This document shows positions 1 through 64,000 of a stretch of DNA of 64,000 nucleotides, piece after piece. Source of the stretch: Escherichia coli (lineage in GTDB: Bacteria > Pseudomonadota > Gammaproteobacteria > Enterobacterales > Enterobacteriaceae). How positions within the stretch are numbered: the first letter of the stretch is position 1; each line of letters opens with the position of its first letter. Below the pieces are notes generated by a model. That model saw only the letters and a program-made list of their open reading frames with translations, was not told where the DNA came from and did no database searches. The stretch is taken from NCBI RefSeq assembly GCF_045037415.1, contig NZ_CP173438.1. The stretch is one strand, 5' to 3'. A program made the translations under genes and the position numbers.

Positions 1-1
1 A

Positions 2-316
2 GCGCTGGCCGGAGGCCCCATCGGTAAATTACGCACCGGGGATGTAATTGAAATTAAAATTGATTGTCGCGAGCTTCACGGCGAAGTCAATTTCCTCGGA
101 ACCCGTAGCGATGAACAATTACCTTCACAGGAGGAGGCAACTGCAATATTAAATGCCAGACCCAGCCATCAGGATTTACTTCCCGATCCTGAATTGCCAG
201 ATGATACCCAGCTATGGGCAATGCTTCAGGCCGTGAGTGGCGGGACATGGACCGGTTGTATTTATGATGTAAACAAAATTGGCGCGGCTTTGCGCGATTT
301 TATGAATAAAAACTGA
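2..316 (+). CDS. yjhG: Sugar-acid dehydratase (IlvD/EDD family, YjhG-like), C-terminal fragment; 5' end outside window
   Basis: Open frame from window edge to TGA at 314-316; tail ...GTWTGCIYDVNKIGAALRDFMNKN resembles YjhG/YagF C-terminus; sits upstream of yjhF as in K-12. Confidence 0.75.
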   Translation, partial: ALAGGPIGKLRTGDVIEIKIDCRELHGEVNFLGTRSDEQLPSQEEATAILNARPSHQDLLPDPELPDDTQLWAMLQAVSGGTWTGCIYDVNKIGAALRDFMNKN

Positions 317-422
317 AAGCATAAATAAAAACATCCAGACACCTGAATTATCCGACTCTGCATCATTCGTTATTTGCTCAGTCGGATAATGATGGGTCGC
401 TACCCTGTTATGAGAGGACGTT

Positions 423-1772
423 ATGCCACTAATTATCGTTGTGGCAGGGATTGCTTTACTCCTGCTTTTAACCATAAAAATTAAGCTTAATACGTTTGTT
501 TCGTTAATTATTGTCTCGATTGCTGTCGCCATCGCCAGTGGTATGGATTTGAGTAAAGTCGTCACCTCAGTCGAATCCGGGCTTGGCGGTACGCTGGGCC
601 ATATTGGTTTGATATTTGGCTTCGGTGTTATGCTCGGTCGCTTGCTGGCCGATGCGGGTGGTGCGCAGCGAATAGCGCTGACCATGCTGAATTATTTCGG
701 GAAAAATAAACTTGACTGGGCAGTGGTCTGTTCGGCGTTTATTGTCGGTATCGCACTTTTTTTCGAAGTCGGTTTAATTCTTCTGGTACCTATTTTATTC
801 GCTATTGCCCGTGAAGCAAAAATATCACCGATGTTTATGTGTGTGCCGATGCTTTCTGGTTTGCTGGTCGCACACGGTTTTTTGCCGCCGCACCCCGGCC
901 CGACTGTTATCGCCAGGGAATATGGCGCTGATGTAGGATTGGTACTGATATACGGTATCATTGTCGGCATTCCAACCTTTATTCTTTGCGGCCCGGTATT
1001 GAATAAATTCTGCCAGCGCATTATTCCGGACGCCTTTAAAAAAGAGGGGAATATAGCCTCTCTCGGCGCGACCCGCCGATTCAGCGAAAGCGAAATGCCA
1101 GGCTTTGGGATCAGTTTTCTCACGGCAATGCTGCCGGTGATCCTGATGGCGGTTGTCACCATCATCCAGATGACTCATGCCAAAAGTGCCGCGGATTCTG
1201 GCTTATTTTACAACGTGATACTGTTCTTAGGTAATTCGACGATCGCCATGCTGATTTCACTGCTGTTCGCGATCTATACCATGGGCCTGGGGCGCGGGAA
1301 AACAATCCCTGACCTGATGGATTCTTGCGGAAAAGCTATCGCGGGTATTGCCGGTCTGCTGCTGATTATCGGTGGTGGTGGTGCATTCAAGCAAGTTCTC
1401 ATCGACTCTGGCGTTGGTCAGTATATTTCCACCCTGGTTTCGGGTATGGATATTAACCCGATCTTGATGGCCTGGGGCGTGGCCGCATTCCTGCGTATTT
1501 GTCTGGGTTCAGCCACCGTCGCGGCGATCTCTACCGCCGGTCTGGTCATCCCATTGTTGGCAGTACATCCCAATACCAACCTGGCCTTGATTACGCTGGC
1601 TACCGGTGCCGGATCCTGTATTTGTTCTCACGTTAACGATGCCAGTTTCTGGATGATTAAAGACTTTTTTGGCCTGACCACCAAAGAAACGCTGTTATCC
1701 TGGACGTTGATGTCCACACTCTTATCCATCAGTGGGCTGATTTTTATTCTGCTCGCCAGCTTAGTTTTATAA
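423..1772 (+). CDS. yjhF: GntP-family gluconate/sugar-acid permease
   Basis: 449-aa polytopic membrane ORF with GntP-like composition; K-12 synteny yjhG-yjhF-yjhU. Confidence 0.85.
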
Positions 1773-2118
1773 TCGGGTTCTTGCCAGTGAGCCAACCTGT
1801 TGTTCACTGTCCCCCATAATTTAGTGAGTGACGGCAACCGTCTGCACGGTGACGAATCGCTGGCGATCAAAAAGGGGCGATATTGAACCGTCGATTATGC
1901 TTGATGGGTGTACTCTCAGTAATACTGTAAAGCCGGAGCATGTCTCCGACTTTACAGTATGGGGGAACAGCAGGCGATCGCTCAAATGGTATGCTGGTTT
2001 ATTTCATGTAAAAGAATAAAATATCTGTATAAAATCATGCCACTGGCAATCTGCATCAACTCTCCGGGTAAACAGGGTTAAGATGAGCATTTCCCCGGTT
2101 TAATACAGGTATACAAAA

Positions 2119-3105
2119 GTGGATAGAGATCAAACAAACAGCAGCCTGTTCAATGATGATCCCGTACTTCATGCAACATGGCTGTACTATCAGGAAGGCA
2201 AAAGCCAGACTGAAGTTGCAGCTATCATGGGGGTGTCCCGCGTCACGGTTGTCAAATACCTGCAAACAGCCCGGGAAAATGGACTGGTTCATATCAACCT
2301 GGATGTGAATGTCTTTGGCTCTATCGACGCTGCTTTGCAAATTCGCGATAAATTCAATCTCCAGAGAGTGATCATCGTGCCGGATGGCGAACATGCCGGA
2401 AAACGTGATGATACAAAGCTGATGCGGACTCGCCTTTCACGTGCCGGTGGCATGTATCTGAATCAGGTGATTGAGAATGGTGATGTGCTGGGGGTTGCCT
2501 GGGGAAGAACAATCCATCAGATGAGCAAAACCATGACGCCGAAGTCATGTAAAAATGTCACCGTTATACAGATGCTCGGTTCCATGCCATCTCAGCCAGA
2601 CCTGACGATCATTGAATCCTCATCGCAAATCGCCTACAAGCTTTCAGGCCGTGTCGCCTCGCTGCACGTGCCCGCCGTGGTATCAAGCGCCAGACTGGCC
2701 ATGGAGTTACAGGCAGAGCCTATTATTCGATCGAATTTTGACGTTCTGACTCGCTGTACGAAAGCCTTTTTTGTCGTGGGTAACGCGCTTGATGAAAATC
2801 CCCTGATTCGGGTGGGCGTGCTGAATAAGAAGGAAATGCAGACGTATCGGGATTTAGGCGCAGTAGGTGTCATTTGTGGTCGCTTCTATGACAAGGAAGG
2901 GATGCCCGTCGTGGCTGATGTTGACCAGCGTATTCTGGGAATCAGTCTGGCTCAGCTAAGGCAGATTGAACGGAAGATCTTCCTTGCTGGTGGGGAAAGA
3001 GGCTATGACGCAACGTTGGGTGCCCTGCTGGGAGGATATGTCACGGACCTGATTGTTGATGAAGGAACGGCAGAGTTTTTGCTGGCGTGTGAATTACCAC
3101 ACTAA
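2119..3105 (+). CDS. yjhU: SorC/DeoR-type sugar-binding transcriptional regulator (GTG start)
   Basis: 328-aa ORF with N-terminal HTH (SQTEVAAIMGVSRVTVVKYL) and SorC-like sugar-binding body; position matches K-12 yjhU. Confidence 0.8.
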   Translation: MDRDQTNSSLFNDDPVLHATWLYYQEGKSQTEVAAIMGVSRVTVVKYLQTARENGLVHINLDVNVFGSIDAALQIRDKFNLQRVIIVPDGEHAGKRDDTKLMRTRLSRAGGMYLNQVIENGDVLGVAWGRTIHQMSKTMTPKSCKNVTVIQMLGSMPSQPDLTIIESSSQIAYKLSGRVASLHVPAVVSSARLAMELQAEPIIRSNFDVLTRCTKAFFVVGNALDENPLIRVGVLNKKEMQTYRDLGAVGVICGRFYDKEGMPVVADVDQRILGISLAQLRQIERKIFLAGGERGYDATLGALLGGYVTDLIVDEGTAEFLLACELPH

Positions 3106-3117
3106 AAGAATGAACAA

Positions 3118-3150
3118 CTGCCCCATGTGGATATGGGGCAGGATTTTATT
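3118..3150. terminator. Putative bidirectional rho-independent terminator between convergent yjhU and transporter gene
   Basis: Inverted repeat TGCCCCATgtggatATGGGGCA followed by a T-rich tract. Confidence 0.5.
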
Positions 3151-4151
3151 GATTAGCGGCGATAATAAGAACAATACCCACAATGTATGAAATAAACATG
3201 GTCAGCAGCAGTTTATTGGTTCCGGCTGGCGCACTGGCAAATTCTCTCCAGATGAAGACTCCCCAGATCACGGCAATCATTGTGGCCCCCTGTCCCAGAC
3301 CGTAGGAAATGGCATACCCCGCCTGACCAGACGCAATCAGACTGAATGCCAGACCGACACACCAAATCATACCGCCCAGCCAGCCGCAAACATGATCCCG
3401 TAAGCTCCCGGAAAAATACATTTTCCCGTTGACCGGTTCTCCTGAAATAGGTTTTTTCATGACCAGCGTGTTAAGGACAAAGTTCGACAAGAACAGCCCC
3501 ACGGCAAACAGAACAAGTGCTGAGTAAGGCGTCATCAGACCGCTGGCAGGCTGGCTGAAATTGTCAGACATGGAGTCCGCCAAGAAGCGGAAAAACCATC
3601 CCATGATGATACCCGCCAGAATGGCAGTAATGAGAACCTTTATTACGGCGAGATTTATCCGCCTCCTGCGTGACACGACCATAGGCTATCGCGGTAAAAA
3701 TAATGGCGCTCACAACGCAGGCGACACCGAGGAACAGAATGAGCGGATCGCCCTGCGGATTGCCGATATAGGTGGTGATCACACCCAGAGCCAGTGCCAG
3801 CCCCACACCCACAGGAAAAGCTACCGCCATACCGGCAAGATTAATAGAAGCGACCAGAAGAATATTGGAAATATTGAAGATAATCCCTGCCAGTATTGCC
3901 GACATCAGACTACTGCTGCTCGCCTGCTGAATATCAGGTATAAAACTGCGACCGGCTTCGCCCATAGAACCCAGCGTGAAGGCAAATAACAAAGAACACA
4001 GCAATAATCCAATTGAATAATCCCAATAGAATAGAGGGAACTCCCATTTTTTATTGCTGACAAGTTTAGTTGTATTCGCCCATGAACCCCAGCAAATCAT
4101 GGTAATAAAACACATTATTATGGCGACAGCATACGATTCCACGATAAACAT
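3146..4151 (-). CDS. GRP/RbsU-type (DMT superfamily) sugar uptake protein, apparently frameshifted around 3645-3680
   Basis: Two overlapping minus-strand ORFs (3564-4151 and 3146-3682), both multi-TM, frames switching near a shared SRR(R) stretch. Confidence 0.55.
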
Positions 4152-4254
4152 AAATAACTCCTTGTGGTAGTTATAATCAATCGTTGTGGACAGAGGGAAT
4201 AGCAGCCATTCTGCGAATGGCTGTCATATGTTATTAATTAAAATAAAGCTGTAA

Positions 4255-4896
4255 TTACGCTTTCAAACCATACGTTTTGAATTTTTCAAGGACGATGGTC
4301 ATTTCGGCTTCAGACAGCACGGGAACATCGTGATGTAATCCGCCACATTTGATGTATAAATCAGCCAGCGTCTCGGTTTCACCCGCCAGCCACAACGTCT
4401 TTTCCAGCGTGACGTCCATGGCCAGCATACCGTGGTGCTGCATCAGCAAGGACTTACTTTCTCTGATTCCTTTAGATACACCGTCGGCCAGTTCAGGACT
4501 GCCAAAGGTATAATAGGGAATACAGGGAATATGATCCGTCCCCGATACCGCCACCATATAATGAATGGCCGGAATTGAATGATTATGTATTGCCACCGCC
4601 GTGGAATTCACCGCATGCGTATGTATGACAGCATTCAATTCTGGTCTGGCTTTATAACACGCCAGATGAAATAACCATTCACTTGATGGTATTTTACCCG
4701 CTTCAGGTATTCCCTTATCGTCTACAAAGACAATCATGTCCGGCGTCATCTTTGAATAAGCGATCCCACTCGGCGTAATCAACATGCCACCGGTATACCT
4801 GGCACTCACATTACCTGATGTTCCTTGATTAAGACCTGACGCATTCATTTCCCGACAAGTGGAAATGATTTTTTCTGCTAACTTAATCCGTTCCAT
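4255..4896 (-). CDS. Class II aldolase/adducin-family protein (DHAP-shunt type aldolase)
   Basis: 213-aa ORF with class II aldolase signatures (GTSGNVSAR, metal-binding His cluster HTHAVNSTAVAIH); immediately downstream of mtnA. Confidence 0.8.
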   Translation of the reverse strand: MERIKLAEKIISTCREMNASGLNQGTSGNVSARYTGGMLITPSGIAYSKMTPDMIVFVDDKGIPEAGKIPSSEWLFHLACYKARPELNAVIHTHAVNSTAVAIHNHSIPAIHYMVAVSGTDHIPCIPYYTFGSPELADGVSKGIRESKSLLMQHHGMLAMDVTLEKTLWLAGETETLADLYIKCGGLHHDVPVLSEAEMTIVLEKFKTYGLKA

Positions 4897-4926
4897 TCCT
4901 GATCCTTAATAGCAATGGCCGCCGTT

Positions 4927-6042
4927 TTAATGCTGTTCCCCCTGGAGTGCTTTACTCTTCAGGTCAGCAAACATATCCGCCAGCGCTGACTTACTGGCAG
5001 CACAGACTCCCCGCTCAGTAATGAAGCCGGTAATGTATCGGGCAGGCGTGACGTCGAAAGCGTAGTTCCCACAACGGGTTCCTTCAGGGGCGGTATTGAC
5101 CCAGCTCAATTCTCCCTGAGGGTTTATCCCATAGACATGGGACTGCTCTTTTCCGTCACGTTGCTCAATCGGAATGCTTTTTCCGTCCTCGATAGTCCAG
5201 TCAATAGTGGGAGAAGGTAACGCGACGTAGAAGGGAACATGGTTATCATGGGCCGCCAGCGCCTTAAGATAGGTACCAATTTTATTACAGACATCCCCTC
5301 TGGCCGTGGTTCGATCGGTCCCAACAATGCAGAGATCAACGTCACCGTGTTGCATCAGGTGGCCACCCGCGTTGTCGGCGATCAGGGTGTGAGGAATACC
5401 GTGTGAGCCCAGTTCAAATGCCGTGAGTCCGCCCTGATTACGTGGCCGCGTTTCATCCACCCAGACGTGAACAGGGATTCCGTTTTCATGCGCTTTGTAG
5501 ATGGGAGAAAGCGCGGTTCCCCAGTCTACAGTCGCCAGCCAGCCTGCGTTACAATGTGTCAGGATATTGACCACACTCCCGGCCGGTTTTTTCTGGGCTA
5601 TTTCGCGGATGACTTCTGTACCATGTAATCCAATTTGTTCACACAACGCGACATCTTCCTCGGCAATTTCTGCCGCCAGCGCCCAGGCCACATCCTTGCG
5701 CTCTGATACACAGAGATCCTTCAGTGTGTCTATCATCCTGTCGAGGGCCCATTTGAGATTAATTGCCGTTGGTCGGGTTTTGATAAGAAGGTCATAGTAA
5801 CGCTGCAGACCCATGTCACTGGCATCGTGATTCATTCCCAGCGCGATGCCATAGGCTGCAACGACACCAATAAGCGGAGCGCCACGAACCCACATCTCCT
5901 GAATAGCCGTAGCGGCCATTTCCGCAGAGGTAAGCGCCACCACCTCGAACTTAAAAGGCAACTTAGTCTGATCGATGATTTCTACCGCTTTTCCATCCCC
6001 GGAAACCCAGACCGTACGATAGTGTTTACCTTTAATATTCAT
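4927..6042 (-). CDS. mtnA: S-methyl-5-thioribose-1-phosphate isomerase (eIF-2B alpha/beta/delta family)
   Basis: 371-aa ORF; N-terminus ...[19 protein letters not shown] and ...[20 protein letters not shown] typical of MtnA. Confidence 0.85.
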
Positions 6043-6051
6043 AATGACCTC

Positions 6052-7311
6052 TTACTTAACCTTCGCAGACTGGATGACGGAATCCATATTTTTAAACTGG
6101 CGGGCATTGACGATAAGATCGCGCGCCATGGTCAATGCACGTCGTTCACATCCTGCGCGAAGCTCTGTATTTTCAATCTGTTTCAGCTCGGCAACGCCAG
6201 CAAAACCAATGATCCGGCGATTCATTTCCATGCCGGCATTCACCAGGGAATCTTCAAGCAGCGTGGCAAAAAACTGATCCTGTGCGTCCTCAAGAGCGGC
6301 CCTGTTCTGTTGATACATTTCTGTCGGCCACGCGTCGCCCTGTGTTTTGTTGTCCCAGAGCTGGCGGAACTCCCGGGTGAAAACGGACCAGGTTTGGACA
6401 ATCTGCTGAAGCAGCCATTCCTGATAGTCAGCGCGACGTTGCTCATTCGCATCCCACCCAGGGCGTGAGAAGTACGCCAGCAGGAGGTTGCCAATATAGT
6501 TGCCGATATCAAACGCCATTGGCCCCATGAAACCGAACTCCGGATCAATCACTTTGGTATCCGTGTCGGTCACCATGATTGAGCCTGAATGAAGGTCGCC
6601 ATGTAACAATGCCTGCGCTTCTGTCATAAATTTGTACTTATAACGCATGGCAACCTGGATCATCTCTACATCAGCCCAGGCCTTATGGACGGCATCGTCC
6701 AGCTCAGGAGAAGTCCAGTTATTCCGTTCAGCGTTGTAATAGGGCTCTGTGAAGATCAGATCTTCCGTAATTTTGCACAGCTCATGATTCAACGCGAACT
6801 CGGCAGTAAGCGCTTTTTTCTGTTCTGCTGACATGCCAATGTCAGACGTATTGAAGAGAGTCTGTGCTAAAAATCTGCCGATATCTTCAGCTAGTTTAGG
6901 GAATTTTTTACCGTTAATCAGTTCCTTACGCAGAATCACGTGAGGAGTCAGATACTCCATGGCAAACAGCGCCATTTCCGGGTCGTAAAAATAGACCTGC
7001 GGAATCAGTGTGTGACCCGCGTACTTGGCTTCCTGACATAAGACGTTGTACTCAAAGCCCGCACGGCTCAGAGATAAAGGCCATCCTTCGCCCCCTGCAC
7101 GAAGCCAGGGCAGAGCTTGTTTTACAATGATGGTTTTATGTGTCCCCTCAACGATAAACACCATGTTCAGGTTTCCGTCCCCCACTTCTGAAACTTTCCA
7201 CTCTTCAGGTAACCCTCCCGGTTCGCATGAAGGGGTCAGTCTGGACGAGAGATAACCCGGCAGCGTGTCACATGTCAGCGGCTTGTAACCTGATGGAATT
7301 GAATCCGTCAT
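6052..7311 (-). CDS. mtnK: 5-methylthioribose kinase
   Basis: 419-aa ORF with aminoglycoside-phosphotransferase-like kinase fold motifs (HGDLHSGSIMV, DPEFGFMGP); 10-bp gap to mtnA. Confidence 0.85.
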   Translation of the reverse strand: MTDSIPSGYKPLTCDTLPGYLSSRLTPSCEPGGLPEEWKVSEVGDGNLNMVFIVEGTHKTIIVKQALPWLRAGGEGWPLSLSRAGFEYNVLCQEAKYAGHTLIPQVYFYDPEMALFAMEYLTPHVILRKELINGKKFPKLAEDIGRFLAQTLFNTSDIGMSAEQKKALTAEFALNHELCKITEDLIFTEPYYNAERNNWTSPELDDAVHKAWADVEMIQVAMRYKYKFMTEAQALLHGDLHSGSIMVTDTDTKVIDPEFGFMGPMAFDIGNYIGNLLLAYFSRPGWDANEQRRADYQEWLLQQIVQTWSVFTREFRQLWDNKTQGDAWPTEMYQQNRAALEDAQDQFFATLLEDSLVNAGMEMNRRIIGFAGVAELKQIENTELRAGCERRALTMARDLIVNARQFKNMDSVIQSAKVK

Positions 7312-7926
7312 AACAGTTCTCCTTGTCTACACAGAATGATAATCAACTTGTCATGTGACAACTATACATTATCAAATGTAAAATTATTTGTGACACATGT
7401 AGATTTTTTGAACTGTATAATATTAAAAATGATGTCGTATGGAGTCATGATCTTTACAGGAATCAGCAGAGGAAAACATCTATTATTACCATGTAATTCA
7501 TGTTGTTATGTCGCAACAATAGTACTGCACGGGGAATTATTACGGGCAAACTTAGGCGAAAGGAAGTACTGAAGTGACAGAATAAATCACACTTTTTGTA
7601 CATATGTACTTTTCTATTGTCTTTTGTTGTGGAAACAAATAGTGTTTGTCATGCCGATGCTAATAGACAGATAGATTCGAGGGCCAACAGCCCCATCATC
7701 ATGATGGAGCAACAGAGGTGAGTCTAACGTTTCCGCACTTCTTATCGATCGGCACTAACGATCAATATCGATAAACTGATCTATCAAAACGATTATCTTT
7801 CTTGCAACCTGCCTGGTTATCCTTCTCTTACATTGCTCGCAGAAAAGCCCTTTTATTACGGTTAGTTATCTAGCTGAGACTTGCTACGCCCATTTTCCAT
7901 GTACCCCAAATCACGAGGTCACAAAG

Positions 7927-8104
7927 GCGCGGAAAGATGAAGAGATGTGCACGTTGCAACAAAAAAAGAAGCGTCCTTGAACAGAGGCTCTCACTCGATA
8001 AAGAATTCTGCGACGAGTGCTTATTCGATATCGATGAGGAAATCAGGGAAAGAAGGATTATCACGATCAGACGCCTCAAAGATGACAACGAAAGAAAATC
8101 GTAG
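7927..8104 (+). CDS. Hypothetical small zinc-ribbon protein (56 aa, CxxC...CxxC)
   Basis: ATG at 7927, ORF MKRCARCNKK...FCDECLFD... to TAG at 8102-8104; below the 60-aa ORF-track cutoff; weak RBS. Confidence 0.2.
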
Positions 8105-8110
8105 CTCAAT

Positions 8111-8857
8111 ATGAAAAATGGAATCGATGTCAGCGTCATTATCCCTGCTTACAACGCCGCTGAAACCAGCGTTAGTTTGGTTACTAAAATCCTCAGTGAA
8201 CCCCACTTGGCTATTGAACTTATCATTGTCGATGACGGTTCTACTGATGAAACTGGCAACGTTCTTCGTCAAATCCACGATGATCGGCTCATTCTCATTG
8301 AGCAGGCCAATCAAGGTGTCTATGCCGCCCGAAATGCTGCTCTAGCCTTGCACCAAGGAGAATAGGTTATATTCCTTGATGCGGACGACGATATAGCAGA
8401 TGGGTTCATAGAAAAAAGATGGCAGGCAGTTAGTACGTCGCAAGCCGACGTCATGATCTTTAATGGCTGGCATTCCTGTGCTGACCAACATCGAAGAGCG
8501 GTTCACAAAAAGCAGCCCTATGGTACGCCTCTGTCAGGTTATTAATGGATTAGACACTGTGTTACACACCGCGAATGGCCGCATTATCTGTGGCTGCAGA
8601 TGGTCAGGCCATCCTATGTCAGGCAGCATTCACTGCGCTTCCAGTCCGGCAGGAGCCATAAAGACATTTTTTAAACGGTTCATCTTGCAGCGAGCAATGG
8701 TTGATTCTGTACATTGGATATAAAGGACTATATCTATATCAACAATAAGGCCTCTATCACACATCGGCCGGATTACTACGTTGTTCGTGCTATAAACTAT
8801 GTTGAAGTGATCGCGAAAATCATCCAAGTAGCGGAACAAGAACAAAACAAAAAATAA
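8111..8857 (+). pseudogene. Family 2 glycosyltransferase, degraded by frameshifts and stops
   Basis: Intact N-terminus VSVIIPAYNAA...IIVDDGSTDET, then DxD motif (FLDADDD) and later segments only in other frames. Confidence 0.5.
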
Positions 8858-9468
8858 AGGTATTTTTGTACCGGCATGCGCTGGTAGAGGCACGTCATTT
8901 TTTGGGACTCTACCGCAATCGCGTTGGGGATAAATCGGGCATGAAGGACTGCTTCAAAGCGAACATATTCGCAGCCCATTTATTCAGAGGTATCAGCAGT
9001 TTTAGCGATGTGTTTTTCTTTATTAAGCTGCTGGGCAAGCTATTCTGATAAGTTGTGCGTTGCTACACGACACCAGCGCACAGCTTAATTTCACGCTTTC
9101 TGACTAAATTGTTCAGGCCTTTTCTATAGGTGCAAACACAACTCCCCGTACTTTCCTCTTCCAACTCAAAATCATCGCACCTTGCTGACCCAAGAAGGGA
9201 GCATACCCTGCACTAGTATCCGCACAGCTAATACTCTATTGATACCAACAACGCTTCAGCACAACAAAGTAACTCGATAATCACAACTCAAAGTGAAGAT
9301 GCCAAAAACTCGTTTGAGAGCAATAAATTCAATAACATGAAAAAAATGTATTTTGCATTGAAAATCTTACTTATTGCGCTTGGCTACAATTGCATGCTTG
9401 GTAATATAGATTATAAAACACCAGACTAGCTGCCTGGTAAGTAATGTAATAGCAGAGGAAATATCACG

Positions 9469-11544
9469 ATGGATCTTGTAGATAGTGTCGAAGCAGGTAA
9501 GCTGACGATCAGTGAATTGATTGATGCCCTGGCGAAAGATAAAAATTACTCAGCTTCCAAGTGGGATCAGCGATACCGTGAATTTACGACCTTGCTACAA
9601 CAAACCTCAACTTTTTCTGAACCTGAAACGGATGGTTTAGTCAAGAGGCTCTGGTATGAACGCGATAACGGTATTGCCAGTATTCGCCAGGGCGTTCCAT
9701 CCTTAGCAGAATATCAGCAAAGCCTGCCACTGCTTAGAGAACTAACTGAACGAATTCGGCAACAGCCGGATGAAGAAACTTACCAATATGTTGGCAATGC
9801 ACTACAACAAGCTAAAGAAAACGGACTTCTCAAGCGTATGTATAGGAGTTTGAGAAATCGCGTCTTTGCCGCGTTCTCGCCAGAAAACTACACCAGTACT
9901 GTGGATGAGAATGCTTTTAGTAAAGCAGCAGAATTCCTAAATCAGCACTTCCATCTCGGTCTGGCACTGACCGGAAATTGGTTACAGAAAAACTATGAAT
10001 TGAAACAAGCCATACACGCCCAATCTCCTGACACAGATCCTTATTACGTGAATATGGCCATCTGGCATCTCTATGAATTGCTCCGTGAACGCGATAATGA
10101 ACAAAAGCAGGAGAAAATAGCGAGCACTACATTCATAACCAGCAATGAGCCCATCGAGAACAAGATCATCCTACATTCACCAACTAACGTGATCTTCTTT
10201 GGCCCCCCTGGCACTGGCAAAACCTTCAGGTTGCAGCAAAAAATGAAAGAGTACACTTCTCATGCTGTTCCAGCTGATCGTGATGCCTGGCTGGATTCTC
10301 GCCTTGAATCGTTGAATTGGATGCAGGTTATAACGCTGGTGCTGCTCGATCTTGGGAAACGAGCCAAAGTTCGCCAAATTATTGAACATATGTGGTTTCA
10401 ACGTAAGGCATTATTAAACGGTCGTAATGGCAACCTATCGAATACAGCCTGGGCAGCTTTGCAATCCTATACAGTTCCCGAGTCGTTAACCGTTGATTAT
10501 AAGAATCGGCGTGAGCCTGCCGTATTTAACAAAACAGATAACAGCGAATGGTTGCTAGTTGATTCACAGCTCGAGCAAGTGGAGGATTTGGTAGAGCTCT
10601 ACGCCGAACTTAAACGAGGCCCTAAATCTGCCGAAGCCATCCAGCGTTTTGCGGTGGTTACGTTCCACCAATCTTACGGCTATGAAGAATTTATTGAAGG
10701 TATACGCGCTCGCTCTGACGAGAGTGGCAATATCTCTTATCCCATTGAGCCGGGTATCTTTATGCGCCTTTCCCAACGTGCCAATGCCGATCCAGGACAT
10801 CGCTACGCCATTTTCATTGATGAGATCAATCGCGGTAACATATCCAAGATCTTTGGTGAACTAATCTCACTCATTGAAGTAGACAAGCGTGCAGGCATGC
10901 CCAATGCAATGAGCCTACAACTGGCTTATAGCGGTGATCACTTCAGCGTACCCGCCAATGTCGATATCATCGGAGCCATGAATACAGCGGACCGTTCTTT
11001 AGCTCTGATGGACACGGCTTTGCGCCGTCGCTTTGACTTTGTCGAAATGATGCCCGATCTCTCTTTACTGAGTGGAGCTAAGGTGAAAGGCATAGAGCTC
11101 GAGTCGTTGTTAGAGAAACTCAATAGCCGCATCGAGGCTCTTTACGATCGTGAACATACGCTGGGGCATGCGTTCTTTATGCCGGTAAAAAATGCACTCG
11201 ATGCCGGTGATGAAGAAGCTGCGTTTAAACAATTGAAGATCGCATTCCAGAAAAAGATCATTCCGCTTTTACAGGAATACTTTTTCGATGACTGGAACAA
11301 GATCCGGTTGGTGCTGGCAGACAATCAAAAGCAAGACGACAACCTGCAATTCGTGATTGAGAAAACCGACGATCTCGATACGCTTTTTGGTAACAACCAT
11401 GGTTTACGACACCATGATCAGCAATCAACAGCTTACGAACTCAAAGATTTCGATCAAGAGATCTGGAATATTCCACAGGCTTATCGTTCAATTTATCAGC
11501 CCCAGCAGACTCCCCTTGATGAGCAGGCTGTAAATCATGGGTGA
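9469..11544 (+). CDS. McrB-family AAA+ GTPase (type IV restriction subunit) with non-canonical ~230-aa N-terminal domain
   Basis: Walker A FFGPPGTGKTF; McrB signature FHQSYGYEEFIEG; Walker B FIDEINRGNISKIFGE; MNTADRSLA...ALRRRF. Confidence 0.85.
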   Translation: MDLVDSVEAGKLTISELIDALAKDKNYSASKWDQRYREFTTLLQQTSTFSEPETDGLVKRLWYERDNGIASIRQGVPSLAEYQQSLPLLRELTERIRQQPDEETYQYVGNALQQAKENGLLKRMYRSLRNRVFAAFSPENYTSTVDENAFSKAAEFLNQHFHLGLALTGNWLQKNYELKQAIHAQSPDTDPYYVNMAIWHLYELLRERDNEQKQEKIASTTFITSNEPIENKIILHSPTNVIFFGPPGTGKTFRLQQKMKEYTSHAVPADRDAWLDSRLESLNWMQVITLVLLDLGKRAKVRQIIEHMWFQRKALLNGRNGNLSNTAWAALQSYTVPESLTVDYKNRREPAVFNKTDNSEWLLVDSQLEQVEDLVELYAELKRGPKSAEAIQRFAVVTFHQSYGYEEFIEGIRARSDESGNISYPIEPGIFMRLSQRANADPGHRYAIFIDEINRGNISKIFGELISLIEVDKRAGMPNAMSLQLAYSGDHFSVPANVDIIGAMNTADRSLALMDTALRRRFDFVEMMPDLSLLSGAKVKGIELESLLEKLNSRIEALYDREHTLGHAFFMPVKNALDAGDEEAAFKQLKIAFQKKIIPLLQEYFFDDWNKIRLVLADNQKQDDNLQFVIEKTDDLDTLFGNNHGLRHHDQQSTAYELKDFDQEIWNIPQAYRSIYQPQQTPLDEQAVNHG

Positions 11545-12823
11545 AGTTATCTCCGTTTTTGAATATGACCTATTGGGGAGTGACAAAGCGGCTTCAGTTG
11601 GCGCAAAACTGGTGCCTCCACTGGTCTTTAATTATTTAGAAGCGCTTAGCTTGGCAAGTAATCAAGGGAGCCAGTTCCTCAAACTCACCTCTCGCTCAGG
11701 CTTCAAATTGCTTCAGGTTCAAAACTACGCGGGGATGCTTTCAACACCTCACGGTTTCCAGCTTGAGATACTGCCCAAGGTTGGTAAAAACCTCACAGCG
11801 GCTAATGCACGTCAAACATTACTGACGATGCTAAGCCATTTGCCTGGGTTTCGACATATTGAAACTCAGCAAGCCACTCTTCAGGCTCAGCGTATGCCTT
11901 TGCTTGAGATTTTTATTCACCAGTTTTTGCATAGCGTTAGCCAATTACTTAAACAAGGTTTACGCTCCGACTATGTGAGCGAGCAAGGTAATCTGGCTTT
12001 TATGAAGGGCAAGCTGATGCTTTCTGCACAGCTGCGACATAACGCGGTGAATCGCCATAAGTTTTGTGTCGATTATGATGACTACATGCCTGATTGTGCA
12101 GCCAATCGGCTCTTACACTCCGCGCTAGATAAGCTTCTTAGTCTAAAGCTGTCATCAGAGAATCAACGCTGGCTTTACGAACTGCGCTTTGCGTTTGACG
12201 GTATTCCACTTAGCCGGGATATTGAACGTGATATAAACAACTTACGCCTCGAGCGTGGTATGGCTCATTACAACGAGCCAATGGCGTGGGCGCAATTGAT
12301 CCTGAGAGGAATGAGTCCGAGTGCTTTGCAGGGAAACACCAAAGCGATATCACTTTTGTTCCCTATGGAAGCGGTATTTGAATCCTTTGTGGCACAGACC
12401 CTACCCTACGAATTACCTTCTCATCTCAAAGTAATACCACAAGCGGCTACTTATTCTCTTGTGAAGCACGGGTCTAACGATTGCTTTAAACTTCGGCCGG
12501 ATTTGTTGATTCAGTCACGTCGACCGGTACAAACCAAATTGGTGATGGACACAAAATGGAAGCTAATAAATAGCAACTCCCAAAAAACAACACAGTATGG
12601 GCTAGCGCAAGCCGACTTCTATCAAATGTTTGCCTACGGTCAAAAATACCTAAATGGGATTGGCGAAATGTACTTAATCTATCCTGCGCATGATCAATTT
12701 AACCAACCGATACAGCAGCATTTTGCTTTCTCTAAAACATTAAAACTATGGGTTGTTCCGTACCAGATAACAGCAAACCGCGGGGAGAGGATGATGTGGG
12801 TGAAGGATGTGTCCAGTATATAA
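11537..12823 (+). CDS. McrC-family nuclease subunit
   Basis: 428-aa ORF overlapping the McrB-like stop by 8 bp (translational coupling); C-terminal PD-(D/E)xK-like LRPDLL...VMDTKWK. Confidence 0.75.
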   Translation: MGEVISVFEYDLLGSDKAASVGAKLVPPLVFNYLEALSLASNQGSQFLKLTSRSGFKLLQVQNYAGMLSTPHGFQLEILPKVGKNLTAANARQTLLTMLSHLPGFRHIETQQATLQAQRMPLLEIFIHQFLHSVSQLLKQGLRSDYVSEQGNLAFMKGKLMLSAQLRHNAVNRHKFCVDYDDYMPDCAANRLLHSALDKLLSLKLSSENQRWLYELRFAFDGIPLSRDIERDINNLRLERGMAHYNEPMAWAQLILRGMSPSALQGNTKAISLLFPMEAVFESFVAQTLPYELPSHLKVIPQAATYSLVKHGSNDCFKLRPDLLIQSRRPVQTKLVMDTKWKLINSNSQKTTQYGLAQADFYQMFAYGQKYLNGIGEMYLIYPAHDQFNQPIQQHFAFSKTLKLWVVPYQITANRGERMMWVKDVSSI

Positions 12824-13547
12824 ATTTCTAGCCAAGCTGGCGATGAACCAGTCCTCTAAAAAATGGGTATAATCATAGTTTATTTACTAATTAAATTAAT
12901 ATAAAGTAATTACTTTATTATATGGAGAATTTATGAAAATGGGAAAAATTGCAGTTACTCCTAATAATGATAAAGCAGCCAGCCACTCTAAAGATGAAAA
13001 TTTAGCCACAAATACAATTAAGAAAAACGTAAAACCTAAATATGGCGATGCGGCATTTTTAGAGTACACTCGACTAATAGTTAACCACCCGAATTATTTT
13101 GGAATGCCAGATCCCTTTGGGGAAAAAGGTGAGATTCAATGGGAAGCTCCATCAAATAGGGCATCGGGGAAATTTAAACACACTCATCAACGGCGCTATG
13201 AATGGTGGAAAAATAAAGCCAGAAGTATTGGGATAGACCCTGACACTGAAAAAGCATGGATTAGTAAAACAGCTAAACTAATTCATCCACTTGGAGTTAA
13301 ACCATGCAAGAAATGCGGTAAAGAAATGGAATTATCTTACTCCTACCCAAATGAGCATTTCTTTTCTCGGGTTAGGAAACTTAATTATATAGATGAGACT
13401 TTTGAGCTATCTCAAAATGAACACATAGTTGATTTGTTGACTCGTTTAGATGATAGATTTGGTGAAAGAATATATTTAGATTTACCACATTTATTTTCTA
13501 CAAAATCCATCACGATTTGAAGTGGTCAACAAAAACTGGCCACCGAG

Positions 13548-14695
<1,148 letters not shown>

Positions 14696-15928
14696 TATGG
14701 CACCTGTGTTGTTCTGAGGTGAGCATATCACCTCTGTTCAGGTGGCCAAATTCAGTAAACCACTTCAATTCCAGATATTTCAAGCAATCTCGAAGCATGG
14801 ATTGAGTATCTAAAAGAACAATACATACCTCAAGAATCACGTATGCTTAGCCCTGGAGCCATGGCAAATCCTCCAGATCGTTTTGATGGATTTCATTCAT
14901 TTAACCGCTGTTGTCGCTCTATTGCTGATAAAGGAAGGACCAAAGAAAATCTTAAATCTTATGTTACTGACAGAAGAGTTTTCGAATATTGGGTGGATGG
15001 TGATTGGGTAGCTGCAGACAGGCTAATGGGCCAAGTTAGAACAAATAATATATTTATTAACGAGGAATGTTTGAATGCCGGAAATGGTGGTTTACATCCA
15101 ACTCCTTGCCAAGCAGATCACATTGGCCCAATCTCACTAGGGTTTTCCCATCGCCCACAATTTCAACTACTTTGCAAATCATGTAATAGTGCCAAAAACA
15201 ATCGTATGTATTTAAGTGATATAATCTCTTTATTAGAAGCTGAGAATGAAGGTCATACGGTTATTTCATGGTTCGCAGAAGAAGTATGGAATCGACTAAA
15301 ACACTCTGTAGATGATAGTGAAAAAGCCTTAAGACTAAGTAAAATACTACGTGATAATAGACATACATATATGAATCTTCTTAAAAAAATAATGGATGAA
15401 GGTTATTATACTTTCCTTGCAAGTCTTTTACATCTTGAGGTAGCCAATTATAACCCAATATTTGAGGGATTATGCATTTCAAATCATTTAACTCATTATA
15501 AATCATTAAAAAAAATAAAACGTGAATCAAAATATGCTGCTGTGCAAAAAACAAGACGAATCAGAATAGCATTTACTTCATTGAATGATTATCATAGAAA
15601 AGAAAATCGGAACGCATTTATTGTATCAAATGAATTATCTGAGAAGTTTTTCTCTGAAGCTATGGATAATTTAAAATCATTAAGTGAAATTACATCTTGC
15701 TTAGATGAAAAAATATCCGGAATAATATCTGAGAATTCAGATTCAAAAAATGAATTTCGAACAATCATTACAGATCTACGAGAAATAGTGACAAACAATA
15801 AAGAAAAATTCAACTTGATATTAAAATATCTAATATCAGGGATGAGCGAAATAGGAAAAGAACTGGAATCATATTGGGAAAATGATCGTTATGTTCGCTC
15901 AATCCCAGAAGAATTTATAGAGTAAGAC

Positions 15929-15952
15929 ATAGCCCTCTTATAAAGAGGGTTT
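15929..15952. terminator. Possible bidirectional terminator hairpin between convergent REase and MTase genes
   Basis: CCCTCTTtataAAGAGGG hairpin followed by TTTTAT; overlaps the C5-MTase stop. Confidence 0.3.
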
Positions 15953-17128
15953 TATATTCCTTTCATAATATTCTGAAGGAGTAATATTACCTCTCATGAA
16001 TAATTGATAGTCATTTTCGGGGTGATGGATATAATATTTACCACTTCCATCTTCACCATGTTGCAAAGGAGGCAGATCAGATAATGCATCCTTTACAGAT
16101 ACCCAAGATTCCTTATCTTCTGTTAATTTTTGTGGAGGTTCAATTGAAAATAAAGGGTCGTTTGAACCAACCAATATAACCCTTTTTCGGCGCTGAGGGA
16201 TTGCATAATGTTCAGAGTTTAATATCCATCCATTCATAGTTTTCATGGTTGATGAGAATTCTTCTTTGACTCTTTCAAAGACCTTACCTTTTTCCATATT
16301 CAACAAACCAGCAACATTTTCAAAAATAAAACCGTTTGGTTTTATCTCATTTAAGAGAGATTTATAATGCATAAAAAGTGAATTTCTTGGATCATCCATT
16401 GTTCTGGCATTTCCTGCCGTAGAAAATCCCTGGCATGGGGGTCCACCAAGTATCCATAATTGTTTATCAAAATATAATTTCTTAAATCCTGATATTTTAT
16501 CTGCTATTTTTGAAAAAGTTTCATTATCAGAAATGCTGCCACATAAAACTTCTTTGTGAACATTGTTTGAATATGTTTGTAGATATTTTTCTTCAATATC
16601 ATTCGCCAATAATGGAGTCCATCCAGCCCATTTGAATCCTAGTCCCAGCCCTCCAGCTCCGGAAAATAAATCGATATAATAACCAGTATTACCTATCGCC
16701 TTCTCTATTTCTTTCGCAATCAGAAAAGCTAAAAATGGGGGCACTGCATTACCGATTTGGGTATTAATTGCTGTTTGACCTCCGAAGAAAATAAAATCAT
16801 CCGGGAACGATTGTAGTCTTGCAGCTTCTCTCTGGGATAGAACACGATCTTGCTCATAGTGAATATGGCAACCATTCCCAGGTCGGTTAAAATATGTATT
16901 GATAGTATATGCAGGCATATCTGGAAGTAATCTACCGTAGTATGTTGAACGGCTTCCTTTTCCTTGTGCATAACTATCCCTAATTTGCTCTATTCTTTTA
17001 GACGGTACATCTAAAGGAATATTTTTCCAGTTGCCACCTGGCGGTACTGAGTTAACAATCATCATATCCAATTCACTTAGCTTTGCTGCCTTGTGATTGG
17101 GAATCATAAATGTTTCACTTTTAGTCAT
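15938..17128 (-). CDS. DNA (cytosine-5)-methyltransferase, circularly permuted motif order
   Basis: Motifs IX/X (RLQSFPDDFIF, QIGNAVPP) precede motif I (DLFSGAGGLGLGF), IV (GGPPCQGFSTAGN), VI (FIFENVAGLL), VIII (QRRKRVILVG). Confidence 0.85.
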   Translation of the reverse strand: MTKSETFMIPNHKAAKLSELDMMIVNSVPPGGNWKNIPLDVPSKRIEQIRDSYAQGKGSRSTYYGRLLPDMPAYTINTYFNRPGNGCHIHYEQDRVLSQREAARLQSFPDDFIFFGGQTAINTQIGNAVPPFLAFLIAKEIEKAIGNTGYYIDLFSGAGGLGLGFKWAGWTPLLANDIEEKYLQTYSNNVHKEVLCGSISDNETFSKIADKISGFKKLYFDKQLWILGGPPCQGFSTAGNARTMDDPRNSLFMHYKSLLNEIKPNGFIFENVAGLLNMEKGKVFERVKEEFSSTMKTMNGWILNSEHYAIPQRRKRVILVGSNDPLFSIEPPQKLTEDKESWVSVKDALSDLPPLQHGEDGSGKYYIHHPENDYQLFMRGNITPSEYYERNIKPSL

Positions 17129-18761
17129 AATGTTGAAAAATCCTCAATAAACTTTCTTTTTCAGCTAACTCAATCTTATCAAATGAAGACAGAAGCTTAT
17201 TAAATTCATTCAAATCCAATTTGTAAATATTTTTGGCAACATAAGCCTCAATTTTCAACTCAGCATCACAACATCCCTCTATGCAAGAAATCACAAGTTG
17301 TTTTAATTCAGAATGTTGTAATAATATTTTTTCAGACGGTATTGCAGTTTTTCGTAAGGCTGACAATGATACATGACCAGTAGCTAAAAAGCTTCTTAAT
17401 TGAAATTCAAAACAAAGGGAGTTTATAATACCAAGCAAACTAAAGAGCGAATCTTGCGAACCACTTTTATAATAGACCACCCCTAATGAATTCCCTGCCA
17501 AAGAGTTAGGAGGTATTATCGTTGCAATCATTCGCCTTTTTTGACTCGGGCGTGAAATGTCACGCCATGCAATCCTTACGAAATTAGAATTGGATAGAAC
17601 CTTATCAATTTTTTTCGTTATTCTTAAGCTCTTCTCATTATGAAAATTATACCTCCCAATCATTTTTCCTTTAATGAATAATAATCCGCCGCCACTTTTT
17701 TGTGTCCAGTCACTACTACCAGTTTCATCTATTTCTCTTCCTGCCCATATCTCTCCATTTTTTTCCAGACTACCCCATGTTGGGTATCCCTCTTGCAGCT
17801 TTCTTAACAAATGAACGGCATGAACACCTTGAGATACCGGAATGCTAAGATATTGAGAATCTATACTAGACAAATCAAAAAAACCTAGTGATTTAATATT
17901 TAAGTTTTTATCATACACACTAAGTTGAATATTATCATTAAGGGATTCACCTTTATTAAAAATAAAAGAACATGAAGAAACATCAGCACCGCCGAATAAT
18001 TTAGCCTCAGCTGGATAATAATTTATGCAATCAATCCTCCCTGAATTAAAAAACTTTTCACGTAATATGTACGATTGTTCATCTGCGAAAAAAGATGCAG
18101 GCATAACTATAGCTACCAATCCATTTTTATTACATATTTCTAAGCTAAGTTCTGCACCAACACGTGAAAGATTAGTCCCCCACCCAGCAAATTTACGCTT
18201 CGGCTGAGAATATGGCAATACTCTTGACAAATAATCATCAAACTCACGAAGAGAGTCTATATACATCGATTTCATAGATGGTTCAAAAAAATCGAGCTCT
18301 CTAGAATCTGGTTTTATATTCTCCCAAGGCGGATTGGTTATAACACAATCAAAATAATCAACATATTTTTTAAATTCATAAAAAACATCACTATTTTTTA
18401 TAGTAATGTTAATATTTGCACCTGCTAACTTAAGTTCAGACAACGCATTTTTAGCATAAGTGAGGCCTGTATTTTCTATATCGAACAGATAAACATTCCA
18501 CTCTACATCTGGAAAACCATTTATCATCCATTGTTTAATAAGCAATGTAATAAGTCGACCATCCCCTGAAAATGGATCTGCGACATTATAACTTTTTTTA
18601 TCACAGGAATTTATCAATGGTAATAACTTCTCTATCATCAAAAGAGCTATTTTTGGATCTGTATAGTATTTACCTGTCGCTTTTTTAGTGAATTTTGTTG
18701 TCTCGTCCAAGGACAGTGAATTAATTAAATGGATATGTTTCATGTAAAATATCTCTTCCAT
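17121..18761 (-). CDS. N6-adenine DNA methyltransferase
   Basis: Motif I VADPFSGDGRLI and motif IV VITNPPWE; stop overlaps the start of the downstream C5-MTase by 8 bp (operon). Confidence 0.8.
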   Translation of the reverse strand: MEEIFYMKHIHLINSLSLDETTKFTKKATGKYYTDPKIALLMIEKLLPLINSCDKKSYNVADPFSGDGRLITLLIKQWMINGFPDVEWNVYLFDIENTGLTYAKNALSELKLAGANINITIKNSDVFYEFKKYVDYFDCVITNPPWENIKPDSRELDFFEPSMKSMYIDSLREFDDYLSRVLPYSQPKRKFAGWGTNLSRVGAELSLEICNKNGLVAIVMPASFFADEQSYILREKFFNSGRIDCINYYPAEAKLFGGADVSSCSFIFNKGESLNDNIQLSVYDKNLNIKSLGFFDLSSIDSQYLSIPVSQGVHAVHLLRKLQEGYPTWGSLEKNGEIWAGREIDETGSSDWTQKSGGGLLFIKGKMIGRYNFHNEKSLRITKKIDKVLSNSNFVRIAWRDISRPSQKRRMIATIIPPNSLAGNSLGVVYYKSGSQDSLFSLLGIINSLCFEFQLRSFLATGHVSLSALRKTAIPSEKILLQHSELKQLVISCIEGCCDAELKIEAYVAKNIYKLDLNEFNKLLSSFDKIELAEKESLLRIFQHYD

Positions 18762-18999
18762 TAATAATATGGATTATATCATTTAACTTGTGAACACTCA
18801 ACAATAACTGTACATAAAAACAGTCATTAAAGATTTCCCCTAGAGTGAGCATCGCTATAAAAATTTAAATTAATTTTATCCTGCTCCGAAAGAAACAGTT
18901 ATCATTTATTCCATAAAGAATAACTTGCTTTATAATCACTTTAAATATCGATATCAATTTTAATACTATGGTTACTTACCATATCAATAAATAGCTTAA

Positions 19000-19790
19000 C
19001 CCGTTATCTCGATACCCCTTAAGAACCCCTTCCGCAACTGCAACATAATCTACGCTCATCCACATGCCTGGTGCGTATTACCGTGAAGGAGATCGGTGAG
19101 TTATTGAGTGATCTCCTTTCATGAAAATACGCACCTGGCTTTAACTGTTCCTGATATAAGTTGACAGTTTTCTGTCCGTAAAACGGTTGATGAACTTCAT
19201 CGGGCGTTTTGTATTTCAATGCCAAATGTGACCGCTCATGGTTATAAATTGCCACGAATTCTTTTACCATTTACCGGCCCTACGTCAGCTCTGCAGGACG
19301 CGAGAGTAAAAACTCATTTTCAGGATTCCGTTTATCCACTCAGCCTGCGCATTCTGGTGGCAGTTATAACCATTAGTCATTGAACAGGTTATTGATAAAT
19401 AATTAAAAAACTCAGTTTTCTGGCTCGCCTGCTCAAGCTGTTCTTCAAGTTCCCTGATTCTTTGCTCGGGTGTCAGCGGGACAGTCGCCAGAGCCACAGG
19501 CAGTCTCCTCTTTACCTGGTCAGGAAGTCCGGGGCTCCAGTCAAGCCGGCCATATTTACGCAACCAGACAAGAACGGTGGAGCGCCCCTGAATGCCATAA
19601 CTGCAGCCGGCCTGTTTATAAGTCATCTCGCCTTTTTCAACCTTCTCAACAACGGCTATTTTAAAGGATAGAGGATAATCACGTTGAGTGCGTTTGAACC
19701 CAGACATCATCACGTTCTCCGGGTTTAAGTCAGGAACGTGTCATAGCTATTCAGGACGGGTCACCGACACAAAAAAAGTCGCCCTTGAGC
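19000..19790 (-). mobile_element. IS3-family element remnant (internally deleted OrfA/OrfB), boundaries approximate
   Basis: ORF 19285-19713 has OrfA-like HTH (MSGFKRTQRDYPLSFKIAVVEK...) fused to integrase-core C-terminal pieces; 19140-19270 encodes the OrfB C-terminus (...AIYNHERSHLALKYKTPDEV). Confidence 0.55.
19072..19133. mobile_element. 62-bp mini element made of the two IS21-family terminal repeats joined back to back, flanked by 5-bp direct repeat CCTGG
   Basis: 19072-19100 matches the end at 19817-19845; 19101-19133 matches the end at 22364-22396; CCTGG at 19067-19071 and 19134-19138. Confidence 0.6.
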
Positions 19791-19901
19791 GACTCGATTT
19801 GCATACGGTATGGTGCTGCGTATTACCGTGAAGGAGATCGGTGAGTAACATCGATGGAGATCGGTTCGTGTCACTTTCACAGAACCGTTTTTAAATTACC
19901 T

Positions 19902-20651
19902 TCACTGATCTCCTTCGGTCAACGGAGATTGTATTTTCCGCATTGATTCTCCTTTAAGTTCGATCTTGATACTGCCATGAACCAGTCGATCTAGGATGGC
20001 ATCCGCATGTGTGGAGTCTCCGATCATTTTGTACCAGTTTTCCACCGGCAACTGGCTCACTACGATGATTGAGCCTCGTTGGTACATCAGATCCACTATT
20101 TCCAGCAGGTCGCTACGCTGTTCTGATGAGAGAGGTTCCAGCCCCCAGTCATCCAGAAGCAGCAGATCGCTATTATTCAGCCTGGTCAAAAGTTTGCTGT
20201 ATCTTCCATCAGCATGCCCCTGATAGCACTGTTCCATCAGCGCTTTAAGGCGATAATAGTAGACCTTGTATCCCTGTCGGCAGGCATTATGACCAAGTGC
20301 ACATGCCAGGAACGTTTTACCGCTGCCGGTGGCCCCGGTCAGTAAAATATTTTGTTTCAGGGTTAACCAGTTTCCCTGACTGAGTGAACGGATGAGGGCC
20401 CTGTCCAGCCCTCTATTGTTACGATAATCCAGCTTTGATAACTCAGCATTAAGTCTGAACCGTGCATGTTTGATCAGACGCTCTGCCTTCCTGTTTTCAC
20501 GGCAGGTTAGTTCTTCTGCTGTCAGTAATGACAGGCGTTCTTCGAAGCCCAGCTCCTGGTATGTGCCCGGTTGAGCAAGTTGCTTTTTAAGCGCATCACG
20601 GAAGCCGGTGAGTTTAAGTGCGGTCAGTTGTTCGTAAAGATGATTCATCAT
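19902..20651 (-). CDS. istB: IS21-family IstB ATP-binding helper protein
   Basis: 249 aa; Walker A LTGATGSGKTFLA, Walker B LLLLDDWG. Confidence 0.9.
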   Translation of the reverse strand: MMNHLYEQLTALKLTGFRDALKKQLAQPGTYQELGFEERLSLLTAEELTCRENRKAERLIKHARFRLNAELSKLDYRNNRGLDRALIRSLSQGNWLTLKQNILLTGATGSGKTFLACALGHNACRQGYKVYYYRLKALMEQCYQGHADGRYSKLLTRLNNSDLLLLDDWGLEPLSSEQRSDLLEIVDLMYQRGSIIVVSQLPVENWYKMIGDSTHADAILDRLVHGSIKIELKGESMRKIQSPLTEGDQ

Positions 20652-20662
20652 TGGATCCCGTA

Positions 20663-22204
20663 TCAGTGGTAATACTCACTGCCGCGTACGTTTTCGTGTT
20701 CCATCGTGGATAACAGATCTGGTTTTGGATCCTGAACAGGTTGTTTATCCAGACCTTTTTCCAGGATCGATTTAATACCTGACAGACGCCATACCTTTGT
20801 TTTCAGAGCTCTTGCACATGCTGCATTAAGTCTGGCTTTACTGTATTTTTTATGAAGGTTCAGGAGTCCAAGGCAGAAGCGATAGCTTTGTTCCGGATGT
20901 GGACGAGAGTTCAGTATATGAAGCACATAACTATGAGTTTCACTGCCTATGTGCCCCGCCCATTCCAGAAGACGCTCTGGCGTCCAGGTGGCATGCTGTC
21001 GATGAGCTTCAGGCATGTGCTCGTTGCGGGTACTGTAGCCATAAGTACGCTTGCGCGGGTGCACAGCAACCTCCTGCCCCTGATTGAAGAGTCTTACCAG
21101 TTCTCCGGAGATCCATGCTTCCAGTTGCTGGCCTAACAGCGAACATGGAACCGAGTAGTAATGTTTGTCGATTTCCACGTGGTAATCGGCATGAACTCTG
21201 ACTTTCTTCACCAGGGTGTAACTGTAACTGGCTTCAGGAAGAGGCTTCAGTGCGGGTTTATCAAGCTGGATGAAGAGTTCTGCACGTGAATAACCCAACT
21301 TCTGCATTATTTTGTTATTCAGTCTTTCCAGCAACTCCCGAATGCGCTGATTAAGCGATGCAAGGCTGTAGAAGATCTCATGCCTGATTCGGGCCATGAT
21401 CCAGCGTTCAACAACCTGAACGCCAACTTCAGCTTTGGCTTTATCTTTCGGTTTACGTGGCCGCGCAGGCAAAACTGCGACATTATAATGCTCAAGCATC
21501 TGCTGGTAGGTAGGGTTAACGTCAGGATCATACTTACATGCCCTGGATGTGGCGCTTTTCAGATTGTCCGGAACAACAAGTTCAGGAACGCCACCCAACC
21601 ACTGGAAGCAGCGAACATGACTCATCACCCAGTCTTCAAGCTGCTGAGACCAGGTGGCCTCTGCCCATGTGTAACTTGATGCCCCGAGAACAGCTACGAT
21701 GACCTGAGCAGTTCTTATTTCTCCGGTCTCAGGGTCGGTAACGCCAACGGTAGGTCCACAGTAATCAACGAAAAGTTTTTCGCCAGCTTTATGTACCTGA
21801 CGCATTGATGGTGAAGTGGTTTTGAGCCATTCACGGTACATCCGGCAGTAATGGTTATAGCTGTAAAAACCGCCTGGATTACGCTCACAGTATTCTTCCC
21901 AGAGTAGCTGCAGCGTCACGCATTTATTACGCAGTTCCCGGTGTACTGTAGCCCAGTCAGGCAGAGAGTGCTTCTTCATCTTAACCTGGGTCTGAAGGAA
22001 CGCATGTTTTAGTTTTGTATCATCCCATCCTGTAGGTAAGGGCCACTGCTTTATGCCAAGTTGAGCCGCCCGATTAGCATATCTGGATACAACGGAAGGG
22101 GAGATTGCAAGACTACGACCAATTTGTCGATGGCTGAGTCCAACACCGTATTTAAGCCTAAGAATTTCTTTAAGTTTTCTCATAGAAATTGGAACTGTTG
22201 GCAT
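20663..22204 (-). CDS. istA: IS21-family IstA transposase
   Basis: 513 aa; N-terminal HTH plus DDE integrase core. Confidence 0.9.
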   Translation of the reverse strand: MPTVPISMRKLKEILRLKYGVGLSHRQIGRSLAISPSVVSRYANRAAQLGIKQWPLPTGWDDTKLKHAFLQTQVKMKKHSLPDWATVHRELRNKCVTLQLLWEEYCERNPGGFYSYNHYCRMYREWLKTTSPSMRQVHKAGEKLFVDYCGPTVGVTDPETGEIRTAQVIVAVLGASSYTWAEATWSQQLEDWVMSHVRCFQWLGGVPELVVPDNLKSATSRACKYDPDVNPTYQQMLEHYNVAVLPARPRKPKDKAKAEVGVQVVERWIMARIRHEIFYSLASLNQRIRELLERLNNKIMQKLGYSRAELFIQLDKPALKPLPEASYSYTLVKKVRVHADYHVEIDKHYYSVPCSLLGQQLEAWISGELVRLFNQGQEVAVHPRKRTYGYSTRNEHMPEAHRQHATWTPERLLEWAGHIGSETHSYVLHILNSRPHPEQSYRFCLGLLNLHKKYSKARLNAACARALKTKVWRLSGIKSILEKGLDKQPVQDPKPDLLSTMEHENVRGSEYYH

Positions 22205-22917
22205 AGGTATCCTTTACCGGAATGGCAAAAGATACAGATCAACACACCTGTGAAGTTCCAATAACATTGATGGAGATCACTGAATAACAAAATGAGTCAA
22301 AAGTGATCTCCATCGATGTTATTCAGCGATCTGTTCAAATGTTATTACCCGATCTCGATGGAAGTTATTGAGTGATCTCCTTTCATGAAAATACGCAGGT
22401 GCGAAGGCCGGACTCAAACATGCGATTTAACCTCATGATTTAAAATTGTTAATAATAAACAACACCATCCTATACCAACACAGATACCAACACGAAAAAT
22501 CACTGGTTTTCGGCATCGAACCAGGACAATCAGGTCCTGATTGAGATACCGAGCTCTGTTACTCGTCATCTTCCTCGACAGGCTCCATTGCATCAAGTGG
22601 TACTCGCACCATCGCGATAGAACCAATCCGGATAAAAGCATCTTCCCCATCTATATCGGTTAACTGATATCGCTTACTTGATGCCGGATAATTGTGTCGA
22701 TTGGCAACAGTGTACTCTTTCGTACAGCCAGAATGTGGCAGACTGAGGTGGAATAGATAACGTCCGTATGCCCGCTGACCACCTCCGGGCGGGAGAGTGT
22801 GGTATCTGACATCATCATTTTTCCTTTCTGTTTATAAATGAAAATGCCAGCCGTGTTCAGGCTGACGTCAGGGAAGTGAAATCGGGTGAGTGATCTTCAC
22901 TGGTTCTGGTACAAAAG

Positions 22918-23094
22918 TTACTGTTGGCGCAGGGTACGGATACCCTCCCTGGCCTGTGCGATACAGGGCAACAGTGCTGCCGAATCTGTTTTATCCTCAT
23001 CGTTGTCGAAGATAATTCCCGATTCGCAGTCGATATTGTCCTGCAGCCACGTAATCAGAATATCCAGCGCTGTTTCCGTGGTTAATGATTTCAT
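22918..23094 (-). CDS. Small hypothetical protein (DUF957-like, 58 aa)
   Basis: ATG at 23094 (MKSLTTETALDILITWLQDNIDCE...); position downstream of yeeW-like gene as in CP4-type islands. Confidence 0.4.
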   Translation of the reverse strand: MKSLTTETALDILITWLQDNIDCESGIIFDNDEDKTDSAALLPCIAQAREGIRTLRQQ

Positions 23095-23110
23095 GTTGTG
23101 AATTTCCGGA

Positions 23111-23599
23111 TTACCAGTCGAAAGTGGGTAAACCCGGCAGATATCCGGCACTGGCATCCAGATGAATGAGACTGACACCATAACACCGGATGAGTGTGAC
23201 GACCAGACGACGGAACGTTTTTGACAGCCCCAGGCGCTTAAGCCGCAGAACCGGGTATGACCACGTATCGGTACGTAACAGATAACCGGTACCGGTAAAA
23301 TGAATCCATTCTGATTCACCGAAGTCACTGGTCTGGTGTGACAGCGAGTACAGCCAGGCGTTGTCCGTTTCCGTGATATGTGCGGTACTGCAGCGTATGC
23401 CGGTAAGGGCAACAAATGGTGGCGTGCAGTCTGCTGAGGTCCGGTCAGATTCATCAACAACACGAAGGGAGTAGCCGTTATCGCAGACCATGTTAATCAG
23501 TTCAGCGAGATTAACACCATCAATGTCAACGACAATGCGCCCCATGTTCAGCGCCTGCACGTTAACGCTGTCGGCTTCCAGCGTCAGGGCCAGTTTCAT
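23111..23599 (-). CDS. YeeW-like hypothetical protein
   Basis: 162-aa ORF overlapping the cbtA stop by 4 bp; conserved position after cbtA. Confidence 0.55.
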
Positions 23600-23973
23600 C
23601 GTTTCGCCTCCGGATGCTTCCCCAGGGTAATGTTATTTACCGTTCTGTAATTGTCGCGGATCATCAGGCCTGTTGCCCGGCGAGCCCGGAGGATATCGAT
23701 GCTGTTTATTAACTGAGAGTGGGTACAGGCGCTGAATCCCGGCAGGTCGGTACGTACCAGTGCGTATTTTTCCACGAGAAAGTTCACTGCATCACACAGT
23801 GAAATGCCTGCCTCAATATGCTGCTCAATCACACGTTCATCAGCGAACGGTGTGTCATTCAGCGTAAGGCCGTAGTGCTGGTCCAGCAGTCGGGTGAGCA
23901 GTGTCTGCCAGATGGTGACTGGAGACGGGCAGCACGATACCTCCCGTACATGCGTGTCGGGTAATGTTTTCAT
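23596..23973 (-). CDS. cbtA: CbtA/YeeV-family toxin (type IV TA, cytoskeleton inhibitor)
   Basis: 125 aa; ...[48 protein letters not shown]... matches recalled YeeV/CbtA. Confidence 0.85.
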
Positions 23974-24062
23974 ACTGAAGATTTTCCTGATATGCAGAGA
24001 TAAAAAATGGGACAGTGGCGTGGTGAAAACACCAGGCCGGAGCAGAAGGTTATTCTGGTGGT

Positions 24063-24431
24063 TTACTTTTTCGTTTCAGGTGTCGGATAAACAGCCAGAT
24101 AAACGTAACCACAGGAGCCGAGGGTGTCGGCTTCACAGGTCAGCCCCTTCGCATACAGTGTCACGGTATGCTGATGGCGGGGATTCAGTTCACCACTGGT
24201 GAGCATTAATTTCAGTTGTTTCATCAGCAGCGGAAAGGCCTGGTCCAGAGGGTACGCATCCGCATCTCTGAACCGGCCTCTGATACCGGCACGGTCGGCA
24301 AGGTAATGCAACCGGTTACCCTCCTGCACCAGACGGGCGCCGAAACAGGGCGTCACTGTGCAGGGTAGTCCCCACCAGGGATGGTCGTCATTGTCATCGG
24401 GATGCGTTGTCCCGGAAAGTGTGTCTGACAC
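24063..24431 (-). CDS. cbeA: CbeA/YeeU-family antitoxin (GTG start)
   Basis: [50 protein letters not shown]... matches recalled YeeU; immediately upstream of cbtA. Confidence 0.8.
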
Positions 24432-24593
24432 GATAAAATCCTCACAGAAAATCGGTGAATGATAGTTTAACGATGACGGGTCAGCCGGCGCGCAGACCGG
24501 CTTCGGTAAAGGTGTATTCGTTGATGAGCAGGACCTCATCCACAGCGGCGTCTGAGCTCTGCCAGTCGTACTCGTTTTCCGGGTGACGGAACA

Positions 24594-24815
24594 TCAGTTC
24601 AGGGTGACGCTCATCAGCCGGACATACGGACCAAAACTGTCCTTACGGCGTTCTGCAAACACGGCCAGCACACCGGGAATATCCTGCACTTCACGACCGG
24701 TATACGCTTCAGCACTGCCGTGCCAGCGGTATTTGCCGGTACAGAACGGAAAAAGACGGGATGCCGGATGCTGACGGTGAATACGCATGGCTTCGCCACG
24801 GGTGATGATTTTCAT
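24594..24815 (-). CDS. yeeT: YeeT-like DUF987 protein
   Basis: 73 aa MKIITRGEAMRIHRQHPASRLFPFCTGKYRWHGSAEAY... Confidence 0.75.
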   Translation of the reverse strand: MKIITRGEAMRIHRQHPASRLFPFCTGKYRWHGSAEAYTGREVQDIPGVLAVFAERRKDSFGPYVRLMSVTLN

Positions 24816-24877
24816 AGTGGGATACCTCTGAAGACAGAAGATAAAAGTGAAAACAGGTGTGATGTGGTTGTGACGGG

Positions 24878-25354
24878 TTAAAGCAGACCATATTCGGCAA
24901 AGGAGAAAACCTGGCTGCCACCGACTATCAGATGGTCCGGCACCCGGATATCCACCAGGCCCAGTGCCTGTACCAGACGTTCCGTGATAAGGCGGTCTGC
25001 CTTGCTGGGTGTGACTTCACCGGACGGGTGATTGTGTGCCAGCACCACAGCAGCGGCATTGTGATACAGGGCGCGTTTAATCACTTCCCGGGGATGGACT
25101 TCCGTGCGGTTGATGGTGCCGGTGAAGAGGGTTTCACCGGCAATCAGCTGATTCTGGTTGTTCAGATACAGCACCCGGAACTCTTCACGCTCCAGTCCCG
25201 CCATGTTCAGAATCAGCCATTCTCGTGCCGCACGGGTGGAGGTGAAGGCCACGCCGGGTTCATGAAGATGGCGGTCCAGGGTTTTCAGGGCCCGTTGAAT
25301 GAGGCTGCGCTCGCCGGGCGTCATCTCTCCGGGCAGAAAGGAAAGCTGTTGCAT
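24878..25354 (-). CDS. yeeS: RadC-like JAB-domain protein (YeeS/YkfG/YfjY family)
   Basis: JAMM-like motif HNHPSGEVTPSKAD; conserved CP4-island position. Confidence 0.8.
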   Translation of the reverse strand: MQQLSFLPGEMTPGERSLIQRALKTLDRHLHEPGVAFTSTRAAREWLILNMAGLEREEFRVLYLNNQNQLIAGETLFTGTINRTEVHPREVIKRALYHNAAAVVLAHNHPSGEVTPSKADRLITERLVQALGLVDIRVPDHLIVGGSQVFSFAEYGLL

Positions 25355-25369
25355 TGTACTTCTCTCCAT

Positions 25370-25843
25370 TCAGTCGATGATGCGCATAATGGCGCTGCAT
25401 TCCGGATGCTGCAGGGCGTAATCCCGCAGCCGGTAATAATGGACCGTCATGGCATAACACTCCGTACGACAGGCATGATGACTGTACGTCATCAGACAGG
25501 CAGCAATGCCGGCGGCTTCCGGGCTCATTTCAGCGCGGTTACCGTTCATGGCATTGAACAGTACCCATGTTTCGTCATCATCGTCATCCGGTTCGGGTGC
25601 CATAAATGCCCCGCCGTTGTTCAGGGTGTACAGATTCCAGATACCACCGCAGTAGTCTTCACACAGACGGTCCATCCAGCCGAAGATACGGGGCTCCAGG
25701 GTCACCCACTGTGGAATGAGGCCAAAGTGCTGCGGCCAGAAGCTGATGCGCCGTTCATCAGGGACGGGAGTGGCTACCAGTTTTTGCAGGTCAGTCTCCG
25801 GTGCACAGGCCGAAGAGGTGGTGTTCTGAGACAATGTTTTCAT
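25370..25843 (-). CDS. Antirestriction protein (ArdB/KlcA-like, YfjX/YafX family)
   Basis: ATG at 25843; MKTLSQNTTSS...FGLIPQWVTLEPRIFGWMDRLCEDYCGGIWNLYTLNNGGAFMAP... Confidence 0.8.
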   Translation of the reverse strand: MKTLSQNTTSSACAPETDLQKLVATPVPDERRISFWPQHFGLIPQWVTLEPRIFGWMDRLCEDYCGGIWNLYTLNNGGAFMAPEPDDDDDETWVLFNAMNGNRAEMSPEAAGIAACLMTYSHHACRTECYAMTVHYYRLRDYALQHPECSAIMRIID

Positions 25844-26184
25844 GTATGAAATCCTTGTAATGTGAATAAATGAGAGGGAGTAAAGGTCGGGAGCTGGCAA
25901 CATCACGTTCATCACTGACCGTGATGACCCGGTAATATCAGGGATGAATGATATTCGGCTGAAATTCCGGACAGCCGTACGCGTAACCGTTCCGGTCACA
26001 GACGGATGGCCAGATGCCATTGCCTGTATACTCAGTCTGCACAGACTGATTTCTCCGGGACGGTAAAGCAGACGGGTACACCAGGCGCACAGGTCATCAT
26101 CAGAAATGGAACGACACCCCGGCAGCGCCTCCGGGGCGTCGGGTGATTCTGGTGCCTGAATCACGCCTTCAGGGACATGCTGCA

Positions 26185-27003
26185 TCAGCGCAGGCTCTCC
26201 AGCAGCGTTTCTGCCATTACCCACAATGCGCGGTTGAGCTTAATATCGGTGTCGATGTTGTGAATGGCACGGGTGTGGATACGTTTTCCTTTTGCACTGC
26301 GGCCGGAAATTCCGCCTTTCAGCATATTCTCCTGGATGGTCTGATATGCGCTCCACAGGTCTTTACCGTAATCCTCCCGGCGTCGTGGTGTCAGAATGTC
26401 AGCGGTGGTGACTGGCTGATGTTCGTCACCATAACGGTAAGTCAGTGCCGCCTGTGCCAGCGCCTGGCGTGTCGGTGGCGGCAGGACCAGCGACTGCATG
26501 GCATCACGCTTTTCCTCAATCCGGTCAAACACGCCCACCACCTCGTAAGCCCCTTCAATGACTCTGTCCACCACATTTCCCCGATGCGGAACACGCACTT
26601 CCCCCGGAGACTGACCACAGACGCATCCGTTCTGACAGACGAACCTGAAGTAACCCGGCAGCATCTGGTAGCTGGAGGTACCGTCATGGGAGTTGAGCAG
26701 AATGATTTCAGGGACATGTTCTCCGTTTATCTCTCCGGCCCGCCGCAGACGCAGCATGTGTTTTGTGTATCCCCGGCGGCCCGGGTCGCGCACACGGGTC
26801 TGGCAGGCGAAGAATGGCTGAAAGCCTTCCCGCTGCAGGCTTTCCAGTACGGTGATGGTGGGAATGTACGCATATCGTTTACTGCGGGAAGTATGCCGGT
26901 CTTCACCGAAAATACTGGGAACATAGTGCATCAGTTCTTCGTGTGTCAGCGGACGGTCACGGCGTATCTGGTTCGTATAACCAAAACGACTGGCTAGTCG
27001 CAT
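26185..27003 (-). CDS. DUF932-family protein (YafZ/YfjQ-like)
   Basis: 272-aa ORF in the conserved position between Ag43 and the antirestriction gene. Confidence 0.7.
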   Translation of the reverse strand: MRLASRFGYTNQIRRDRPLTHEELMHYVPSIFGEDRHTSRSKRYAYIPTITVLESLQREGFQPFFACQTRVRDPGRRGYTKHMLRLRRAGEINGEHVPEIILLNSHDGTSSYQMLPGYFRFVCQNGCVCGQSPGEVRVPHRGNVVDRVIEGAYEVVGVFDRIEEKRDAMQSLVLPPPTRQALAQAALTYRYGDEHQPVTTADILTPRRREDYGKDLWSAYQTIQENMLKGGISGRSAKGKRIHTRAIHNIDTDIKLNRALWVMAETLLESLR

Positions 27004-27157
27004 AATTTGCTCCTTATCGGTGGTTAAGATTTACTGGTGTAATAAATGAAAAAGCCACGTCTCCCGGAGAAGACGCGGCCTGACAGATGAAATGAATGAC
27101 GTTTATTGTCTGAGAAGCCCTTAACTGGCGAGCTGAGTATTAAGCTGTGTTCCGGCA

Positions 27158-27352
27158 TCACCAGCGCAACTGACCTTCAGCATTACGGATAACCAGCCGG
27201 GAATATGTTCCCTGGTCATCTTCAGTAAACACATTGCGGTAAGCTGTTTTGACGGCAACAGCCTGTTCGCGTGAGAAAGGGCCTTCGGGCAATAAACGTG
27301 ATGTACAACCCGGCATATCTGTTGCTCCCTGAAAGTAAAAAGCCCCGGTCAT
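27158..27352 (-). CDS. Small hypothetical protein (DUF905-like)
   Basis: 64-aa ORF between flu and the DUF932 gene; family assignment uncertain. Confidence 0.35.
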
Positions 27353-27363
27353 GATGACCGGGG
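27336..27363 (-). terminator. Rho-independent terminator downstream of flu
   Basis: GCCCCGGTCATcATGACCGGGGC hairpin followed on the minus strand by TTTTT. Confidence 0.55.
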
Positions 27364-27386
27364 CCTGAAGGAGAGTGACCTGATTA

Positions 27387-30233
27387 TCAGAAAGTCACAT
27401 TCAGCGTGGCCTGACCGTTATAACCTTCAGCGCTGCTGCCGCTGACGCTGTGGGCATAACCGCCCTGAACGCCCAGGGTGATATTTTCCCGGATACGGGC
27501 TTCCAGTCCGGCCTGCAGGTCCAGTGACGTGCCATTCCGGGACGGTGAGAACGTCATGTTACTGCCGGCTGCGGCTGTCCCCATGCTCATGTCACCCCGG
27601 GAGCTGAAGGTGCGGATAACAGAAGGCTGTACCCACCAGTTCACCGGCAGTTCACTCACACTGTGTTTTGCACTGTCGCGCAGGGTGTCACGGGATGAGG
27701 TGCCTTCACCAAAGCTCATATCGTTGTGGCTGCCCAGACGGAAACCGGCACGCACATGTTGTGCACTGCCATGCCCGAACTTCACATAACCGGCGTTATC
27801 CTGGCCGTCATCCAGGGAGAGTCCCTGCCAGGTGTACTGCAGTTGTGGCTCCAGCATCAGATTGTCAGTGATACTGAAGGGCAGACCGGTTTCCAGTGAG
27901 CCCAGCCAGCCCCAGCCCCGGGCGCGGAAGTCGTTATTGTCCGATGACGCTTTCATGCTGTGACGGGTTCCCTGGGCCACAATGTCAGCCCACAGGCCGG
28001 AGGATGTGTGTACCAGATTCAGGTATCCGCCCAGACTGCCGGCATCATCCCGGACCGTGCCGGCGCGGGAGCCGTCATCATCCTTAACATCAACGGAAGA
28101 ATGGCCTGCGGCACCATACACCCCTGTCGTCAGAGACATACCGGCAACCTCTGTTCTGAGCAGGTCACCCTCCAGACGGACGAAGCCATAGCTGCCGCTG
28201 CTTTCCGGCGTGGCTCCACGGGCAATACCGCCGTTGTTATCGTGACCGAGATGACCGCCCTGAATGCTGAGACGGACGCTGTTATTTTCACCGTTTACAC
28301 CGGTCTGATGGCTGCGGGAGCCTGCCAGAATCCGGTCATAGTCCATTGCCTGTGTCAGCATGGATGTATACAGGGGGACTTCAGCACGATAAGCATTTTC
28401 ACTGCGCAGGTACCAGTCTTCATCGCTGTCACGGTTCAGGGTGTAGTTAAAGGCGCCGGCCTGAAGCGGGCGACTCAGGGCAAACGCACCTTCTTCTGTG
28501 GTGGCGCCATTCTGTGCATCCACAACCCGGATACCCTGTCCGGAGGTTGCCACCCCAAGGTTACTGTTTCCGACATTTGTAAACGCAAGCCAGGTTTTGC
28601 CGGTTGCCTGACCACCATTAATCACCAGCTGGTCAGAGGTATTGCTGCCATCAAGGCGAACACGCATATTGATGGTGCCACCCTGACCGGTGAGGTTACT
28701 GGTGGTCAGTTTATGGAACGTTACCGGGGAGTCGCCTTTTGCAACAGCACGGCTCAGCGCGGCATCCGGTGTCGTCTGATTATCAAAGCGAATCTCCCCT
28801 GCGTTAACAATATCGCCGGTACTGACCACATCACCATTCAGTACCATGCTGGCACCTTTACTGAGCTGTGTTCTGCCACTCAGATTTCCCCCGGCAGCCA
28901 GCGTCAGTGTTCCACGATGTCCGACAGTGGTGTTGCCAGCCTGTCCTCCGGCATTAACCGTAAAGCTGCCGCCATTTTCCAGCAGCAGGCCGCTGGCCTG
29001 ACCGGAGATACCATCAATACTGAACTTACCGCTGGCATTGGTCCCCTCAACAGTGGCACCACTGTCTGCTATCAGGGCACCACCGGATGTCATGGTGACA
29101 TCTGTTGCCTTACCACCGGCAGACACTGCCAGGATACCGCCGTCATCCACCAGGGTATTCTGCGCTGAATGGCCTTCCAGTACATCCAGGCGACCACCGG
29201 ACTCCAGAACAACACCGTCAGCATTACCGTTTTCCACAGTGAAATTGCCCAGACGGTTGCTGCCGGTGACGGTTGCCGCCGTACTGGTGACCAGTGCGCC
29301 TCCCTGCTTCAGGGTGACATTCGTGGCTGTACCACCGGCGTTCACCTGCAGTTTGCCTTTCTGGTTAACGGTGGTGAAATCCGCCAGACCACCTTCCTTG
29401 ACAATCTGCCAGCCGTCACTGTTTACAACCGTGTCAGAGGCTGTGCCTCCGTTGTGCACATACTGGTAACCGCCATTCAGTGTGGTATCCAGCGCATGCC
29501 CGTGTACCGTCTGGTCGCCGCCGGCATAAACCACAGTGGTATTTGCTGTTCCTTCAGCAGCCACAATCTGACGACCATTTTTATTGATGGTGGTACGTAC
29601 GGCATTTCCGCGAACAAACTGCCCGGTATCACCATTGTCTGCATCTGGTCCCCCTTCCGCGCCGGTATTCACAACCGTGTCGGTTGCCATTGCGCCGGAT
29701 TTGACGGCCTGCCAGCCCTTCTCATTAATGACGGTACCCGTTGCAATCCCGCCTTCATGTACCCACTGCTCACCGCCGTTCAGAGTGGTATTCACTGCCT
29801 GCCCCTGAAGGCTCTGTCCTCCTCCGGCACTGATAACCGTGTCTGAAACGCTTCCTCCGGCATTCACTCTCTGAAGACCACCACCGGTGACAGTAGTGTT
29901 GTTGGCGATACCGCCATTTTGTATCCATTGTCCGCCGGTATTGGCCTCGTTATCCGGCCCATACTCCAGCCCGGTACTGATGGTCATTCCGTTGGCCGTA
30001 CCGAGGACAATCTGGTTGTCATGATTTGTCAGTGTTCCGTCGTTCACGGTTTCTCCCGCCTGTACAACCGTGTCAGCAGCCAGTGCCGGGACTGATGTGA
30101 CAGCAGCAAGAGACAGTGCAACCGCCACACCGGCGCGTTTTCCCCGTGAGCGGGCCAGTTCGGAGGCCACCACCAGGGTGCCCGTAATGTGATTCCATAC
30201 CAGCCTGTAGCTGGTGTTCAGATGTCGTTTCAT
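27387..30233 (-). CDS. flu: Antigen 43 (AIDA-I-type self-associating autotransporter adhesin)
   Basis: ATG at 30233 ([18 protein letters not shown]...), extended signal peptide, repetitive beta-helix passenger, C-terminal beta-barrel ending ...ATLNVTF. Confidence 0.9.
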
Positions 30234-30444
30234 CAGCTTTTCCTTACAGAGGGTGAATAAAAAAGCCGGTACCCACAAAAGTGGATACCGGCAGGTACAA
30301 AACAGCATGGTCAGATAAAGTGGTTTTTCCCGGACATAAATGCTTCCCCTCTCTCATCCGCCAGAGAAGTATCAGTCCGTTGTGTGCAATTCCGTTCTGC
30401 ATGATGAAGAGATTCAGCTGCCTTTTCGCAGACCATTAACCACT

Positions 30445-30490
30445 ATAAACGATCGATGGTAACGATCGATACCTGTTTTATCGATCGTTT
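30445..30490 (-). promoter_or_regulatory. flu (agn43) phase-variation switch region with three clustered GATC (Dam) sites
   Basis: GATC at 30451-30454, 30464-30467 and 30483-30486 upstream of the flu start. Confidence 0.55.
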
Positions 30491-30580
30491 TATTCTATTA
30501 ACAGCAGAGCAGTCACGCAAGAGAAACAGGAGGGGGATGGAGTGTTTGTATCATGTTTTCAGTTGGTTAACGCAATGTAA

Positions 30581-31477
30581 TCAGGCATTTCCCCTGGCAG
30601 AGTGTTCAGAAGAAAATCCAGTTCCATACAGCGCGGGCAACAGAGACCACCGTGTCACGGACGGCACGCAGAACCGTGCGTGCAACAGAGGCAATACAGA
30701 CGCTCTCCGCCGTGTCAAATATCCGGTCCACCGCACCGGTAAACTGTTCACGGGCCTGAACCGGACAGATTCCGTGCGCAGCTCGTCCTGCAGGCGGGTC
30801 ATCAGGGGACTGGCGGCATGGTCGGGAAGTGCTGTCATGAGCGCACTGACCAGCGTATCCAGTTCCCAGCCGGTGCGGGCCGATACGGCCACAACCGGAT
30901 GTACGGGCCGGAACAGACGGAATACCGCCTCCGTTTTCTCCCGAATGTTCTGTGCCTGTGCGGGAGAAGGCTGAATGCCGGCCATATCCCATTCATGGCA
31001 GGGCTCCGTTTTGTCGGCCTGCGTCACCACAAACAGCACCTGCTGATGTCCCCGGTGCAGGATGTGTCGCCAGAAATACTCATCCACAGACAGGGCACGG
31101 TCATCGGCTTTAATCAGCCACAGTACCAGGTCAAGTTCAGGCAGAATGTCACGGTACAGGGCTTCATACTCTGCATCCCTGTTCCGGCTCTCGCCCACCC
31201 CGGGCAGGTCAGTGATAACCATGCTGTGACCATGGCCACTCAGACGGAAGCGCCGTACTTCCCGGGTGCCGGCGTGAACATCACTGACCGGGGTGACCTC
31301 CCCCTGAAACAGTGCATTACAGAGTGAGGATTTACCGGCCCCGCTTTTACCCATAATGCCAATCACGGGTTCGTGACTGGTGAGTTTGCGCAGATGTTCC
31401 AGGATGTGACGGGAAAGCGAGTAAGGCAGGGAGGAGAGCGGTTTTTCAATTGCCTCAATGGCATCAGACGGATTCAT
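30581..31477 (-). CDS. yeeP: YeeP/YkfA/YfjP-family GTPase, probable C-terminal frameshift near 30770-30780
   Basis: G1 motif GIMGKSGAGKSS, G3 DLPGVG; the conserved C-terminus (...QAREQFTGAVDRIFDTAESV...) is in another frame (ORF 30606-30992). Confidence 0.7.
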   Translation of the reverse strand: MNPSDAIEAIEKPLSSLPYSLSRHILEHLRKLTSHEPVIGIMGKSGAGKSSLCNALFQGEVTPVSDVHAGTREVRRFRLSGHGHSMVITDLPGVGESRNRDAEYEALYRDILPELDLVLWLIKADDRALSVDEYFWRHILHRGHQQVLFVVTQADKTEPCHEWDMAGIQPSPAQAQNIREKTEAVFRLFRPVHPVVAVSARTGWELDTLVSALMTALPDHAASPLMTRLQDELRTESVRFRPVNSLPVRWTGYLTRRRASVLPLLHARFCVPSVTRWSLLPALYGTGFSSEHSARGNA

Positions 31478-31561
31478 ACATGTATTCCCGGTGAAAAAAG
31501 ACAAAACCCCCGCACACCGGAAAGGTGGCGGGGGACTCACGGAGATAATATATGTCTGAAA

Positions 31562-32479
31562 TTATCTGGAATGTCGGTACCTTTTATACTCTTCAACAAT
31601 CAGGTCATGCAGCATTTCGCCGGTACTGAGTCTTCTGACCCTCGATAATTCTTTGAGCTGCGCCCTGGTTTCTGCGTCAAGAAAAAACTGTACATTGACT
31701 TTATCTTCCTGCATTTTTTTGTACTTGCGCTGCGCCTTGGCCTTATTGAAACTGTTTCTGAAATTTTTTATATCGTCAGGTGAGGTGAGTGGACAGGTAA
31801 CCCATATGTCAAATGAAAGGTGGATTGCGTGGTAAATATCAGCAGAACCAGGAAAACTGGCCAGTTTTTCCAGTGCAATATTTTTTCCCTTCAAATAATT
31901 CCATGTCCATATGCATTCATGTTCGTTCTCCGGGAGGAGGTAACTGAAAGGACTCTTTGATTTAAATGCCCGTATCCATCTGTCTTTGGTCTGGATTATC
32001 CACTCATCCCGCAAATTCTTATCAGAAAGAATATCGAGAACTCTGAGTATTTGTCTGAACTGTGTCGATGAGTCCGACGGGAAGGCATTCCCTTCCAGAT
32101 ACTCTTCTTTAAGATACAGTTTATTCTTTTGAAGCAAGTCTGCGCTTATTTTTGCCCTGTTATTCTGGATAAACTGCATCAACAGATACCAGGAAAATAA
32201 GCATGCGCGTTCACTGCCCGCGATCCAGGATATTTTTTCCAGGGGGACCAGGAAGGCCAGGGCCTTCAGACGCATACCAGAAATTATTTGTTCAAGTTCA
32301 AAATCTGAAAGTGTGATGTTCAGATTTTCTCTGTTTTTTTTTATGTAAGCGATAAAACGTTCCGGGGGATCATAAACATTAAGGGGCAGTACGGAGATAT
32401 TACGCTCTCCAAGATAATAAGAGTAATACGCATTTGTTCTTTCATTCATAACCTTATCCGACAAAATTTTCTGAACCAT
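31562..32479 (-). CDS. Hypothetical protein (305 aa) with C-terminal ribbon-helix-helix-like segment; AT-rich
   Basis: Long uninterrupted ORF; C-terminus VNVQFFLDAETRAQLKELSRVRRLSTGEMLHDLIVEEY; no recognised family. Confidence 0.6.
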   Translation of the reverse strand: MVQKILSDKVMNERTNAYYSYYLGERNISVLPLNVYDPPERFIAYIKKNRENLNITLSDFELEQIISGMRLKALAFLVPLEKISWIAGSERACLFSWYLLMQFIQNNRAKISADLLQKNKLYLKEEYLEGNAFPSDSSTQFRQILRVLDILSDKNLRDEWIIQTKDRWIRAFKSKSPFSYLLPENEHECIWTWNYLKGKNIALEKLASFPGSADIYHAIHLSFDIWVTCPLTSPDDIKNFRNSFNKAKAQRKYKKMQEDKVNVQFFLDAETRAQLKELSRVRRLSTGEMLHDLIVEEYKRYRHSR

Positions 32480-33679
32480 CCTCTTTCTCCGGTTGCTTAA
32501 AAATTAAACATAATAAGGTGATAATAACATGATAAAAAGAAGTTTATAATAGTATATTAAGGTGGTCAATAAAAAGGCAATCTGCGCGCTGTACAGTCAT
32601 TCTGACAGGAAATGCAGGAGGAAGGGAAGGTAACCGGCTTCGTTATGCTGACAGGAATACCTGTTATCATGGAAGTGCACTCATGTGGCCGACGTAGCTT
32701 AAGAGGATGGAAGAGTGGAGACTGCAGACAGGGGGTATTGAAAGGTAAACATGTTTCGCCCGCCAGCTGCACCGGGGGCCAGCATCACTTTTTTTACGTT
32801 GTAACCCGGTATGCATTCCGGCTTTGATGATTACAGTCAGAGGGCAGCAGACTGACGTTATTTAACCGGACAGAAAAATTATGGACACTGAAATATCGTC
32901 TGTTAATACCTCGTTTGTCGGTGTGGTATTCCCTGTATTACCGGCGTCACCGATAAAGAGAGTTATAAACGCCAGAAAGGTACCTCCTTTATGCCGGGGA
33001 ACACTTACGGAAAATGAAGTCTGAAAAGGAGCACAATGAAAAGAGGCGTGTCCCGTAAATATAACGAATCATCGCAGGATATGCATTATCAGGTGATACC
33101 AGAGGGCATTAAACTGTCGCCACGGATAAGAATATACAACATTTCTGATAACAAAACATCATAACGTGTTTCAGATATGTTCCGGCATCAGTCTGACGGA
33201 TATTATTTCCCGGGAAAACAAACCTGCTACTGTGACGGTTAACTGTATCTGCATAAATTATTTATGATGAAAGAACAGTATTACGGATTCAAATATCATC
33301 CTGTTTGCATTCAGGCGGACATTCCCGGATGCCGGAAAGAATATCCTGCAGGCTGAGTGAGTCTCTTCCACAGTGCCGGGATCGCTGTCGCCACGTACAT
33401 ATTGTCACCAGGATGGGTATGTACCGCAGCATGCCATTTCTGGTGAATAACCGCACCTGCACATTCAGTCTGCTGAGAACCTGGCGTGCATCGGGCTGTA
33501 AAGAACATCCCTGTCCGTGGCTCCTCTGGTGGTGTTGCCTGCTCAGCAATGACAGGATGCCCTTAAGACGCCCGTCATGGCTCAGTATGATGACGACGAA
33601 CACGCTCTGCAGGTGAGCATGCGGGGCCGGGAGCATCATCATTTCCGTATTTTGTCACACCTTCCGGAAGCAACCGGCA

Positions 33680-34297
33680 TCAGTTGCGGTTATCGTCAAC
33701 CGTTGTGCGGTATGCCAGGAGCACGTACTGATCCATCAGATCCGTCAGTGCTGCGCTCTGCCTCTGACGGTTGATGATCCATTCCTCCAGCTCTTTTTCT
33801 GATTTCCGTTTCAGGTTCTCTTTCCAGTCTTCAAGGCTGTTTCCGGTCATTAAATCAAGCCAGCAAAGCCAGACCAGTTTGAGGCGCAACTCCGTGCCAC
33901 CAAACTGACGGAAGAGGCTAATCAGTTTATTTGCCAGAGAACGCTGCCTCAGACGTTCACATTCAGACAGGAGAATGCCTTCCAGCATCGGATGATGAAC
34001 CAGCAGATGTTCACTGGTGCATAAATTCACTATCAGATCATCATCCAGGGGCGGCGTGGCCCGTTTGTCAGGGCCATAAATCAGCCGGTGCAGGCTCTGG
34101 GGTACGATGGCAATCTCCGGTTTTTCACCATTGAATGACACCCACCCGGGCGTCAGATTATGGAAGTAGTAGATATTCGGATGACACACGCCCCAGGATA
34201 CGGCGTGCCGGGTGAAGCCGGTCAGCCATTTCTGGTAGCTTTCGTGGAGCAGTTCGTAACGGGTCTGATACTGTTGTTTCATTTTCATATTCCTCAC
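33680..34297 (-). CDS. Hypothetical protein (205 aa) downstream of alpA
   Basis: ORF only; no recognised motifs. Confidence 0.45.
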   Translation of the reverse strand: MRNMKMKQQYQTRYELLHESYQKWLTGFTRHAVSWGVCHPNIYYFHNLTPGWVSFNGEKPEIAIVPQSLHRLIYGPDKRATPPLDDDLIVNLCTSEHLLVHHPMLEGILLSECERLRQRSLANKLISLFRQFGGTELRLKLVWLCWLDLMTGNSLEDWKENLKRKSEKELEEWIINRQRQSAALTDLMDQYVLLAYRTTVDDNRN

Positions 34298-34377
34298 GGG
34301 GGATATAACAGGCAGCAGAATGCCGCCGGCAGGCCGGGGATTACGTCTGCTGCGGGTGAACGGATAACGGTCAGAAA

Positions 34378-34584
34378 TTACGGGCGGGGCTGTGCAATAC
34401 GCGCCTGTAGCCAGGCTTCCACTTCACTTTTCAGCCAGCGGGAGCTGCGGCCCAGCTTGATGGGAGCCGGAAAGGCCCCATCCCTGATGAGCCTGTAAAA
34501 CCACTTATCTGTCAGGCCGTTCAGTTGAGTGATAAATGCCATGTCGACCATCTGGTCATCCATCAGTGAAACTGGGGTGGTCAT
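34378..34584 (-). CDS. alpA: AlpA-family prophage transcriptional regulator
   Basis: ATG at 34584; ...FITQLNGLTDKWFYRLIRDGAFPAPIKLGRSSRWLKSEVEAWLQARI typical of AlpA. Confidence 0.8.
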   Translation of the reverse strand: MTTPVSLMDDQMVDMAFITQLNGLTDKWFYRLIRDGAFPAPIKLGRSSRWLKSEVEAWLQARIAQPRP

Positions 34585-35309
34585 GAGAATGTTCCTCCGG
34601 ATGTTGTTAATCTCAACCGGCGTTGGTGATGAAAACAACGCACCACCTTCACCGGCATAACAACCGGGGAGAAACGTAAAAAATAATCGGGAATGTGACC
34701 GTCAGGAGATAAACGGGGGGATTGCGGTGGCTGAGCCGTACCGGTATGTCGGGTGGTTGTTGCGAAACGATGCTTCCGCACGCGCACGCGATAAAGGAGG
34801 GAGGACTTTCGTGAGACAAGGGGAAAACTAGCGTTCTGATAATTGCAGAGTTGTTTTTGAAGGCGGTTGTGGTATATCAGCCTGTGACCTGTGGGCAGGC
34901 GACAGTTATCACTGGTGGGATAAGACTGTCTGATTGGTATTATAAATATATAAGAGAGATCAAACACATGAGATCAAATACATGAGTTCATATATGTGAA
35001 ATAAACACTGTGAGTGCGATCAGTGGGCATGAGAACGCAGTAGCAGCAGATTGCGTTGTACCCACAGGGCTATCTCTGATAGCTGGCGTATAACCTGCGT
35101 ATATAAAACGTACCTGCAACACACGTGAACAGAGTGCATTAAGCATCCGTCTGAGCGGTAAACGTATCCGACCTGGTGAGTGACAGTCTGAGAGACCGGT
35201 TAAGTGGTGGCACGGGAGTAATGAGTTTGGGGAGGGTACCAGAATGCCAGGCTGGTGCGGTATGCTGACAGCATCCTGTTAACCGCAGCATAAAGTAATG
35301 AGAGGCTAA

Positions 35310-35507
35310 TGGAAGTTAAAACCACAGCAGTTCCGTCGTTGTTCATCCCGGGAGACGCTGGAAAAAGTGATTTCCCACACGCGTTATAAACTTACCCCTG
35401 CGGAGCTGGAAGCCTTTAACTCTGCCGTTGACAACCGGCTGGCAGAACTGACAATGAACAAACTTTACGATCGCGTGCCGGCTTCCGTCTGGAAATATGT
35501 CACCTGA
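35310..35507 (+). pseudogene. Hha/YmoA-family regulator homolog lacking an in-frame start (likely N-terminal frameshift)
   Basis: Frame gives ...RRCSSRETLEKVISHTRYKLTPAELEAFNSAVDNRLAELTMNKLYDRVPASVWKYVT*; an ATG at 35309 is in the +1 frame. Confidence 0.4.
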
Positions 35508-35839
35508 ATCTTGAATCCGCGCTACGATGACTCCGGTGTTATCTGTGCACCGGAAGATCGGGAACATTAAGCAGTATAACGGCAACAAAGAATTCGAAAT
35601 CAAAAGGGAATGGTGTACAGAGGGGCAGGCGTTCAGGCATTACCGGCCTGTATCTTCTGAAGGGGACTCGTATTTGTCGGGGCTGAGTATTCCGCTCGAT
35701 TCGATCACGGATTGGCGGAATACCTGACTGTGATTGATTCAGATACCATTTTGCAGGGAGCCGGTGCGTTACTGTCTGGCACAACAAACGCAGCGGGTCG
35801 CTCTGCCCCGCCGATTCCTGATAATCCCTCCCCTGTAAC

Positions 35840-36034
35840 CTACTGCAACAGTACAAATACACTGACGCCTGAAACGGTAACCAGAATCAGCACCAGCAGT
35901 AACGTCAGTAAACAGAGCAGACGATCGGTCTTCCGGTAATAACCGAAGGGGTCGACAGCGCCACAATACGGGCAACAAACTGTATTATGAGTAATTGCGT
36001 TACCACAGTCCCTGCACTTCTTTTTGCGTATCAC
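35840..36034 (-). CDS. Small zinc-ribbon membrane protein (hypothetical)
   Basis: 64 aa; CRDCG...CCPYCG followed by a hydrophobic helix. Confidence 0.35.
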   Translation of the reverse strand: MIRKKKCRDCGNAITHNTVCCPYCGAVDPFGYYRKTDRLLCLLTLLLVLILVTVSGVSVFVLLQ

Positions 36035-36236
36035 GATAGCTCCCTCGCCACGCCTTATCCGTAACCGGTTTTTTACATTAAAAAAAACAACGCCGGGAAT
36101 TCAATCGTCAGTCCGGAGACGACCGTTCGGGTTATCACAGAGTGCCTGAGACAGTGTCCTGCCGGAGGTCACTTCAGGGACTCTGCGTATTTTTTACGAC
36201 GTGGCTATTCCGTATGAACCATACGGAGATTTAACC

Positions 36237-36806
36237 ATGACCTACAAATACAACCCCTTCTGGCAGCAACGTATTCGTGAGACGGTGCGGCACGCACTGA
36301 ATGTTCATCCCCGCCTGACGGCATTGCGGGTTGACCTGCGTTTCCCGGATGTACCGGCAGCAACGGACGCAGCTGTGATATCCCGCTTCATCAATGCCCT
36401 GAAAGCCCGAATCGACGCTTACCAGAAACGTAAGCATCGGGAAGGTAAACGCGTGCATCCCACAACCCTGCATTACGTCTGGGCCCGGGAGTTTGGGGAG
36501 TGCAAAGGTAAAAAACACTATCACCTGATGCTGCTGGTTAACCGGGATACCTGGTGTCGTGCCGGTGATTACCGTGCTCCGGGATCACTGGCCGGGATGA
36601 TTAAACAGGCGTGGTGCAGTGCCCTGGGAGTGGATGTCGGGTGCCATGCCACGCTGGTGCATTTTCCGGCCTGGCCGGCGGTGTGGCTGGAACGCGATGA
36701 TGACACTGGCTTTCAGCAGGTGCTGGAACGTGCTGACTATCTGGCGAAGGAACATACCAAAGCTCACTGCACCGGTGAGCGCAATTTTGGCTGTAGCCGG
36801 AGTTGA
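36237..36806 (+). CDS. Inovirus Gp2-like / YagK-YfjJ family protein (HUH rolling-circle Rep-like)
   Basis: ATG at 36237 (MTYKYNPFWQQRIRE...); HUH-like motif KKHYHLMLLVN; family recalled from CP4-6/CP4-57. Confidence 0.7.
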   Translation: MTYKYNPFWQQRIRETVRHALNVHPRLTALRVDLRFPDVPAATDAAVISRFINALKARIDAYQKRKHREGKRVHPTTLHYVWAREFGECKGKKHYHLMLLVNRDTWCRAGDYRAPGSLAGMIKQAWCSALGVDVGCHATLVHFPAWPAVWLERDDDTGFQQVLERADYLAKEHTKAHCTGERNFGCSRS

Positions 36807-37059
36807 GCACGACTGGCGCGCCAATACCCGGCAAACCAAAAGTATGGGTTGTTGTCTGGCGGCAACGATGTATCCACTCGCCCACTGACTGTTTTTTACG
36901 TCAGTGTTCCATTGTGTGACAACCACAGTGCTGTAACAGCAACCAGCCTGCTTTACCCAAACTCCAGTCCAGATTTTAACTGAACCGCCATTCACACCCT
37001 GACCACGCTGCCCGTACCGGGACGGCTGTTGCCTGCGTGTCGTCTGGCGGCTGAGGAAT

Positions 37060-37467
37060 ATGACTATGTACGCAAAATCCTTTATCGCTCTTGATGGCAA
37101 CGGACGTCTGACGGGCGCCCGTACTGCACAGGCCGCACCTTATGCTCACTACACCTGCCACTTGTGTGGCAGTGCACTCAGATACCATCCGCAATACGAC
37201 ACTGAACTTCCCTGGTTTGAACACACTGACGACAGGCTGACAGAGCACGGTCAACAGTGCCCTTATGTCAGGCCGGAGCGCAGAGAAATACAGTTGATTA
37301 AACGTCTGCAGCAATTCGTACCGGATGCCTTACCCGTGGTGCGTAAAGCCAGCTGGCACTGCAGACAATGTCACCACGATTATTATGGGGAGCAGTACTG
37401 CACACACTGCCAGACCGGAGGATTCAGTATTCCCCGGACAACTCAGGAGGAAATATGCGAATTCTGA
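37060..37467 (+). CDS. Zinc-ribbon protein resembling the N-terminal domain of CoiA-like competence proteins (paralog 1)
   Basis: YTCHLCGSALRY...PWFEH...WHCRQCHHDYYGEQYCTHCQTGG; paralogous to the next ORF. Confidence 0.5.
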   Translation: MTMYAKSFIALDGNGRLTGARTAQAAPYAHYTCHLCGSALRYHPQYDTELPWFEHTDDRLTEHGQQCPYVRPERREIQLIKRLQQFVPDALPVVRKASWHCRQCHHDYYGEQYCTHCQTGGFSIPRTTQEEICEF

Positions 37468-37889
37468 ACTGTTATATGGCGAATGACAGCAAAGGCCATT
37501 TTGTTACGGCGAAAGAAGCTGCGAAGCACAACCGACAGGACGTTTTGTGCTGTGTGTCCTGTGGATGCCCGTTAACACTTCAGCGGGGCAATGACGGACA
37601 ACCACCGTGGTTTGAACATGACCAGATGACTGTCGCTGAAAAAATCCTGCTGCGATGTACCTGGCTTGACCCGGCAGAGAAAGAGGCCCGTCGTTTGCAT
37701 CTGCAGGGCATGACGGTTCCGGATTATACGGTGAAGGTGAGAAAGTGGTTTTGTGTGATGTGTGACGAAGATTATGAGGGGGAAAAGTGCTGCCCACGCT
37801 GCGGTACCGGGGTATACAGCAGGGCGTGGGGGCGGCAGGAGGTGCCGTCGGAAGATGCCAGGGCTGATAATCCGTTACAGAGGCTGTAA
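37455..37889 (+). CDS. Zinc-ribbon protein resembling the N-terminal domain of CoiA-like competence proteins (paralog 2)
   Basis: LCCVSCGCPLTL...PWFEH...WFCVMCDEDYEGEKCCPRCGTGV; start overlaps paralog 1 by 13 bp. Confidence 0.5.
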   Translation: MRILNCYMANDSKGHFVTAKEAAKHNRQDVLCCVSCGCPLTLQRGNDGQPPWFEHDQMTVAEKILLRCTWLDPAEKEARRLHLQGMTVPDYTVKVRKWFCVMCDEDYEGEKCCPRCGTGVYSRAWGRQEVPSEDARADNPLQRL

Positions 37890-38045
37890 TGGTTGCCTCC
37901 GGAGCAGTTTGCGGTGATGCCTTTCCCGGGAATGGATTGCCAGTGCGGGGACTGTGGAGCTTAATTCCGGTGTTGGTGGCCTTTCCATTGATTTTATGCC
38001 AACAGCCCCCTGTGACTGACAGGCTGCCTCGTCATTCCATTCGTA

Positions 38046-38151
38046 TCTCCAGTAACAGGGGGTTGTATTGTATTTTATTGTACCGGTTCAGGTGTGCGTT
38101 TCCCGGCGCGTCTGCACCGGCTTAACCAAATTCAACAGGGATAAAATAGTG
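38046..38151. repeat. About 110-bp repeat, copy 1 (second copy at 58765-58875), abutting the IS66 left end
   Basis: tctccagtaacagggggttgtattg...caacagggataaaatagtg is near-identical at both loci (copy 2 has an extra 5 bp); flanks differ. Confidence 0.7.
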
Positions 38152-38222
38152 GTAAGCGTACAGCCTGAACCGTCTGGTCAGAATCTGACGAATTAGACAA
38201 AGTGGTGTCCACCAAATAAGTA

Positions 38223-38624
38223 GTGGGAACCAAAGTGTCAGATATGCAGAAAAATGTGACTCCCGGCAGGCGAAAAGGCTGCCCTAATTATCCTCCCGAA
38301 TTTAAACAGCTGCTCGTTGCTGCCTCCTGTGAACCCGGGATATCCATCTCAAAACTTGCTCTTGAAAATGGCATTAACGCCAATCTGTTGTTCAAATGGC
38401 GACAACAATGGCGCGAGGGAAAGCTGCTATTACCTTCTTCAGAGAGCCCCCAGCTACTTCCTGTGACTCTCGATGCAGCTGCCGAACAGCCAGAATCGCT
38501 CGCAGAGGACCCGGAAACCCTCAGTATCAGCTGTGAGGTAACGTTCCGGCACGGGACGCTCCGCTTCAATGGCAATGTCAGCGAAAAGCTCCTGACTCTG
38601 CTGATACAGGAACTGAAGCGATGA
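38223..38624 (+). CDS. IS66 accessory protein TnpA (orf1)
   Basis: 133 aa with HTH (ISISKLALENGINANLLFKWRQQ). Confidence 0.8.
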   Translation: MGTKVSDMQKNVTPGRRKGCPNYPPEFKQLLVAASCEPGISISKLALENGINANLLFKWRQQWREGKLLLPSSESPQLLPVTLDAAAEQPESLAEDPETLSISCEVTFRHGTLRFNGNVSEKLLTLLIQELKR

Positions 38625-38968
38625 TCCCGTTACCTTCCGGGACCAAAATTTGGCTGGTTGCCGGTATCACCGATATGAGAAATGGCTTCAACGGCCTGGC
38701 TGCGAAAGTACAAACGGCGCTGAAAGACGATCCCATGTCCGGCCATGTTTTCATTTTCCGGGGCCGCAGCGGCAGTCAGGTTAAACTGCTGTGGTCCACC
38801 GGTAACGGACTGTGCCTCCTGACCAAACGGCTGGAGCGTGGGCGCTTCGCCTGGCCGTCAGCCCGTGATGGCAAAGTGTTCCTTACGCAGGCGCAGCTGG
38901 CGATGCTGCTGGAAGGTATCGACTGGCGACAGCCCAAGCGGCTGCTGACCTCCCTGACCATGCTGTAA
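38621..38968 (+). CDS. IS66 TnpB (orf2)
   Basis: 115 aa, MIPLPSGTKIWLVAGITDMRNGFNGLAAKVQ... typical IS66 orf2. Confidence 0.85.
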   Translation: MIPLPSGTKIWLVAGITDMRNGFNGLAAKVQTALKDDPMSGHVFIFRGRSGSQVKLLWSTGNGLCLLTKRLERGRFAWPSARDGKVFLTQAQLAMLLEGIDWRQPKRLLTSLTML

Positions 38969-39017
38969 ATCTCTTTATCCTGGTTGTCACAGAATAAGCC
39001 CGGTAAAATACGGGCTT

Positions 39018-40403
39018 ATGAACGACATCTCTTCTGACGACATCTTCCTGCTAAAACAGCGCCTGGCCGAACAGGAAGCGCTGATCCACGCCCTGCAGGA
39101 AAAGCTGAGCAACCGGGAGCGCGAAATAGACCATCTGCAGGCGCAGCTGGATAAACTCCGCCGGATGAACTTCGGCAGTCGTTCCGAAAAAGTCTCCCGC
39201 CGTATCGCACAAATGGAAGCCGATCTGAACCGGCTTCAGAAAGAGAGCGATACGCTGACTGGTAGGGTGTATGACCCGGCAGTACAGCGTCCGTTGCGTC
39301 AGACCCGCACCCGTAAGCCGTTCCCTGAATCACTACCCCGTGACGAAAAGCGACTGTTGCCTGCGGCGCCGTGCTGCCCGAACTGCGGCGGTTCACTGAG
39401 CTATCTGGGCGAGGATACCGCCGAACAGCTGGAGTTGATGCGTAGCGCCTTCCGGGTTATCCGGACGGTACGGGAAAAACATGCCTGTACTCAGTGCGAT
39501 GCCATCGTGCAGGCACCTGCACCTTCGCGGCCCATCGAGCGGGGTATCGCCGGACCGGGGCTGCTGGCCCGCGTGCTGACCTCGAAGTATGCAGAGCACA
39601 CCCCGCTGTATTGCCAGTCAGAAATATACGGCCGGCAAGGTGTGGAGCTGAGCCGTTCACTGCTGTCGGGCTGGGTGGATGCATGCTGCCGGCTGCTGTC
39701 TCCGCTGGAAGAGGCGCTTCATGGCTATGTCATGACTGACGGCAAACTCCATGCCGATGATACCCCGGTCCAGGTACTGCTGCCGGGTAATAAGAAGACG
39801 AAGACCGGGCGGTTGTGGGCGTATGTTCGTGATGACCGCAATGCCGGGTCAGCGTTGGCACCTGCAGTGTGGTTCGCTTACAGCCCGGACAGAAAAGGCA
39901 TCCATCCGCAGACTCATCTTGCTTGCTTCAGCGGTGTGCTGCAAGCGGATGCGTACGCCGGGTTCAACGAGCTGTATCGCAATGGTGGGATAACGGAAGC
40001 TGCCTGCTGGGCTCATGCCCGCCGAAAGATCCACGATGTGCACGTCCGCATCCCGTCAGCACTGACGGAAGAAGCCCTAGAGCAGATCGGTCAGTTGTAC
40101 GCCATAGAGGCGGATATAAGGGGAATGCCGGCAGAGCAGCGGCTTGCTGAACGTCAGCGAAAAACGAAACCGCTGTTGAAATCCCTGGAAAGCTGGTTGC
40201 GTGAAAAGATGAAGACCCTGTTCTTCGGCTCTGGCCATGGTGGTGAGCGGGGAGCGCTACTGTACAGCCTGATCGGGACGTGCAAACTGAATGACGTGGA
40301 TCCAGAAAGCTACCTTCGCCATGTGCCTGGCGTCATAGCAGACTGGCCGGTCAACCGGGTCAGCGAACTGCTTCCGTGGCGCATAGCACTGCCAGCTGAA
40401 TAA
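39018..40403 (+). CDS. IS66-family transposase TnpC (orf3), possibly shortened
   Basis: 461 aa with leucine-zipper N-terminus, CxxC zinc motif and DDE core; shorter than the recalled ~520 aa. Confidence 0.8.
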   Translation: MNDISSDDIFLLKQRLAEQEALIHALQEKLSNREREIDHLQAQLDKLRRMNFGSRSEKVSRRIAQMEADLNRLQKESDTLTGRVYDPAVQRPLRQTRTRKPFPESLPRDEKRLLPAAPCCPNCGGSLSYLGEDTAEQLELMRSAFRVIRTVREKHACTQCDAIVQAPAPSRPIERGIAGPGLLARVLTSKYAEHTPLYCQSEIYGRQGVELSRSLLSGWVDACCRLLSPLEEALHGYVMTDGKLHADDTPVQVLLPGNKKTKTGRLWAYVRDDRNAGSALAPAVWFAYSPDRKGIHPQTHLACFSGVLQADAYAGFNELYRNGGITEAACWAHARRKIHDVHVRIPSALTEEALEQIGQLYAIEADIRGMPAEQRLAERQRKTKPLLKSLESWLREKMKTLFFGSGHGGERGALLYSLIGTCKLNDVDPESYLRHVPGVIADWPVNRVSELLPWRIALPAE

Positions 40404-40641
40404 CACATCCCCGTCAATACGGCCCTCGCTGTACGCTTACTTTTGTTCGGACTGCTTATGGCCTTTTTCCACTGGTGTAGCAGGAAAGTTAACCGGCTGC
40501 CACCATGAGATGACGTGTAAACCGTGCAGGCATGTTTTCACGTGGTGACGCTTTCATTGGGGGTCTACGCCGGAACCCCAATATTGTTCACATACATGAA
40601 TTTGAAAAACTAAGCGATACTGCTGTCCGTACCTTATAAAC

Positions 40642-42000
40642 TTATTTCAACGCTTCCGGCAGCGTCACAATCCACAGTTCACTGTCAGACTCCGGTTTCT
40701 CCAGTGGCTTCACTCTGAGGGTCGTTTCAACCTGCTTGTCGTCAAGCGTCAGCTTTCCTTCCGCGTTCACCCGATAATCCTTGAATGTCTTGCCCTCGAC
40801 CGGATGTTGCATCGCCACCTTCACGCCAAAGTCGTTATCGTTCGCCACCGCCAGCGTTTTGCTGTCGATCAGCGCCAACCCTTCAGCCTTCTCCTGCTGC
40901 CAGCCCAAGGAGCGCAGATCAACAACCTGCGTTTTCTGCGCAAGGGTAATGCCGCGCTGTGACAGGGTTTTCTCATCATCAAACTCCGGATACTCACCCG
41001 GCTTGTCGAAGCCTGACAGGTCGCTCGCCTTATTGAGATCGACCTCGTAAATCAGGTTACGCATTCTGTTGTTTTTATCTCTTCCCTGTTCGATCAGCAG
41101 GATGTGCTGGTTATCGAGCGCCACGATGTCTCCGATTTTAGCGTCGCTGTTTTTGCTGTAGGCCGCGCTGTCGATAGGATAACCGTACATCGCGGTTTTT
41201 CCGCTTGCCGGATCGAAGCTCACCAGACGCGTAAACAGCGCCTTTTTCTTGCTCTTAGCGTCGATATCCAGCGTACTTTGCACGGCGACAATAATACGCC
41301 CGTCCGGCATACGGGTGAGGCCTTCAAAGCCGCGGTTCGCCTGACGCCATTTGAGGATATTTGGCAAACCGCCCGCAATCGCTTTTTCCCCTTCCGCCGC
41401 CTGCGGACCGTGGATTGCCAGGATTTTCCCTTTACTGTCGATGTTAATCAGGAACGGGCCATACTCATCGCACAGCCAGTAACCTCCTTTACCATCCGGA
41501 GTGATCCCTTCCGTATCCAGCCCGCGATTATCCCCCTTCAGTCTATGTAACGTGTCGCTGAAGGCCACTTCATTGGTGGAGCCAATCACGTCGCTTGCCA
41601 GCGGCAGACCGTTGATCGCGCCTTTATCGTCATGCAGAGGACGGGGATCGATGGCCTCCGCTTTGCCGTTTTGTACACGAATCGTCATCAGCAGCGGCGC
41701 GAAATCTGGCGTAACGAAAATTTTAGTTTCGTTTTTCCCCTCTTTCGGTGAATCCGCGTTCGGACCGCGATCGGTAATGGTTGCGAATGTCAGGGCATCG
41801 CCCTGTTTACCGGTGAACAGCAGGCCAGAACCTATCCCAACCGGAAGGCCGTTCGGGAATGCACTGGCAAATGCGCCGGCGTAGTTCACGTGCGTGCCTT
41901 CTGGAAAACTGACGACATAGCGCTCAGCCGTAGGTTGTGCCGCCAGGGCAGAGAAAGAGAGCGTACAACCGATTAGCACGGGAATAATTTTTCTTTTCAT
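40642..42000 (-). CDS. Secreted esterase-like / phytase-like family protein
   Basis: ATG at 42000; signal peptide MKRKIIPVLIGCTLSFSALA; family assignment tentative. Confidence 0.7.
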   Translation of the reverse strand: MKRKIIPVLIGCTLSFSALAAQPTAERYVVSFPEGTHVNYAGAFASAFPNGLPVGIGSGLLFTGKQGDALTFATITDRGPNADSPKEGKNETKIFVTPDFAPLLMTIRVQNGKAEAIDPRPLHDDKGAINGLPLASDVIGSTNEVAFSDTLHRLKGDNRGLDTEGITPDGKGGYWLCDEYGPFLINIDSKGKILAIHGPQAAEGEKAIAGGLPNILKWRQANRGFEGLTRMPDGRIIVAVQSTLDIDAKSKKKALFTRLVSFDPASGKTAMYGYPIDSAAYSKNSDAKIGDIVALDNQHILLIEQGRDKNNRMRNLIYEVDLNKASDLSGFDKPGEYPEFDDEKTLSQRGITLAQKTQVVDLRSLGWQQEKAEGLALIDSKTLAVANDNDFGVKVAMQHPVEGKTFKDYRVNAEGKLTLDDKQVETTLRVKPLEKPESDSELWIVTLPEALK

Positions 42001-42289
42001 ATTGTTAGCATCCATAAAGTGAAGATCACACTACACCATAAAGAAGAAACGAGTCAGGAAAATGACATCGAATGGCAACATGCGCGGGCCTGAGGCCAAA
42101 GAAATGTAAAACACTGTTGTTATTTGTAACAACGGAAACATTTACGGAAATTATTTGTCTTTCTTCGTGATCAAAAATGCTGTGTCTTGTTGGATTGGAG
42201 TGATGAGGGCTGCGTTTAGGAAACGCCCTATATTGTACGGTTGCATTATCGCGGTAGGGGTAATGCACGTGTCAGTATGATGAGCTGAC

Positions 42290-42415
42290 CACACTCACGT
42301 GGGTGGACTGGTATAACAATCGACGATTGCTGGAAAGGCAGGGCCATATCCCACCGGCAGAAGCAGAAAAAGCTTATTATGCTTCCATCGGAAACGATGA
42401 TCTGGCAGCCTGAGT
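42290..42415 (+). pseudogene. Possible integrase-core (transposase) C-terminal fragment
   Basis: Frame gives ...VDWYNNRRLLERQGHIPPAEAEKAYYASIGNDDLAA*, resembling transposase C-termini. Confidence 0.25.
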
Positions 42416-42572
42416 TCACAGATAAAACACTCTCCAGGAAACCCGGGGCGGTTCACTTAGCCGCGTGTCCATTATTGCTGGATAAGATCACACTTTAAAA
42501 TGCCCTATATAGGGTTAACCAGTAATTATCTGTATGATAGCTTTGAGTTCGGGAGGAGGTAATGACTCCAAC

Positions 42573-42968
42573 TTACTGATAGTGTTTTATGTTCAGATAA
42601 TGCCCGATGACCTTGTCATGCAGCTCCACCGATTTTGAGAACGACAGTAACTTCCGTCCCAGCCTTGCCAGATGTTGTCTCAGATTCAGATTATGTCGCT
42701 CAATGCGCTGAGTGTAACGCTTGCTGATAACGTGCAGCTTTCTCTTCAGGCGTGATTCATACAGCGGCCAGCCATCCGTCATCTATACCACGACCTCAAA
42801 GGCCGACAGCAGGCTCAGAAGACGCTCCAGTGTGGCCAGAGTGCGTTCACCGAAGACGTGCGCCACAACCGTCCTCCGTATCCTGTCATACGCGTAAAAC
42901 AGCCAGCGCTGACGTGATTTAGCACCGACGTAGCCCCACTGTTCGTCCATTTCAGCGCAGACAATCAC
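42573..42968 (-). pseudogene. insB: IS1 insB with internal nonsense codon (TAG at 42783-42785)
   Basis: Reads ...[20 protein letters not shown]...; canonical IS1 has W at the stop position. Confidence 0.6.
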
Positions 42969-42994
42969 ATCACTGCCCGGTTGTATGCGCGAGG

Positions 42995-43270
42995 TTACCG
43001 ACTACGGCCTGAGTTTTTTAAGTGACGTAAAACCATGTTGAGGCCAACGCCCATAATGCGTGCACTGGCGCGACATCCGACGCCATTCATGGCCATATCA
43101 ATGATTTTCTGGTGCGTACCGGGCTGAGAGGCGGTGTAAGTGAACTGTAGTTGCCATGTTTTACGGCAATGAGAGCAGAGATAGCGCTGATGTCCGGCAG
43201 TGCTTTTGCCGTTACGCACCACGCCTTCAGTAGCGGAGCAGGAAGGACATCTGATGGAAATGGAAGCCAC
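42995..43270 (-). CDS. insA: IS1 InsA
   Basis: 91 aa [42 protein letters not shown]... Confidence 0.9.
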
Positions 43271-43498
43271 GCAAGCACCTTAAAATCACCATCATACACT
43301 AAATCAGTAAGTTGGCAGCATTACCGAAATCCCCATCCTTTAGGGCAGTGAGGATGTCAATAATAGCAGACCACATCATGAGTCATTCTGACCGACACAT
43401 GCCAGAAGCAGAGGCTCCATCCCATTTTATACCTACCTTATAACACTTAGAAAAACAACATGTTAAAAATGTCTATTGGAAACAATTTTATTTCCAAT

Positions 43499-43527
43499 TG
43501 TAATGATAACCATTCTCATATTAATAT
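43499..43527 (+). promoter_or_regulatory. Putative Fur box in fecI promoter region
   Basis: tgtaATGATAACCATTCTCATattaat resembles Fur consensus GATAATGATAATCATTATC; about 40 bp upstream of fecI. Confidence 0.45.
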
Positions 43528-43561
43528 GACTACGTGATAATTAACTTTTGATGCACTCCGC

Positions 43562-44079
43562 ATGTCTGACCGCGCCACTACCACAGCTTCCTTAACGTTC
43601 GAGTCGCTTTATGGCACACATCACGGCTGGTTGAAAAGCTGGCTGACGCGCAAACTCCAGTCTGCTTTTGATGCAGATGACATTGCCCAGGACACTTTTT
43701 TGCGGGTAATGGTCAGCGAAACGCTCTCGACGATCCGCGATCCTCGCTCCTTCCTCTGCACTATCGCCAAACGCGTGATGGTGGACCTGTTTCGCCGAAA
43801 CGCGCTGGAAAAAGCGTATCTGGAGATGCTGGCGCTTATGCCGGAGGGGGGAGCGCCTTCACCTGAGGAACGCGAAAGCCAACTCGAGACCCTACAACTC
43901 CTCGACAGCATGCTGGACGGGCTAAACGGCAAAACACGTGAAGCGTTTCTGCTTTCGCAACTGGATGGTCTGACATACAGCGAGATTGCGCACAAACTCG
44001 GTGTTTCCATCAGCTCCGTGAAAAAATACGTGGCGAAAGCCGTCGAGCACTGCCTGCTGTTCCGTCTGGAGTATGGGTT

Positions 44080-44083
<4 letters not shown>
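43562..44083 (+). CDS. fecI: ECF sigma factor FecI
   Basis: 173 aa matching recalled FecI. Confidence 0.95.
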
Positions 44084-47444
<3,361 letters not shown>

Positions 47445-47488
47445 TGTGTTAACGCCCGGCTTGCCGGGCTTTTAGCTGGAATGTGATT

Positions 47489-58875: not shown

Positions 58876-59920
58876 CAAATAACCGAAGTATTACTTGCAG
58901 TAATCGGGGGAAGCATCCGGGGTTTTATTCAACAGGCTGTAGATCACTGACTGCGTCTGTTGGCCGTCCACTTCACGCGTCATTCGACCAGAGTAAATAT
59001 TGATGATTACTAGATTCGTGTATTTTATCAGGCATTTTACTTGCGAATAAATCCCCTTGCTATCCAGCGAAACCACACAGGTAGCTATTACCATATGTGG
59101 TAATACACTAGTTACAGGAAAAATATGCAAGTTCCGCAATACGTTGTGTGTTGCTCCTTAGCCAGGATCTTTTCTTCCATGCGAGATATGACAACAATTT
59201 TGAGGAAGGATGTTCGTAACTGGTAGAGTTACTACAACAAGCATGGGAGGCTCTGACTCTGACAGACATTGTACTGTGGAATGTTGTTACAGGTTGGGGC
59301 GGCAACCGTGCCAGGAAACCATGAGCCGTTCACGGCATTAAAGGCCACACTTCAGTCGTTTACATTCCCTATGGTGGCAGGCATCTTCCATTAAGGCGTC
59401 AGAGCGTTACCAACGTTATGTTGTCATGGCTCATCTTTCATAGTCGATGCTTATCTGGTGGCTGAAGCTAGCCGCAGATAAAGAGTGTGAAGTTGATACC
59501 ATGGAGTGGAGTGACGTGCAGGCAGGAGATTCGCTCTATGCAGGGTTGTGAGATGAATTCAAACCGGCTGGCAGCGCCAGTGATATTCGAAGATTCGTCC
59601 GGTTGTTACCCAGTATGCATTAAAAACCCATACATTATGGACAATATAACGGCTTCTACAACAAGGAAGTGCCTGTTTACCATCCGGGTGTAATGACTCA
59701 CCTTTGTGGGCTTTTGCCCGTCGCGCTCTTAACGTTGAAGACATTCTCTGCCTGCCGATTCAGGACTGCGACAAAAGCCATATCTGGCTACTGGTCAAGG
59801 ATGACCAGCGTCTGGAGTAGGTGATAAGCCAAATAGATAAGCTGGAATATGTGGTGAAAGTGCAACGTAATCAGTCCAACCCGACGATGTTTAACAAGAT
59901 TGTGGTGTTTTTTCAGTAAG

Positions 59921-60703
59921 TCATTCGTCTTCTGAATCAGGTGTAATGATCTTTACAGAACCATTCTGGCAGTGCGTAACATAATCTGCCGGTAACGGAC
60001 GATCGCTAATCAGAACGTCAAATGCAGAGATCGGTGCGAGGCTGGCAGAGGCCACTTCATCGAACAACGCGTGGCGGGCGAGCAAAATTTTCCGTAGTCC
60101 ACGGTTCATCGCTTTACGCTTAGTGGCAAGATCTTCAGGGTTAAACCAGCTGACGCCAAAGTGATTATGCACACCGCTGGCGGAAATAAATATTTTTCGC
60201 GGATTGAGAGAGTCTAATGGCGAAGAGTTACTGGCATCGTAAAAAGCATCACTTCTGGCACGATACGTACCACCACAAAGTATTGCTGTTACATTAGGCT
60301 TTTCATTCAACGCAACAAAGACGCGATGTGAGTAACAGATGCCGGTGAAGGTGATTGCATCCGGAATCATGCTTATAACGAGTGGTATCTCCTGGCCATT
60401 ATCAAAGAAGATCAGATCATTTTCATTAACCATTCCGGCAGCCAGAATTGCAATAGGTAAGTCATCACGATGATTTTTTGGAACGTCATGGATTACTGGC
60501 ATGGATGGCGCGGGTTTATTCACCATTACAATATAGCCACCCAGTAGGGTCAGTGGCAGAGGTTCATCTTCCTGATGGAGATCGCGACGAATAGTCATTA
60601 CAGAAACTTCCAGCATTCGCGCTGCGTCTTTCAAATGGATTCTGTCGGTTTTCTTAAGCAGTTCCATCAAACGTCGGATACGCTCTTTTTGCTTCGTTTC
60701 CAT
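59921..60703 (-). CDS. deoQ: DeoR-family transcriptional regulator (deoxyribose operon repressor type)
   Basis: 260 aa; N-terminal HTH (IHLKDAARMLEVSVMTIRRDL); divergent from the deoK-deoP genes. Confidence 0.7.
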   Translation of the reverse strand: METKQKERIRRLMELLKKTDRIHLKDAARMLEVSVMTIRRDLHQEDEPLPLTLLGGYIVMVNKPAPSMPVIHDVPKNHRDDLPIAILAAGMVNENDLIFFDNGQEIPLVISMIPDAITFTGICYSHRVFVALNEKPNVTAILCGGTYRARSDAFYDASNSSPLDSLNPRKIFISASGVHNHFGVSWFNPEDLATKRKAMNRGLRKILLARHALFDEVASASLAPISAFDVLISDRPLPADYVTHCQNGSVKIITPDSEDE

Positions 60704-61008
60704 CAACTCTCTCTCCGTAAGAATGTTATAAAAATAACATTTTGGCGTTAGTAAACATTGTTTTCATTACCATACTATACGACCGCCCCTTTGAAATGAA
60801 AAGGGTATAGGCTGCTGAGTTTTGGGCACTAATCTTGTTAGGTTGCTTATGATTAGATAGTGTTGGCCTGAGTGATGAGACTGGAAGTCTATTAAATAAA
60901 CATCGGGTTGATGTGCTAATCGCGATCTCAGTCACAAATGATGCAAAAGTAACATGCTAATGTTATTTAAATACCATTGTTATGCGAAAGTTTATAAGAG
61001 GTAGTGAA

Positions 61009-61929
61009 ATGGACATTGCAGTTATTGGTTCCAATATGGTGGATCTCATTACTTACACTAATCAGATGCCTAAAGAAGGAGAAACTCTGGAAGCACCTGC
61101 CTTCAAAATCGGATGTGGTGGGAAAGGTGCTAATCAAGCGGTGGCGGCGGCTAAATTGAATTCAAAAGTCCTGATGCTGACTAAAGTAGGTGATGATATT
61201 TTTGCGGATAATACTATTCGTAATCTTGAATCATGGGGAATTAATACCACTTATGTTGAGAAGGTCCCCTGTACCAGCAGTGGTGTTGCACCGATCTTTG
61301 TTAATGCCAACTCGAGCAATAGTATATTAATAATTAAGGGAGCGAATAAATTTCTTTCCCCGGAAGATATCGATCGAGCTGCAGAAGATCTGAAAAAATG
61401 CAAATTGATCGTTTTACAACTGGAAGTTCAACTGGAAACAGTTTACCACGCGATTGAGTTTGGTAAGAAAAATGGTATTGAAGTGTTATTAAATCCGGCT
61501 CCGGCATTGCGTGAGTTAGATATGTCTTATGCCTGCAAATGTGATTTCTTTATCCCGAATGAAACAGAACTGGAAATATTAACCGGTATGTCGGTTGATA
61601 CTTATGATCATATTCGTTTGGCCGCACGTTCGTTAGTTGATAAAGGGCTGAACAATATTATTGTTACCATGAGCGAAAAAGGCGCATTATGGATGACCCG
61701 CGATCAGGAAGTCCATGTTCCTGCATTCAAAGTAAATGCTGTTGATACTAGTGGCGCTGGTGACGCATTTATTGGTTGCTTTTCCCATTATTATGTTCAA
61801 AGCGGTGATGTTGAAGCCGCTTTGAAAAAAGCCGCTCTCTTTGCCGCTTTCAGCGTCACAGGGAAAGGTACGCAATCATCTTATCCGAGTATTGAACAAT
61901 TTAATGAATTTTTAACCTTAAACGAATAA
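61009..61929 (+). CDS. deoK: Ribokinase-family sugar kinase (deoxyribokinase-like)
   Basis: PfkB motifs GGKGANQAVAAA and DTSGAGDAF; ATG at 61009. Confidence 0.8.
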   Translation: MDIAVIGSNMVDLITYTNQMPKEGETLEAPAFKIGCGGKGANQAVAAAKLNSKVLMLTKVGDDIFADNTIRNLESWGINTTYVEKVPCTSSGVAPIFVNANSSNSILIIKGANKFLSPEDIDRAAEDLKKCKLIVLQLEVQLETVYHAIEFGKKNGIEVLLNPAPALRELDMSYACKCDFFIPNETELEILTGMSVDTYDHIRLAARSLVDKGLNNIIVTMSEKGALWMTRDQEVHVPAFKVNAVDTSGAGDAFIGCFSHYYVQSGDVEAALKKAALFAAFSVTGKGTQSSYPSIEQFNEFLTLNE

Positions 61930-61956
61930 TCATCCTGCACAGTTAAAGGTAGCACT

Positions 61957-63273
61957 ATGAACGATAAAAACATCATTCAGATGCCTGATGGGTATCTGAA
62001 TAAGACTCCCTTGTTCCAGTTTATTTTGTTATCGTGTTTATTCCCGCTATGGGGATGCGCAGCTGCATTAAATGACATATTAATCACTCAATTCAAAAGT
62101 GTATTTTCGCTAAGTAACTTTGCTTCAGCATTGGTGCAGAGCGCATTTTATGGAGGTTATTTTTTAATTGCAATACCAGCATCCCTTGTGATTAAAAAGA
62201 CCAGTTATAAGGTGGCAATTTTAATTGGCCTGACGCTGTATATTGGTGGTTGTACACTTTTTTTCCCTGCCTCGCATATGGCAACCTACACTATGTTCCT
62301 TGCAGCTATTTTTGCGATTGCGATTGGCCTGAGTTTCCTTGAAACTGCAGCGAACACATACAGTTCAATGATCGGTCCAAAAGCCTATGCCACATTGCGG
62401 CTCAATATCAGCCAGACCTTTTATCCGATTGGTGCTGCGTCTGGTATTTTATTGGGCAAATATCTGGTTTTCTCCGAGGGGGAAAGCCTTGAGAAGCAGA
62501 TGTCCGGAATGAACGCCGAGCAAATTCACAACTTTAAGGTGCTGATGTTAGAGAACACCCTTGAACCGTATAAGTATATGATTATGATTCTGGTTGTGGT
62601 CATGGTGTTGTTCCTTTTAACCCGCTTCCCAACCTGTAAAGTGGCACAGACAAGTCACCATAAACGCCCGTCAGCAATGGATACGCTGCGCTATCTGGCT
62701 AAAAATTCGCGCTTTCGTCGTGGTATTGTGGCTCAATTCCTTTATGTGGGTATGCAGGTCGCAGTATGGTCATTTACCATCCGTCTGGCACTGGAGTTGG
62801 GCGATATCAACGAACGTGATGCTTCAAACTTCATGGTCTACAGCTTTGCCTGCTTCTTTATTGGCAAGTTTATAGCCAACATCCTTATGACACGTTTTAA
62901 TCCGGAAAAAGTCCTAATTCTCTATTCCGTTATAGGGGCGCTGTTTCTGGCATATGTTGCACTGGCTCCAAGTTTCAGCGCGGTCTATGTCGCCGTCCTG
63001 GTAAGTGTTTTGTTTGGCCCTTGCTGGGCGACGATCTATGCAGGAACACTGGATACAGTTGATAATCAACATACAGAAATGGCAGGAGCAGTCATTGTTA
63101 TGGCTATTGTTGGCGCAGCGGTGGTTCCGGCAATTCAGGGGTATATTGCAGATATGTTCCACTCACTACAGCTTTCATTCCTGGTTTCTATGCTCTGTTT
63201 TGTCTATGTCGGTGTCTACTTCTGGCGTGAAAGCAAAGTACGTAATGCACTGGCTGAAGTCACAGAGTCCTGA
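61957..63273 (+). CDS. deoP: FucP-type MFS sugar:H+ symporter (deoxyribose permease-like)
   Basis: 438-aa 12-TM MFS protein with FucP-like features. Confidence 0.8.
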   Translation: MNDKNIIQMPDGYLNKTPLFQFILLSCLFPLWGCAAALNDILITQFKSVFSLSNFASALVQSAFYGGYFLIAIPASLVIKKTSYKVAILIGLTLYIGGCTLFFPASHMATYTMFLAAIFAIAIGLSFLETAANTYSSMIGPKAYATLRLNISQTFYPIGAASGILLGKYLVFSEGESLEKQMSGMNAEQIHNFKVLMLENTLEPYKYMIMILVVVMVLFLLTRFPTCKVAQTSHHKRPSAMDTLRYLAKNSRFRRGIVAQFLYVGMQVAVWSFTIRLALELGDINERDASNFMVYSFACFFIGKFIANILMTRFNPEKVLILYSVIGALFLAYVALAPSFSAVYVAVLVSVLFGPCWATIYAGTLDTVDNQHTEMAGAVIVMAIVGAAVVPAIQGYIADMFHSLQLSFLVSMLCFVYVGVYFWRESKVRNALAEVTES

Positions 63274-63284
63274 GGAGAATCGTT

Positions 63285-64000
63285 ATGAGTACGCGTATTT
63301 ATTTGTGGCGGGCGCTTTTTGGCGAAAAACCTCGTATCTTGCTGGAAAATAGTGATTTTACTGTCACGTCTTTTCGCTATGACAGTGGTGTCGAGGGGCT
63401 TAAAATTGCAAACAGTCGTGGACATTTAATTATTCTTCCCTGGATGGGGCAGATGATTTGGGATGCGCAATTTGATGGACACAGTCTCACCATGTGCAAT
63501 ATGTTTCGCCAGCCTAAACCGGCGACAGAGGTGATAGAAACCTATGGCTGTTTTGCCTTTCATTCAGGTTTGCTGGCTAATGGCTGCCCATCTGCGGAAG
63601 ATACTCATCTGCTACACGGTGAAATGGCCTGTGCCGCGATGGATGAAGCATGGATGGAATTAGAGGGAGATATGTTACGCCTTACCGGGCGTTACGAGTA
63701 TGTAATGGGGTTCGGGCATCATTATCTGGCTCAGCCAACAGTGGTCCTTCACAGATCCTCTACATTGTTCGATATTAAGATGGCCGTAACCAATCTGGCT
63801 TCTGTAGATATGCCACTACAATATATGTGCCACATGAATTATGCATATATACCAAATGCTACGTTCAGCCAGAATATACCGGACGAAATATTAAGGTTGC
63901 GTGAATCAGTACCTTCGCATGTTAATCCCACCGCTCAGTGGCTGGCGTTTAATCAACGGATTATGCAGGGAGAAGCCTCTCTGTCGACGCTGAATCAACC
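63285..64000 (+). CDS. deoX: DeoX-like protein (aldose-epimerase-like), 3' end outside window
   Basis: ATG at 63285, open to the window end; follows deoP as in the deoQKPX arrangement. Confidence 0.6.
   Translation, partial: MSTRIYLWRALFGEKPRILLENSDFTVTSFRYDSGVEGLKIANSRGHLIILPWMGQMIWDAQFDGHSLTMCNMFRQPKPATEVIETYGCFAFHSGLLANGCPSAEDTHLLHGEMACAAMDEAWMELEGDMLRLTGRYEYVMGFGHHYLAQPTVVLHRSSTLFDIKMAVTNLASVDMPLQYMCHMNYAYIPNATFSQNIPDEILRLRESVPSHVNPTAQWLAFNQRIMQGEASLSTLNQ

What the first reader, a model, noticed from the sequence alone, without database searches (positions are those of the whole stretch)
3110..42557. About 39-kb mosaic accessory segment inserted between yjhU and IS1-fecI relative to the K-12 arrangement
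The flanks (yjhG-yjhF-yjhU, and IS1-fecIRABCDE-yjhV fragment-IS911) mirror K-12 KpLE2 in reverse complement, where IS1 lies directly beside yjhU. Here salvage genes, restriction systems, a CP4-like module, three IS types and an esterase gene are interposed. The IS1 has no target duplication, which fits an IS1-mediated rearrangement joint.
Basis: partly seen in the sequence, partly recalled or inferred. Interest (0 to 1): 0.45.

Follow-up and report, generated by a model that had tools for sequence, protein, structure and literature searches.

The report
K-12 deletion, not an ST131 insertion
The 39 kb that this ST131 chromosome has and K-12 lacks is the inner part of the already described leuX genomic island, and the difference arose because the K-12 lineage deleted it from the end of an IS1 copy, not because ST131 gained it.

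Summary
K-12 MG1655 aligns to window 1-3203 and 42558-53125, so 3204-42557 (39,354 bp) is missing from K-12 and its IS1F abuts 3203. The listed contents are there, and the IS1 has no target duplication. The word 'inserted' does not hold. The left breakpoint lies inside the permease gene of the DHAP-shunt operon (mtnK-mtnA-ald2-permease); K-12 keeps only its last 58 bp, next to yjhU, the operon's published repressor MtnR. Natural isolate 23CRST013 has near-K-12-identical flanks (1 mismatch in 8,300 bp; 3 in 10,233 bp) yet keeps the DNA between IS1F and yjhU. Strain C10, also K-12-like, has a second endpoint (3841) at the same IS1 terminus. Among 5,426 complete genomes, 1,238 have yjhU joined to the permease gene. 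360 have the K-12 joint, and every one listed is a K-12 laboratory strain. The window's own IS1 joint is the common one (2,062 genomes). The segment is not one unit: a leuX 3'-end repeat at about 19.8/22.4 kb separates the operon and restriction block from a CP4-like island. This is the published ST131 GI-leuX island. Interest is low.

The parts
2119..3105 (+). yjhU (= mtnR), the repressor of the adjacent DHAP-shunt operon. It lies in the flank that K-12 retains.
   Evidence: RefSeq annotation WP_000373366.1, the same accession as in ATCC 25922. Published function in PMC12632272.
3146..4151 (-). GRP-family sugar permease, the last gene of the DHAP-shunt operon. The K-12 deletion endpoint is 3203|3204, so K-12 keeps 3146-3203 (58 bp). 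The strain C10 endpoint is 3841|3842. In this window the gene is frameshifted by an extra A at 3636.
   Evidence: ORFs split into 3146-3682 and 3564-4151.
4255..7311 (-). [quoted passage not shown]
   Evidence: PGAP names. TIGR01767 MTR kinase 522 bits against a cutoff of 275, and PRK08087 aldolase 364 bits against 264. Protein accessions identical to ATCC 25922. Function in PMC10986504.
9469..12823 (+). McrB-like (691 aa) and McrC-like (428 aa) pair. Only the AAA+ part resembles K-12 McrB.
   Evidence: NCBIfam: McrB 143.5 bits against a cutoff of 637 (residues 389-612 only); McrC 98 bits against 338. PGAP names.
12933..15925 (+). Eco31I-type restriction endonuclease gene, split by ISEc52 (13518-14767, 3-bp duplication ATT).
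   Evidence: Removing the IS and one ATT restores a 579-aa ORF. The gene is intact at 1,740 bp in EC958 and Nissle.
15938..18761 (-). The two Eco31I-type methyltransferases: m5C (15938-17128) and m6A (17121-18743). G+C of the block is 0.34.
   Evidence: PADLOC MTase_II full-length matches. PGAP names. Described as M1/M2.EcoMI, 100% identical to Eco31I, in PMC4659465.
19811..22419 (.). leuX 3'-end repeat (23 of 25 nt: 19811-19816 plus 22403-22419), interrupted by ISEc12 (19817-22397, 5-bp duplication GGTGC). It is an att-like boundary between two layers of the island.
   Evidence: Alignment score 19 against a maximum of 16 in 60 shuffles. Uninterrupted in Nissle and EC958.
22559..32479 (-). Distal module of a CP4-like island: DUF957, DUF5983, CbtA/YeeU toxin-antitoxin, DUF987, JAB (YeeS-like), antirestriction, DUF932, DUF905, Ag43/Cah, GTPase (frameshifted in this window at 30760) and a hypothetical gene.
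   Evidence: PGAP annotation. About 90% nucleotide identity to K-12 CP4-44 over part of it (H220). IS102 RNA motif at 30252-30488.
33680..37889 (.). Small island genes: a hypothetical gene, an HTH regulator, an hha fragment, an inovirus Gp2-family gene and two zinc-ribbon proteins.
   Evidence: PGAP annotation. No NCBIfam or PADLOC match.
38152..40440 (+). IS66-family element (tnpA, tnpB, tnpC) with 22-nt terminal inverted repeats and no 8-bp target duplication.
40642..42000 (-). Gene of the esterase-like phytase family.
   Evidence: PGAP annotation. Present in the same position in Nissle, 23CRST013, Y5 and 2013C-3277.
42282..42557 (+). IS3-family transposase fragment (42282-42413), followed by the 104-bp flank (42454-42557) that abuts IS1.
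   Evidence: The flank|IS1 joint is present in 2,062 genomes. Other strains carry a 1,173-bp indel at 42453-42455.
42558..43325 (-). IS1F-type IS1. It is 90.5% identical to the IS1A consensus, has a premature stop in InsB, and has no target duplication. Its IRR terminus (42558) is the fixed anchor of the K-12 and C10 deletions.
43357..53125 (+). ykiE, fecIRABCDE, a yjhV fragment and IS911/IS600 remnants. This flank is shared with K-12 at 99.75%.

Best explanation
[quoted passage not shown] It is a patchwork, not one insert.

The pieces, left to right:
1. The DHAP-shunt operon (mtnK-mtnA-ald2-permease), which forms one functional unit with the adjacent repressor gene yjhU/mtnR.
2. A restriction block: a McrBC-like pair plus the Eco31I system.
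3. A leuX 3'-end repeat marking an old integration boundary.
4. The distal half of a CP4-like island with Ag43 and a CbtA toxin-antitoxin pair.
5. Small island genes, an IS66-family element and an esterase gene.

K-12 lacks all of this because its lineage suffered one or two deletions anchored at the right terminal inverted repeat (IRR) of the IS1F copy beside fecI. The most likely mechanism is IS1 intramolecular transposition, the classical 'adjacent deletion'. The IRR end attacks a target in the same molecule and the DNA between is lost. Here the targets lay inside the permease gene.

What is shown: the direction (K-12 is the deleted form), the exact anchoring at the IS1 terminus, and the nested endpoints. 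What is inferred: that transposase, rather than recombination, made the cut. IS1F itself has a dead transposase gene, so the enzyme would have come in trans from consensus IS1 copies.
For: Breakpoints:
- K-12 aligns to window 1-3203 and 42558-53125 with no overlap or gap at the IS1 end.
- Position 3203 lies 58 bp inside the 1,005-bp permease gene, which is intact in ST131 strain 4993, Nissle and ATCC 25922. An insertion cannot create a complete gene across its own junction.
- G+C is continuous across the left junction: 0.491 for yjhF-yjhU and 0.492 for the operon.

Function:
- yjhU is MtnR, the repressor of that operon (PMC12632272). K-12 therefore holds a regulator without its operon.

Related genomes:
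- Strain 23CRST013 matches K-12 at 99.988% over 8,300 bp on the yjhU side, 99.97% over 10,233 bp across fec-IS1F, and 99.965% over 2,844 bp on the nanXY side. It still has 28.2 kb between IS1F and yjhU, in the same order as the window.
- Strain C10 is 99.984% identical to K-12 on the yjhU side. The same IS1 terminus there is joined to window position 3841, leaving 696 bp of the permease gene.

Population counts in 5,426 complete genomes:
- yjhU contiguous with the permease gene: 1,238. The K-12 joint: 360. All 40 best hits, and all 8 half-coverage records that match yjhU only up to the K-12 breakpoint in a spread sample, are K-12 laboratory derivatives.
- The window's flank|IS1 joint: 2,062. 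The IS1|fecI joint: 2,590.

The IS1 itself:
- K-12's IS1F differs from the window copy at 6 of 768 positions and from IS1A at about 73, so it is not a chimera with a consensus IS1.
- The terminal repeats differ from IS1A by one base each.
- Published work shows IS1F is immobile alone (PMC12428005). With InsAB' oversupplied in trans it is the most readily mobilised of the four normally immobile K-12 copies (PMC12903888).
Against: - The IS1F transposase frame carries the same premature stop (EVVV*MTDGW) in the window, K-12 and C10. It was therefore already dead before the deletions, and native trans activity of IS1 transposase is reported to be low.
- The missing target duplication is not diagnostic. 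The undeleted forms (the window and 23CRST013) also lack one.
- An IS1 x IS1 recombination between IS1F and a second IS1F-type copy would give the same product.
- The exact content lost by the K-12 ancestor is uncertain. It was about 26-28 kb if the ancestor resembled 23CRST013, which lacks the restriction block, and 39 kb if it resembled ST131.
- The genome collection is biased towards ST131 and K-12. I did not map the states on a core-genome tree.
Confidence: 0.8

Rival explanations
1. The ST131 lineage gained a 39-kb mosaic segment, inserted between yjhU and IS1-fecI into a K-12-like ancestral arrangement by an IS1-mediated rearrangement.
For: The IS1 lacks a target duplication. The segment is compositionally mosaic and rich in IS elements. 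K-12 is the shorter form.
Against: - The left junction falls inside an intact gene whose last 58 bp K-12 retains.
- The operon it belongs to is controlled by the retained neighbour yjhU.
- A strain with K-12-identical flanks carries the segment.
- A nested endpoint exists in C10.
- The K-12 joint was seen only in K-12 laboratory strains among those listed, whereas 1,238 genomes have the contiguous form.
- The window's IS1 joint is the common one, in 2,062 genomes.
Confidence: 0.03
2. K-12 is the deleted form, but the deletion was made by RecA-dependent recombination between IS1F and a second, directly repeated IS1F-type copy that had first inserted into the permease gene. On this view it was not made by transposase-driven intramolecular transposition.
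For: The product would be identical: one IS1, one old flank, one new flank and no matching duplication. IS1F has no working transposase of its own.
Against: - It needs an extra IS1F-type copy, and IS1F is immobile on its own (PMC12428005).
- K-12 has a single IS1F-type copy. Its sequence shows no patch of consensus IS1.
- Two different endpoints (3203 and 3841) would need two such insertions, or one insertion plus one further event.
- No intermediate with two copies turned up in the loci I examined.
Confidence: 0.13
3. The K-12 arrangement arose when the IS1-fec module moved as a unit into the permease gene of a strain that had never carried the CP4-like part.
For: - The IS1|fecI joint is far more widespread (2,590 genomes) than any one context.
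- IS1-fec is found beside a tRNA-Phe island in a cat isolate.
- fec without IS1 occurs on a plasmid.
Against: - No 5' part of the permease gene lies on the far side of the fec module in K-12.
- No second IS1 bounds the module.
- K-12's far side (IS911, yjhV, nanXY) is collinear and nearly identical with 23CRST013, which has the full interior.
Confidence: 0.03

Closest known systems
GI-leuX of E. coli ST131 strain EC958 (Totsika et al. 2011, PMC3203889; Forde et al. 2014, PMC4134206; methylome paper PMC4659465)
   Same: It is the same island at the same locus. EC958 is 99.98-100% identical over the stretches compared, and it carries the fec locus, the Eco31I-identical EcoMI system and the McrBC-like pair.
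   Different: IS content differs. This window has ISEc52 inside the endonuclease gene, which is intact in EC958. Its ISEc12 sits in the leuX repeat at 19816/22398, whereas in EC958 it sits near window position 24617.
KpLE2 / leuX island of E. coli K-12 MG1655
   Same: The flanks and gene order match: yjhG-yjhF-yjhU on one side, and IS1F-ykiE-fecIRABCDE-yjhV-IS911 on the other, at 99.6-99.7% identity.
   Different: K-12 lacks 3204-42557. It has IS30D inserted where homology ends at window 53125, and it retains only 58 bp of the permease gene.
DHAP-shunt operon with MtnR (YjhU) of E. coli ATCC 25922 (PMC10986504, PMC12632272)
   Same: All five protein accessions are identical (MtnK, MtnA, Ald2, permease, YjhU). 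The DNA is 99.98% identical over 10,036 bp. The same upstream ORF, WP_000788354, is present.
   Different: The window's permease gene has a 1-bp insertion at 3636. In ATCC 25922 the ISEc52 sits in the mcrB-like gene instead of the endonuclease gene.
IS1-promoted adjacent deletions, classically described at the gal operon (from my own knowledge: Reif and Saedler 1975)
   Same: The deletions start exactly at one IS1 terminus, the IS and its other flank are retained, and the distal endpoints vary and are nested.
   Different: The IS1 copy here has a dead transposase gene, so the activity would have to come in trans. These events are inferred from natural genomes, not observed.

Membership tests
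IS1-mediated adjacent deletion (applies to the K-12 and C10 alleles) | The deletion begins exactly at an IS1 terminal nucleotide, and the IS with its other flank is retained. | tested here: met
   K-12 joins window 3203 to 42558, and C10 joins 3841 to 42558, with no overlap or gap. The fecI-side flank is unchanged.
IS1-mediated adjacent deletion (applies to the K-12 and C10 alleles) | A progenitor allele exists with the same IS1 and the intervening DNA intact. | tested here: met
   23CRST013 has flanks 99.97-99.99% identical to K-12 and 28.2 kb between IS1F and yjhU.
IS1-mediated adjacent deletion (applies to the K-12 and C10 alleles) | Several nested endpoints run from the same IS end. | tested here: met
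   Endpoints at 3203 (K-12) and 3841 (C10), both on K-12-like haplotypes. Only two were found.
IS1-mediated adjacent deletion (applies to the K-12 and C10 alleles) | Transposase-dependent and recA-independent formation. | not testable with these tools
   IS1F's InsB frame has a premature stop in all three alleles. Trans-mobilisation of IS1F is published (PMC12903888).
tRNA-leuX genomic island (GI-leuX / KpLE2) | Lies between leuX and the yjh/nan/fim side of the locus. | tested here: met
   In strain 4993, tRNA-Leu lies about 14 kb right of the window end, and nanC-nanM lie about 17-18 kb left of its start.
tRNA-leuX genomic island (GI-leuX / KpLE2) | An integrase gene next to the tRNA gene. 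| tested here: inconclusive
   Only a truncated tyrosine recombinase fragment lies next to leuX in strain 4993. It is outside the window.
tRNA-leuX genomic island (GI-leuX / KpLE2) | A direct repeat of the tRNA 3' end at the distal boundary. | tested here: met
   A 23-of-25-nt repeat at 19811-19816 plus 22403-22419, in the same orientation as leuX, scoring above all 60 shuffles. It lies inside the segment, not at its edges.
DHAP-shunt operon | mtnK, mtnA, a class II aldolase gene and a permease gene in one cluster next to yjhU/mtnR. | tested here: met
   MTR kinase equivalog 522 bits against a cutoff of 275; aldolase subfamily 364 bits against 264. Accessions identical to the experimentally studied ATCC 25922 genes. 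The permease gene is frameshifted in this window.
Eco31I type IIS restriction-modification system | An m6A methyltransferase, an m5C methyltransferase and an intact endonuclease. | tested here: not met
   Both methyltransferase genes are intact. The endonuclease gene is split by ISEc52 at 13518-14767, so in this strain the system looks modification-only.
E. coli K-12 McrBC (type IV restriction) | Full-length similarity to McrB and McrC above the curated cut-offs. | tested here: not met
   McrB model 143.5 bits against a cutoff of 637, covering only residues 389-612 of 691. McrC 98 bits against 338. It is a McrBC-family relative, not the K-12 system.
CP4-type integrative island (CP4-44 / CP4-57 kind) | The distal gene set: GTPase, Ag43, DUF932, antirestriction, YeeS, YeeT, YeeU, CbtA and YeeW, ending at an att repeat. 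| tested here: met
   PGAP annotation. About 90% nucleotide identity to K-12 CP4-44 (H220). The leuX repeat lies just beyond DUF957. No integrase lies within the segment.

The most novel reading that the evidence does not exclude
K-12's lack of the DHAP shunt and its 'orphan' regulator yjhU/mtnR both result from one or two deletions anchored at a transposase-dead IS1F that was mobilised in trans. These happened in the immediate K-12 lineage, and natural isolates still preserve the pre-deletion allele (23CRST013) and an intermediate or sibling allele (C10). I did not find this explanation in the papers I could read. It would mean that yjhU looks more widespread than its operon mainly because K-12 genomes are so numerous.
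Probability: 0.7. Interest if true: 0.3.

Novelty: already known. Interest (0 to 1): 0.15.

Why it matters
It matters little for discovery. The island, its fec locus, the Eco31I/EcoMI system and the DHAP-shunt operon with MtnR are all published. The useful result is a correction of direction. K-12, the usual reference, is the derived state at this locus, so 'extra' DNA relative to K-12 should not be read as an insertion. The work also gives a concrete reason why K-12 keeps yjhU/mtnR without its operon. And it adds a natural example of deletions anchored at IS1F, a copy that laboratory work shows can move only with transposase supplied in trans.

Tried and rejected
- Target duplication: I looked for one around the IS1 in the window, K-12 and 23CRST013. 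None exists in any of them, so its absence cannot date the event.
- Empty site: I looked for a site without IS1 upstream of fecI. A plasmid (L007) lacks IS1 exactly at the boundary (…CAGCA|GAAATCCCC), but its left flank, which looks like a transposase-gene (TnpB-type) fragment, has no match in the window. It does not reveal the original target.
- A wrong guess: I first thought 23CRST013 showed a further IS1-adjacent deletion in the window. It does not. The 1,173-bp difference lies 104 bp away from IS1.
- An undercount: my first junction query (427 genomes) undercounted the IS1 joint because of that indel. A shorter query gave 2,062.
- Chimeric IS1: I checked for one as a sign of recombination with a consensus copy. 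None was found.
- Literature: North et al. 2020 (PMC7237333) is not held. The search combining KpLE2, leuX, fec and IS1, and the one paper I read from it, gave no description of the K-12 deletion.
- Other scans: Rfam gave only the IS102 RNA motif upstream of Ag43, and there is no tRNA gene in the window. NCBIfam and PADLOC gave nothing for six island proteins: the 305-aa and 205-aa hypotheticals, the esterase, Gp2 and the two zinc-ribbon proteins.


Full report
**Where the window comes from.** The first 25 kb are 100% identical to many ST131 chromosomes. I used strain 4993 (NZ_CP103557.1) as the annotated guide. The window differs from it in the first 50 kb by only two single-base indels: an extra A at 3636 and a missing G at 30760. 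In that genome tRNA-leuX lies about 14 kb to the right of the window end, next to a truncated integrase gene. The nanC-nanM genes lie about 17-18 kb to the left of its start. The whole window therefore sits inside the leuX island region.

**The observation.**
- BLAST of the K-12 locus against the window gives two collinear blocks: window 1-3203 (99.56%) and window 42558-53125 (99.75%). They abut each other at the end of K-12's IS1F.
- The DNA absent from K-12 is therefore 3204-42557, or 39,354 bp. The left edge is 94 bp too early.
- The listed contents are all present.
- The IS1 (42558-43325) is flanked by TCGGGAGGA and GAAATCCCC, so it has no target duplication.
- G+C by module runs from 0.34 (Eco31I block) to 0.53-0.54 (CP4-like module, esterase gene) and 0.58 (fec).

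**Direction of the event.** Five results show that K-12 is the deleted form.
1. Position 3203 lies inside the 1,005-bp GRP-family permease gene (3146-4150 in strain 4993), and K-12 keeps only its last 58 bp. That gene is the last gene of the mtnK-mtnA-ald2-permease operon, the DHAP shunt. The retained neighbour yjhU is that operon's repressor, MtnR (PMC12632272; PMC10986504). The window's five proteins carry the same accessions as in ATCC 25922, the strain used in those experiments, and the DNA is 99.98% identical over 10 kb. G+C does not change across the junction (0.491 against 0.492).
2. Strain 23CRST013 (human faeces, Ecuador) is almost K-12-identical on both sides. It has 1 mismatch in 8,300 bp from yjhU outward, 3 in 10,233 bp across fec-IS1F, and 1 in 2,844 bp at nanXY. 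It nevertheless carries 28.2 kb between IS1F and yjhU, in the same order as the window.
3. Strain C10 (river water, Panama) is 99.984% identical to K-12 on the yjhU side. The same IS1 terminus there is joined to window position 3841, leaving 696 bp of the permease gene. That gives two nested endpoints from one IS end.
4. Among 5,426 complete genomes, 1,238 have yjhU contiguous with the permease gene and 360 have the K-12 joint. All 40 best hits, and all 8 half-coverage records (matching yjhU only up to the K-12 breakpoint) in a spread sample, are K-12 laboratory derivatives.
5. The window's own joint, the 104-bp flank next to the IS1 IRR, is present in 2,062 genomes. Of the genomes examined, Nissle and ATCC 25922 have the same window-type junction, and 23CRST013 has the identical flank. 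It is the common configuration, not a rearrangement peculiar to this lineage.

**Mechanism.**
- A deletion that starts at the exact terminal nucleotide of IS1, keeps the IS and its other flank, and has variable distal ends is the classical product of IS1 intramolecular transposition, known as 'adjacent deletion'. That identification rests on my own knowledge.
- One complication is that the InsB frame of this IS1 has the same premature stop in the window, K-12 and C10. The copy was therefore dead before the deletions happened.
- Its terminal repeats differ from those of IS1A by one base each.
- Published work shows that IS1F does not move on its own (PMC12428005). With InsAB' oversupplied in trans, it is the most readily mobilised of the four normally immobile IS1 copies (PMC12903888).
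- The alternative is recombination with a second IS1F-type copy. It would give the same product and cannot be excluded. It needs an extra copy of an immobile element. K-12's IS1F also shows no consensus-type patch: it differs at 6 positions from the window copy and at about 73 from IS1A.
- I rate the direction at about 0.95 and the transposase route at about 0.75.

**The segment is not one unit.**
- With ISEc12 (19817-22397, duplication GGTGC) removed, the sequence reads TGGTG-CGAAGGCCGGACTCAAAC. That matches 23 of the last 25 nt of leuX, in the same orientation as the tRNA gene, and scores above every one of 60 shuffles.
- The repeat lies just beyond the CbtA/YeeU-DUF957 end of the CP4-like module, where such islands carry their distal att repeat.
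- The DNA to its right (22.4-42.5 kb and on through fec towards leuX) is therefore one integrated island. The DNA to its left (restriction block, DHAP-shunt operon, yjhU) is an older layer.
- Nissle has a second, perfect 25-nt copy farther towards leuX, which fits tandem build-up at this tRNA gene.
- Other lineages carry their own losses. 23CRST013 joins window 8050 to 23876 and truncates cbtA.
- This fits the published view that different parts of the leuX island were lost in different groups (PMC4374849).

**Comparison with what is known.** This is the GI-leuX island of ST131, described as 79.1 kb with the fec locus in EC958 (PMC3203889; PMC4134206). Its Eco31I-identical system was named EcoMI (PMC4659465). 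The operon and MtnR are published. I did not find the IS1F-anchored deletion in K-12 described in the papers I could read. It is a small point, and North et al. 2020 was not available.

**Verdict.** The feature is already known, and interest is low.

Noticed in passing
window 19811-19816 and 22403-22419 (ISEc12 at 19817-22397): A 23-of-25-nt copy of the leuX 3' end, in the same orientation as leuX, split by an ISEc12 insertion (duplication GGTGC). It looks like the distal att repeat of the CP4-like island. Nissle has another, perfect 25-nt copy at L009 34318-34342.
   Followed up: partly
window 12933-15925 (ISEc52 at 13518-14767): ISEc52 splits the Eco31I endonuclease gene (duplication ATT). 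Removing it restores a 579-aa ORF, and both methyltransferase genes are intact. The identical 1,250-bp IS sits in the mcrB-like gene at window 10032-10036 in ATCC 25922 and at 10970-10975 in Nissle, and is absent from this block in EC958. That makes three independent hits on restriction genes within 4 kb.
   Followed up: partly
window 3636 and 30760: Compared with ST131 strain 4993, the window has an extra A at 3636, which frameshifts the DHAP-shunt permease gene. It also lacks a G at 30760, which frameshifts the GTPase gene. Neither position is in a long homopolymer. They could be real pseudogenes or sequencing errors.
   Followed up: partly
window 9469-12823: The McrB-like protein is 691 aa and matches the K-12 McrB model only over its AAA+ part (143 bits against a cutoff of 637). 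McrC-like scores 98 against 338. It is a different McrBC-family system, although PMC4659465 calls it the same system in a syntenic location in K-12. K-12 has no copy at this locus.
   Followed up: partly
L010 12525-16689 (Nissle 1917, NZ_CP022686.1): This Nissle 1917 assembly carries mtnK, mtnA, ald2 and the permease gene with the same protein accessions as ST131 and ATCC 25922. PMC10986504, however, lists Nissle among strains without the DHAP shunt.
   Followed up: no
window 38152-40440: The IS66-family element has 22-nt terminal inverted repeats but no 8-bp target duplication (AAATAGTG against TTTTGTTC). In other strains a truncated DUF6404 gene lies beside it. This may be another IS-associated deletion joint.
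   Followed up: no
window 42453-42455: 23CRST013, Y5 and 2013C-3277 have 1,173 bp more here (IS3 and IS5 fragments and a YmgB/AriR gene). ST131, Nissle and ATCC 25922 lack it.
   Followed up: partly
window 43326 (IS1|ykiE-fecI joint); L016; L007: The IS1|fecI joint is present in 2,590 of 5,426 genomes. In a cat isolate it lies beside a tRNA-Phe island integrase. One plasmid has fecI with no IS1, broken exactly at the IS1 boundary. IS1F and fec seem to travel together.
   Followed up: partly
window 30252-30488 (- strand): Rfam IS102 RNA motif (68 bits against a gathering score of 46), directly upstream of the Ag43/Cah gene.
   Followed up: no
L006 8529-11059 (23CRST013): An ISEc23 (IS66 family) insertion interrupts the permease gene at window 3423-3431 in the strain that preserves the pre-deletion K-12-like allele. 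The operon is hit repeatedly by IS elements.
   Followed up: no

Follow-up and report, generated by a model that had tools for sequence, protein, structure and literature searches.

The region at 3146-7311 on the minus strand of the analysed stretch of Escherichia coli DNA (64,000 nucleotides, hereafter the window) is almost certainly mtnK-mtnA-ald2-permease, the DHAP-shunt operon of E. coli that published experimental work has characterised, accompanied by its convergent repressor gene mtnR (yjhU). The operon enables some strains to use as growth substrates the 5-deoxyribose-type compounds left over from S-adenosylmethionine. Its reference version is that of E. coli ATCC 25922 (Huening 2024, PMC10986504; Huening 2025, PMC12632272), and the primary enzymology is that of North 2020 (Mol Microbiol 113:923) in the form in which it is restated in Huening 2024 (PMC10986504). 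The system present here is already known, regulators included, and its sole departure is a broken permease gene. An earlier note on this DNA had described a contiguous minus-strand cluster of genes for a kinase, an isomerase, a class II aldolase and a sugar porter, and its start and end coordinates agree exactly with the list of open reading frames. The features of the region are:

2119-3105, plus strand: yjhU = mtnR, convergent SorC-family repressor (PF04198)
3118-3141, both strands: G+C-rich hairpin, terminator-like, between the convergent yjhU and permease genes (consensus match only)
3146-4151, minus strand: GRP/DMT-type permease gene, frameshifted pseudogene (single-base insertion relative to Nissle 1917 and ATCC 25922)
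4255-4896, minus strand: ald2, FucA-like class II aldolase, published as 5-(methylthio)ribulose-1-P / 5-deoxyribulose-1-P aldolase (213 aa, intact; PRK08087)
4927-6042, minus strand: mtnA, 5-methylthioribose-1-P / 5-deoxyribose-1-P isomerase (371 aa, intact; TIGR00512)
6052-7311, minus strand: mtnK (419 aa; TIGR01767)
7312-7437, minus strand: P1 promoter region, CRP-activated and MtnR-repressed (published lacZ fusions; DNA identical to ATCC 25922)
7438-8110, minus strand: rest of the conserved 799-bp intergenic region, which holds the weak constitutive P2

Identity of the locus

Comparison with the published locus of extraintestinal pathogenic E. coli (ExPEC), which the earlier note had proposed as a check, showed that positions 1-10036 of the window align to ATCC 25922 with 99.98% identity. 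The differences are one SNP at position 1961, upstream of yjhU, and one inserted base (a gap in the alignment) in the permease gene, which is the only difference over positions 1962-10036. The MtnK, MtnA, Ald2 and YjhU proteins are 100% identical to their ATCC 25922 counterparts (WP_000132325.1, which is the kinetically characterised kinase, WP_001022015.1, WP_000439686.1 and WP_000373366.1, respectively), and the lambda-Red homology arms used for deletion of mtnK-mtnA-ald2 in ATCC 25922 have exact matches in the window (7282-7321 and 4245-4284). The flanks are also common to both strains: yjhF-yjhU on one side and, on the other, 799 bp of intergenic DNA that separate mtnK from the WP_000788354 ORF (8111-8365), this ORF and McrBC. 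What had been put forward as a likeness to the ExPEC DHAP shunt is thus the ATCC 25922 operon itself, with the same locus, flanks, promoter region and four proteins; the permease gene is intact in ATCC 25922, while in the window it is a pseudogene by one extra base. A further difference is the position of ISEc52, which lies in a gene for an Alw26I-type restriction endonuclease in the window and in mcrB in ATCC 25922.

The strain is ST131-like, and the locus forms the end of its leuX/KpLE2 island that carries yjhU. Since no tRNA gene was found in the 64-kb window, the attribution to the leuX island draws on published work and on the collinearity of the region with K-12. Strain 447 is collinear with the window and was aligned with it as far as position 51250; over this stretch the only difference is one IS insertion. 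Among 5426 complete E. coli genomes, 1076 contain the three-enzyme block with at least 80% coverage, and in almost all of these the identity is at least 99%.

Enzymes and pathway

The assignments of the kinase, the isomerase and the class II aldolase were upheld by NCBIfam models, all with scores over the cut-offs: MtnK scored 522 bits with TIGR01767 (cut-off 275), MtnA, whose gene is separated from mtnK by 9 bp, scored 410 bits with TIGR00512 (cut-off 279), and Ald2 scored 364 bits with the L-fuculose-phosphate aldolase subfamily PRK08087 (cut-off 264). Ald2 aligns with K-12 FucA without gaps at 58.5% identity and keeps its Zn ligands H92/H94/H155, as well as E73, Y113, F131 and Y209. The two aldolases are alike in fold, length, Zn and catalytic residues and carry out analogous cleavage to DHAP and an aldehyde; they differ in their partners, MtnK and MtnA for Ald2, FucI and FucK for FucA, and in their published substrates. 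Ald2 resembles E. coli FucA (E = 1e-80) far more than PDB 6BTD (E = 6e-33), which is deposited only as 'Fuculose phosphate aldolase' and is presumably the aldolase of B. thuringiensis.

The proposed course of the pathway is taken from experiments on the identical proteins of ATCC 25922. Pfs, a housekeeping nucleosidase, would release 5-deoxyribose and 5-methylthioribose from 5'-deoxyadenosine and 5'-methylthioadenosine, respectively. MtnK would phosphorylate these sugars at C1, MtnA would isomerise the 1-phosphates to ribulose-1-phosphates, and the Zn-dependent class II Ald2 would cleave the latter to DHAP and acetaldehyde or 2-methylthioacetaldehyde. As DHAP enters central metabolism, the shunt compounds would supply carbon and energy during respiratory growth. 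A Pfs/MtnN nucleosidase gene was not found in the 64-kb window; pfs is a conserved gene throughout E. coli and is sited elsewhere in the genome (Huening, PMC10986504/PMC12632272). Given that the three enzymes, the regulator and the promoter region are intact, the catabolic core in the window should, judged from its DNA, be functional.

The checks suggested in the earlier note, such as growth on 5-deoxyribose, have already been carried out in ATCC 25922. Deletion of mtnK-mtnA-ald2 in ATCC 25922 abolishes growth on 5-deoxyribose, these three genes alone enable K-12 to grow on it, and kcat/KM of MtnK has been measured for both 5-deoxyribose (5dR) and 5-methylthioribose (MTR) (Huening, PMC10986504/PMC12632272). 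The module had been named a salvage module. The kinase-isomerase-aldolase route to DHAP holds, but methionine or sulfur salvage does not, as in E. coli this is a CRP-controlled carbon-source pathway for catabolism of 5-deoxyribose, 5'-deoxyadenosine and MTA, and serves neither sulfur/methionine salvage nor detoxification (Huening, PMC10986504/PMC12632272). The DHAP shunt of Rhodospirillum rubrum and Rhodopseudomonas palustris, which is the MtnP variant, and the route for 5-deoxyribose disposal in B. thuringiensis (DrdK/DrdI/DrdA) share this chemistry, in which 5-deoxypentose-1-P is isomerised to ribulose-1-P and a class II aldolase then splits the latter into DHAP and an aldehyde. Those systems, however, function in sulfur salvage or detoxification (Huening, PMC10986504/PMC12632272). 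With the DHAP shunt, ExPEC lineages such as ST131 gain 5'-deoxynucleosides as carbon sources, and these compounds are reported in urine and blood (Huening, PMC10986504/PMC12632272).

Two other readings of the enzyme genes have to be weighed. One is a truncated methionine salvage pathway in which MtnK and MtnA supply an MtnB-like dehydratase with substrate and the sulfur returns to methionine. The first two enzymes are indeed common to the operon and to universal methionine salvage (MtnK/MtnA/MtnB/MtnC or MtnW-X/MtnD/MtnE), and Ald2 has the class II aldolase/adducin fold of MtnB and a weak match to its model. This match (64.5 bits) is far below the MtnB cut-off of 137, so Ald2 is not MtnB; its score is far over the cut-off of the FucA subfamily and the FucA active site is kept. 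The third enzyme is therefore an aldolase, and the operon is without genes for the dehydratase, enolase-phosphatase, dioxygenase and transaminase of universal salvage. In agreement with the earlier note, no mtnB, mtnC, mtnD or mtnE is annotated in the collinear strain 447 over the stretch that matches the window. In ATCC 25922, with identical proteins, MTA sulfur accumulates as 2-methylthioethanol with no significant recycling to methionine (Huening, PMC10986504/PMC12632272), and we consider this reading extremely improbable. The other reading, a paralogous module for L-fucose or another 6-deoxyhexose, with the aldolase as a second FucA and the 'mtn' names as annotation artefacts, is suggested by the RefSeq name of the Ald2 protein ('L-fuculose-phosphate aldolase') and by its identity to K-12 FucA. 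It deserves equally little credence: MtnK and MtnA reach roughly 1.5-2 times the cut-offs of their equivalog models, while Ald2 fails the strict FucA equivalog TIGR01086 (318 bits, cut-off 400). Moreover, mtnK-mtnA-ald2 are necessary and sufficient for growth on 5-deoxyribose and induction by 5dR of approximately 7.5 log2-fold also speaks against a fucose module (Huening, PMC10986504/PMC12632272).

The permease gene

The fourth gene, taken in the earlier note for a sugar porter, proved to encode a permease of GRP/DMT type, not one of the MFS family, and to be a frameshifted pseudogene in the window. It is seen as two overlapping ORFs on the minus strand (3564-4151 and 3146-3682), because one additional base at 3635/3636 puts the reading frame out and truncates the product after residue 172 of 334; the break falls in the central loop that hydropathy predicts between TM5 and TM6. 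The alignment with Nissle 1917 and ATCC 25922 shows one inserted base in this gene. The window permease gave weak RhaT/GlcU-type matches with NCBIfam models, and the intact allele has Pfam matches to Ureide_permease (PF07168) and Sugar_transport (PF06800); the RefSeq name is GRP family sugar transporter, with the label 'frameshifted' in strains identical to the window over 3000-7600. The frameshift allele is rare (10 of 1237 genomes); strains 98215, 447, 439, 463 and A1.S1.126 are among its carriers. An assembly error is conceivable, yet the allele is common to 10 complete-genome assemblies, including isolates from Egypt and Taiwan; the lengths of the fec gene ORFs in the window, which are those of intact genes, also speak against such an error.

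Two further possibilities were considered for the broken gene and rejected. The half-ORFs as a split 5+5 TM transporter would require the C-terminal one to start from an internal ATG (3682) that lacks a Shine-Dalgarno sequence, and AGGAGG is not followed by any in-frame start codon. Phase variation is rejected because the frameshift site (GGTCTC to GGTTCTC) is not a homopolymer tract.

In ST131 strain 751 an independent event, insertion of ISEc23, has broken the permease gene, and at least seven further genomes have the same 7140-bp split match with ISEc23 listed beneath it. An 80-nt probe of the ISEc23 insertion site had coverage below 80% in six genomes, against eight ISEc23-bearing matches listed; the probe count is therefore unreliable and no total is given.

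An intact fourth gene, transcribed together with the enzyme genes, belongs to the E. coli-type DHAP-shunt operon and is not found in the window. As the permease is not needed in the K-12 complementation, what is missing is an accessory part, and the enzymatic core is unaffected. With the putative dedicated permease inactivated, uptake would have to use another route, and growth of K-12 with only mtnK-mtnA-ald2 on 5-deoxyribose shows the existence of such a route. Decay of the whole operon in this lineage, which the frameshift would have begun and which would leave the module physiologically silent, could be proposed from the frameshift itself, the ISEc23 insertion in strain 751, the partial operons elsewhere (some match to the three-enzyme block in 1232 genomes, compared with 1076 at coverage of at least 80%) and the loss of the operon from K-12 through an IS1-associated deletion. 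We regard it as unlikely, since no damage is seen in the three enzyme genes, in mtnR or in the 799-bp control region, the inserted base is all that distinguishes 1962-10036 from a functional locus, and the transporter is unnecessary for K-12 growth on 5dR (Huening, PMC10986504/PMC12632272). The characterised DHAP-shunt operon with a broken permease gene is thus the reading that we retain, and no observation speaks against it. The biology of the pathway is already published and the window adds none of that kind; its additions are small and for operon specialists, and among them is a natural permease-null allele in clinical isolates, which offers a ready test of the importance of the permease.

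Regulator and promoter region

The earlier note had placed the cluster as island cargo next to yjhU. [quoted passage not shown] Pfam identified a PF04198 sugar-binding domain in YjhU (1.1e-79, residues 64-323) and HTH matches at residues 20-57, and this combination of an N-terminal HTH and PF04198 is that of the SorC family. The best NCBIfam matches, Bacillus-type DeoR and LsrR, were both under their equivalog cut-offs. MtnR can accordingly be likened to sugar-phosphate-responsive repressors of the SorC family of the B. subtilis DeoR, CggR and LsrR type.

The lacZ fusions placed promoter P1 66-126 bp upstream of mtnK; cAMP-CRP activates it, MtnR represses it as long as no shunt substrate is available, and expression with 5dR rises by the above-mentioned factor (Huening, PMC10986504/PMC12632272). 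The published P1 start '72 bp upstream of mtnK' corresponds to window position 7383 (Huening, PMC10986504/PMC12632272), and no acceptable -10 hexamer is present in the sequence at the proper distance from it. A candidate P1 promoter, GTGTCA-17-GATAAT (7396-7368), predicts a start near 7361, and with such a start a CRP-like 22-mer centred at 7396.5 would sit at -35.5, as published. An alternative candidate -10 element is TATAGT (7366-7361), in which the TAT..T positions are invariant in four genera. The Shine-Dalgarno sequence lies at 7318-7324. For P2, the distance is inconsistent within the publication, 188 bp and 218 bp (Huening, PMC10986504/PMC12632272).

The core of P1 is kept across genera at approximately 7347-7413 (four-taxon footprint), while the arms of the published CAAAT...ATTTG semi-palindrome (7373-7390) are not conserved outside E. 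coli. From this pattern of conservation, the MtnR operator more likely lies in the cross-genus core, for example at the palindrome TTGTCA-CA-TGACAA (7347-7360), than in the published CAAAT...ATTTG.

Inheritance of the module

The five-gene module, regulator included, is also found in Providencia and Klebsiella, and the Providencia orthologue of YjhU is 89% identical and has the same position. A SorC-family repressor that moves with its operon across genera bears on the search for the effector and the operator of MtnR. K-12 has lost 39 kb, with the operon in it, by a deletion whose IS1-adjacent scar ends inside the permease gene, of which the last 58 bp are left; yjhU of K-12 is therefore an orphan.

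On balance, we lean towards a joint reading in which the five genes are inherited as a unit, K-12 yjhU is a remnant of the deletion, the permease is dispensable or under relaxed selection and the MtnR operator is situated in the cross-genus core. According to this reading, the K-12 ancestor carried the DHAP shunt, and mtnR in strains without the shunt would reflect linkage and deletion history and not an independent conserved function. Independent hits on the permease gene in ST131-like genomes, by the frameshift and by ISEc23, would then point to a permease that is dispensable or under relaxed selection, with 5-deoxypentoses entering by another carrier. That K-12 lost the operon but kept mtnR, through a deletion next to IS1, is a small addition to what is known of this locus; among the 5426 genomes, yjhU is present in 1601, the permease segment in approximately 1237 and the K-12-type junction in 383.

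Identity of the operon

The minus-strand cluster mtnK-mtnA-ald2-permease (3146-7311, named in the order of transcription) is the published dihydroxyacetone phosphate (DHAP) shunt system of E. coli ATCC 25922 (North 2020; Huening 2024, PMC10986504; Huening 2025, PMC12632272), which is known in detail. The earlier note, which had read it as an ExPEC DHAP-shunt locus, was right but not new, and our additions are minor: a strain-specific permease frameshift, a K-12 deletion scar, a cross-genus five-gene module and the assignment of the regulator to the SorC family. The genes are:

6052-7311, minus strand: mtnK, 419 aa, NCBIfam MtnK equivalog (522 bits, cut-off 275)
4927-6042, minus strand: mtnA, 371 aa, NCBIfam MtnA equivalog (410 bits, cut-off 279)
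4255-4896, minus strand: ald2 aldolase, 213 aa, NCBIfam L-fuculose-phosphate aldolase subfamily (364 bits, cut-off 264)
3564-4151 and 3146-3682, minus strand: permease gene, two overlapping ORFs in the ORF listing

Comparison with the published ExPEC locus, which the note had proposed as a check, shows that window positions 1-10036 differ from the ATCC 25922 RefSeq sequence only by one SNP (1961) and one inserted base (3635). The lambda-Red homology arms used for the ATCC 25922 mtnK-mtnA-ald2 deletion match the window at 7282-7321 and 4245-4284 with zero mismatches, and the MtnK, MtnA, Ald2 and YjhU proteins are identical in both. Since the 799-bp intergenic region upstream of mtnK (7312-8110) is also identical, published ATCC 25922 results can be transferred directly to the window. 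The SNP, the only substitution across the first 10 kb (G in the window, A in ATCC 25922), falls between yjhF and yjhU, 158 bp ahead of the yjhU start codon. At the distal end of the 799-bp region lies an 84-aa ORF (8111-8365) whose match to family 2 glycosyltransferase models is confined to their first ~85 residues (N-terminal end); it looks like a gene remnant. The Nissle 1917 assembly (NZ_CP022686.1; locus L002, 6147-10311) also contains the complete cluster; none of its genes is flagged as a pseudogene, and its proteins have the RefSeq accessions that are used for ATCC 25922.

The ORF and family calls confirm the coordinates and gene identities of the earlier note, including that the aldolase is not MtnB: ald2 reaches 64.5 bits with the NCBIfam MtnB dehydratase model, against a cut-off of 137. 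Its claim that mtnB, mtnC, mtnD and mtnE are missing also holds, in that none is annotated in strain 447 over the stretch matching the window (aligned up to position 51250, with one IS insertion as the sole structural difference).

Pathway and aldolase

It is known that ATCC 25922 without mtnK-mtnA-ald2 loses growth on 5-deoxyribose (5dR), 5'-deoxyadenosine and 5'-methylthioadenosine and that complementation rescues it, while the shunt in E. coli neither recycles sulfur to methionine nor is needed for detoxification. Each step is documented in the literature for identical proteins, and the strain of the window would be expected to follow it: Pfs, encoded elsewhere in the genome, frees 5dR or 5-methylthioribose (MTR), MtnK, which prefers 5dR about ten-fold over MTR, converts it to the 1-phosphate, MtnA to the ribulose-1-phosphate, and Ald2 cleaves this to DHAP and an aldehyde (acetaldehyde or 2-methylthioacetaldehyde). 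The alignment of Ald2 with K-12 FucA is gapless (58.5% identity). Ald2 retains the three Zn-binding histidines (H92, H94, H155), catalytic E73, and also Y113, F131 and Y209, which fits FucA-type Zn-enolate aldol chemistry on a shorter substrate.

Regulator and promoter region

According to published data the four genes form one operon: 5dR induces it about 7.5 log2-fold, YjhU (since renamed MtnR) represses it and CRP activates it. The earlier note placed the cluster next to yjhU (2119-3105, plus strand, convergent); the adjacency stands, but the gene is the published repressor rather than a mere neighbor. Because it carries the PF04198 sugar-binding domain, MtnR belongs to the SorC family, alongside B. 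subtilis DeoR, CggR and LsrR. E. coli DeoR, GlpR and FucR, despite the common name, belong to a different family (HTH_DeoR/DeoRC). It is to these three that the published discussion likens MtnR. Alignment of mtnK upstream regions from four taxa revealed a conserved core at ~7347-7413 with the following elements:

7397-7400: invariant ACAT
7389-7393: invariant TCACA
7361-7366: invariant TAT..T within TATAGT
7347-7360: partly invariant perfect 6-2-6 palindrome TTGTCA-CA-TGACAA

In the same alignment neither arm of CAAAT...ATTTG (7373-7390), the candidate MtnR site from the literature, is conserved outside E. coli. The published TSS position did not fit the sequence of this region.

Permease

The earlier note called the transporter a sugar porter, but it is not an MFS protein: Pfam (PF07168/PF06800) and the RefSeq name place it in the GRP/DMT type with ten helices. 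Homologues of at most 72% identity, from Aeromonas and metagenomic contigs, adjoin PfkB ribokinase-like genes, which fits a pentose-type importer recruited into the operon. On the coding strand, GGTCTC of Nissle 1917 and ATCC 25922 is GGTTCTC in the window (extra base at 3635/3636). The reading frame is lost beyond residue 172 of 334, a point that hydropathy assigns to the central loop, between hydrophobic segments five and six. For strains with exactly the window sequence over 3000-7600, RefSeq labels the permease "frameshifted", and the allele is rare (10 of the 1237 genomes with the permease segment). In ST131 strain 751 (locus L005, 647-4191) ISEc23, an IS66-family element of ~2.5 kb, is inserted independently at the equivalent of ~3486-3493, so the permease was inactivated at least twice; among the matches listed, seven further genomes show a 7140-bp split match like that of strain 751, again with ISEc23 annotated there. 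The frameshift likely lowers or changes uptake rather than abolishing the pathway, since K-12 supplied with mtnK-mtnA-ald2 alone grows on 5dR. In strain 447 fecI, fecA and fecD are flagged as frameshifted while the window ORFs there are full-length (fecI 173 aa, fecA 774 aa); indel errors are thus possible in that assembly and single-assembly frameshift calls need caution.

Distribution and probable deletion in K-12

Among 5426 complete E. coli genomes, yjhU was found in 1601, the permease segment in 1237-1238 and the three-enzyme block (at least 80% coverage) in 1076. In K-12 MG1655 (locus L004, 13473-14339) IS1F abuts window position 3203, its IS1 copy lies beside ykiE-fecI in the same place as the window IS1 (42558-43325), and the collinear comparison shows that window 3204-42557 (39.35 kb) is absent, while yjhU and the final 58 bp of the permease gene are kept. 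This looks like the signature of an IS1-adjacent deletion, which would have taken the operon, the McrBC genes, an Alw26I-type RM system and a CP4-like remnant. The K-12-type junction is present in 383 of the 5426 genomes, near the number with yjhU and without the permease segment. Furthermore, the same five genes, the convergent PF04198 regulator included, keep their order and orientation in Providencia rettgeri, Klebsiella oxytoca and one further contig, with amino-acid identities in Providencia of 78% (MtnK), 82% (MtnA), 80% (Ald2), 85% (permease) and 89% (regulator). The published view is that mtnR was retained for other targets; junction counts, K-12 scar and cross-genus module together suggest, as an alternative, that mtnR and the operon move as a unit and that yjhU copies lacking the operon are deletion relics.

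Strain type and other island cargo

A 1250-bp IS3-family element (ISEc52/IS911-like, 13518-14767, within 12933-15925) with a 3-bp target duplication splits an Alw26I/Eco31I/Esp3I-family restriction endonuclease gene of the window, whereas in ATCC 25922 an identical copy is situated in mcrB. ORFs at the two adjoining methyltransferase gene positions (15938-18761) are uninterrupted and approximately full length. The window appears to be ST131-like, because this junction is common to it and 17 genomes, several of them labelled O25b:H4-ST131. Three genes cluster at 59921-63273, for a regulator similar to DeoR, a kinase of the ribokinase family and a FucP-like permease, and in strain 447 an aldose 1-epimerase is annotated beside the equivalent cluster. 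This composition is like that of deoQKPX, a locus for 2-deoxyribose utilisation in pathogenic E. coli; if the cluster is such a locus, one island would carry both 2-deoxyribose and 5-deoxyribose modules.

Follow-up and report, generated by a model that had tools for sequence, protein, structure and literature searches.

The window, i.e., the whole stretch of 64,000 nucleotides that was analysed, contains a DHAP-shunt operon of ExPEC/ST131 E. coli composed of four adjacent co-directional genes, mtnK-mtnA-ald2-permease, with yjhU/mtnR located alongside; the permease gene, the fourth and last gene of the operon, is divided between two overlapping open reading frames (ORFs). The features of this region are as follows:

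2119-3105, plus strand: yjhU, encoding the operon's sugar-binding transcriptional repressor (MtnR in PMC12632272) and oriented convergently to the permease gene
3146-4151, minus strand: permease gene (RefSeq product name "GRP family sugar transporter"), 1006 nt; the intact allele has 1005 nt and encodes 334 aa (WP_000471145.1)
3564-4151, minus strand: N-terminal permease ORF, 172 native residues, which cover TM1-5 plus the central loop, followed by a 23-residue out-of-frame tail
3146-3682, minus strand: C-terminal permease ORF, a 16-residue out-of-frame head followed by 162 native residues (TM6-10)
3632-3638, plus strand: Eco31I site with an extra A, GAGAACC (intact: GAGACC/GGTCTC), the cause of the frame split
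4255-4896, minus strand: ald2, DHAP-shunt aldolase of class II (annotation: L-fuculose-phosphate aldolase), intact (NF005984, 364 bits; WP_000439686.1)
4927-6042, minus strand: mtnA, 5-methylthioribose-1-phosphate isomerase, intact (TIGR00512, 410 bits)
6052-7311, minus strand: mtnK, 5-methylthioribose/5-deoxyribose kinase, intact (TIGR01767, 522 bits)

A DHAP-shunt operon of this composition, controlled by YjhU/MtnR and CRP, has been described in E. coli (PMC12632272; PMC10986504; also North et al. 2020, as cited in these two papers), and the product of its fourth gene was termed a putative permease of unknown function (PMC12632272). The gene order, the neighbours and the regulator in the window are those of the published operon, but the permease gene has one extra base. 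This gene is annotated as uninterrupted (1005 nt, 334 aa) in Nissle 1917 (comparison locus NZ_CP022686.1, 3374524-3378688), JJ1887 and O25b:H4; the Citrobacter orthologs are likewise 334 aa long. Over its first 25 kb, the window is approximately 100% identical to O25b:H4-ST131 genomes.

According to the ORF listing, the N-terminal and C-terminal ORFs encode 195 and 178 aa, respectively, and share the stretch 3564-3682 (119 bp) in different frames; an overlap of this kind follows mechanically from a 1-nt shift and is not a matter of chance. A hydropathy scan found five transmembrane (TM) candidates in each half and ten (5+5) in the reconstructed protein, where a hydrophilic central loop (residues 156-172) lies between TM5 and TM6. 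In a Pfam search, the N part matched positions 2-125 and the C part positions 198-358 of the 359 positions of the PF07168 profile; since both ORFs match this profile, and do so in separate stretches, they represent two halves of one protein. Removal of the extra base yields a protein identical to WP_000471145.1, which ST131, Nissle 1917 and further cluster-bearing genomes encode. The initial annotation had described two multi-TM ORFs that lie in different frames and have 119 bp in common, with which the ORF listing and the hydropathy scan agree, and had interpreted them as one porter broken by a single-base indel; this reading is borne out by the complete E. coli genomes, of which 1227 out of 1237 lack the extra base. 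Pairs of half-size genes were not found among the orthologs, the non-carrier genomes examined and Citrobacter having a single gene for 334 aa.

Judging by its sequence, the permease is a 10-TM protein of the DMT superfamily, for which the GRP label is weakly supported. It resembles both the GRP family (GlcU/RbsU; PF06800) and the ureide permeases (PF07168) in its length of about 330 aa and its ten predicted TM segments arranged as 5+5, and both Pfam matches exceed the gathering cut-offs; the match to PF06800 is marginal (28.9 bits, with a cut-off of 26.3) and weaker than that to PF07168 Ureide_permease (67 bits). Thus, the GRP/RbsU-type assignment proposed initially coincides with the RefSeq product name, whereas the best Pfam match is PF07168. 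No NCBIfam model reached its cut-off for the permease (RhaT scored 28 bits, its cut-off being 369), and a sequence search of the PDB found no solved relative. In a check for internal duplication, BLASTP comparison of one half of the permease with the other gave a best E-value of 0.11.

The altered Eco31I site and the Eco31I-type system

Alignment of the permease gene of the window with the intact 1005-nt gene of Nissle 1917 revealed one extra base as the sole difference. On the coding strand, the sequence reads AAAGG[T]TCTC, and on the plus strand GAG[A]ACC (3632-3638), the additional A being base 3635 or 3636; the indel expected earlier near 3645-3680 is indeed a single base within the ORF overlap, but it lies about 10 nt outside that interval. 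The identical permease sequence is flagged as "frameshifted" in RefSeq (PGAP). The intact sequence at the lesion is GGTCTC, the only Eco31I 6-mer of the gene and of the first 13.5 kb of the window, and the extra base lies at the neighbouring T3/C4 positions of this motif, i.e., the positions of m6A and m5C. Only the 6-mer GGTCTC is affected, not the 5-mer GTCTC; errors at every GTCTC (Alw26I-type) 5-mer can be dismissed, as the other five in the first 13.5 kb are unchanged. A homopolymer error at the permease site was also considered and ruled out, the context being a run of one base extended to two.

The window encodes an Eco31I-type restriction-modification (R-M) system about 10 kb from the permease lesion:

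12933-15925, plus strand: gene of the Eco31I-type restriction endonuclease, disrupted by an ISEc52 copy (13518-14767); the gene ends are derived from the annotation of strain 447
15938-17128, minus strand: M2, Eco31I-type cytosine-5 methyltransferase, intact, predicted to make GGT(m5C)TC
17121-18743, minus strand: M1, Eco31I-type adenine methyltransferase, intact, makes GAG(m6A)CC; strain 447 has the identical protein

In the ST131 strain EC958, GAG(m6A)CC was found methylated at 100% of sites, and GGT(m5C)TC was predicted from the adjacent M2 enzyme; the two modified bases occupy neighbouring duplex positions on opposite strands (Forde et al., PMC4659465). The 1250-bp copy of ISEc52 at 13518-14767 breaks the endonuclease gene and leaves both methyltransferase genes whole, so methylation would go on without restriction. 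The same ISEc52 insertion is present in strain A1.S1.126 and, apparently, in the sequencing run SRR28375022. Another insertion, ISEc12 (IS21 family, istA/istB) at 19817-22397, occurs in strains 447, 98215 and many ST131 genomes and is absent from JJ1887, O25b:H4 and A1.S1.126. The window combines the A1.S1.126-like ISEc52 with the 447/98215-like ISEc12, and none of the carriers examined matches it exactly; the window may therefore come from yet another assembly.

A comparison with JJ1887 indicated that the permease site is not the only Eco31I site altered in the window. Across 60,170 aligned nt, there are six differences, three of them indels, and two of these three indels fall within Eco31I motifs: the permease insertion and a deletion at 30758-30762. 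The motif bases constitute 0.09% of all bases, and the probability of at least two of six differences falling in them is about 1e-5. Nine further Eco31I sites of the window are unaltered, a point against an error tied to the motif. The second altered site is as follows:

30758-30762, plus strand: Eco31I site GAACC (GAGACC in JJ1887) with one base lost, which frameshifts a GTPase-family gene

The only non-motif indel in about 60 kb is a run of six G at 34715-34720, where JJ1887 has five; it looks like a classical homopolymer length error, with a real variant being possible, and it appears to lie between annotated genes, judging by the annotation coordinates of JJ1887. Transitions relative to JJ1887 outside Eco31I motifs were found at 15950, 38804 and 43035, and these may be real lineage SNPs or other context errors; the first is located within the M2 gene, and the M2 protein of the window is that of strain 447.

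The 40-kb loci of six carrier genomes were compared at the seven Eco31I sites known from JJ1887. Five of the seven sites are changed in at least one carrier assembly, every time at C4, the change being either GGTCTC to GGTTTC (GAGACC to GAAACC) or GGTCTC to GGTTCTC (GAGACC to GAGAACC). In strain 447, a change of the latter type made sgcC "frameshifted" (L004, 30164-31478), and a protein variant of yjhG in A1.S1.126 (L003, 23360-25327) coincides with GAGACC to GAAACC. Next to no changes were seen in these loci apart from those in the motif.

Distribution of the alleles among genomes, clone-mates and sequencing runs

The stretch around the indel is contained in 1237 of 5426 complete E. coli genomes (1596 match part of a 1151-nt region), and a search with an 80-nt probe found the insertion allele in ten of the 1237, originating from Egypt, Poland, Taiwan, Thailand and elsewhere. 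Carriers 447 and 98215 are 100% identical to the window across the shared 13.5 kb, where the non-carrier ST131 genomes differ from the window in this single gap only. In a collection of 15 billion proteins, the exact 195-aa fragment is encoded on 18 contigs, compared with at least 1000 contigs for the intact permease. The GTPase deletion allele (30759) is present in 31 genomes, which overlap partially with the ten permease carriers.

The "Esc" assemblies represent one clone, since nearly all their genome sizes lie between 5,156,475 and 5,156,542 bp and they have insertions in common; Esc5, Esc7, Esc10, Esc16 and Esc25 all contain the same ISEcp1-CTX-M-15/IS26 and ISEc52 insertions. The states of the two altered sites in these assemblies and in JJ1887 are the following:

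Esc5, Esc16: transporter site intact, GTPase site deleted
Esc7, Esc25: transporter site inserted, GTPase site intact
Esc10: transporter site inserted, GTPase site deleted
JJ1887: transporter site intact, GTPase site intact

Three combinations of states of the transporter and GTPase sites thus exist inside the Esc clone, and the fourth is that of JJ1887. When the five Esc assemblies are aligned over 42.2 kb, only two columns vary; each lies in an Eco31I motif, and four of the four possible combinations of their states occur among the five assemblies. No tree fits such a four-combination pattern, and real clonal mutations would need repeated recurrence at these very bases. The permease insertion is found on at least three SNP backgrounds and is not congruent with clonal descent. 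The assumption that the ten carriers form a sub-lineage of ST131 was rejected, as clone-mates differ at the site and the flanking IS structures vary among carriers.

Six of the 18 contigs with the 195-aa fragment are Logan (de Bruijn) assemblies of single runs. In SRR28375022, SRR34090797, SRR26899129 and SRR26769861, the Logan contig terminates precisely at GGT|CTC within another Eco31I site; the end of a fifth contig is 48 nt short of such a site. Contig ends at GGT|CTC suggest that the reads within those runs disagree at the methylated cytosine. A further contig end (left end of L026) lies by a GATC site in mtnK (JJ1887 locus L010, 17704-17705; about position 6545 of the window), and in another run (L022) the same base is changed from T to C, GTGATTGATCC to GTGATCGATCC. 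This mtnK position may be a Dam-linked ambiguous position.

Origin of the extra base

The split of the permease gene is very probably a methylation-induced error of basecalling and consensus, typical of native-DNA nanopore assemblies, and not a pseudogene. This interpretation rests on the location of the extra base on methylated Eco31I positions, on the intact methyltransferase genes, on its non-heritable behaviour, on the recurrence of similar changes at other Eco31I sites but hardly anywhere else, and on the disagreement of reads in independent runs. The M1 and M2 enzymes of ST131 would place m6A opposite T3 and m5C on C4 of GGTCTC, and a nanopore basecaller reading native methylated DNA would make ambiguous calls at the modified positions. 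Small differences in read proportions could then decide whether the consensus is correct, has C replaced with T, gains an extra T or misses a base; in the assembly of the window, the consensus would have fallen to the extra base, producing two overlapping ORFs. We infer that the platform was native-DNA nanopore sequencing and that the source assembly of the window shares this history. The platform is hinted at only by accession numbers of recent date and by a contig name in the style of Flye. The co-location of the indels with transitions at the same base suggests that the indels are another form of the methylation error.

Strain-specific, motif-bound errors caused by methylation are documented for native-DNA nanopore assemblies, and whether a wrong call enters the final assembly hinges on small differences in read frequency and varies between repeats (Lohde et al. 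2024, PMC11610573; Dabernig-Heinz et al. 2024, PMC11389150; Chiou et al. 2023, PMC10687267). The changes at the Eco31I sites resemble these published errors in several respects: the motif is strain-specific, the substitutions are C/T or G/A at the modified base, the calls are not constant when one strain is assembled repeatedly, unmethylated positions are spared, and spurious alleles and spurious phylogenetic distance result. At the same time, the motif in the present case is unlike the published ones, being a type IIS site, GGTCTC, with m5C and m6A at adjacent positions on opposite strands. The error type reported in the three papers is transitions, whereas here +1/-1 indels create false pseudogenes, a form not described in PMC11610573, PMC11389150 and PMC10687267. 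A literature search for GAGACC in connection with nanopore errors returned only papers on motif-finding software, and a search on the names of the carrier strains found nothing.

The initial annotation had left the choice between a pseudogene and a sequencing error, and the evidence, namely the methylated Eco31I positions and the lack of heritability across assemblies, strongly favours the latter. A genuine frameshift, which would truncate the permease after TM5 and leave mtnK, mtnA and ald2 intact without a polar effect, as the gene is the last one, is unlikely, although it has some arguments on its side. PGAP reports the gene as "frameshifted" in ten complete genomes from several countries, all ten carriers have exactly the same insertion, which suits a highly error-prone context and is formally consistent with a real recurrent mutation, and the lengthening of a run from one base to two is unlike the classical error in long homopolymers. 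The loss would also be tolerable: K-12, which is without the permease, grew on 5 mM 5-deoxyribose when given only mtnK-mtnA-ald2 (PMC10986504). The distribution, however, is incompatible with inheritance, as clone-mates show every combination of states at this and other Eco31I sites and the allele occurs on several SNP backgrounds; moreover, a random indel in a 1005-nt gene would strike its single 6-bp Eco31I site with a chance of less than 1%, and the second motif indel of the window is at an Eco31I site too.

The possibility that the extra base is real, with the Eco31I sites of ST131 being hypermutable or with the 5-TM halves working as a split DMT transporter, is very slight, and each of its two versions, taken separately, appears barely credible. 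Real hypermutation at Eco31I sites, e.g., by m5C deamination or faulty repair, would imply truly heterogeneous populations; the change of GGTCTC to GGTTTC at m5C is a classical signature of deamination, and the contig breaks at the motif show heterogeneity while leaving its cause unspecified, but deamination does not produce +1/-1 indels. Eco31I cleaves outside its recognition site (N1/N5), and the endonuclease gene in the window is disrupted by an IS. A mutation rate high enough to set clone-mates apart at these sites alone would have wiped out the sites, which are nevertheless kept in JJ1887 and O25b:H4 as well as in some 1200 further genomes. As for a functional split, either into a two-chain DMT transporter or by a ribosomal +1 frameshift within the 119-nt overlap, the break coincides with the central hydrophilic loop that separates TM5 from TM6, and DMT proteins are thought to descend from half-size units. 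Nevertheless, the ATG at 3682 has no suitably spaced Shine-Dalgarno (SD) sequence, the AGGAGG of the overlap being located downstream of this ATG and followed by ATA, and the overlap contains no known +1 frameshift signal; 1227 of the 1237 genomes have the unsplit gene, and the allele is not inherited. Restart or translational coupling for the C-terminal half was ruled out in the same way, a usable combination of SD sequence and start codon being absent. Were hypermutation or a functional split true, the R-M system would repeatedly be inactivating genes at specific sites in a pandemic clone.

With the methylation error as the preferred explanation, the DHAP-shunt operon of the window should be read as complete, and there is no evidence for the loss of uptake. 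Even a real frameshift would not imply that "uptake lost", as had been proposed, is correct, given the growth of K-12 on 5-deoxyribose without the permease (PMC10986504); the three enzymes would be unaffected, as the permease gene is the last in the operon, and the most that could be lost is a dedicated or high-affinity route. More broadly, some RefSeq "complete genomes" of Eco31I-methylating ST131 contain false frameshifts and false SNPs at GGTCTC, cases in point being sgcC of strain 447, the permease (ten genomes) and the GTPase gene (31 genomes). Artefacts at GGTCTC can pass for pseudogenisation, for parallel evolution or for variants that tell outbreaks apart; errors of this kind have been described before, so the present case amounts to a curation caveat and not a discovery.

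Follow-up and report, generated by a model that had tools for sequence, protein, structure and literature searches.

A Paired Palindromic Element in the mtnK Promoter of Escherichia coli Is a Probable Bipartite Operator of the DHAP-Shunt Repressor MtnR

The mtnK Locus and Its Repressor

In the window (the whole 64-kb stretch of E. coli DNA analyzed here), mtnK is followed by mtnA, ald2, and a sugar transporter gene, the four genes having been reported to form one operon (Huening et al. 2025, PMC12632272) (Table 1). [quoted passage not shown] Of the 5,426 complete E. coli genomes, 1,075 contain the 129-bp promoter region, which is at least 99% identical in 1,046 of them. The transporter gene carries a 1-bp insertion near position 3635 relative to Nissle 1917 (GAGAACC vs. 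GAGACC), which yields two open reading frames (3564-4151 and 3146-3682); some ST131 records likewise contain two pieces annotated as "DMT transporter permease" at this locus. Upstream of mtnK, approximately 2.1 kb (7312-9468) is essentially non-coding, with only an 84-aa glycosyltransferase-family fragment (8111-8365) annotated in RefSeq, and is followed by a McrB-like/McrC restriction pair (9469-12823). No remnants of fucU or ABC-transporter genes, such as those present in the Vibrio clusters, were found in this non-coding stretch.

Table 1. Features of the mtnK locus, in coordinates of the window
Feature	Coordinates	Strand	Remarks
yjhU = mtnR, SorC/DeoR-family repressor	2119..3105	+	PF04198, 268 bits; convergent to the operon, just beyond it
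GRP/DMT-type sugar transporter gene	3146..4151	-	Last operon gene; frameshifted in the window
ald2, class II (fuculose-phosphate-type) aldolase	4255..4896	-	RefSeq
mtnA, sugar-1-phosphate isomerase	4927..6042	-	RefSeq
mtnK, 5-methylthioribose/5-deoxyribose kinase	6052..7311	-	TIGR01767, 522 bits; RefSeq; first operon gene
Box II	7348..7361	-	mtnK-sense strand TTGTCACATGACAA; the predicted palindrome; proposed promoter-proximal half-operator of MtnR
-10-like hexamer TATAGT	7361..7366	-	Between the boxes
Box I	7369..7382	-	Sense strand TTTACATTTGATAA; proposed distal half-operator; 21 bp center-to-center from Box II
CAAAT-N8/9-ATTTG semi-palindrome	7373..7390	-	Possible MtnR site according to PMC12632272, over the -10 element of that paper; right arm is part of Box I
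Published P1 start region	7379..7383	-	72 bp stated, 68 bp implied by the CRP coordinates of the paper; numbering checked against the pLacZ66 primer
CRP-like site ATCTA-N6-TCACA	7389..7404	-	Centered 85.5 bp upstream of the ATG; TCACA half at 7389-7393
Box 0, dyad-like TCTACATGTGTCAC	7390-7403		21 bp upstream of Box I; overlaps the CRP-like site

The product of yjhU, renamed MtnR, represses P1, the main regulated promoter of the operon, as indicated by genetic evidence, and a 126-bp promoter fusion is fully regulated, in an MtnR- and glucose-dependent manner, with a 66-bp fusion being inactive (PMC12632272). The sequence recognized by MtnR was declared not yet known in that 2025 paper, in which the protein is labeled a "DeoR family" member (PMC12632272). 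MtnR combines PF04198 with an N-terminal helix-turn-helix domain, and its closest homolog of solved structure is the full-length DeoR of Bacillus subtilis (8r7y, E=1e-41), with SorC and LsrR next in rank. Because of the PF04198 domain and the structural homology to B. subtilis DeoR, MtnR is a member of the SorC/DeoR subfamily and not of the E. coli DeoR/GlpR family (HTH_DeoR/DeoRC). In the SorC/DeoR subfamily, the DNA-bound repressor is a tetramer, built as a dimer of dimers, that contacts two half-operators (PMC11229326). ChIP-exo analysis of YjhU in K-12 yielded no peaks (PMC6237786), which, given that K-12 lacks the operon, fits an operator residing in the DHAP-shunt promoter.

Two Dyads in the mtnK Promoter

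The leader of mtnK is AT-rich (33% G+C), as predicted, and contains the predicted 6-bp inverted repeat TTGTCA-N2-TGACAA with perfect arms and a 2-bp spacer (TTGTCATGTGACAA), here denoted Box II. It lies 37-50 bp upstream of the ATG (position 7311, minus strand), in agreement with the anticipated distance of about 40 bp. Box II is identical in strain ATCC 25922, as judged from the primers of PMC12632272, where distances are counted from the ATG and TTGTCA..TGACAA receives no mention. By itself, the repeat is statistically unremarkable compared with chance. For the exact pattern with at most one mismatch, the expectation is 0.22 occurrences per window, and 21 of 100 shuffles had at least one; perfect repeats with 6-bp arms and a spacer of 0-4 bp were seen in 34% of the dinucleotide shuffles of the 150-bp leader and number 122 in the 64-kb window; within the leader, there are nine inverted-repeat pairs. 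What goes beyond chance is the pairing of Box II with a second dyad 21 bp away, combined with cross-genus conservation.

The second dyad, Box I, precedes Box II on the sense strand, where the promoter reads ...ATCTACATGTG TCACA AATAAT-[ TTTACATTTGATAA ]-TGTATAG-[ TTGTCACATGACAA ]-GTTG..., with the two boxes bracketed. Both fit the 14-bp dyad TTnnCAnnTGnn AA (unspaced, TTnnCAnnTGnnAA), with the cross-genus consensus TTTACAWWTGTAAA, and each is a perfect match to TTNNCANNTGNNAA. When the window was scored with position weight matrices, Box I was its top-scoring position, even with a matrix lacking Escherichia and Citrobacter. Box II ranked ninth among the approximately 64,000 positions with the all-genus matrix and scored only about 5 bits with the matrix excluding these two genera, because it carries GT/AC in place of TA/TA at positions 3-4 and 11-12. 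The two boxes are the sole pair of TTNNCANNTGNNAA matches (with no more than one mismatch) 15-32 bp apart in the 64 kb, and two perfect matches 20-21 bp apart were obtained in none of 300 window shuffles and none of 20,000 leader shuffles. Since the TTNNCANNTGNNAA pattern was derived after the data had been seen, the leave-one-clade-out and out-of-sample scans described below represent fairer tests. Both boxes are contained in the 126-bp fragment sufficient for MtnR-dependent regulation. The hexamer located between them, TATAGT in E. coli, is represented by TATAGT, TATACT, or TATAAT across the aligned Enterobacterales promoters and may be the functional -10 element.

Box-like sequences are also found farther upstream. 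Box 0 scores about like Box II in the window and was considered as a third box. Its right half is lost in Citrobacter and in the divergent E. coli allele, and because of this lack of conservation and the overlap with the CRP-like site, it is treated as a coincidence. A second box-like pair (7597-7610 and 7617-7630; TGTACATATGTACT and TTGTCTTTTGTTGT), with a spacing of 20 bp, is located about 290 bp upstream of mtnK and is the third-best pair in the window; it may serve as an auxiliary operator or be left over from a different promoter under MtnR control. Additional upstream boxes, at differing distances, are present in Providencia and Morganella.

Conservation of the Paired Element Across Genera

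A scan of species-representative genomes with MtnK produced 14 loci, from Citrobacter (95% MtnK identity), Providencia (78%), Vibrio (three loci, 68-71%), Aliivibrio (64%), Xenorhabdus (62%), Morganella (five loci, about 60%), and a Chloroflexi genome (41%). The promoters of the first operon gene, which is mtnK in Enterobacterales and the gene for an ABC-transporter ATPase in Vibrionaceae, were anchored on Box 2, resulting in an alignment of 14 promoters from 7 genera, namely, that of the window and those of 13 gammaproteobacterial loci. All 14 contain the same module, consisting of an invariant TCACA, Box 1, the -10-like hexamer, and Box 2 at 20-21 bp from Box 1, and the sequence around the module is unalignable between genera. 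The Box 2 variants (TTGTCACATGACAA, TTGTCATATGACAA, TTTTCACATGATAA, TTGCCATATGATAA, TTTGCATATGTAAA, TTTACATTTGTAAA, and TTTACATATGTA) conform to the consensus TTTACAWWTGTAAA, with C5, A6, T9, and G10 nearly invariant. Conservation in orthologous loci had been proposed as a check on the predicted palindrome, and the outcome was divided: the literal TTGTCA..TGACAA is present only in E. coli and one Citrobacter, whereas a dyad occupies the homologous position in every genus examined (e.g., TTGCCATATGATAA, TTTTCACATGATAA, TTTGCATATGTAAA, and TTTACATTTGTAAA). In the divergent E. coli allele, Box II reads TTGCCATATGATAA, with TT..CA.ATG..AA retained. More broadly, E. coli, Citrobacter, and Providencia share an invariant TT..CA..TG..AA, and nearly all boxes of the other genera have C5 A6/T9 G10, with one exception in Xenorhabdus.

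Leave-one-clade-out matrices placed the promoter pair first in all 13 related loci. Among the approximately 64,000 positions of the window, the best single site was Box I, and the pair of Boxes I and II came second to that of Box 0 and Box I. Four 17-kb loci that were fetched later through their MtnR homologs and kept out of motif building, those of Photobacterium, a metagenome-assembled genome, Chelonobacter oris (Pasteurellaceae), and Pseudovibrio (Alphaproteobacteria), were scanned out of sample with a matrix derived solely from Enterobacterales. In every one of them, the best pairs were located in intergenic promoters of DHAP-shunt genes, often with two pairs per locus, one at the ABC-mtnK operon and the other at the fucU or mtnR promoter. 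No comparable pair was detected in four control loci lacking either mtnR or the DHAP-shunt genes: those of Proteus and a related genome, which encode proteins with 54-60% identity to MtnR and have no DHAP genes, that of a SorC paralog with 40% identity, and the mtnK locus of Chloroflexi, which has no mtnR. An MtnR ortholog adjoins mtnK-mtnA-ald2 in 17 of 18 loci, the exception being a short Xenorhabdus contig. The cluster may spread horizontally as a unit, in which case part of the conservation would reflect shared ancestry rather than selection and the apparent independence of the loci would be inflated; the flanking promoter sequence, however, cannot be aligned between genera.

The MtnR-like proteins of Proteus and of a metagenome-assembled genome (54-60% identity; 8001-8984 and 8001-8981, respectively) are encoded beside cutA1, with an unrelated ABC transporter in Proteus only. 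Because these loci contain neither DHAP-shunt genes nor a box pair, the proteins are probably paralogs of MtnR with a different target. The clusters of Vibrionaceae and Pseudovibrio differ from that of E. coli in that the operon begins with a gene for an RbsD/FucU-type mutarotase and encodes a ribose-type ABC transporter in place of the GRP permease. The mtnR/fucU intergenic region of Vibrio, Photobacterium, and Pseudovibrio has a box pair of its own, which suggests that MtnR control may extend to the genes of this region.

The CRP Site and the Transcription Start

CRP binds the promoter fragment, forming one dominant complex in gel shift assays, and is required for growth on 5-deoxyribose; the CRP site favored in the same work is centered 103.5 bp upstream of the ATG (PMC12632272). 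In the aligned promoters, this favored site is not conserved even within Citrobacter. The CRP-like site ATCTA-N6-TCACA, which corresponds to the "lower confidence, -17.5" site of the paper (PMC12632272) and lies on the gel-shifted fragment, contains the TCACA half that is invariant in 14 of 14 loci. In every other genus, the best CRP-like site is the one including the invariant TCACA, where 8-9 of the 10 core positions match in Morganella and Vibrionaceae and 6 of 10 in Providencia and Citrobacter.

The published P1 start, "72 bp upstream of mtnK", was mapped with primers extended on a cDNA pool (PMC12632272). The coordinates given in that paper for the start, the -10 element, and the CRP site are mutually off by 4-7 nt, and the position of a second promoter, P2, is stated variously as 188 and 218 bp upstream. 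Counted from the published start, Box I would extend from about -3 to +15 and Box II from about +19 to +36, so that repression would act on promoter clearance or as a roadblock. Placing the conserved CRP-like site (center 7396.5) at the class II position of -41.5 leads to a start at about 7355, and TATAGT independently leads to 7354; by hand arithmetic on the aligned sequences, the conserved site is also at -41.5 in Morganella and Vibrio. With a start at 7354/7355, Box I would cover -27 to -14 and Box II -6 to +8, an arrangement that would imply classical promoter occlusion by box-bound MtnR. Such a start, about 44 bp upstream of the ATG and inside Box II, is in conflict with the published one at 68-72 bp, and the underlying geometry disagrees with the CRP site favored in PMC12632272. 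The 66-bp fusion does not discriminate between the two models, because the CRP site is missing from it under either.

A Candidate Bipartite Operator and Its Alternatives

Four features expected of a SorC/DeoR-type bipartite operator are found together at this locus. A cognate SorC-family repressor is encoded beside the operon it regulates (the repression itself being known from PMC12632272); two half-operator-like dyads are separated by approximately two helical turns (21 bp in E. coli and 20-21 bp in the other loci); the pair overlaps the regulated promoter, being contained in the 126-bp fragment alongside the CRP-like site and the -10-like hexamer; and, according to the clade-out and out-of-sample scans and the four controls, it co-occurs with the regulator and is absent where the regulon is absent. 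Taken together, these observations make it probable that Box II is an MtnR half-operator, one of two paired sites. Weighing against this reading are the low score of Box II with the matrix lacking Escherichia and Citrobacter, the similar score of Box 0, the frequency of chance repeats in the leader, and the published start, from which the boxes would occupy about +2 to +36 instead of covering the -10 element. In addition, a matrix scan for MtnR boxes revealed nothing convincing at the promoter of K-12 efeU, a gene reported as derepressed in the mtnR deletion strain (PMC12632272), or upstream of yjhU itself. The prediction that the palindrome serves as an operator of the downstream operon would hold in kind, based on the comparative evidence, and was incomplete in that the palindrome appears to be half of a two-box element formed with Box I. 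The present analysis shows that the dyads are paired, that this pairing is conserved along with mtnR, and to which family MtnR belongs.

The arrangement suggests a simple mechanism. In an MtnR tetramer (dimer of dimers), each pair of DNA-binding domains would sit on one 14-bp dyad, with TTnnCA as the half-site and TTTACAWWTGTAAA as the consensus. The spacing of 21 bp between Boxes I and II amounts to two helical turns, so that both dyads would be exposed on the same DNA face. Since the boxes flank the -10-like TATAGT and closely follow the conserved CRP site, MtnR occupying them would block RNA polymerase at P1 when the 5-deoxypentose substrate is absent, and it would presumably be released by a phosphorylated intermediate of the pathway. 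In this scheme, we infer the direct binding of MtnR, the stoichiometry of the tetramer, the nature of the inducer, and where the boxes lie with respect to the actual start.

A more far-reaching reading, which we regard as possible and put forward tentatively, is that MtnR truly operates through Boxes I and II within a class II CRP promoter composed of the TCACA site and TATAGT, and that transcription starts at about 7354/7355 within Box II. If so, the module of CRP site, Box 1, -10-like hexamer, and Box 2 would mark a conserved regulon by which MtnR controls the catabolism of 5-deoxypentoses and methylthioribose in Enterobacterales and Vibrionaceae. Box pairs by themselves also occur in a Pasteurellaceae species and an alphaproteobacterium. 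The two-box motif offers a testable candidate operator, a means of predicting MtnR regulons in other bacteria, and a reason to reexamine the CRP site and the start. The paired boxes would answer an explicitly open question and challenge the published promoter model; they would not represent a new mechanism.

Among the alternatives, the one that survives best, yet appears unlikely, is that Box II is a chance palindrome devoid of function and that MtnR acts only through CAAAT-N8-ATTTG or through Box I alone. The chance level of such repeats in the leader, where comparable ones arise in about a third of the shuffles and nine pairs are present, is compatible with this possibility, as are the weakness of Box II against the cross-genus matrix and the location of the CAAAT candidate over the -10 element proposed in PMC12632272. 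Against it, a dyad recurs 20-21 bp from Box 1, with its invariant core kept, in every genus examined. The CAAAT..ATTTG semi-palindrome itself shows no conservation beyond Citrobacter, be it in Providencia, Morganella, or Vibrio, and its right arm belongs to Box I.

It is less probable still that Box II is the operator of another regulator, such as MetJ, Fur, or a nucleoid protein. The leader is AT-rich, and a 7-bp repeat, TGATAAT/ATTATCA, flanks Box II; furthermore, MtnR has been connected with iron-related genes (PMC12632272). The GATAAT arms are not conserved in Providencia, however, and the box pair tracks mtnR and the DHAP genes, including those of the alphaproteobacterium. With respect to MetJ, the best leader match to the met-box (tandem AGACGTCT octamers) covers 10 of 16 positions.

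That Box II is a secondary CRP site modulating transcription from downstream of the start seems very improbable. This notion draws on the TGTGA on the plus strand at 7354-7358, on the threefold occurrence of TGTGACA in 130 bp, and on a 22-mer, centered 50.5 bp upstream of the ATG, that matches 6 of the 10 CRP core positions. Against it, the partner half-site, TACAT, is poor compared with the TGTGA-N6-TCACA pattern, and neither TGTGA nor TCACA is found in Box 2 of Citrobacter On2M, Providencia, Morganella, or Vibrio, the TGTGA thus being lost in other genera. Besides, the gel shift showed a single dominant CRP complex (PMC12632272), and the conserved CRP-like site is located elsewhere, upstream of Box I. 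The three copies of TGTCACA/TGTGACA are located at 7266-7274, 7352-7360, and 7389-7395, and there are 10 copies in the 64 kb. With a matrix score of -22.8, the TGTCACATG copy in the first codons of mtnK (7266-7274) does not resemble a box, and its sequence appears to be constrained by the encoded protein.

Least probable of all is a 5' leader RNA hairpin affecting mRNA stability or translation: although the palindrome would be transcribed if the published start (68-72 bp) is right, and symmetric substitutions would keep the stem, the 2-nt spacer forces a 5-bp stem, the predicted folds are weak in E. coli (-4.2 kcal/mol, z = -1.3) and in Morganella and Aliivibrio (-1.3 to -2.8 kcal/mol), the whole-leader fold has z = -1.0, and Box 1, which is upstream of or at the start, has the same motif. 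Among the four species for which folding was computed, the Providencia hairpin is an exception (-7.4, z = -5.3). In Firmicutes, mtnK is controlled by an S-box/SAM riboswitch. An Rfam scan of the whole window produced no match in the mtnK leader, which, along with its weak fold, does not support a cis-regulatory leader RNA. Elsewhere in the window, a match to the IS102 RNA (30252-30488, 68 bits) marks an insertion sequence.

Comparison With Known Operators

The closest parallel to Boxes I and II, here read as a probable MtnR operator, is the DeoR operator of the B. subtilis dra-nupC-pdp operon, ATTGAACAAAATTTCAAT-TACCAAT-TTACATATGTTCAA (PMC11229326). In both cases, a repressor of the same family is associated with two (pseudo)palindromic half-operators approximately two turns apart that overlap the promoter. 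The DeoR operator is bound by a tetramer (PMC11229326), and the MtnR boxes match this architecture, with binding of an MtnR tetramer being predicted. The effector of DeoR is a sugar phosphate, and the right half-operator of DeoR contains TTTACATATGT, which is identical to the core of the Morganella box. The two operators differ in detail: the DeoR half-site is TTGAA with an inner spacer of 6-7 bp (a 16-18 bp palindrome), compared with TTnnCA-N2-TGnnAA (14 bp) for the MtnR boxes, and the DeoR operator is located at -60 to -21, whereas the MtnR boxes stand on either side of the -10-like hexamer or, if counted from the published start, only a short distance downstream.

The published model of P1 (PMC12632272) concerns the same locus and promoter and features the same actors, MtnR as the repressor and CRP as the activator. 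It puts forward CAAAT-N9-ATTTG as a possible MtnR site and favors CRP binding at 103.5 bp, whereas the comparative data point to Boxes I and II and the CRP-like site at 85.5 bp. A tandem two-part operator is also known from the B. subtilis gapA operon, where the operator of the SorC/CggR-type repressor CggR is bound by a tetramer of two dimers, lies downstream of the start (+32 to +77), and is released by sugar phosphates; the MtnR operator, a candidate by sequence, resembles it in having two tandem parts. CggR differs from MtnR in its winged-helix DNA-binding domain and its repeat motif, CGGGACN6TGTC, and the match between the two proteins is weak (E about 1e-4).

Follow-up and report, generated by a model that had tools for sequence, protein, structure and literature searches.

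A horizontally acquired island lies within the window, by which we mean the whole 64,000-nucleotide stretch of Escherichia coli DNA analysed here, and we are highly confident that at the end of this island stands a dead gene for a glycosyltransferase of family 2 (GT2). Together with an intact 55-aa zinc-ribbon gene that directly precedes it, the pseudogene makes up one conserved two-gene module. The GT2 gene is a decayed accessory gene with no enzymatic function left; of the ancestral function of the module, E. coli retains nothing, and at most the promoter and the small ORF may still be expressed. Coordinates of the features are collected in Table 1.

Table 1. Positions of the island, its left-end features and the lesions of the GT2 pseudogene within the window.
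Feature	Position	Strand	Remarks
Left island boundary	7731/7732		chromosomal mtnK flank stops at 7731
Island, 33 kb	7732-40696
Triple-GATC element	7747-7781		GATC at 7747, 7760 and 7778; spacing 13 and 18
Zinc-ribbon gene, 55 aa, intact	7937-8104	+	four cysteines, CxxC-N17-CxxC; GT2 partner gene
GT2 glycosyltransferase pseudogene, full length	8111-9048	+	938 nt vs 939 nt (312 aa) in intact relatives
Premature stop 1	8363-8365	+	TGG (W85) > TAG; upstream of DxD motif DADDD
Premature stop 2	8543-8545	+	GAA (E145) > TAA
Premature stop 3	8672-8674	+	TGG (W188) > TAA, two G>A changes
Premature stop 4	8702-8704	+	CGA (R198) > TGA
A6 run, A7 in all intact alleles	8849-8854	+	1-bp deletion, single gap in nucleotide alignment
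Downstream flank of the conserved module	9049-9286		island cargo differs between genomes past 9286
McrB/McrC genes, first island cargo	9469-12823	+	Pfam AAA_5 and McrBC; syntenic with GT2 in Klebsiella/Enterobacter

Lesions and decay of the GT2 gene

The lengths given in Table 1 identify the GT2 gene as a full-length pseudogene and not a fragment. Its reading frame begins at the ATG at 8111 and codons 1-84 are uninterrupted, as the initial annotation had it when it called the N-terminus of a degraded GT2 intact. The degradation itself consists of four in-frame stops and one 1-bp deletion, that is, mostly nonsense substitutions in one frame plus a single frameshift near the 3' end. A six-frame translation of 7850-9000 places GT2 residues 1-248 in one frame, including the DADDD motif (codons 90-94, 8378-8392), which is invariant across the GT2 family alignment and lies downstream of the first stop. 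The DxD region had been assigned to another frame, which is incorrect since DADDD shares the frame of the N-terminus. The related claim that the C-terminal parts lie in other frames is right for the last 64 codons (8854-9048), the only part put out of frame by the deletion, and wrong for everything through codon 248. The pseudogene also continues to 9048, past the end at 8857 that had been proposed. Alignment of the window copy with five intact genes at the nucleotide level requires exactly one gap, and a continuous frame could be rebuilt only with this one indel and four stop reversions, so that there is no uninterrupted ORF capable of encoding an active enzyme.

The family assignment can be made across these lesions. 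With the stops masked, the conceptual translation matches Pfam PF00535 over residues 8-134 (E=2.5e-26; 93 bits against a cut-off of 23.3), and the single-frame translation aligns over 100% of its length with 312-aa glycosyltransferases, the best at 87% identity (E=5e-141). Intact 312-aa relatives occur in Enterobacter, Klebsiella and Citrobacter at 81-87% amino acid identity, and on these comparisons the single-frame homology is far above chance.

In RefSeq, only the first 84 GT2 codons (8111-8365) are annotated as a CDS, WP_000788354.1, under the name "glycosyltransferase family 2 protein" and with no pseudogene flag. Because the first stop, at codon 85, precedes the DxD metal/nucleotide-sugar binding motif, this 84-aa product cannot be a working enzyme. 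We considered whether the GT2 might nevertheless be functional, by stop readthrough or recoding or as split polypeptides, or whether its lesions might be sequencing errors, and find either hardly credible. The unflagged RefSeq protein would fit a functional gene, and so would the out-of-frame C-terminal 64 codons, which read IKVFLYRH...KLLGKLF and are 100% identical at the amino acid level to intact proteins (P0002 and P0004). However, all three types of stop codon are present together with a frameshift, which rules out stop-codon recoding, and family-invariant residues have been replaced at a dN/dS of 0.66. The whole region is deleted in 461 genomes, and mosaic recombination accounts for the conserved 3' end, where only 0-3 differences per 100 nt separate it from foreign alleles, the non-coding flank included.

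The distribution of the allele decides the matter of sequencing errors. At least 99% identity to the dead GT2 allele was found in 622 of 5426 complete E. coli genomes, with 100% identity in all 37 full-length matches sampled, while the same 5426 genomes yielded no intact E. coli allele and, apart from one hit at 60-80%, no other E. coli match to the GT2. The longer segment 7300-9470 is present at full length in 566 of the 5426 and was 100% identical in the 19 full-length matches sampled, among them ST131, O6:K2:H1 and Nissle-derived strains. An identical sequence in hundreds of independently finished genomes excludes sequencing error, and the presence of the same dead allele across the E. coli carriers means that the GT2 had been inactivated before the island spread through these lineages. 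In 461 complete genomes, a 15.8-kb deletion (8051-23875) truncates both the zinc-ribbon ORF and cbtA, joins what is left of them, and takes out the GT2 pseudogene along with McrBC and the restriction-modification (RM) system, from which it follows that the module is dispensable in E. coli. Nothing argues against pseudogene status, and the 84-codon stump WP_000788354.1, which hundreds of E. coli genomes carry, those of ST131 and Nissle-derived strains among them, merits a pseudogene flag over 8111-9048.

Relative to five intact alleles, the window GT2 carries 27 private substitutions: 8 synonymous, 14 missense and 5 that form nonsense codons. G>A or C>T changes account for 14 of the 27, an excess that is the usual mutational bias. 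Several of the private missense changes fall on residues invariant in a 13-genus alignment, including V33, H144, S167, D224 and E236. With a dN/dS of about 0.66 for the E. coli lineage, compared with 0.11-0.22 when intact alleles are set against each other, the gene shows neutral decay; the substitutions indicate that evolution towards the E. coli allele was nearly neutral and biased from GC to AT. A neutral simulation of 27 substitutions under the observed spectrum gave a mean of 1.4 stops and P(≥4)=0.045; we discount this value as a sign of a meaningful nonsense excess in view of post-hoc selection and mosaic ancestry.

Divergence from foreign alleles is not even along the module. From 8032 to 8830 it amounts to about 5-25 nt per 100, whereas 8832-9230, which covers the 3' end of the GT2 and the downstream flank, shows 0-5 differences per 100 to three foreign loci (L001, L002 and L008). 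This mosaic suggests that the conserved flank of the cargo slot has recombined. The interval 8832-9286 resembles a conserved recombination flank of a slot for defence cargo, and cargo varies among genomes past about 9286.

The zinc-ribbon partner and the island end

The ORF in front of the GT2 encodes MKRCARCNKKRSVLEQRLSLDKEFCDECLFD... (55 aa) and ends 6 nt upstream of the GT2 ATG. It had been noted as a possible zinc-ribbon ORF of 56 aa; the evidence now raises it to a conserved gene that travels with the GT2. An intact copy precedes the GT2 in all 12 of the Enterobacter/Klebsiella-type loci first fetched, and in a scan with one genome per species the gene was present in about 30 of 35 species-level loci, with hosts that include Buttiauxella, Erwinia, Rahnella, Yokenella, Kosakonia, Phytobacter, Trabulsiella, Kluyvera and Lelliottia. 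C4, C7, C25 and C28, the two CxxC pairs of the predicted zinc ribbon, are invariant in 31 of 31 sequences. Between pairs of sequences dN/dS runs from about 0.07 to 0.39, mostly 0.1-0.2, and dS between genera is saturated. Conservation upstream of the GT2 and low dN/dS together show a real protein-coding gene and constant partner of the GT2, although it is unannotated here. The E. coli allele has the private changes R16Q, W17R, Q34E and P43T, some at conserved positions, along with four synonymous changes. Searches of Pfam, NCBIfam and PADLOC with the protein gave no family, and PHROG no more than a marginal match (phrog_888, function unknown, E=0.004). The most divergent GT2 relatives, at 45-51% identity, have neither the zinc-ribbon gene nor the GATC element described below.

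An island-free E. coli genome of ST12468 (L007) aligns with the window over 2299-7731 and then over 40697-42500, joining 7731 directly to 40697 with 1-2 bp of microhomology. Homology to Enterobacter and Klebsiella islands begins at 7733, or between 7725 and 7740 depending on the allele. The two lines of evidence agree and set 7731/7732 as the left end of the island and 40696 as its right end. The island-free junction is rare, being found in just one of 5426 complete E. coli genomes. A search for att-like direct or inverted repeats (7600-13000, and 7732 against 40696) returned only short chance matches and the 1-2 bp microhomology, and an Rfam scan of 7200-9600 at E≤1 gave no match. The right end falls within the 3' end of a gene annotated as "esterase-like activity of phytase" (40642-40697); in the island-free genome, the last ~10 codons of this phytase-esterase gene are the sequence that adjoins mtnK in the window (7700-7731). 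A second insertion of about 17 kb relative to ST12468 occupies 42501-59616, where ST12468 has an IS3 remnant.

The left part of the island holds the zinc-ribbon gene, the dead GT2, McrBC, an RM system of the Alw26I/Eco31I type and an IS21 element. On the opposite strand lie genes for CbtA, CbeA, RadC, an antirestriction protein, DUF932, Ag43 and a YeeP-type GTPase, and the rest comprises an AlpA-like gene, Gp2, two DUF7828 zinc-ribbon genes and IS66. The window's copy of the island has no annotated integrase gene. In the GI-leuX island of ST131 strain EC958, McrBC lies upstream of an Eco31I-like RM system (PMC4659465), and the window island corresponds to this GI-leuX region.

Comparison with other genera delimits what is conserved and what is variable. 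The stretch 7733-12799 is 90% identical to locus L001, which carries both GT2 and McrBC, and zinc-ribbon gene, GT2 and McrBC are together 90% identical over 5 kb to Klebsiella/Enterobacter islands. Three further loci (L002-L004) match 7733-9286 and then 12608-12799, with a type I RM system and an Abi gene in the place of McrBC. Past 9286 the window thus has McrBC where other genomes have type I RM, Abi or GmrSD, and both the exact island boundary and a cargo boundary at about 9286 are now defined. As judged by this synteny, zinc-ribbon gene, GT2 and McrBC arrived as one end of a CP4-like island of the GI-leuX type, and this block forms the terminal module of the same 33-kb island, the pseudogene not being a relic between two units. 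The module is located at the terminus of a CP4-type island, in the GI-leuX region of B2-type strains (ST131, Nissle), beside a slot for variable defence cargo.

These results bear on the idea, contained in the initial annotation, that the remnant separates a salvage cluster from a restriction island and may mark an older junction. The separation does not hold, as zinc-ribbon gene, GT2 and McrBC are one syntenic block. A junction is indeed close by, 205 nt upstream of the zinc-ribbon ORF, but it is not at the pseudogene. In its full form this explanation would make the GT2 a fragment with many frameshifts, left behind at an older junction where a restriction island, acquired on its own, met the methionine-salvage cluster. 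The nearby junction and the degraded state of the GT2 speak for it; we nevertheless consider it very improbable, since the GT2 is full length with a single indel, GT2 and McrBC are contiguous in single islands of other genera, and the junction lies upstream of the zinc-ribbon gene, away from the pseudogene.

The island copies differ from each other in several details. In the window, the gene for a restriction endonuclease of the Alw26I/Eco31I/Esp3I family is split by an IS3-family insertion (segments 12933-13520, 13548-14731 and 14843-15925), with an rve transposase ORF at 13548-14366; the same gene is intact (1740 nt) in the colinear copy of Ecol_745, and the two methyltransferase genes of the window (15938-18761) look intact. 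The IS21-family genes istA/istB lie at 19817-22397, between the RM genes and cbtA, and in Ecol_745 within the Ag43 gene, so that the position of this element varies between otherwise colinear copies. The DUF7828/Zn_ribbon_11 genes are found at 37006-37900 in the window, at the right end of the E. coli island, with a counterpart at 4612-5490 of L002; in Klebsiella and Enterobacter, DUF7828 genes immediately precede the zinc-ribbon-GT2 pair. Several other genera have the pair facing cbtA in convergent orientation with no cargo in between. These gene orders are related to each other by circular permutation or as tandem-island arrangements.

A triple-GATC element at the island end

Only 15 nt inside the island end, three GATC sites form a short array (Table 1). 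The 13/18 spacing is conserved in 28 of 32 other loci, with the adjacent bases varying. Throughout the 64 kb, the pattern GATC-N14/15-GATC-N9-GATC occurs solely here and in the agn43 switch (30451-30486), against a chance expectation of 0.02. The score against the OxyR consensus is 12/20, compared with 13/20 for the agn43 site, and about 0.1% of window positions reach at least 12. No sigma-70-like promoter was found on the plus strand between the element and the zinc-ribbon ORF, and counts of promoters and terminators were at the level of shuffled sequence. The main text of the ST131 methylome paper holds no list of unmethylated GATC sites.

From its sequence and spacing, the element may be a Dam-dependent (OxyR-type) switch, or else an array of protein-binding sites at the end of the island, and its likeness to the agn43 switch suggests that the ancestral module was phase-variable. 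By this analogy, expression of the ancestral module would probably have been switched ON and OFF through the triple-GATC element, as in agn43 and gtr, by competition between Dam methylation and the binding of OxyR or a comparable protein. A different role is also conceivable, which we hold to be doubtful: the array would be no expression switch but a terminal recombination site, for an integrase or an AlpA-type excisionase, or an operator of the zinc-ribbon protein. With only 15 nt between it and the end of the island, the array might just as well serve recombination or be an arm-type binding site, and in many species homology between loci begins just ~20-40 nt upstream of the first GATC. CGAT-type motifs occur about five times between 7745 and 7795, and the OxyR score of 12/20 is not decisive. 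Against this role, conservation is confined to the GATC tetranucleotides and the distances between them and does not extend to the flanking bases, which is the signature of Dam-dependent switches; a 13-bp GATC pair is also present in gtr, and the three-site layout in agn43 of the same island. The E. coli island has no integrase gene left, although this is uninformative on the ancestor.

Returning to the Dam-dependent switch, we tentatively propose, as a possibility that is on present evidence rather unlikely, that triple-GATC element, zinc-ribbon protein and WaaH-like GT2 constitute an undescribed Dam-dependent, phase-variable module for envelope or LPS glycosylation, of which the E. coli B2 copy would be a fossil. 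Such a putative module would be located at CP4-type island termini in many Enterobacterales genera, beside a defence-cargo slot, as an analogue of gtr. If the switch is real, it would add a new family to the few Dam/OxyR-switched surface-modification loci, one that is physically linked to defence islands.

The ancestral enzyme and its relation to known systems

The best NCBIfam match of the intact GT2 (P0001) is WaaH/YibD, PRK10073 (NF007482), at 145.6 bits. As the equivalog cut-off is 423, the GT2 is no WaaH ortholog. To K-12 WaaH the identity is 27% over 233 aa (E=5e-29). Relatives in the PDB are generic GT-A enzymes, and there is a weak PHROG "GtrB-like" match on the N-terminal domain. The intact GT2 has no transmembrane segment, with no 19-aa window of mean hydropathy above 1.5 outside an N-terminal beta-strand. 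A bactoprenol glucosyltransferase of the GtrB type was rejected: the C-terminal transmembrane helices are absent, and the neighbours are the zinc-ribbon gene and defence cargo with no gtrA or gtrC. A functional tie of the GT2 to McrBC- or GmrSD-type cargo (DNA glycosylation) was likewise rejected, as many loci carry the zinc-ribbon-GT2 pair beside cbtA with no cargo at all. None of the PADLOC defence models was matched by P0001, the zinc-ribbon protein, DUF7828, p195 or p234.

The ancestral enzyme was most likely a WaaH-like cytoplasmic glycosyltransferase that would add a sugar to LPS or another envelope glycan; we infer from its relatives that its role was most likely the glycosylation of LPS or envelope glycans at the cytoplasmic face. 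It may have worked with the zinc-ribbon protein or been regulated by it.

WaaH (YibD) is the UDP-glucuronate:LPS(HepIII) glycosyltransferase of E. coli K-12 and a member of GT2. Both it and the window GT2 are soluble GT-A/GT2 enzymes of similar size, and their likeness reaches past the generic nucleotide-binding core to the motifs W-I-R...W-H..W and H-(K/Q)-D-I-(L/V)-W-T. WaaH is, however, encoded by a chromosomal core gene with neither a zinc-ribbon partner nor a GATC array, whereas the window GT2 is island-borne and dead in E. coli.

The island as a whole is comparable to those of the CP4-57/CP4-44 type, whose YeeP GTPase, Ag43, DUF932, KlcA-like antirestriction protein, RadC and CbeA/CbtA are all present at 23596-31573 of the window. 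The K-12 cryptic prophages are without the terminal zinc-ribbon-GT2 module, unlike the window island. Within the latter, agn43 and the window element share the CP4-type island as well as a three-site layout, with the agn43 GATCs spaced 19/13 and those of the element 18/13 in inverted orientation; the stretches that separate the GATCs are alike only in part.

The gtr operons of Salmonella and Shigella phages and islands (GtrA-GtrB-GtrC) are likewise horizontally acquired, GT2-containing modules for surface modification. Their GATC pairs lie 13 bp apart inside OxyR half sites and make expression, and with it O-antigen glucosylation, phase-variable under Dam and OxyR (PMC2909390). The same 13-bp distance separates one pair in the window element. 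The two systems differ in their components: gtr has GtrA and GtrC and four GATCs, whereas the window module has a 55-aa zinc-ribbon partner and three GATCs, with no GtrA or GtrC.

What the first reader, a model, noticed from the sequence alone, without database searches (positions are those of the whole stretch)
9469..12823. McrBC-family pair with a non-canonical ~230-aa N-terminal domain on the McrB subunit
The 691-aa protein carries unmistakable McrB GTPase motifs (GPPGTGKT, FHQSYGYEEFIEG, IDEINRGNISKIFGE, MNTADRSLA...RRRF), but the first ~230 residues do not resemble the E. coli K-12 McrB DNA-binding domain, so target specificity is unknown. The McrC-like partner overlaps by 8 bp. It sits directly beside an RM module whose REase is inactivated.
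Basis: partly seen in the sequence, partly recalled or inferred. Interest (0 to 1): 0.55.

Follow-up and report, generated by a model that had tools for sequence, protein, structure and literature searches.

The report
McrBC restriction pair with unusual sensors
This is an intact two-gene McrBC-type DNA restriction system, common in E. coli. Its motor protein lacks the usual methylcytosine reader and instead carries two other likely DNA-reading modules, so what it attacks is untested, but it is a variation on a well-known theme.

Summary
Window 9469-11544 (+) encodes a 691-aa McrB-family AAA+ GTPase and 11537-12823 (+) a 428-aa McrC-family PD-DxK nuclease, overlapping by 8 bp. Next to them is an Eco31I-family RM module whose REase is split by a 1250-bp ISEc52.

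The same domain is joined to stand-alone PD-(D/E)xK nucleases and to many other McrB homologues. This matches a 2025 preprint describing an inactivated EndoIII/Ogg sensor of hypermodified phage DNA fused to McrB-like GTPases.

The locus occurs in about 1000 of 5426 complete E. coli genomes, annotated "McrB family protein", and in many Enterobacterales. Its neighbours vary (Type IIS or Type I RM).

Most likely it is a Type IV restriction system aimed at non-canonical (hypermodified) bases. The specificity is inferred, not shown. It is a new member of a known kind, of moderate interest.

The parts
9469..11544 (+). mcrB-family gene (691 aa): an AAA+ GTPase with a non-canonical N-terminal domain and an internal insert
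   Evidence: Full-length homologues at 88-97% identity occur in many Enterobacterales.
9469..10143 (+). N-terminal all-alpha domain (aa 1-225), the putative modified-base sensor with an HhH-GPD/Ogg-like fold. Invariant or near-invariant residues: W32, Y36, W62, N67, G75, R131, F133, P138, W171, N195, W199.
10201..10224 (+). Walker A, GPPGTGKT (aa 245-252)
10282..10647 (+). Winged-helix domain (aa 272-393) inserted in the AAA+ core between the Walker A helix and the FHQSY strand. It is absent from EcMcrB and TgMcrB.
10648..11058 (+). Rest of the AAA+ core (aa 394-530): FHQSY 399-411, Walker B DEINR 450-457, GTPase signature NTAD 505-508, RRRF 519-522
11059..11541 (+). Lid subdomain (McrB_lid, PF28529, on near-identical homologues) and a conserved C-terminal tail (aa 531-691)
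11537..12823 (+). mcrC-family gene (428 aa), overlapping mcrB by 8 bp
   Evidence: PF10117 at E 5e-97. NCBIfam McrC at E 5e-28. 25% identity to K-12 McrC.
12494..12562 (+). PD-(D/E)xK nuclease motif of McrC (aa 320-342: RPD ... MDTK). It aligns with K-12 McrC D244, D257 and K259.
8111..9045 (+). Decayed family-2 glycosyltransferase pseudogene upstream. It is intact (312 aa) upstream of the orthologous mcrBC in Enterobacter. It may have travelled with the module and is probably not part of the mechanism.
12933..15925 (+). Neighbour, not part of the system: an Alw26I/Eco31I/Esp3I-family Type IIS REase split by ISEc52 (13518-14767)
15938..18761 (-). Neighbour: the intact C5-cytosine and N6-adenine methyltransferases of the Eco31I-family RM

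Best explanation
This is a functional McrBC-family, modification-dependent (Type IV) restriction system in which the sensing parts have been exchanged.

Shown: McrB keeps the complete GTPase motor (Walker A, Walker B, the NTAD signature, RRRF and the lid). McrC keeps the McrB-binding domain and the PD-DxK nuclease.

Inferred by analogy to the EcMcrBC and TgMcrBC structures: GTP-bound McrB forms hexamers, McrC plugs the ring and stimulates GTP hydrolysis, the complex translocates on DNA, and McrC cuts when complexes stall.

Inferred from fold, domain shuffling and a preprint: target choice comes from the N-terminal all-alpha domain (aa 1-225). It replaces the 5mC-flipping EcoKMcrB-N domain and looks like a catalytically dead HhH-GPD (Ogg/EndoIII-like) base-flipping module. 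It would read non-canonical or hypermodified bases in incoming phage DNA rather than simple 5mC. The winged-helix domain inserted in the AAA+ core (aa 272-393) would act as a second DNA-binding element that helps load or hold duplex DNA at the ring.

The host's own Dam, Dcm and Eco31I-type methylation must be tolerated.
For: The motor and nuclease are intact and homologous to characterised McrB and McrC.

The alignment has no invariant Asp or Lys, but it has a set of invariant aromatic, Asn and Arg residues. This fits a binding pocket without catalysis.

The same domain occurs directly fused to a PD-(D/E)xK nuclease with no other DNA-binding domain, for example in P0273 (346 aa). There it must be the DNA-recognition part.

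Preprint PMC12191111 reports an inactivated EndoIII/Ogg sensor fused to PLD nucleases, to a NucS-like PD-DExK nuclease and to McrB-like GTPases. In its plaque assays the nuclease fusions restrict phages with hypermodified DNA.

Among homologues about 90% identical overall, the motor and lid are 95-99% identical. The N-terminal domain (77-94%) and the wH (79-99%) diverge faster and independently of each other, as expected of target-facing modules.

Only McrC is a constant neighbour, and the flanking RM systems differ. Intact copies coexist with the intact Eco31I-type RM and its methyltransferases in hundreds of genomes.
Against: The glycosylase-fold link rests on one method. Foldseek against the PDB found nothing (best E 0.73, TM below 0.2). 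HMMER profiles found no PDB or Pfam relative, and hhalign against E. coli Nth gave nothing.

I could not obtain the preprint's sequences, so identity of this domain with its 'iEndoIII' is not demonstrated. The preprint's McrB fusions were not tested experimentally.

Many homologues carry a further reader-type domain (PUA/EVE-like or MrcB_N) upstream of the helical domain. In those proteins the helical domain could be an adaptor rather than the sensor.

No expression, activity or phage data exist for this locus, and a simple promoter scan found nothing above chance.
Confidence: 0.55

Rival explanations
1. The inserted winged-helix domain is the real specificity determinant. It might read N6-methyladenine or a sequence motif, as in wH-nuclease Type IV/IIM enzymes. 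The N-terminal helical domain would then be a structural adaptor, an assembly element or a regulatory element between variable readers and the motor.
For: The wH fold is that of classical DNA-binding domains. In longer homologues the helical domain sits between PUA/EVE-like or MrcB_N readers and the AAA+ core, always 20-30 aa before Walker A. One PD-DExK fusion also carries an Mrr_N wH. The wH is as variable as the N-terminal domain.
Confidence: 0.22
2. This is a LlaJI/BsuMI-like arrangement. The McrB/McrC-like pair would be the restriction arm of a methyltransferase-protected RM system. It would cut unmodified DNA at specific sites and be blocked by the adjacent methyltransferases.
For: The pair lies directly beside two methyltransferases and a Type IIS REase. 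The McrBC census paper notes that NxxD-type McrB GTPases are often associated with DNA methyltransferases.
Against: The adjacent methyltransferases belong, by curated models scoring above cut-off, to the Alw26I/Eco31I/Esp3I system, which has its own REase. Orthologous pairs at 78-90% identity sit next to Type I hsdMSR or other genes instead, and a more distant homologue (about 36% identity in the N-terminal domain) has no MTase in the sequenced flank. The RM genes are 31-36% GC against 42-47% GC for mcrBC, so their origins differ.
Confidence: 0.07
3. The N-terminal domain senses something other than DNA bases, such as a phage protein or RNA. In that case the system would work as an infection-triggered (abortive) nuclease rather than a classical Type IV enzyme.
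For: There is no sequence-level link to any nucleic-acid-binding family. All-alpha domains give many weak structural matches. The McrBC census shows that some McrBC branches (CoCoNuTs) are predicted to target RNA.
Confidence: 0.08
4. The locus is an evolutionary remnant, silent or non-functional in this strain.
For: It sits in an IS-rich island with pseudogenes (the GT2 remnant, the split REase, an IS21 insertion). The same ISEc52 disrupts mcrB itself in ATCC 25922. No promoter was found by a simple scan.
Against: Both ORFs are full length with every catalytic motif. The mcrB insertion site is uninterrupted in 987 of 1004 E. coli genomes. Close full-length homologues form a 90% cluster of 3729 sequences. 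The motor is 95-99% conserved across genera.
Confidence: 0.08

Closest known systems
EcoKMcrBC (E. coli K-12 McrB/McrC; structures 6HZ4, 6UT6, 7VSR)
   Same: Both are two overlapping genes, with mcrB upstream. The AAA+ GTPase carries Walker A, Walker B, the NTAD signature and RRRF, and is 40% identical over the core. McrC carries DUF2357/PF10117 and PD-DxK.
   Different: There is no DUF3578/MrcB_N 5mC-flipping domain. A different 225-aa all-alpha N-terminal domain takes its place. The AAA+ core carries a 122-aa wH insert, and there is a longer C-terminal tail. McrC is 80 aa longer. NCBIfam scores are far below the equivalog cut-offs (143.5 vs 637; 98.2 vs 338).
Thermococcus gammatolerans McrB (6UT3/6UT5) and other McrB homologues with swapped N-terminal readers (YTH, EVE/PUA, B3-like)
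   Same: It is the best PDB sequence match (E 9e-55). The principle is the same: a conserved motor with a swapped sensor.
   Different: The sensor here is neither YTH, PUA nor B3. TgMcrB has its extra segment between FHQSY and Walker B, not after Walker A.
END nucleases and the 'iEndoIII' sensor (preprint PMC12191111: END-PaCF1, END-Ec1, END-Mag)
   Same: Both feature an all-alpha sensor with Ogg/EndoIII-like structural similarity and no conserved catalytic residues. The preprint lists fusions to a NucS-like PD-DExK nuclease and to McrB-like GTPases. My searches find exactly these two architectures for this domain.
   Different: No PLD-nuclease fusion appeared among my hits. The effector here is a two-protein GTP-driven machine rather than a single-chain nuclease. 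The McrB fusions have no experimental data.
LlaJI.R1/R2 (McrBC-like restriction subunits of a methyltransferase-protected system)
   Same: It has McrB-like and McrC-like subunits next to methyltransferases.
   Different: Linkage to methyltransferases is not conserved, and there is no B3-like N-terminal domain.

Membership tests
McrB family (AAA+ GTPase of McrBC) | Walker A, Walker B (DEINR), the NxxD GTPase signature and the arginine motif in an AAA_5-type core | tested here: met
   GPPGTGKT 245-252, IDEINRGN 450-457, NTAD 505-508, RRRF 519-522. AAA_5 at E 7e-11. 40% identity to K-12 McrB over 389-608. E 9e-55 to TgMcrB.
McrB family (AAA+ GTPase of McrBC) | McrB-type lid subdomain | tested here: met
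   PF28529 McrB_lid is precomputed on homologues 88-97% identical. The alignment to the TgMcrB and EcMcrB lid regions runs through residue 608-628.
McrB family (AAA+ GTPase of McrBC) | An adjacent, co-oriented mcrC partner | tested here: met
   There is an 8-bp overlap. The McrC partner is conserved in all six related loci examined.
McrB family (AAA+ GTPase of McrBC) | GTP-dependent hexamerisation and McrC-stimulated GTPase activity | not testable with these tools
   This needs biochemistry.
EcoKMcrB equivalog (5mC-specific McrB, NF008457) | N-terminal DUF3578/MrcB_N 5mC-binding domain and a score above the curated cut-off | tested here: not met
   It scores 143.5 bits against a cut-off of 637, and only profile positions 222-448 match. 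There is no MrcB_N hit and no alignment to K-12 residues 1-195.
McrC family | PF10117 (DUF2357 plus nuclease) with the PD...(D/E)xK catalytic residues | tested here: met
   PF10117 at E 5e-97 over 59-383. RPD 320-322 and DTK 338-340 align with K-12 D244, D257 and K259. It is below the K-12 equivalog cut-off (98.2 vs 338).
iEndoIII / END-type sensor (inactivated HhH-GPD glycosylase fold) | HhH-GPD (EndoIII/Ogg-like) fold | tested here: inconclusive
iEndoIII / END-type sensor (inactivated HhH-GPD glycosylase fold) | Loss of the catalytic Lys/Asp | tested here: inconclusive
   There is no invariant Asp or Lys in 22- and 36-sequence alignments. Without a residue-level superposition on a glycosylase, the equivalent positions are not established.
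iEndoIII / END-type sensor (inactivated HhH-GPD glycosylase fold) | Sequence homology to END-PaCF1 CTD or END-Mag (MDV2503288) | not testable with these tools
   The sequences are not in the paper text, and a cluster look-up of ten PD-DExK fusions did not return that accession. The architectures do match the preprint's description.
iEndoIII / END-type sensor (inactivated HhH-GPD glycosylase fold) | Restriction of phages with hypermodified DNA | not testable with these tools
   This needs plaque assays.
LlaJI-like methyltransferase-protected McrBC-like RM | Conserved linkage to dedicated methyltransferases | tested here: not met
   The neighbours are an Eco31I-type RM in E. coli, Type I hsdMSR in Enterobacter and others, a different set in Pectobacterium, and IS66 only in a metagenomic contig.
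CoCoNuT (CnuB/CnuC) | NxD signature, coiled-coil inserts, CSD/helicase partners | tested here: not met
   The signature is NTAD (NxxD). None of those partner genes is present. The definition comes from PMC11090510.

The most novel reading that the evidence does not exclude
A fifth of sequenced E. coli, including many ExPEC/B2 lineages, and many other Enterobacterales would carry a GTP-driven McrBC machine whose reader is a dead Ogg/EndoIII-type base-flipping domain, assisted by a winged helix grafted into the AAA+ ring. It would restrict phages with hypermodified purines or pyrimidines (for example 7-deazaguanines or glucosyl-hmC) while ignoring ordinary 5mC and 6mA. That would make it the first McrBC with glycosylase-derived, modification-agnostic sensing. 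It would also be a practical barrier for therapeutic phages that rely on DNA hypermodification.
Probability: 0.35. Interest if true: 0.6.

Novelty: new member of a known kind. Interest (0 to 1): 0.38.

Why it matters
McrBC systems are the textbook modification-dependent restriction enzymes, but only a few sensor domains have known targets. This variant is common in clinical E. coli lineages, so its specificity affects which modified-DNA phages and plasmids can enter them. That matters for phage therapy and for strain engineering.

PADLOC's 2023 models barely detect it: there are only weak "REase_II" hits for McrB and none for McrC. Defence inventories may therefore undercount it.

If the glycosylase-like reading is right, it extends the recently proposed reuse of DNA-repair glycosylase folds as immune sensors from single-chain nucleases to a motor-driven complex.

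Tried and rejected
1. PF28529, listed on homologues, looked as if it might be the N-terminal domain. It is McrB_lid, the C-terminal lid.

2. I suspected that an intact mcrB and an intact Eco31I-type REase are mutually exclusive, because ISEc52 sits in mcrB in ATCC 25922 and in the REase here. This was rejected. The mcrB site is uninterrupted in 987 of 1004 genomes and the REase site in 612 of 631, and both are intact in, for example, strains 4/1-1, 4/4 and 2/0.

3. Foldseek-PDB on the N-terminal model gave no significant hit.

4. Sequence and profile searches found no link to glycosylases or any solved structure:
   - Pfam on 36 N-terminal domains
   - Pfam on 18 PD-DExK fusions
   - HMM profiles against PDB sequences
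   - hhalign against E. coli Nth

5. Word-indexed homologue searches with the N-terminal domain or its profile returned only truncated fragments. The exhaustive representative search was the informative one.

6. I looked for the preprint's END-Mag accession in clusters of PD-DExK fusions and did not find it. No supplement is held.

7. The promoter and terminator scan of 8900-13000 found nothing above shuffled expectation.

8. By eye, 'RVFAAxxPxxYTSTVD' resembles the HhH-GPD 'GxP...VD' loop of EndoIII. This was not supported by hhalign, so I leave it as an untested idea.
Full report
**Observation.** The window carries two co-oriented ORFs at exactly the stated coordinates: 9469-11544 (691 aa) and 11537-12823 (428 aa). 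They overlap by 8 bp (ATGGGTGA), and AGAGGA lies 8 nt upstream of the first ATG.

**Family assignment of the two proteins.** The first protein is an McrB-family AAA+ GTPase. Pfam AAA_5 matches at E 7e-11. NCBIfam's EcoKMcrB model matches at E 8e-42, but only over its positions 222-448 and far below the equivalog cut-off. phmmer gives E 9e-55 to Thermococcus gammatolerans McrB and 1e-38 to E. coli McrB structures. BLASTP gives 40% identity to K-12 McrB over 389-608.

The second protein is an McrC. Pfam PF10117 matches at E 5e-97. It is 25% identical to K-12 McrC, and RPD(320-322)...DTK(338-340) aligns to the K-12 catalytic residues.

**The neighbouring RM module.** Downstream lies an Alw26I/Eco31I/Esp3I-family Type IIS REase. 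It is split into 12933-13520 and 14843-15925 by a 1250-bp ISEc52 at 13518-14767. Its C5 and N6A methyltransferases are intact.

**Origin and frequency.** The window is E. coli. It is 99.98-100% identical to ATCC 25922 across the yjhF-yjhU, mtnK/mtnA, mcrBC and Eco31I-RM region. The 3.6-kb mcrBC segment is found in 1059 of 5426 complete E. coli genomes, always chromosomal, where PGAP calls the genes "McrB family protein" and "McrC family protein". Full-length homologues at 88-97% identity occur in Leclercia, Enterobacter, Klebsiella, Pantoea, Pectobacterium, Yersinia and Buttiauxella.

**The N-terminal domain.** K-12 McrB aligns with this protein only at the Walker A (240-253 with K-12 196-209) and from residue 389 onward. 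Nothing aligns to K-12 residues 1-195. Residues 1-232 match no Pfam family, no NCBIfam model and no PDB sequence. The PF28529 label on homologues is the C-terminal McrB_lid, not this domain.

An exhaustive HMMER scan of 1.84 billion representative proteins found 161 clusters at E<=1e-3. Most are McrB homologues in which the domain always ends 20-30 residues before Walker A. In many of them it is preceded by 100-700 extra residues. Those extensions have a PUA-like consensus (LLxWNP...GDxVYLxRxG), and Pfam recognises EVE or MrcB_N in a few.

About fifteen clusters are not McrB at all. They consist of the same domain followed by a PD-(D/E)xK nuclease, with invariant D255, E269, K271, Q286 and Y290 and weak PDDEXK_9 hits. 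The shortest is 346 aa and has nothing else. In those proteins the helical domain must supply target recognition.

Foldseek against the PDB gives nothing, and profile methods give no sequence link. The fold assignment is therefore suggestive rather than secure.

The alignment has no invariant Asp or Lys. It does have invariant or near-invariant W32, Y36, W62, N67, G75, R131, F133, P138, W171, N195 and W199.

**Link to a 2025 preprint.** The preprint (PMC12191111) describes "END nucleases". In these, an inactivated EndoIII/Ogg domain ("iEndoIII") senses hypermodified phage DNA. Its reciprocal search found that sensor also fused to a NucS-like PD-DExK nuclease and to McrB-like GTPases. The nuclease fusion, END-Mag, has Sulfolobus Ogg as its HHpred best match and restricts phages with modified guanine. 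The McrB fusions were not tested.

The two architectures I recover, and my independent Ogg top hit, fit that description. I could not obtain the preprint's sequences to prove identity.

TgMcrB aligns to query 233-271 and then resumes at 394, with no gap on the Tg side (Tg 56 to 57). K-12 McrB has 12 residues where this protein has 135. Residues 272-393 are thus an insertion inside the AAA+ core, between the Walker A helix and the FHQSY strand.

Other family members lack this insert and instead carry a different, longer segment between FHQSY and Walker B. The McrBC census paper had already noted, in general terms, that McrB GTPase domains often contain inserts that "likely encode specificity domains" (PMC11090510).

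**Context.** Only McrC is a constant partner. In Enterobacter the pair is followed by Type I hsdMSR. In Pectobacterium and a metagenomic relative it is flanked by DUF1173 and another N6-MTase system or Type I RM. A distant relative sits beside IS66, and another lies inside a Type I RM operon.

The Eco31I-type genes are 31-36% GC, against 42-47% for mcrBC. This is a defence-island neighbourhood, not a dedicated MTase partnership, which argues against a LlaJI-like reading.

Because ISEc52 disrupts mcrB in ATCC 25922 but disrupts the REase here (the same 1250-bp element, 100% identical, in opposite orientation), I tested whether the two systems exclude each other. They do not. The mcrB site is uninterrupted in 987 of 1004 genomes and the REase site in 612 of 631. 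Both are intact in, for example, strains 4/1-1, 4/4 and 2/0. The variant therefore tolerates Dam, Dcm and Eco31I-type methylation. This inference is consistent with a target other than simple 5mC or 6mA.

**Divergence pattern.** Among homologues about 90% identical overall, the AAA+ core and lid are 95-99% identical. The N-terminal domain ranges from 77 to 94% and the wH from 79 to 99%, and the two vary independently of each other. That is the pattern expected of target-facing or inhibitor-facing modules.

**Mechanism.**
- Shown: the motor and nuclease motifs are complete, and the gene pair is conserved.
- Inferred by analogy to the EcMcrBC and TgMcrBC structures (PMC7680126): GTP-dependent hexamer formation, McrC insertion and GTPase stimulation, translocation, and cleavage.
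- Inferred from fold, domain shuffling and the preprint: the N-terminal domain reads non-canonical bases, probably by flipping them into an aromatic pocket, without excising them. The wH adds duplex contacts near the ring.

I put membership in the McrBC family at about 0.97, the N-terminal domain being the sensor at about 0.6, and a glycosylase-derived reader of hypermodified bases at about 0.4-0.5.

**Verdict.** The system is an uncharacterised but widespread McrBC variant. The principle of swapped sensors and inserts in the GTPase is known, and a preprint has already listed this type of fusion. I therefore rate it a new member of a known kind, of moderate interest mainly because its specificity is directly testable and relevant to phage susceptibility of clinical E. 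coli.

Noticed in passing
window 13518-14767; L001 12738-13987: The same 1250-bp ISEc52 (100% identical) interrupts the Eco31I-family REase in this window but interrupts mcrB in ATCC 25922, in the opposite orientation. Everything else in the region is 99.98-100% identical between the two. Across E. coli both target sites are usually intact (987/1004 and 612/631), so this is lineage-specific IS movement, not incompatibility.
   Followed up: yes
window 8111-9045 (within the 7733-9470 block): A family-2 glycosyltransferase pseudogene lies upstream of mcrB (frameshifted; only an 84-aa ORF remains). The orthologous gene is intact (312 aa) at the same position in Enterobacter. The whole upstream block is 87% identical at the DNA level, so GT2-mcrB-mcrC seem to have moved together. 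Whether the GT2 has any role is unknown.
   Followed up: partly
proteins P0273, P0242, P0247, P0266, P0279, P0297, P0251, P0272, P0261, P0288, P0299, P0265, P0268 (representative search): A family of 346-515-aa single-chain proteins joins the same helical domain to a C-terminal PD-(D/E)xK nuclease (..GGxADxxV..LYEIKV..GQLLEY). They come mostly from Pseudomonas and metagenomes, and one has an Mrr_N winged helix in front. All are annotated 'hypothetical protein'.
   Followed up: partly
McrB homologues P0156-P0295 (alignment A3): Many McrB homologues place an additional domain of 100-700 aa before the helical domain. The consensus looks PUA/EVE-like (LLxWNP...GDxVYLxRxG), and a few match MrcB_N or EVE. 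These proteins may stack two or three readers.
   Followed up: partly
window 9469-11541 versus homologues P0034-P0154: Divergence is mosaic. The motor and lid are 95-99% identical, while the N-terminal domain (77-94%), the wH insert (79-99%) and the 13-aa linker (23-100%) vary independently. This suggests recombination or diversifying selection on the sensing parts.
   Followed up: partly
window 19817-22397: There is a 2.6-kb insertion relative to ATCC 25922 encoding IS21-family IstA (513 aa) and IstB (249 aa).
   Followed up: yes
window 52000-52790: There is a partial second copy (793 bp, 98% identity) of ISEc52.
   Followed up: no
window 4255-7311 (- strand): This stretch encodes an MTR kinase (mtnK), an MTR-1-P isomerase (mtnA) and a class II aldolase, a salvage cluster absent from K-12, immediately upstream of the defence genes. 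From memory, this is the ExPEC 'DHAP shunt'; I did not check it against the literature here.
   Followed up: no
window 9469-12823: PADLOC-DB v2.0.0 gives only weak 'REase_II' hits to the AAA+ core of McrB and no hit at all to McrC. Defence-system inventories based on it may miss this widespread pair.
   Followed up: no
window 15000-19000: The Eco31I-family RM genes are markedly AT-rich (31-36% GC) compared with mcrBC (42-47%) and the flanking chromosome (about 50%). This indicates separate acquisition of adjacent defence modules.
   Followed up: no

Follow-up and report, generated by a model that had tools for sequence, protein, structure and literature searches.

The closest described systems to the structure reported here are the stubs left behind by transposons and the miniature elements derived from insertion sequences. 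'Nearly precise excision' of Tn10, which is said to go back to work by Ross in 1979 and Foster in 1981, reportedly removes the DNA between short direct repeats that lie just inward of the transposon tips; those repeats are said to be longer than the one described below, and the event is reportedly driven by very long inverted repeats. Bacterial MITEs are small and non-coding, with IS-derived terminal inverted repeats, a target duplication and a strong hairpin. To our knowledge they are mostly 100 bp or more, a size from which a 62-bp unit is far removed, and a literature search, with ISfinder outside its scope, found no described example from the IS21 family. Elements of this family duplicate 4-8 bp of their target.

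Three published results bear directly on the locus. ISEc12 interrupts tssM in ST131 clade C with a 5-bp target duplication, ACTGC (PMC10711316). For IS5376, in vitro integration by the IstA transposase needs two complete direct repeats in each 55-bp end, and an IstA tetramer synapses two supercoiled ends (PMC10122671). A review of IEE places IS21 among the families with circular intermediates and copy-out transposition, and proposes that strand switching at microhomologies during copy-out can lead to loss of the IS (bioRxiv 10.1101/2023.06.07.543989).

The stretch that we analysed (the window; 64,000 nucleotides of Escherichia coli contig NZ_CP173438.1) is a genomic island that carries an Alw26I/Eco31I/Esp3I-family restriction-modification system and a CbtA/YeeU-type toxin-antitoxin system, and that adjoins a tRNA-Leu gene in one genome; the island segment is found in 633 of the 5426 complete E. 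coli genomes. The Alw26I/Eco31I/Esp3I-family adenine methyltransferase gene lies at 17121-18761; related genomes have dcm and the endonuclease upstream of it. At 23111-23973 is a CbtA-family toxin cluster that includes DUF5983 and DUF957 genes.

Positions 19072-19133 hold a 62-bp unit made up of the tips of ISEc12 only, with CCTGG on either side (19067-19071 and 19134-19138, plus strand). Its first 30 nt (19072-19101, plus strand) are identical to 19817-19846 and form the outer part of the istB-side end, with one GGAGATCGG repeat; its last 35 nt (19099-19133, plus strand) are identical to 22363-22397 and form the outer part of the istA-side end, with one GTGATCTCC repeat. In the neighbouring full-length copy istA and istB lie on the minus strand, which makes the istB-side stretch the conventional right end of the element and the istA-side stretch the conventional left. 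The two stretches overlap in the trinucleotide AGT (19099-19101, plus strand), which is common to both parental ends (30 + 35 - 62 = 3), and the k-mer spanning this joint reads GGAGATCGGTGAGTTATTGAGTGATCTCC. The first-pass annotation had recognised both matches, at lengths of 29 and 33 nt that in fact extend to 30 and 35 nt; it had placed the end of the full copy at 22396 instead of 22397, and had described the ends as joined with nothing between them, where we find the 3-nt overlap.

Allowing up to three mismatches, the 62-mer occurs once in the window (0 of 100 shuffles), and each of its tips occurs exactly twice. The unit has no coding content, and a promoter and terminator scan around it gave nothing above background. 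As a single strand it is predicted by folding to form a strong hairpin (-20.6 kcal/mol, z = -9.4), which is expected because it consists of two inverted ends.

The parent family is represented 745 bp from the unit by a full-length ISEc12 of 2581 bp (19817-22397, minus strand). Its istA (20663-22204) and istB (19902-20651), both on the minus strand, encode the two proteins that characterize the IS21 family: the DDE transposase IstA, which scored 310 bits against NF033546 (cut-off 160), and the AAA+ helper IstB, which scored 270 bits against NF038214 (cut-off 200). The tips read TGCG...CGCA and so end in CA, as IS21-family terminal repeats do, and the two ends are alike to about 65 nt from each tip, with GGAGATC motifs repeated at both (inverted repeats I1 and I13). 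From copies with proteins that RefSeq calls 'IS21-like element ISEc12 family' it differs at 0-2 bases, and ISEc12 copies are near-identical across genomes at the same level (0-2 mismatches in 2581 bp). The duplications flanking ISEc12-type insertions are GGTGC, CCTGG, ACTGC, GAAGA and ACCGG, each of 5 bp, and TGAC, of 4 bp. Set against this parent, the unit has tips identical over 30 and 35 nt and a 5-bp duplication as published (PMC10711316), but it lacks istA and istB, measures 62 bp rather than 2581 bp, and retains at each end only the outermost transposase-binding motif, less than half of the roughly 65-nt end.

The full copy has a duplication of its own, GGTGC (19812-19816 and 22398-22402, plus strand), which is separate from the CCTGG of the unit, as the first-pass annotation had stated; a single GGTGC occupies the position in four loci from other genomes (L002, L005, L001 and L008). 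Among complete E. coli genomes, ISEc12 stands at GGTGC in 62 only, and it is missing from most of the carriers of the 62-bp unit that we examined. The unit is thus not derived from its neighbour, a source that we considered and rejected on these grounds; the insertion at GGTGC is a later, independent event, more recent than the unit.

The origin of the unit is best read from the other alleles at the CCTGG site. An intact 2581-bp ISEc12 occupies it in SF-088 and EC4, and loci L054 and L056 hold full ISEc12 between the CCTGG copies. In O177:H21 the site carries a 1876-bp ISEc12 that has lost 699 bp of istB in a deletion at a 6-nt microhomology; in APEC O78 and S171-1 it carries copies truncated on the istA side, and in N68 and PA45B 33 nt of each ISEc12 end with a 1.63-kb IS3-like element between them. 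One genome, that of strain 25403 (L002), was found with an empty site, a single CCTGG and no insert. All inserted alleles share the identical base pair, orientation and CCTGG copies, and flanking sequence differs between mini, full and partly deleted alleles by 0-1 mismatch in 1400 + 560 nt. A chimeric query, in which the last 60 nt of the left flank, up to and including CCTGG, were joined to the first 60 nt of the full-length end, was completely covered in 66 genomes, most of them with one contiguous match. The CCTGG flanks of the unit are accordingly a real target duplication, as proposed from the sequence of the window: the single CCTGG of 25403 and the full ISEc12 between the same copies in SF-088 and EC4 rule out that they match by chance.

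In strain 25403, a full ISEc12 lies 25 bp from the empty site (around 4066-4070 of L002), its ACTGC duplication ending 25 bp before CCTGG. The single CCTGG in this strain could be the ancestral empty site or the product of a precise loss of the palindromic stub.

With full, partly deleted and truncated ISEc12 at the identical site, in the identical orientation, with the same duplication and within identical flanks, the 62-bp unit is probably a deletion remnant that formed in place from a full-length ISEc12 inserted at CCTGG, rather than an element that arrived in miniature form. The earlier description of an internally deleted derivative of the neighbouring IS21-family element type holds; the accompanying suggestion that it had transposed as a MITE-like mini element does not agree with the intact, partly deleted and truncated copies at the identical site. 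One full-length insertion followed by differing paths of decay is the simplest history for these alleles. In the proposed sequence of events, a full-length ISEc12 would have inserted at CCTGG in an ancestor of the island, duplicating 5 bp. Later, in the lineage of this window, a single 2519-bp deletion between two AGT trinucleotides (at nt 28-30 counted from the istB-side tip of the full element and nt 33-35 from its istA-side tip) would have taken out istA and istB together with the inward part of each terminal repeat, leaving a 62-bp palindromic stub between the original duplication copies that would since have been inherited vertically as a lineage marker. The events probably fell in this order, on grounds of parsimony rather than of a rooted tree and with a single empty-site genome found.

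The allelic series and the 3-nt overlap are direct observations; how the deletion happened we infer. The route may have been slipped-strand or another microhomology-mediated joining, perhaps aided by ends that were paired as a hairpin or held by transposase. Two properties expected of such a remnant are present to differing degrees. It lies where its parent lay, between the duplication copies of that parent, as the allelic series and the identical flanks demonstrate. A joint at short direct repeats is a weaker match, with only the 3-nt AGT at the joint and a better repeat of 8 nt, TCGATGGA, 5 nt further inward that is unused here and was never seen used elsewhere. The stub resembles the Tn10 remnant in being short and palindromic, in comprising both outermost ends and in lying at the original site between the original duplication copies; unlike that remnant, it involves a 3-nt microhomology and inverted repeats that are short and imperfect. 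The strand-switching model of the IEE review accounts for removal of an IS, and its application to a product that keeps both tips is an extrapolation.

The unit is ordinary IS decay, unusually completely documented. For this window it is a neutral scar of little consequence that marks a large E. coli lineage, being present with the same flanks in 544 of the 5426 complete genomes, and it shows that the island once carried ISEc12 at the CCTGG site. The series of empty, full, partly deleted and tips-only alleles in natural genomes makes it a clean worked example.

The same locus is also found in 12 independent metagenome contigs. Its carriers include an O25b:H4-ST131 strain, a strain labelled EcN, and SSGw2, whose chromosome record has no other ISEc12 end. 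The unit had been taken as evidence of recent IS21-family activity; its presence in 544 genomes, SSGw2 among them, speaks against this, and the recent event is instead the insertion of the full copy, in 62 genomes. A bare 62-bp query matched 603 genomes, compared with 544 for the flanked locus. By inference and not by count, the excess of 59 consists mostly of a diverged 70-bp relative next to papX, and if so, the unit is essentially confined to one locus in complete E. coli genomes. The window holds one copy, no second copy occurs in any genome examined, and an identical unit is present on plasmid pKSE-C30_1. Neither a gapped pattern nor a joint pattern matched anything in the collection of species-representative genomes.

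The recurrence of the joint at other sites counts against a deletion in place. On the IncF plasmid pKSE-C30_1 (CP124989, about 136004-136065), an identical 62-bp unit, joined at the same point, has GAAGA on both sides; more than 2,600 plasmids have this site intact with GAAGA present once, and no full-length ISEc12 was found there among the plasmids searched. The same or a near-identical joint occurs at two further metagenomic loci and, in diverged form, on a Yokenella plasmid. Since the AGT joint recurs and the 8-nt microhomology is left unused, a purely random microhomology deletion is not an easy explanation.

Tips-only units of this kind take several forms. Metagenome contigs carry an identical 62-bp unit at a third locus, without a duplication. 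A 58-bp unit with its joint at GT, between GATCGG and TTATTG, lies between 6-bp palindromic GTATAC repeats inside an IS66-family element in three genomes (L003 1501-1558 in EC11; also strains 1303 and JNU), and a search for a full-length allele at the EC11 site found none. Diverged 58-bp and 62-bp versions are present on other plasmids, one of them from Yokenella. A diverged 70-bp unit, composed of 33 nt, GGGG and 33 nt, lies upstream of papX with flanks GTGCA and GAGCA in strain 998 (L004 1500-1569) and is also found in 18 metagenome contigs (L020 and others); its parent is a relative of ISEc12 with an end reading CTTCCATG. A 61-bp variant, with one T fewer, adjoins a truncated gene for an IS66 transposase, while its other side borders two unrelated sequences in different metagenome contigs (L029 versus L050 and L053), which suggests rearrangements at the end of the unit. 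A longer ISEc12 derivative of 114 bp joins 99 nt of the istB side to 25 nt of the istA side through a 10-nt direct repeat, TGATCTCCTT; it has ACCGG on both sides on plasmid p1493-5 (L013 1501-1614) and on many other IncF plasmids; of the 185 plasmid records with at least 80% coverage of the 62-bp query, most are of this kind, and the search for a full-length allele at this IncF site found none.

Metagenomic locus C (L018, L019 and L028) encodes a TonB-dependent receptor, a YadA-like adhesin and an Rck/OmpX-like protein, and was found neither in complete E. coli genomes nor among the 100%-identity hits of the plasmid search with the 62-bp unit. In two of its three contigs (L018 and L028, versus L019), a second, different IS21-like element (...GAATAGAGCGGAATACGCA) has inserted 135 bp away from the 62-bp unit, so that IS21-family ends cluster here too.

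The joints of the short variants all lie 26-34 nt from the tips. These recurring joints may reflect rare mobilisation in trans, an abortive event whose geometry is set by transposase-held ends, or a route through the IS3-like element. It is conceivable, if on the whole doubtful, that ISEc12-type elements have a specific route to tips-only units of 58-70 bp with joints at this distance, and such a route could take two forms. IstA and IstB may still move units with one binding repeat per end, in which case no bacterial MITE would be shorter and the two-repeat requirement seen in vitro would be contradicted; or abortive transposition, by template switching or end joining of transposase-held ends, may make the units repeatedly, both at resident copies and at new sites. 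Clustered joints, one apparently new plasmid insertion and an IS3-like element at the inner edge of IS21-family ends together raise the questions of how short an IS21-family end can be in vivo and whether defined footprints are a product of abortive transposition.

For the unit at CCTGG, one alternative is a deletion in place that took two steps: an IS3-like copy would have inserted in each ISEc12 end, recombination between the two would have produced an allele of the N68 type, and loss of the IS3-like element would have left the stub. N68 and PA45B carry exactly this intermediate at CCTGG, with the IS3-like element lacking a duplication, and at L014-L016, three more loci, copies of the element likewise lie against IS21-family ends, 32-33 nt in from the tip. 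The terminal G-run of the IS3-like element, whose end reads ...ACACAGGGGG, matches the GGGG at the centre of the 70-bp variant, and the route would account for the clustering of joints at 26-34 nt. We nevertheless regard it as quite unlikely here. The AGT joint fits a full-length parent with 3 nt but an N68-type parent with only about 2 nt, the 62-bp unit contains no IS3-like remnant, the N68 type is known at this site from N68 and PA45B only, and excision is not the usual mode of IS3-family elements, which normally copy out (review, bioRxiv 10.1101/2023.06.07.543989).

We consider it very unlikely that the unit is a working MITE that arose elsewhere and was moved into CCTGG by the IstA and IstB of a full ISEc12. 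In its size, its lack of coding content, its terminal inverted repeats, its 5-bp duplication and its strong hairpin it does look like one, and the GAAGA-flanked unit of pKSE-C30_1, set against thousands of plasmids with an empty site and none with a full-length allele, would be readily explained by transposition, as would the GTATAC-flanked 58-bp variant in the IS66 element of three genomes, again with no full-length allele. Joints clustered at 26-34 nt from the tips would also be expected if movement needed complete outer binding sites. At CCTGG, however, full and partly deleted ISEc12 occupy the identical site, and an independent mini insertion at the same base pair is far less parsimonious than decay of a resident copy; unlike bacterial MITEs, the unit is single-copy and vertically inherited at this locus and has a full-length allele at the same site. 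Movement as a mini would show as copies at several loci, each with its own duplication; the observations here are mixed, with one copy in the window, one extra locus with a duplication of its own (pKSE-C30_1) and several others without any duplication, and a second chromosomal locus is not demonstrated, the 59-genome excess being attributed mostly to the 70-bp variant. Judged by the requirement of IS5376 IstA in vitro, the ends would not suffice for the transposase: with one binding repeat per end where IS5376 IstA needs two, the unit should be inert, and a length of 62 bp would not let it bring its two ends together in the tetramer that has been published (PMC10122671). By this analogy the stub is most probably immobile.

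Gene conversion, with the 30-nt and 35-nt arms recombining to turn the full form into the 62-bp one or vice versa, would require the joint to have arisen only once, elsewhere. This would explain why several loci share the same joint, and near-identical ISEc12 copies would make the arms perfect substrates; two exchanges would be needed, arms of this length are barely enough for RecA-dependent exchange, and no genome examined has a second 62-bp copy that could have served as template, all of which makes the explanation highly improbable. A collapse of the full copy's two ends during assembly, a concern raised by the first-pass annotation, can be dismissed, since the identical structure stands in 544 complete genomes and 12 independent metagenome contigs, the joint lies at non-homologous positions with an overlap of only 3 nt, and some carriers have no full ISEc12.

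In N68 (L001 2372-4000) and at three more independent loci (L014, L015 and L016), the 1.63-kb IS3-family element (CGGCGTTTTTCAAGG...CTGACACAGGGGG) sits directly against IS21-family terminal repeats, 32-33 nt from the tips of the latter, and is not flanked by a target duplication. Its placement suggests an IS that homes in on the inner edge of such ends and is able to remove what lies between them. IS1353 inside IS1326 in Tn21 may be a parallel.

The unit itself borders an IS3-family sequence, a remnant at 19139-19713 (minus strand) that RefSeq labels 'IS3 family transposase, incomplete' and that matches NCBIfam NF033516. An orfA-like N-terminus (19285-19713; profile positions 2-78) is fused to the extreme C-terminus of the transposase (19139-19270; profile positions 344-369). 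The last profile-aligned residue is followed by 17 codons before the CCTGG site is reached, and reconstruction of the open reading frame in the uninterrupted allele has it crossing the site and continuing for 30 more codons. A search for terminal repeats of the remnant found no significant inverted repeat. Matches to the IS3 N- and C-terminus thus bear out the association with an IS3-family remnant noted earlier; the claim that the unit is nested within it is reduced to a position in the remnant or at its edge, since no terminal repeat of the remnant is definable.

The stretch around the remnant has been hit by ISEc12 repeatedly. Across strains, five insertion positions, all in one common orientation, fall within about 780 bp (19037-19816 in the window): ACTGC at 19037-19041 (plus strand), used in strain 25403; CCTGG at 19067-19071; TGAC at 19229-19232 (plus strand), used in isolate AHB10 (L057), which also carries the 62-bp unit; a position at about 19316-19320; and GGTGC at 19812-19816. 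This stretch is a repeated target and a regional hotspot for ISEc12. Several of the five targets fit a loose N-S-T-G-S pattern, and the published insertion in tssM duplicated ACTGC as well.
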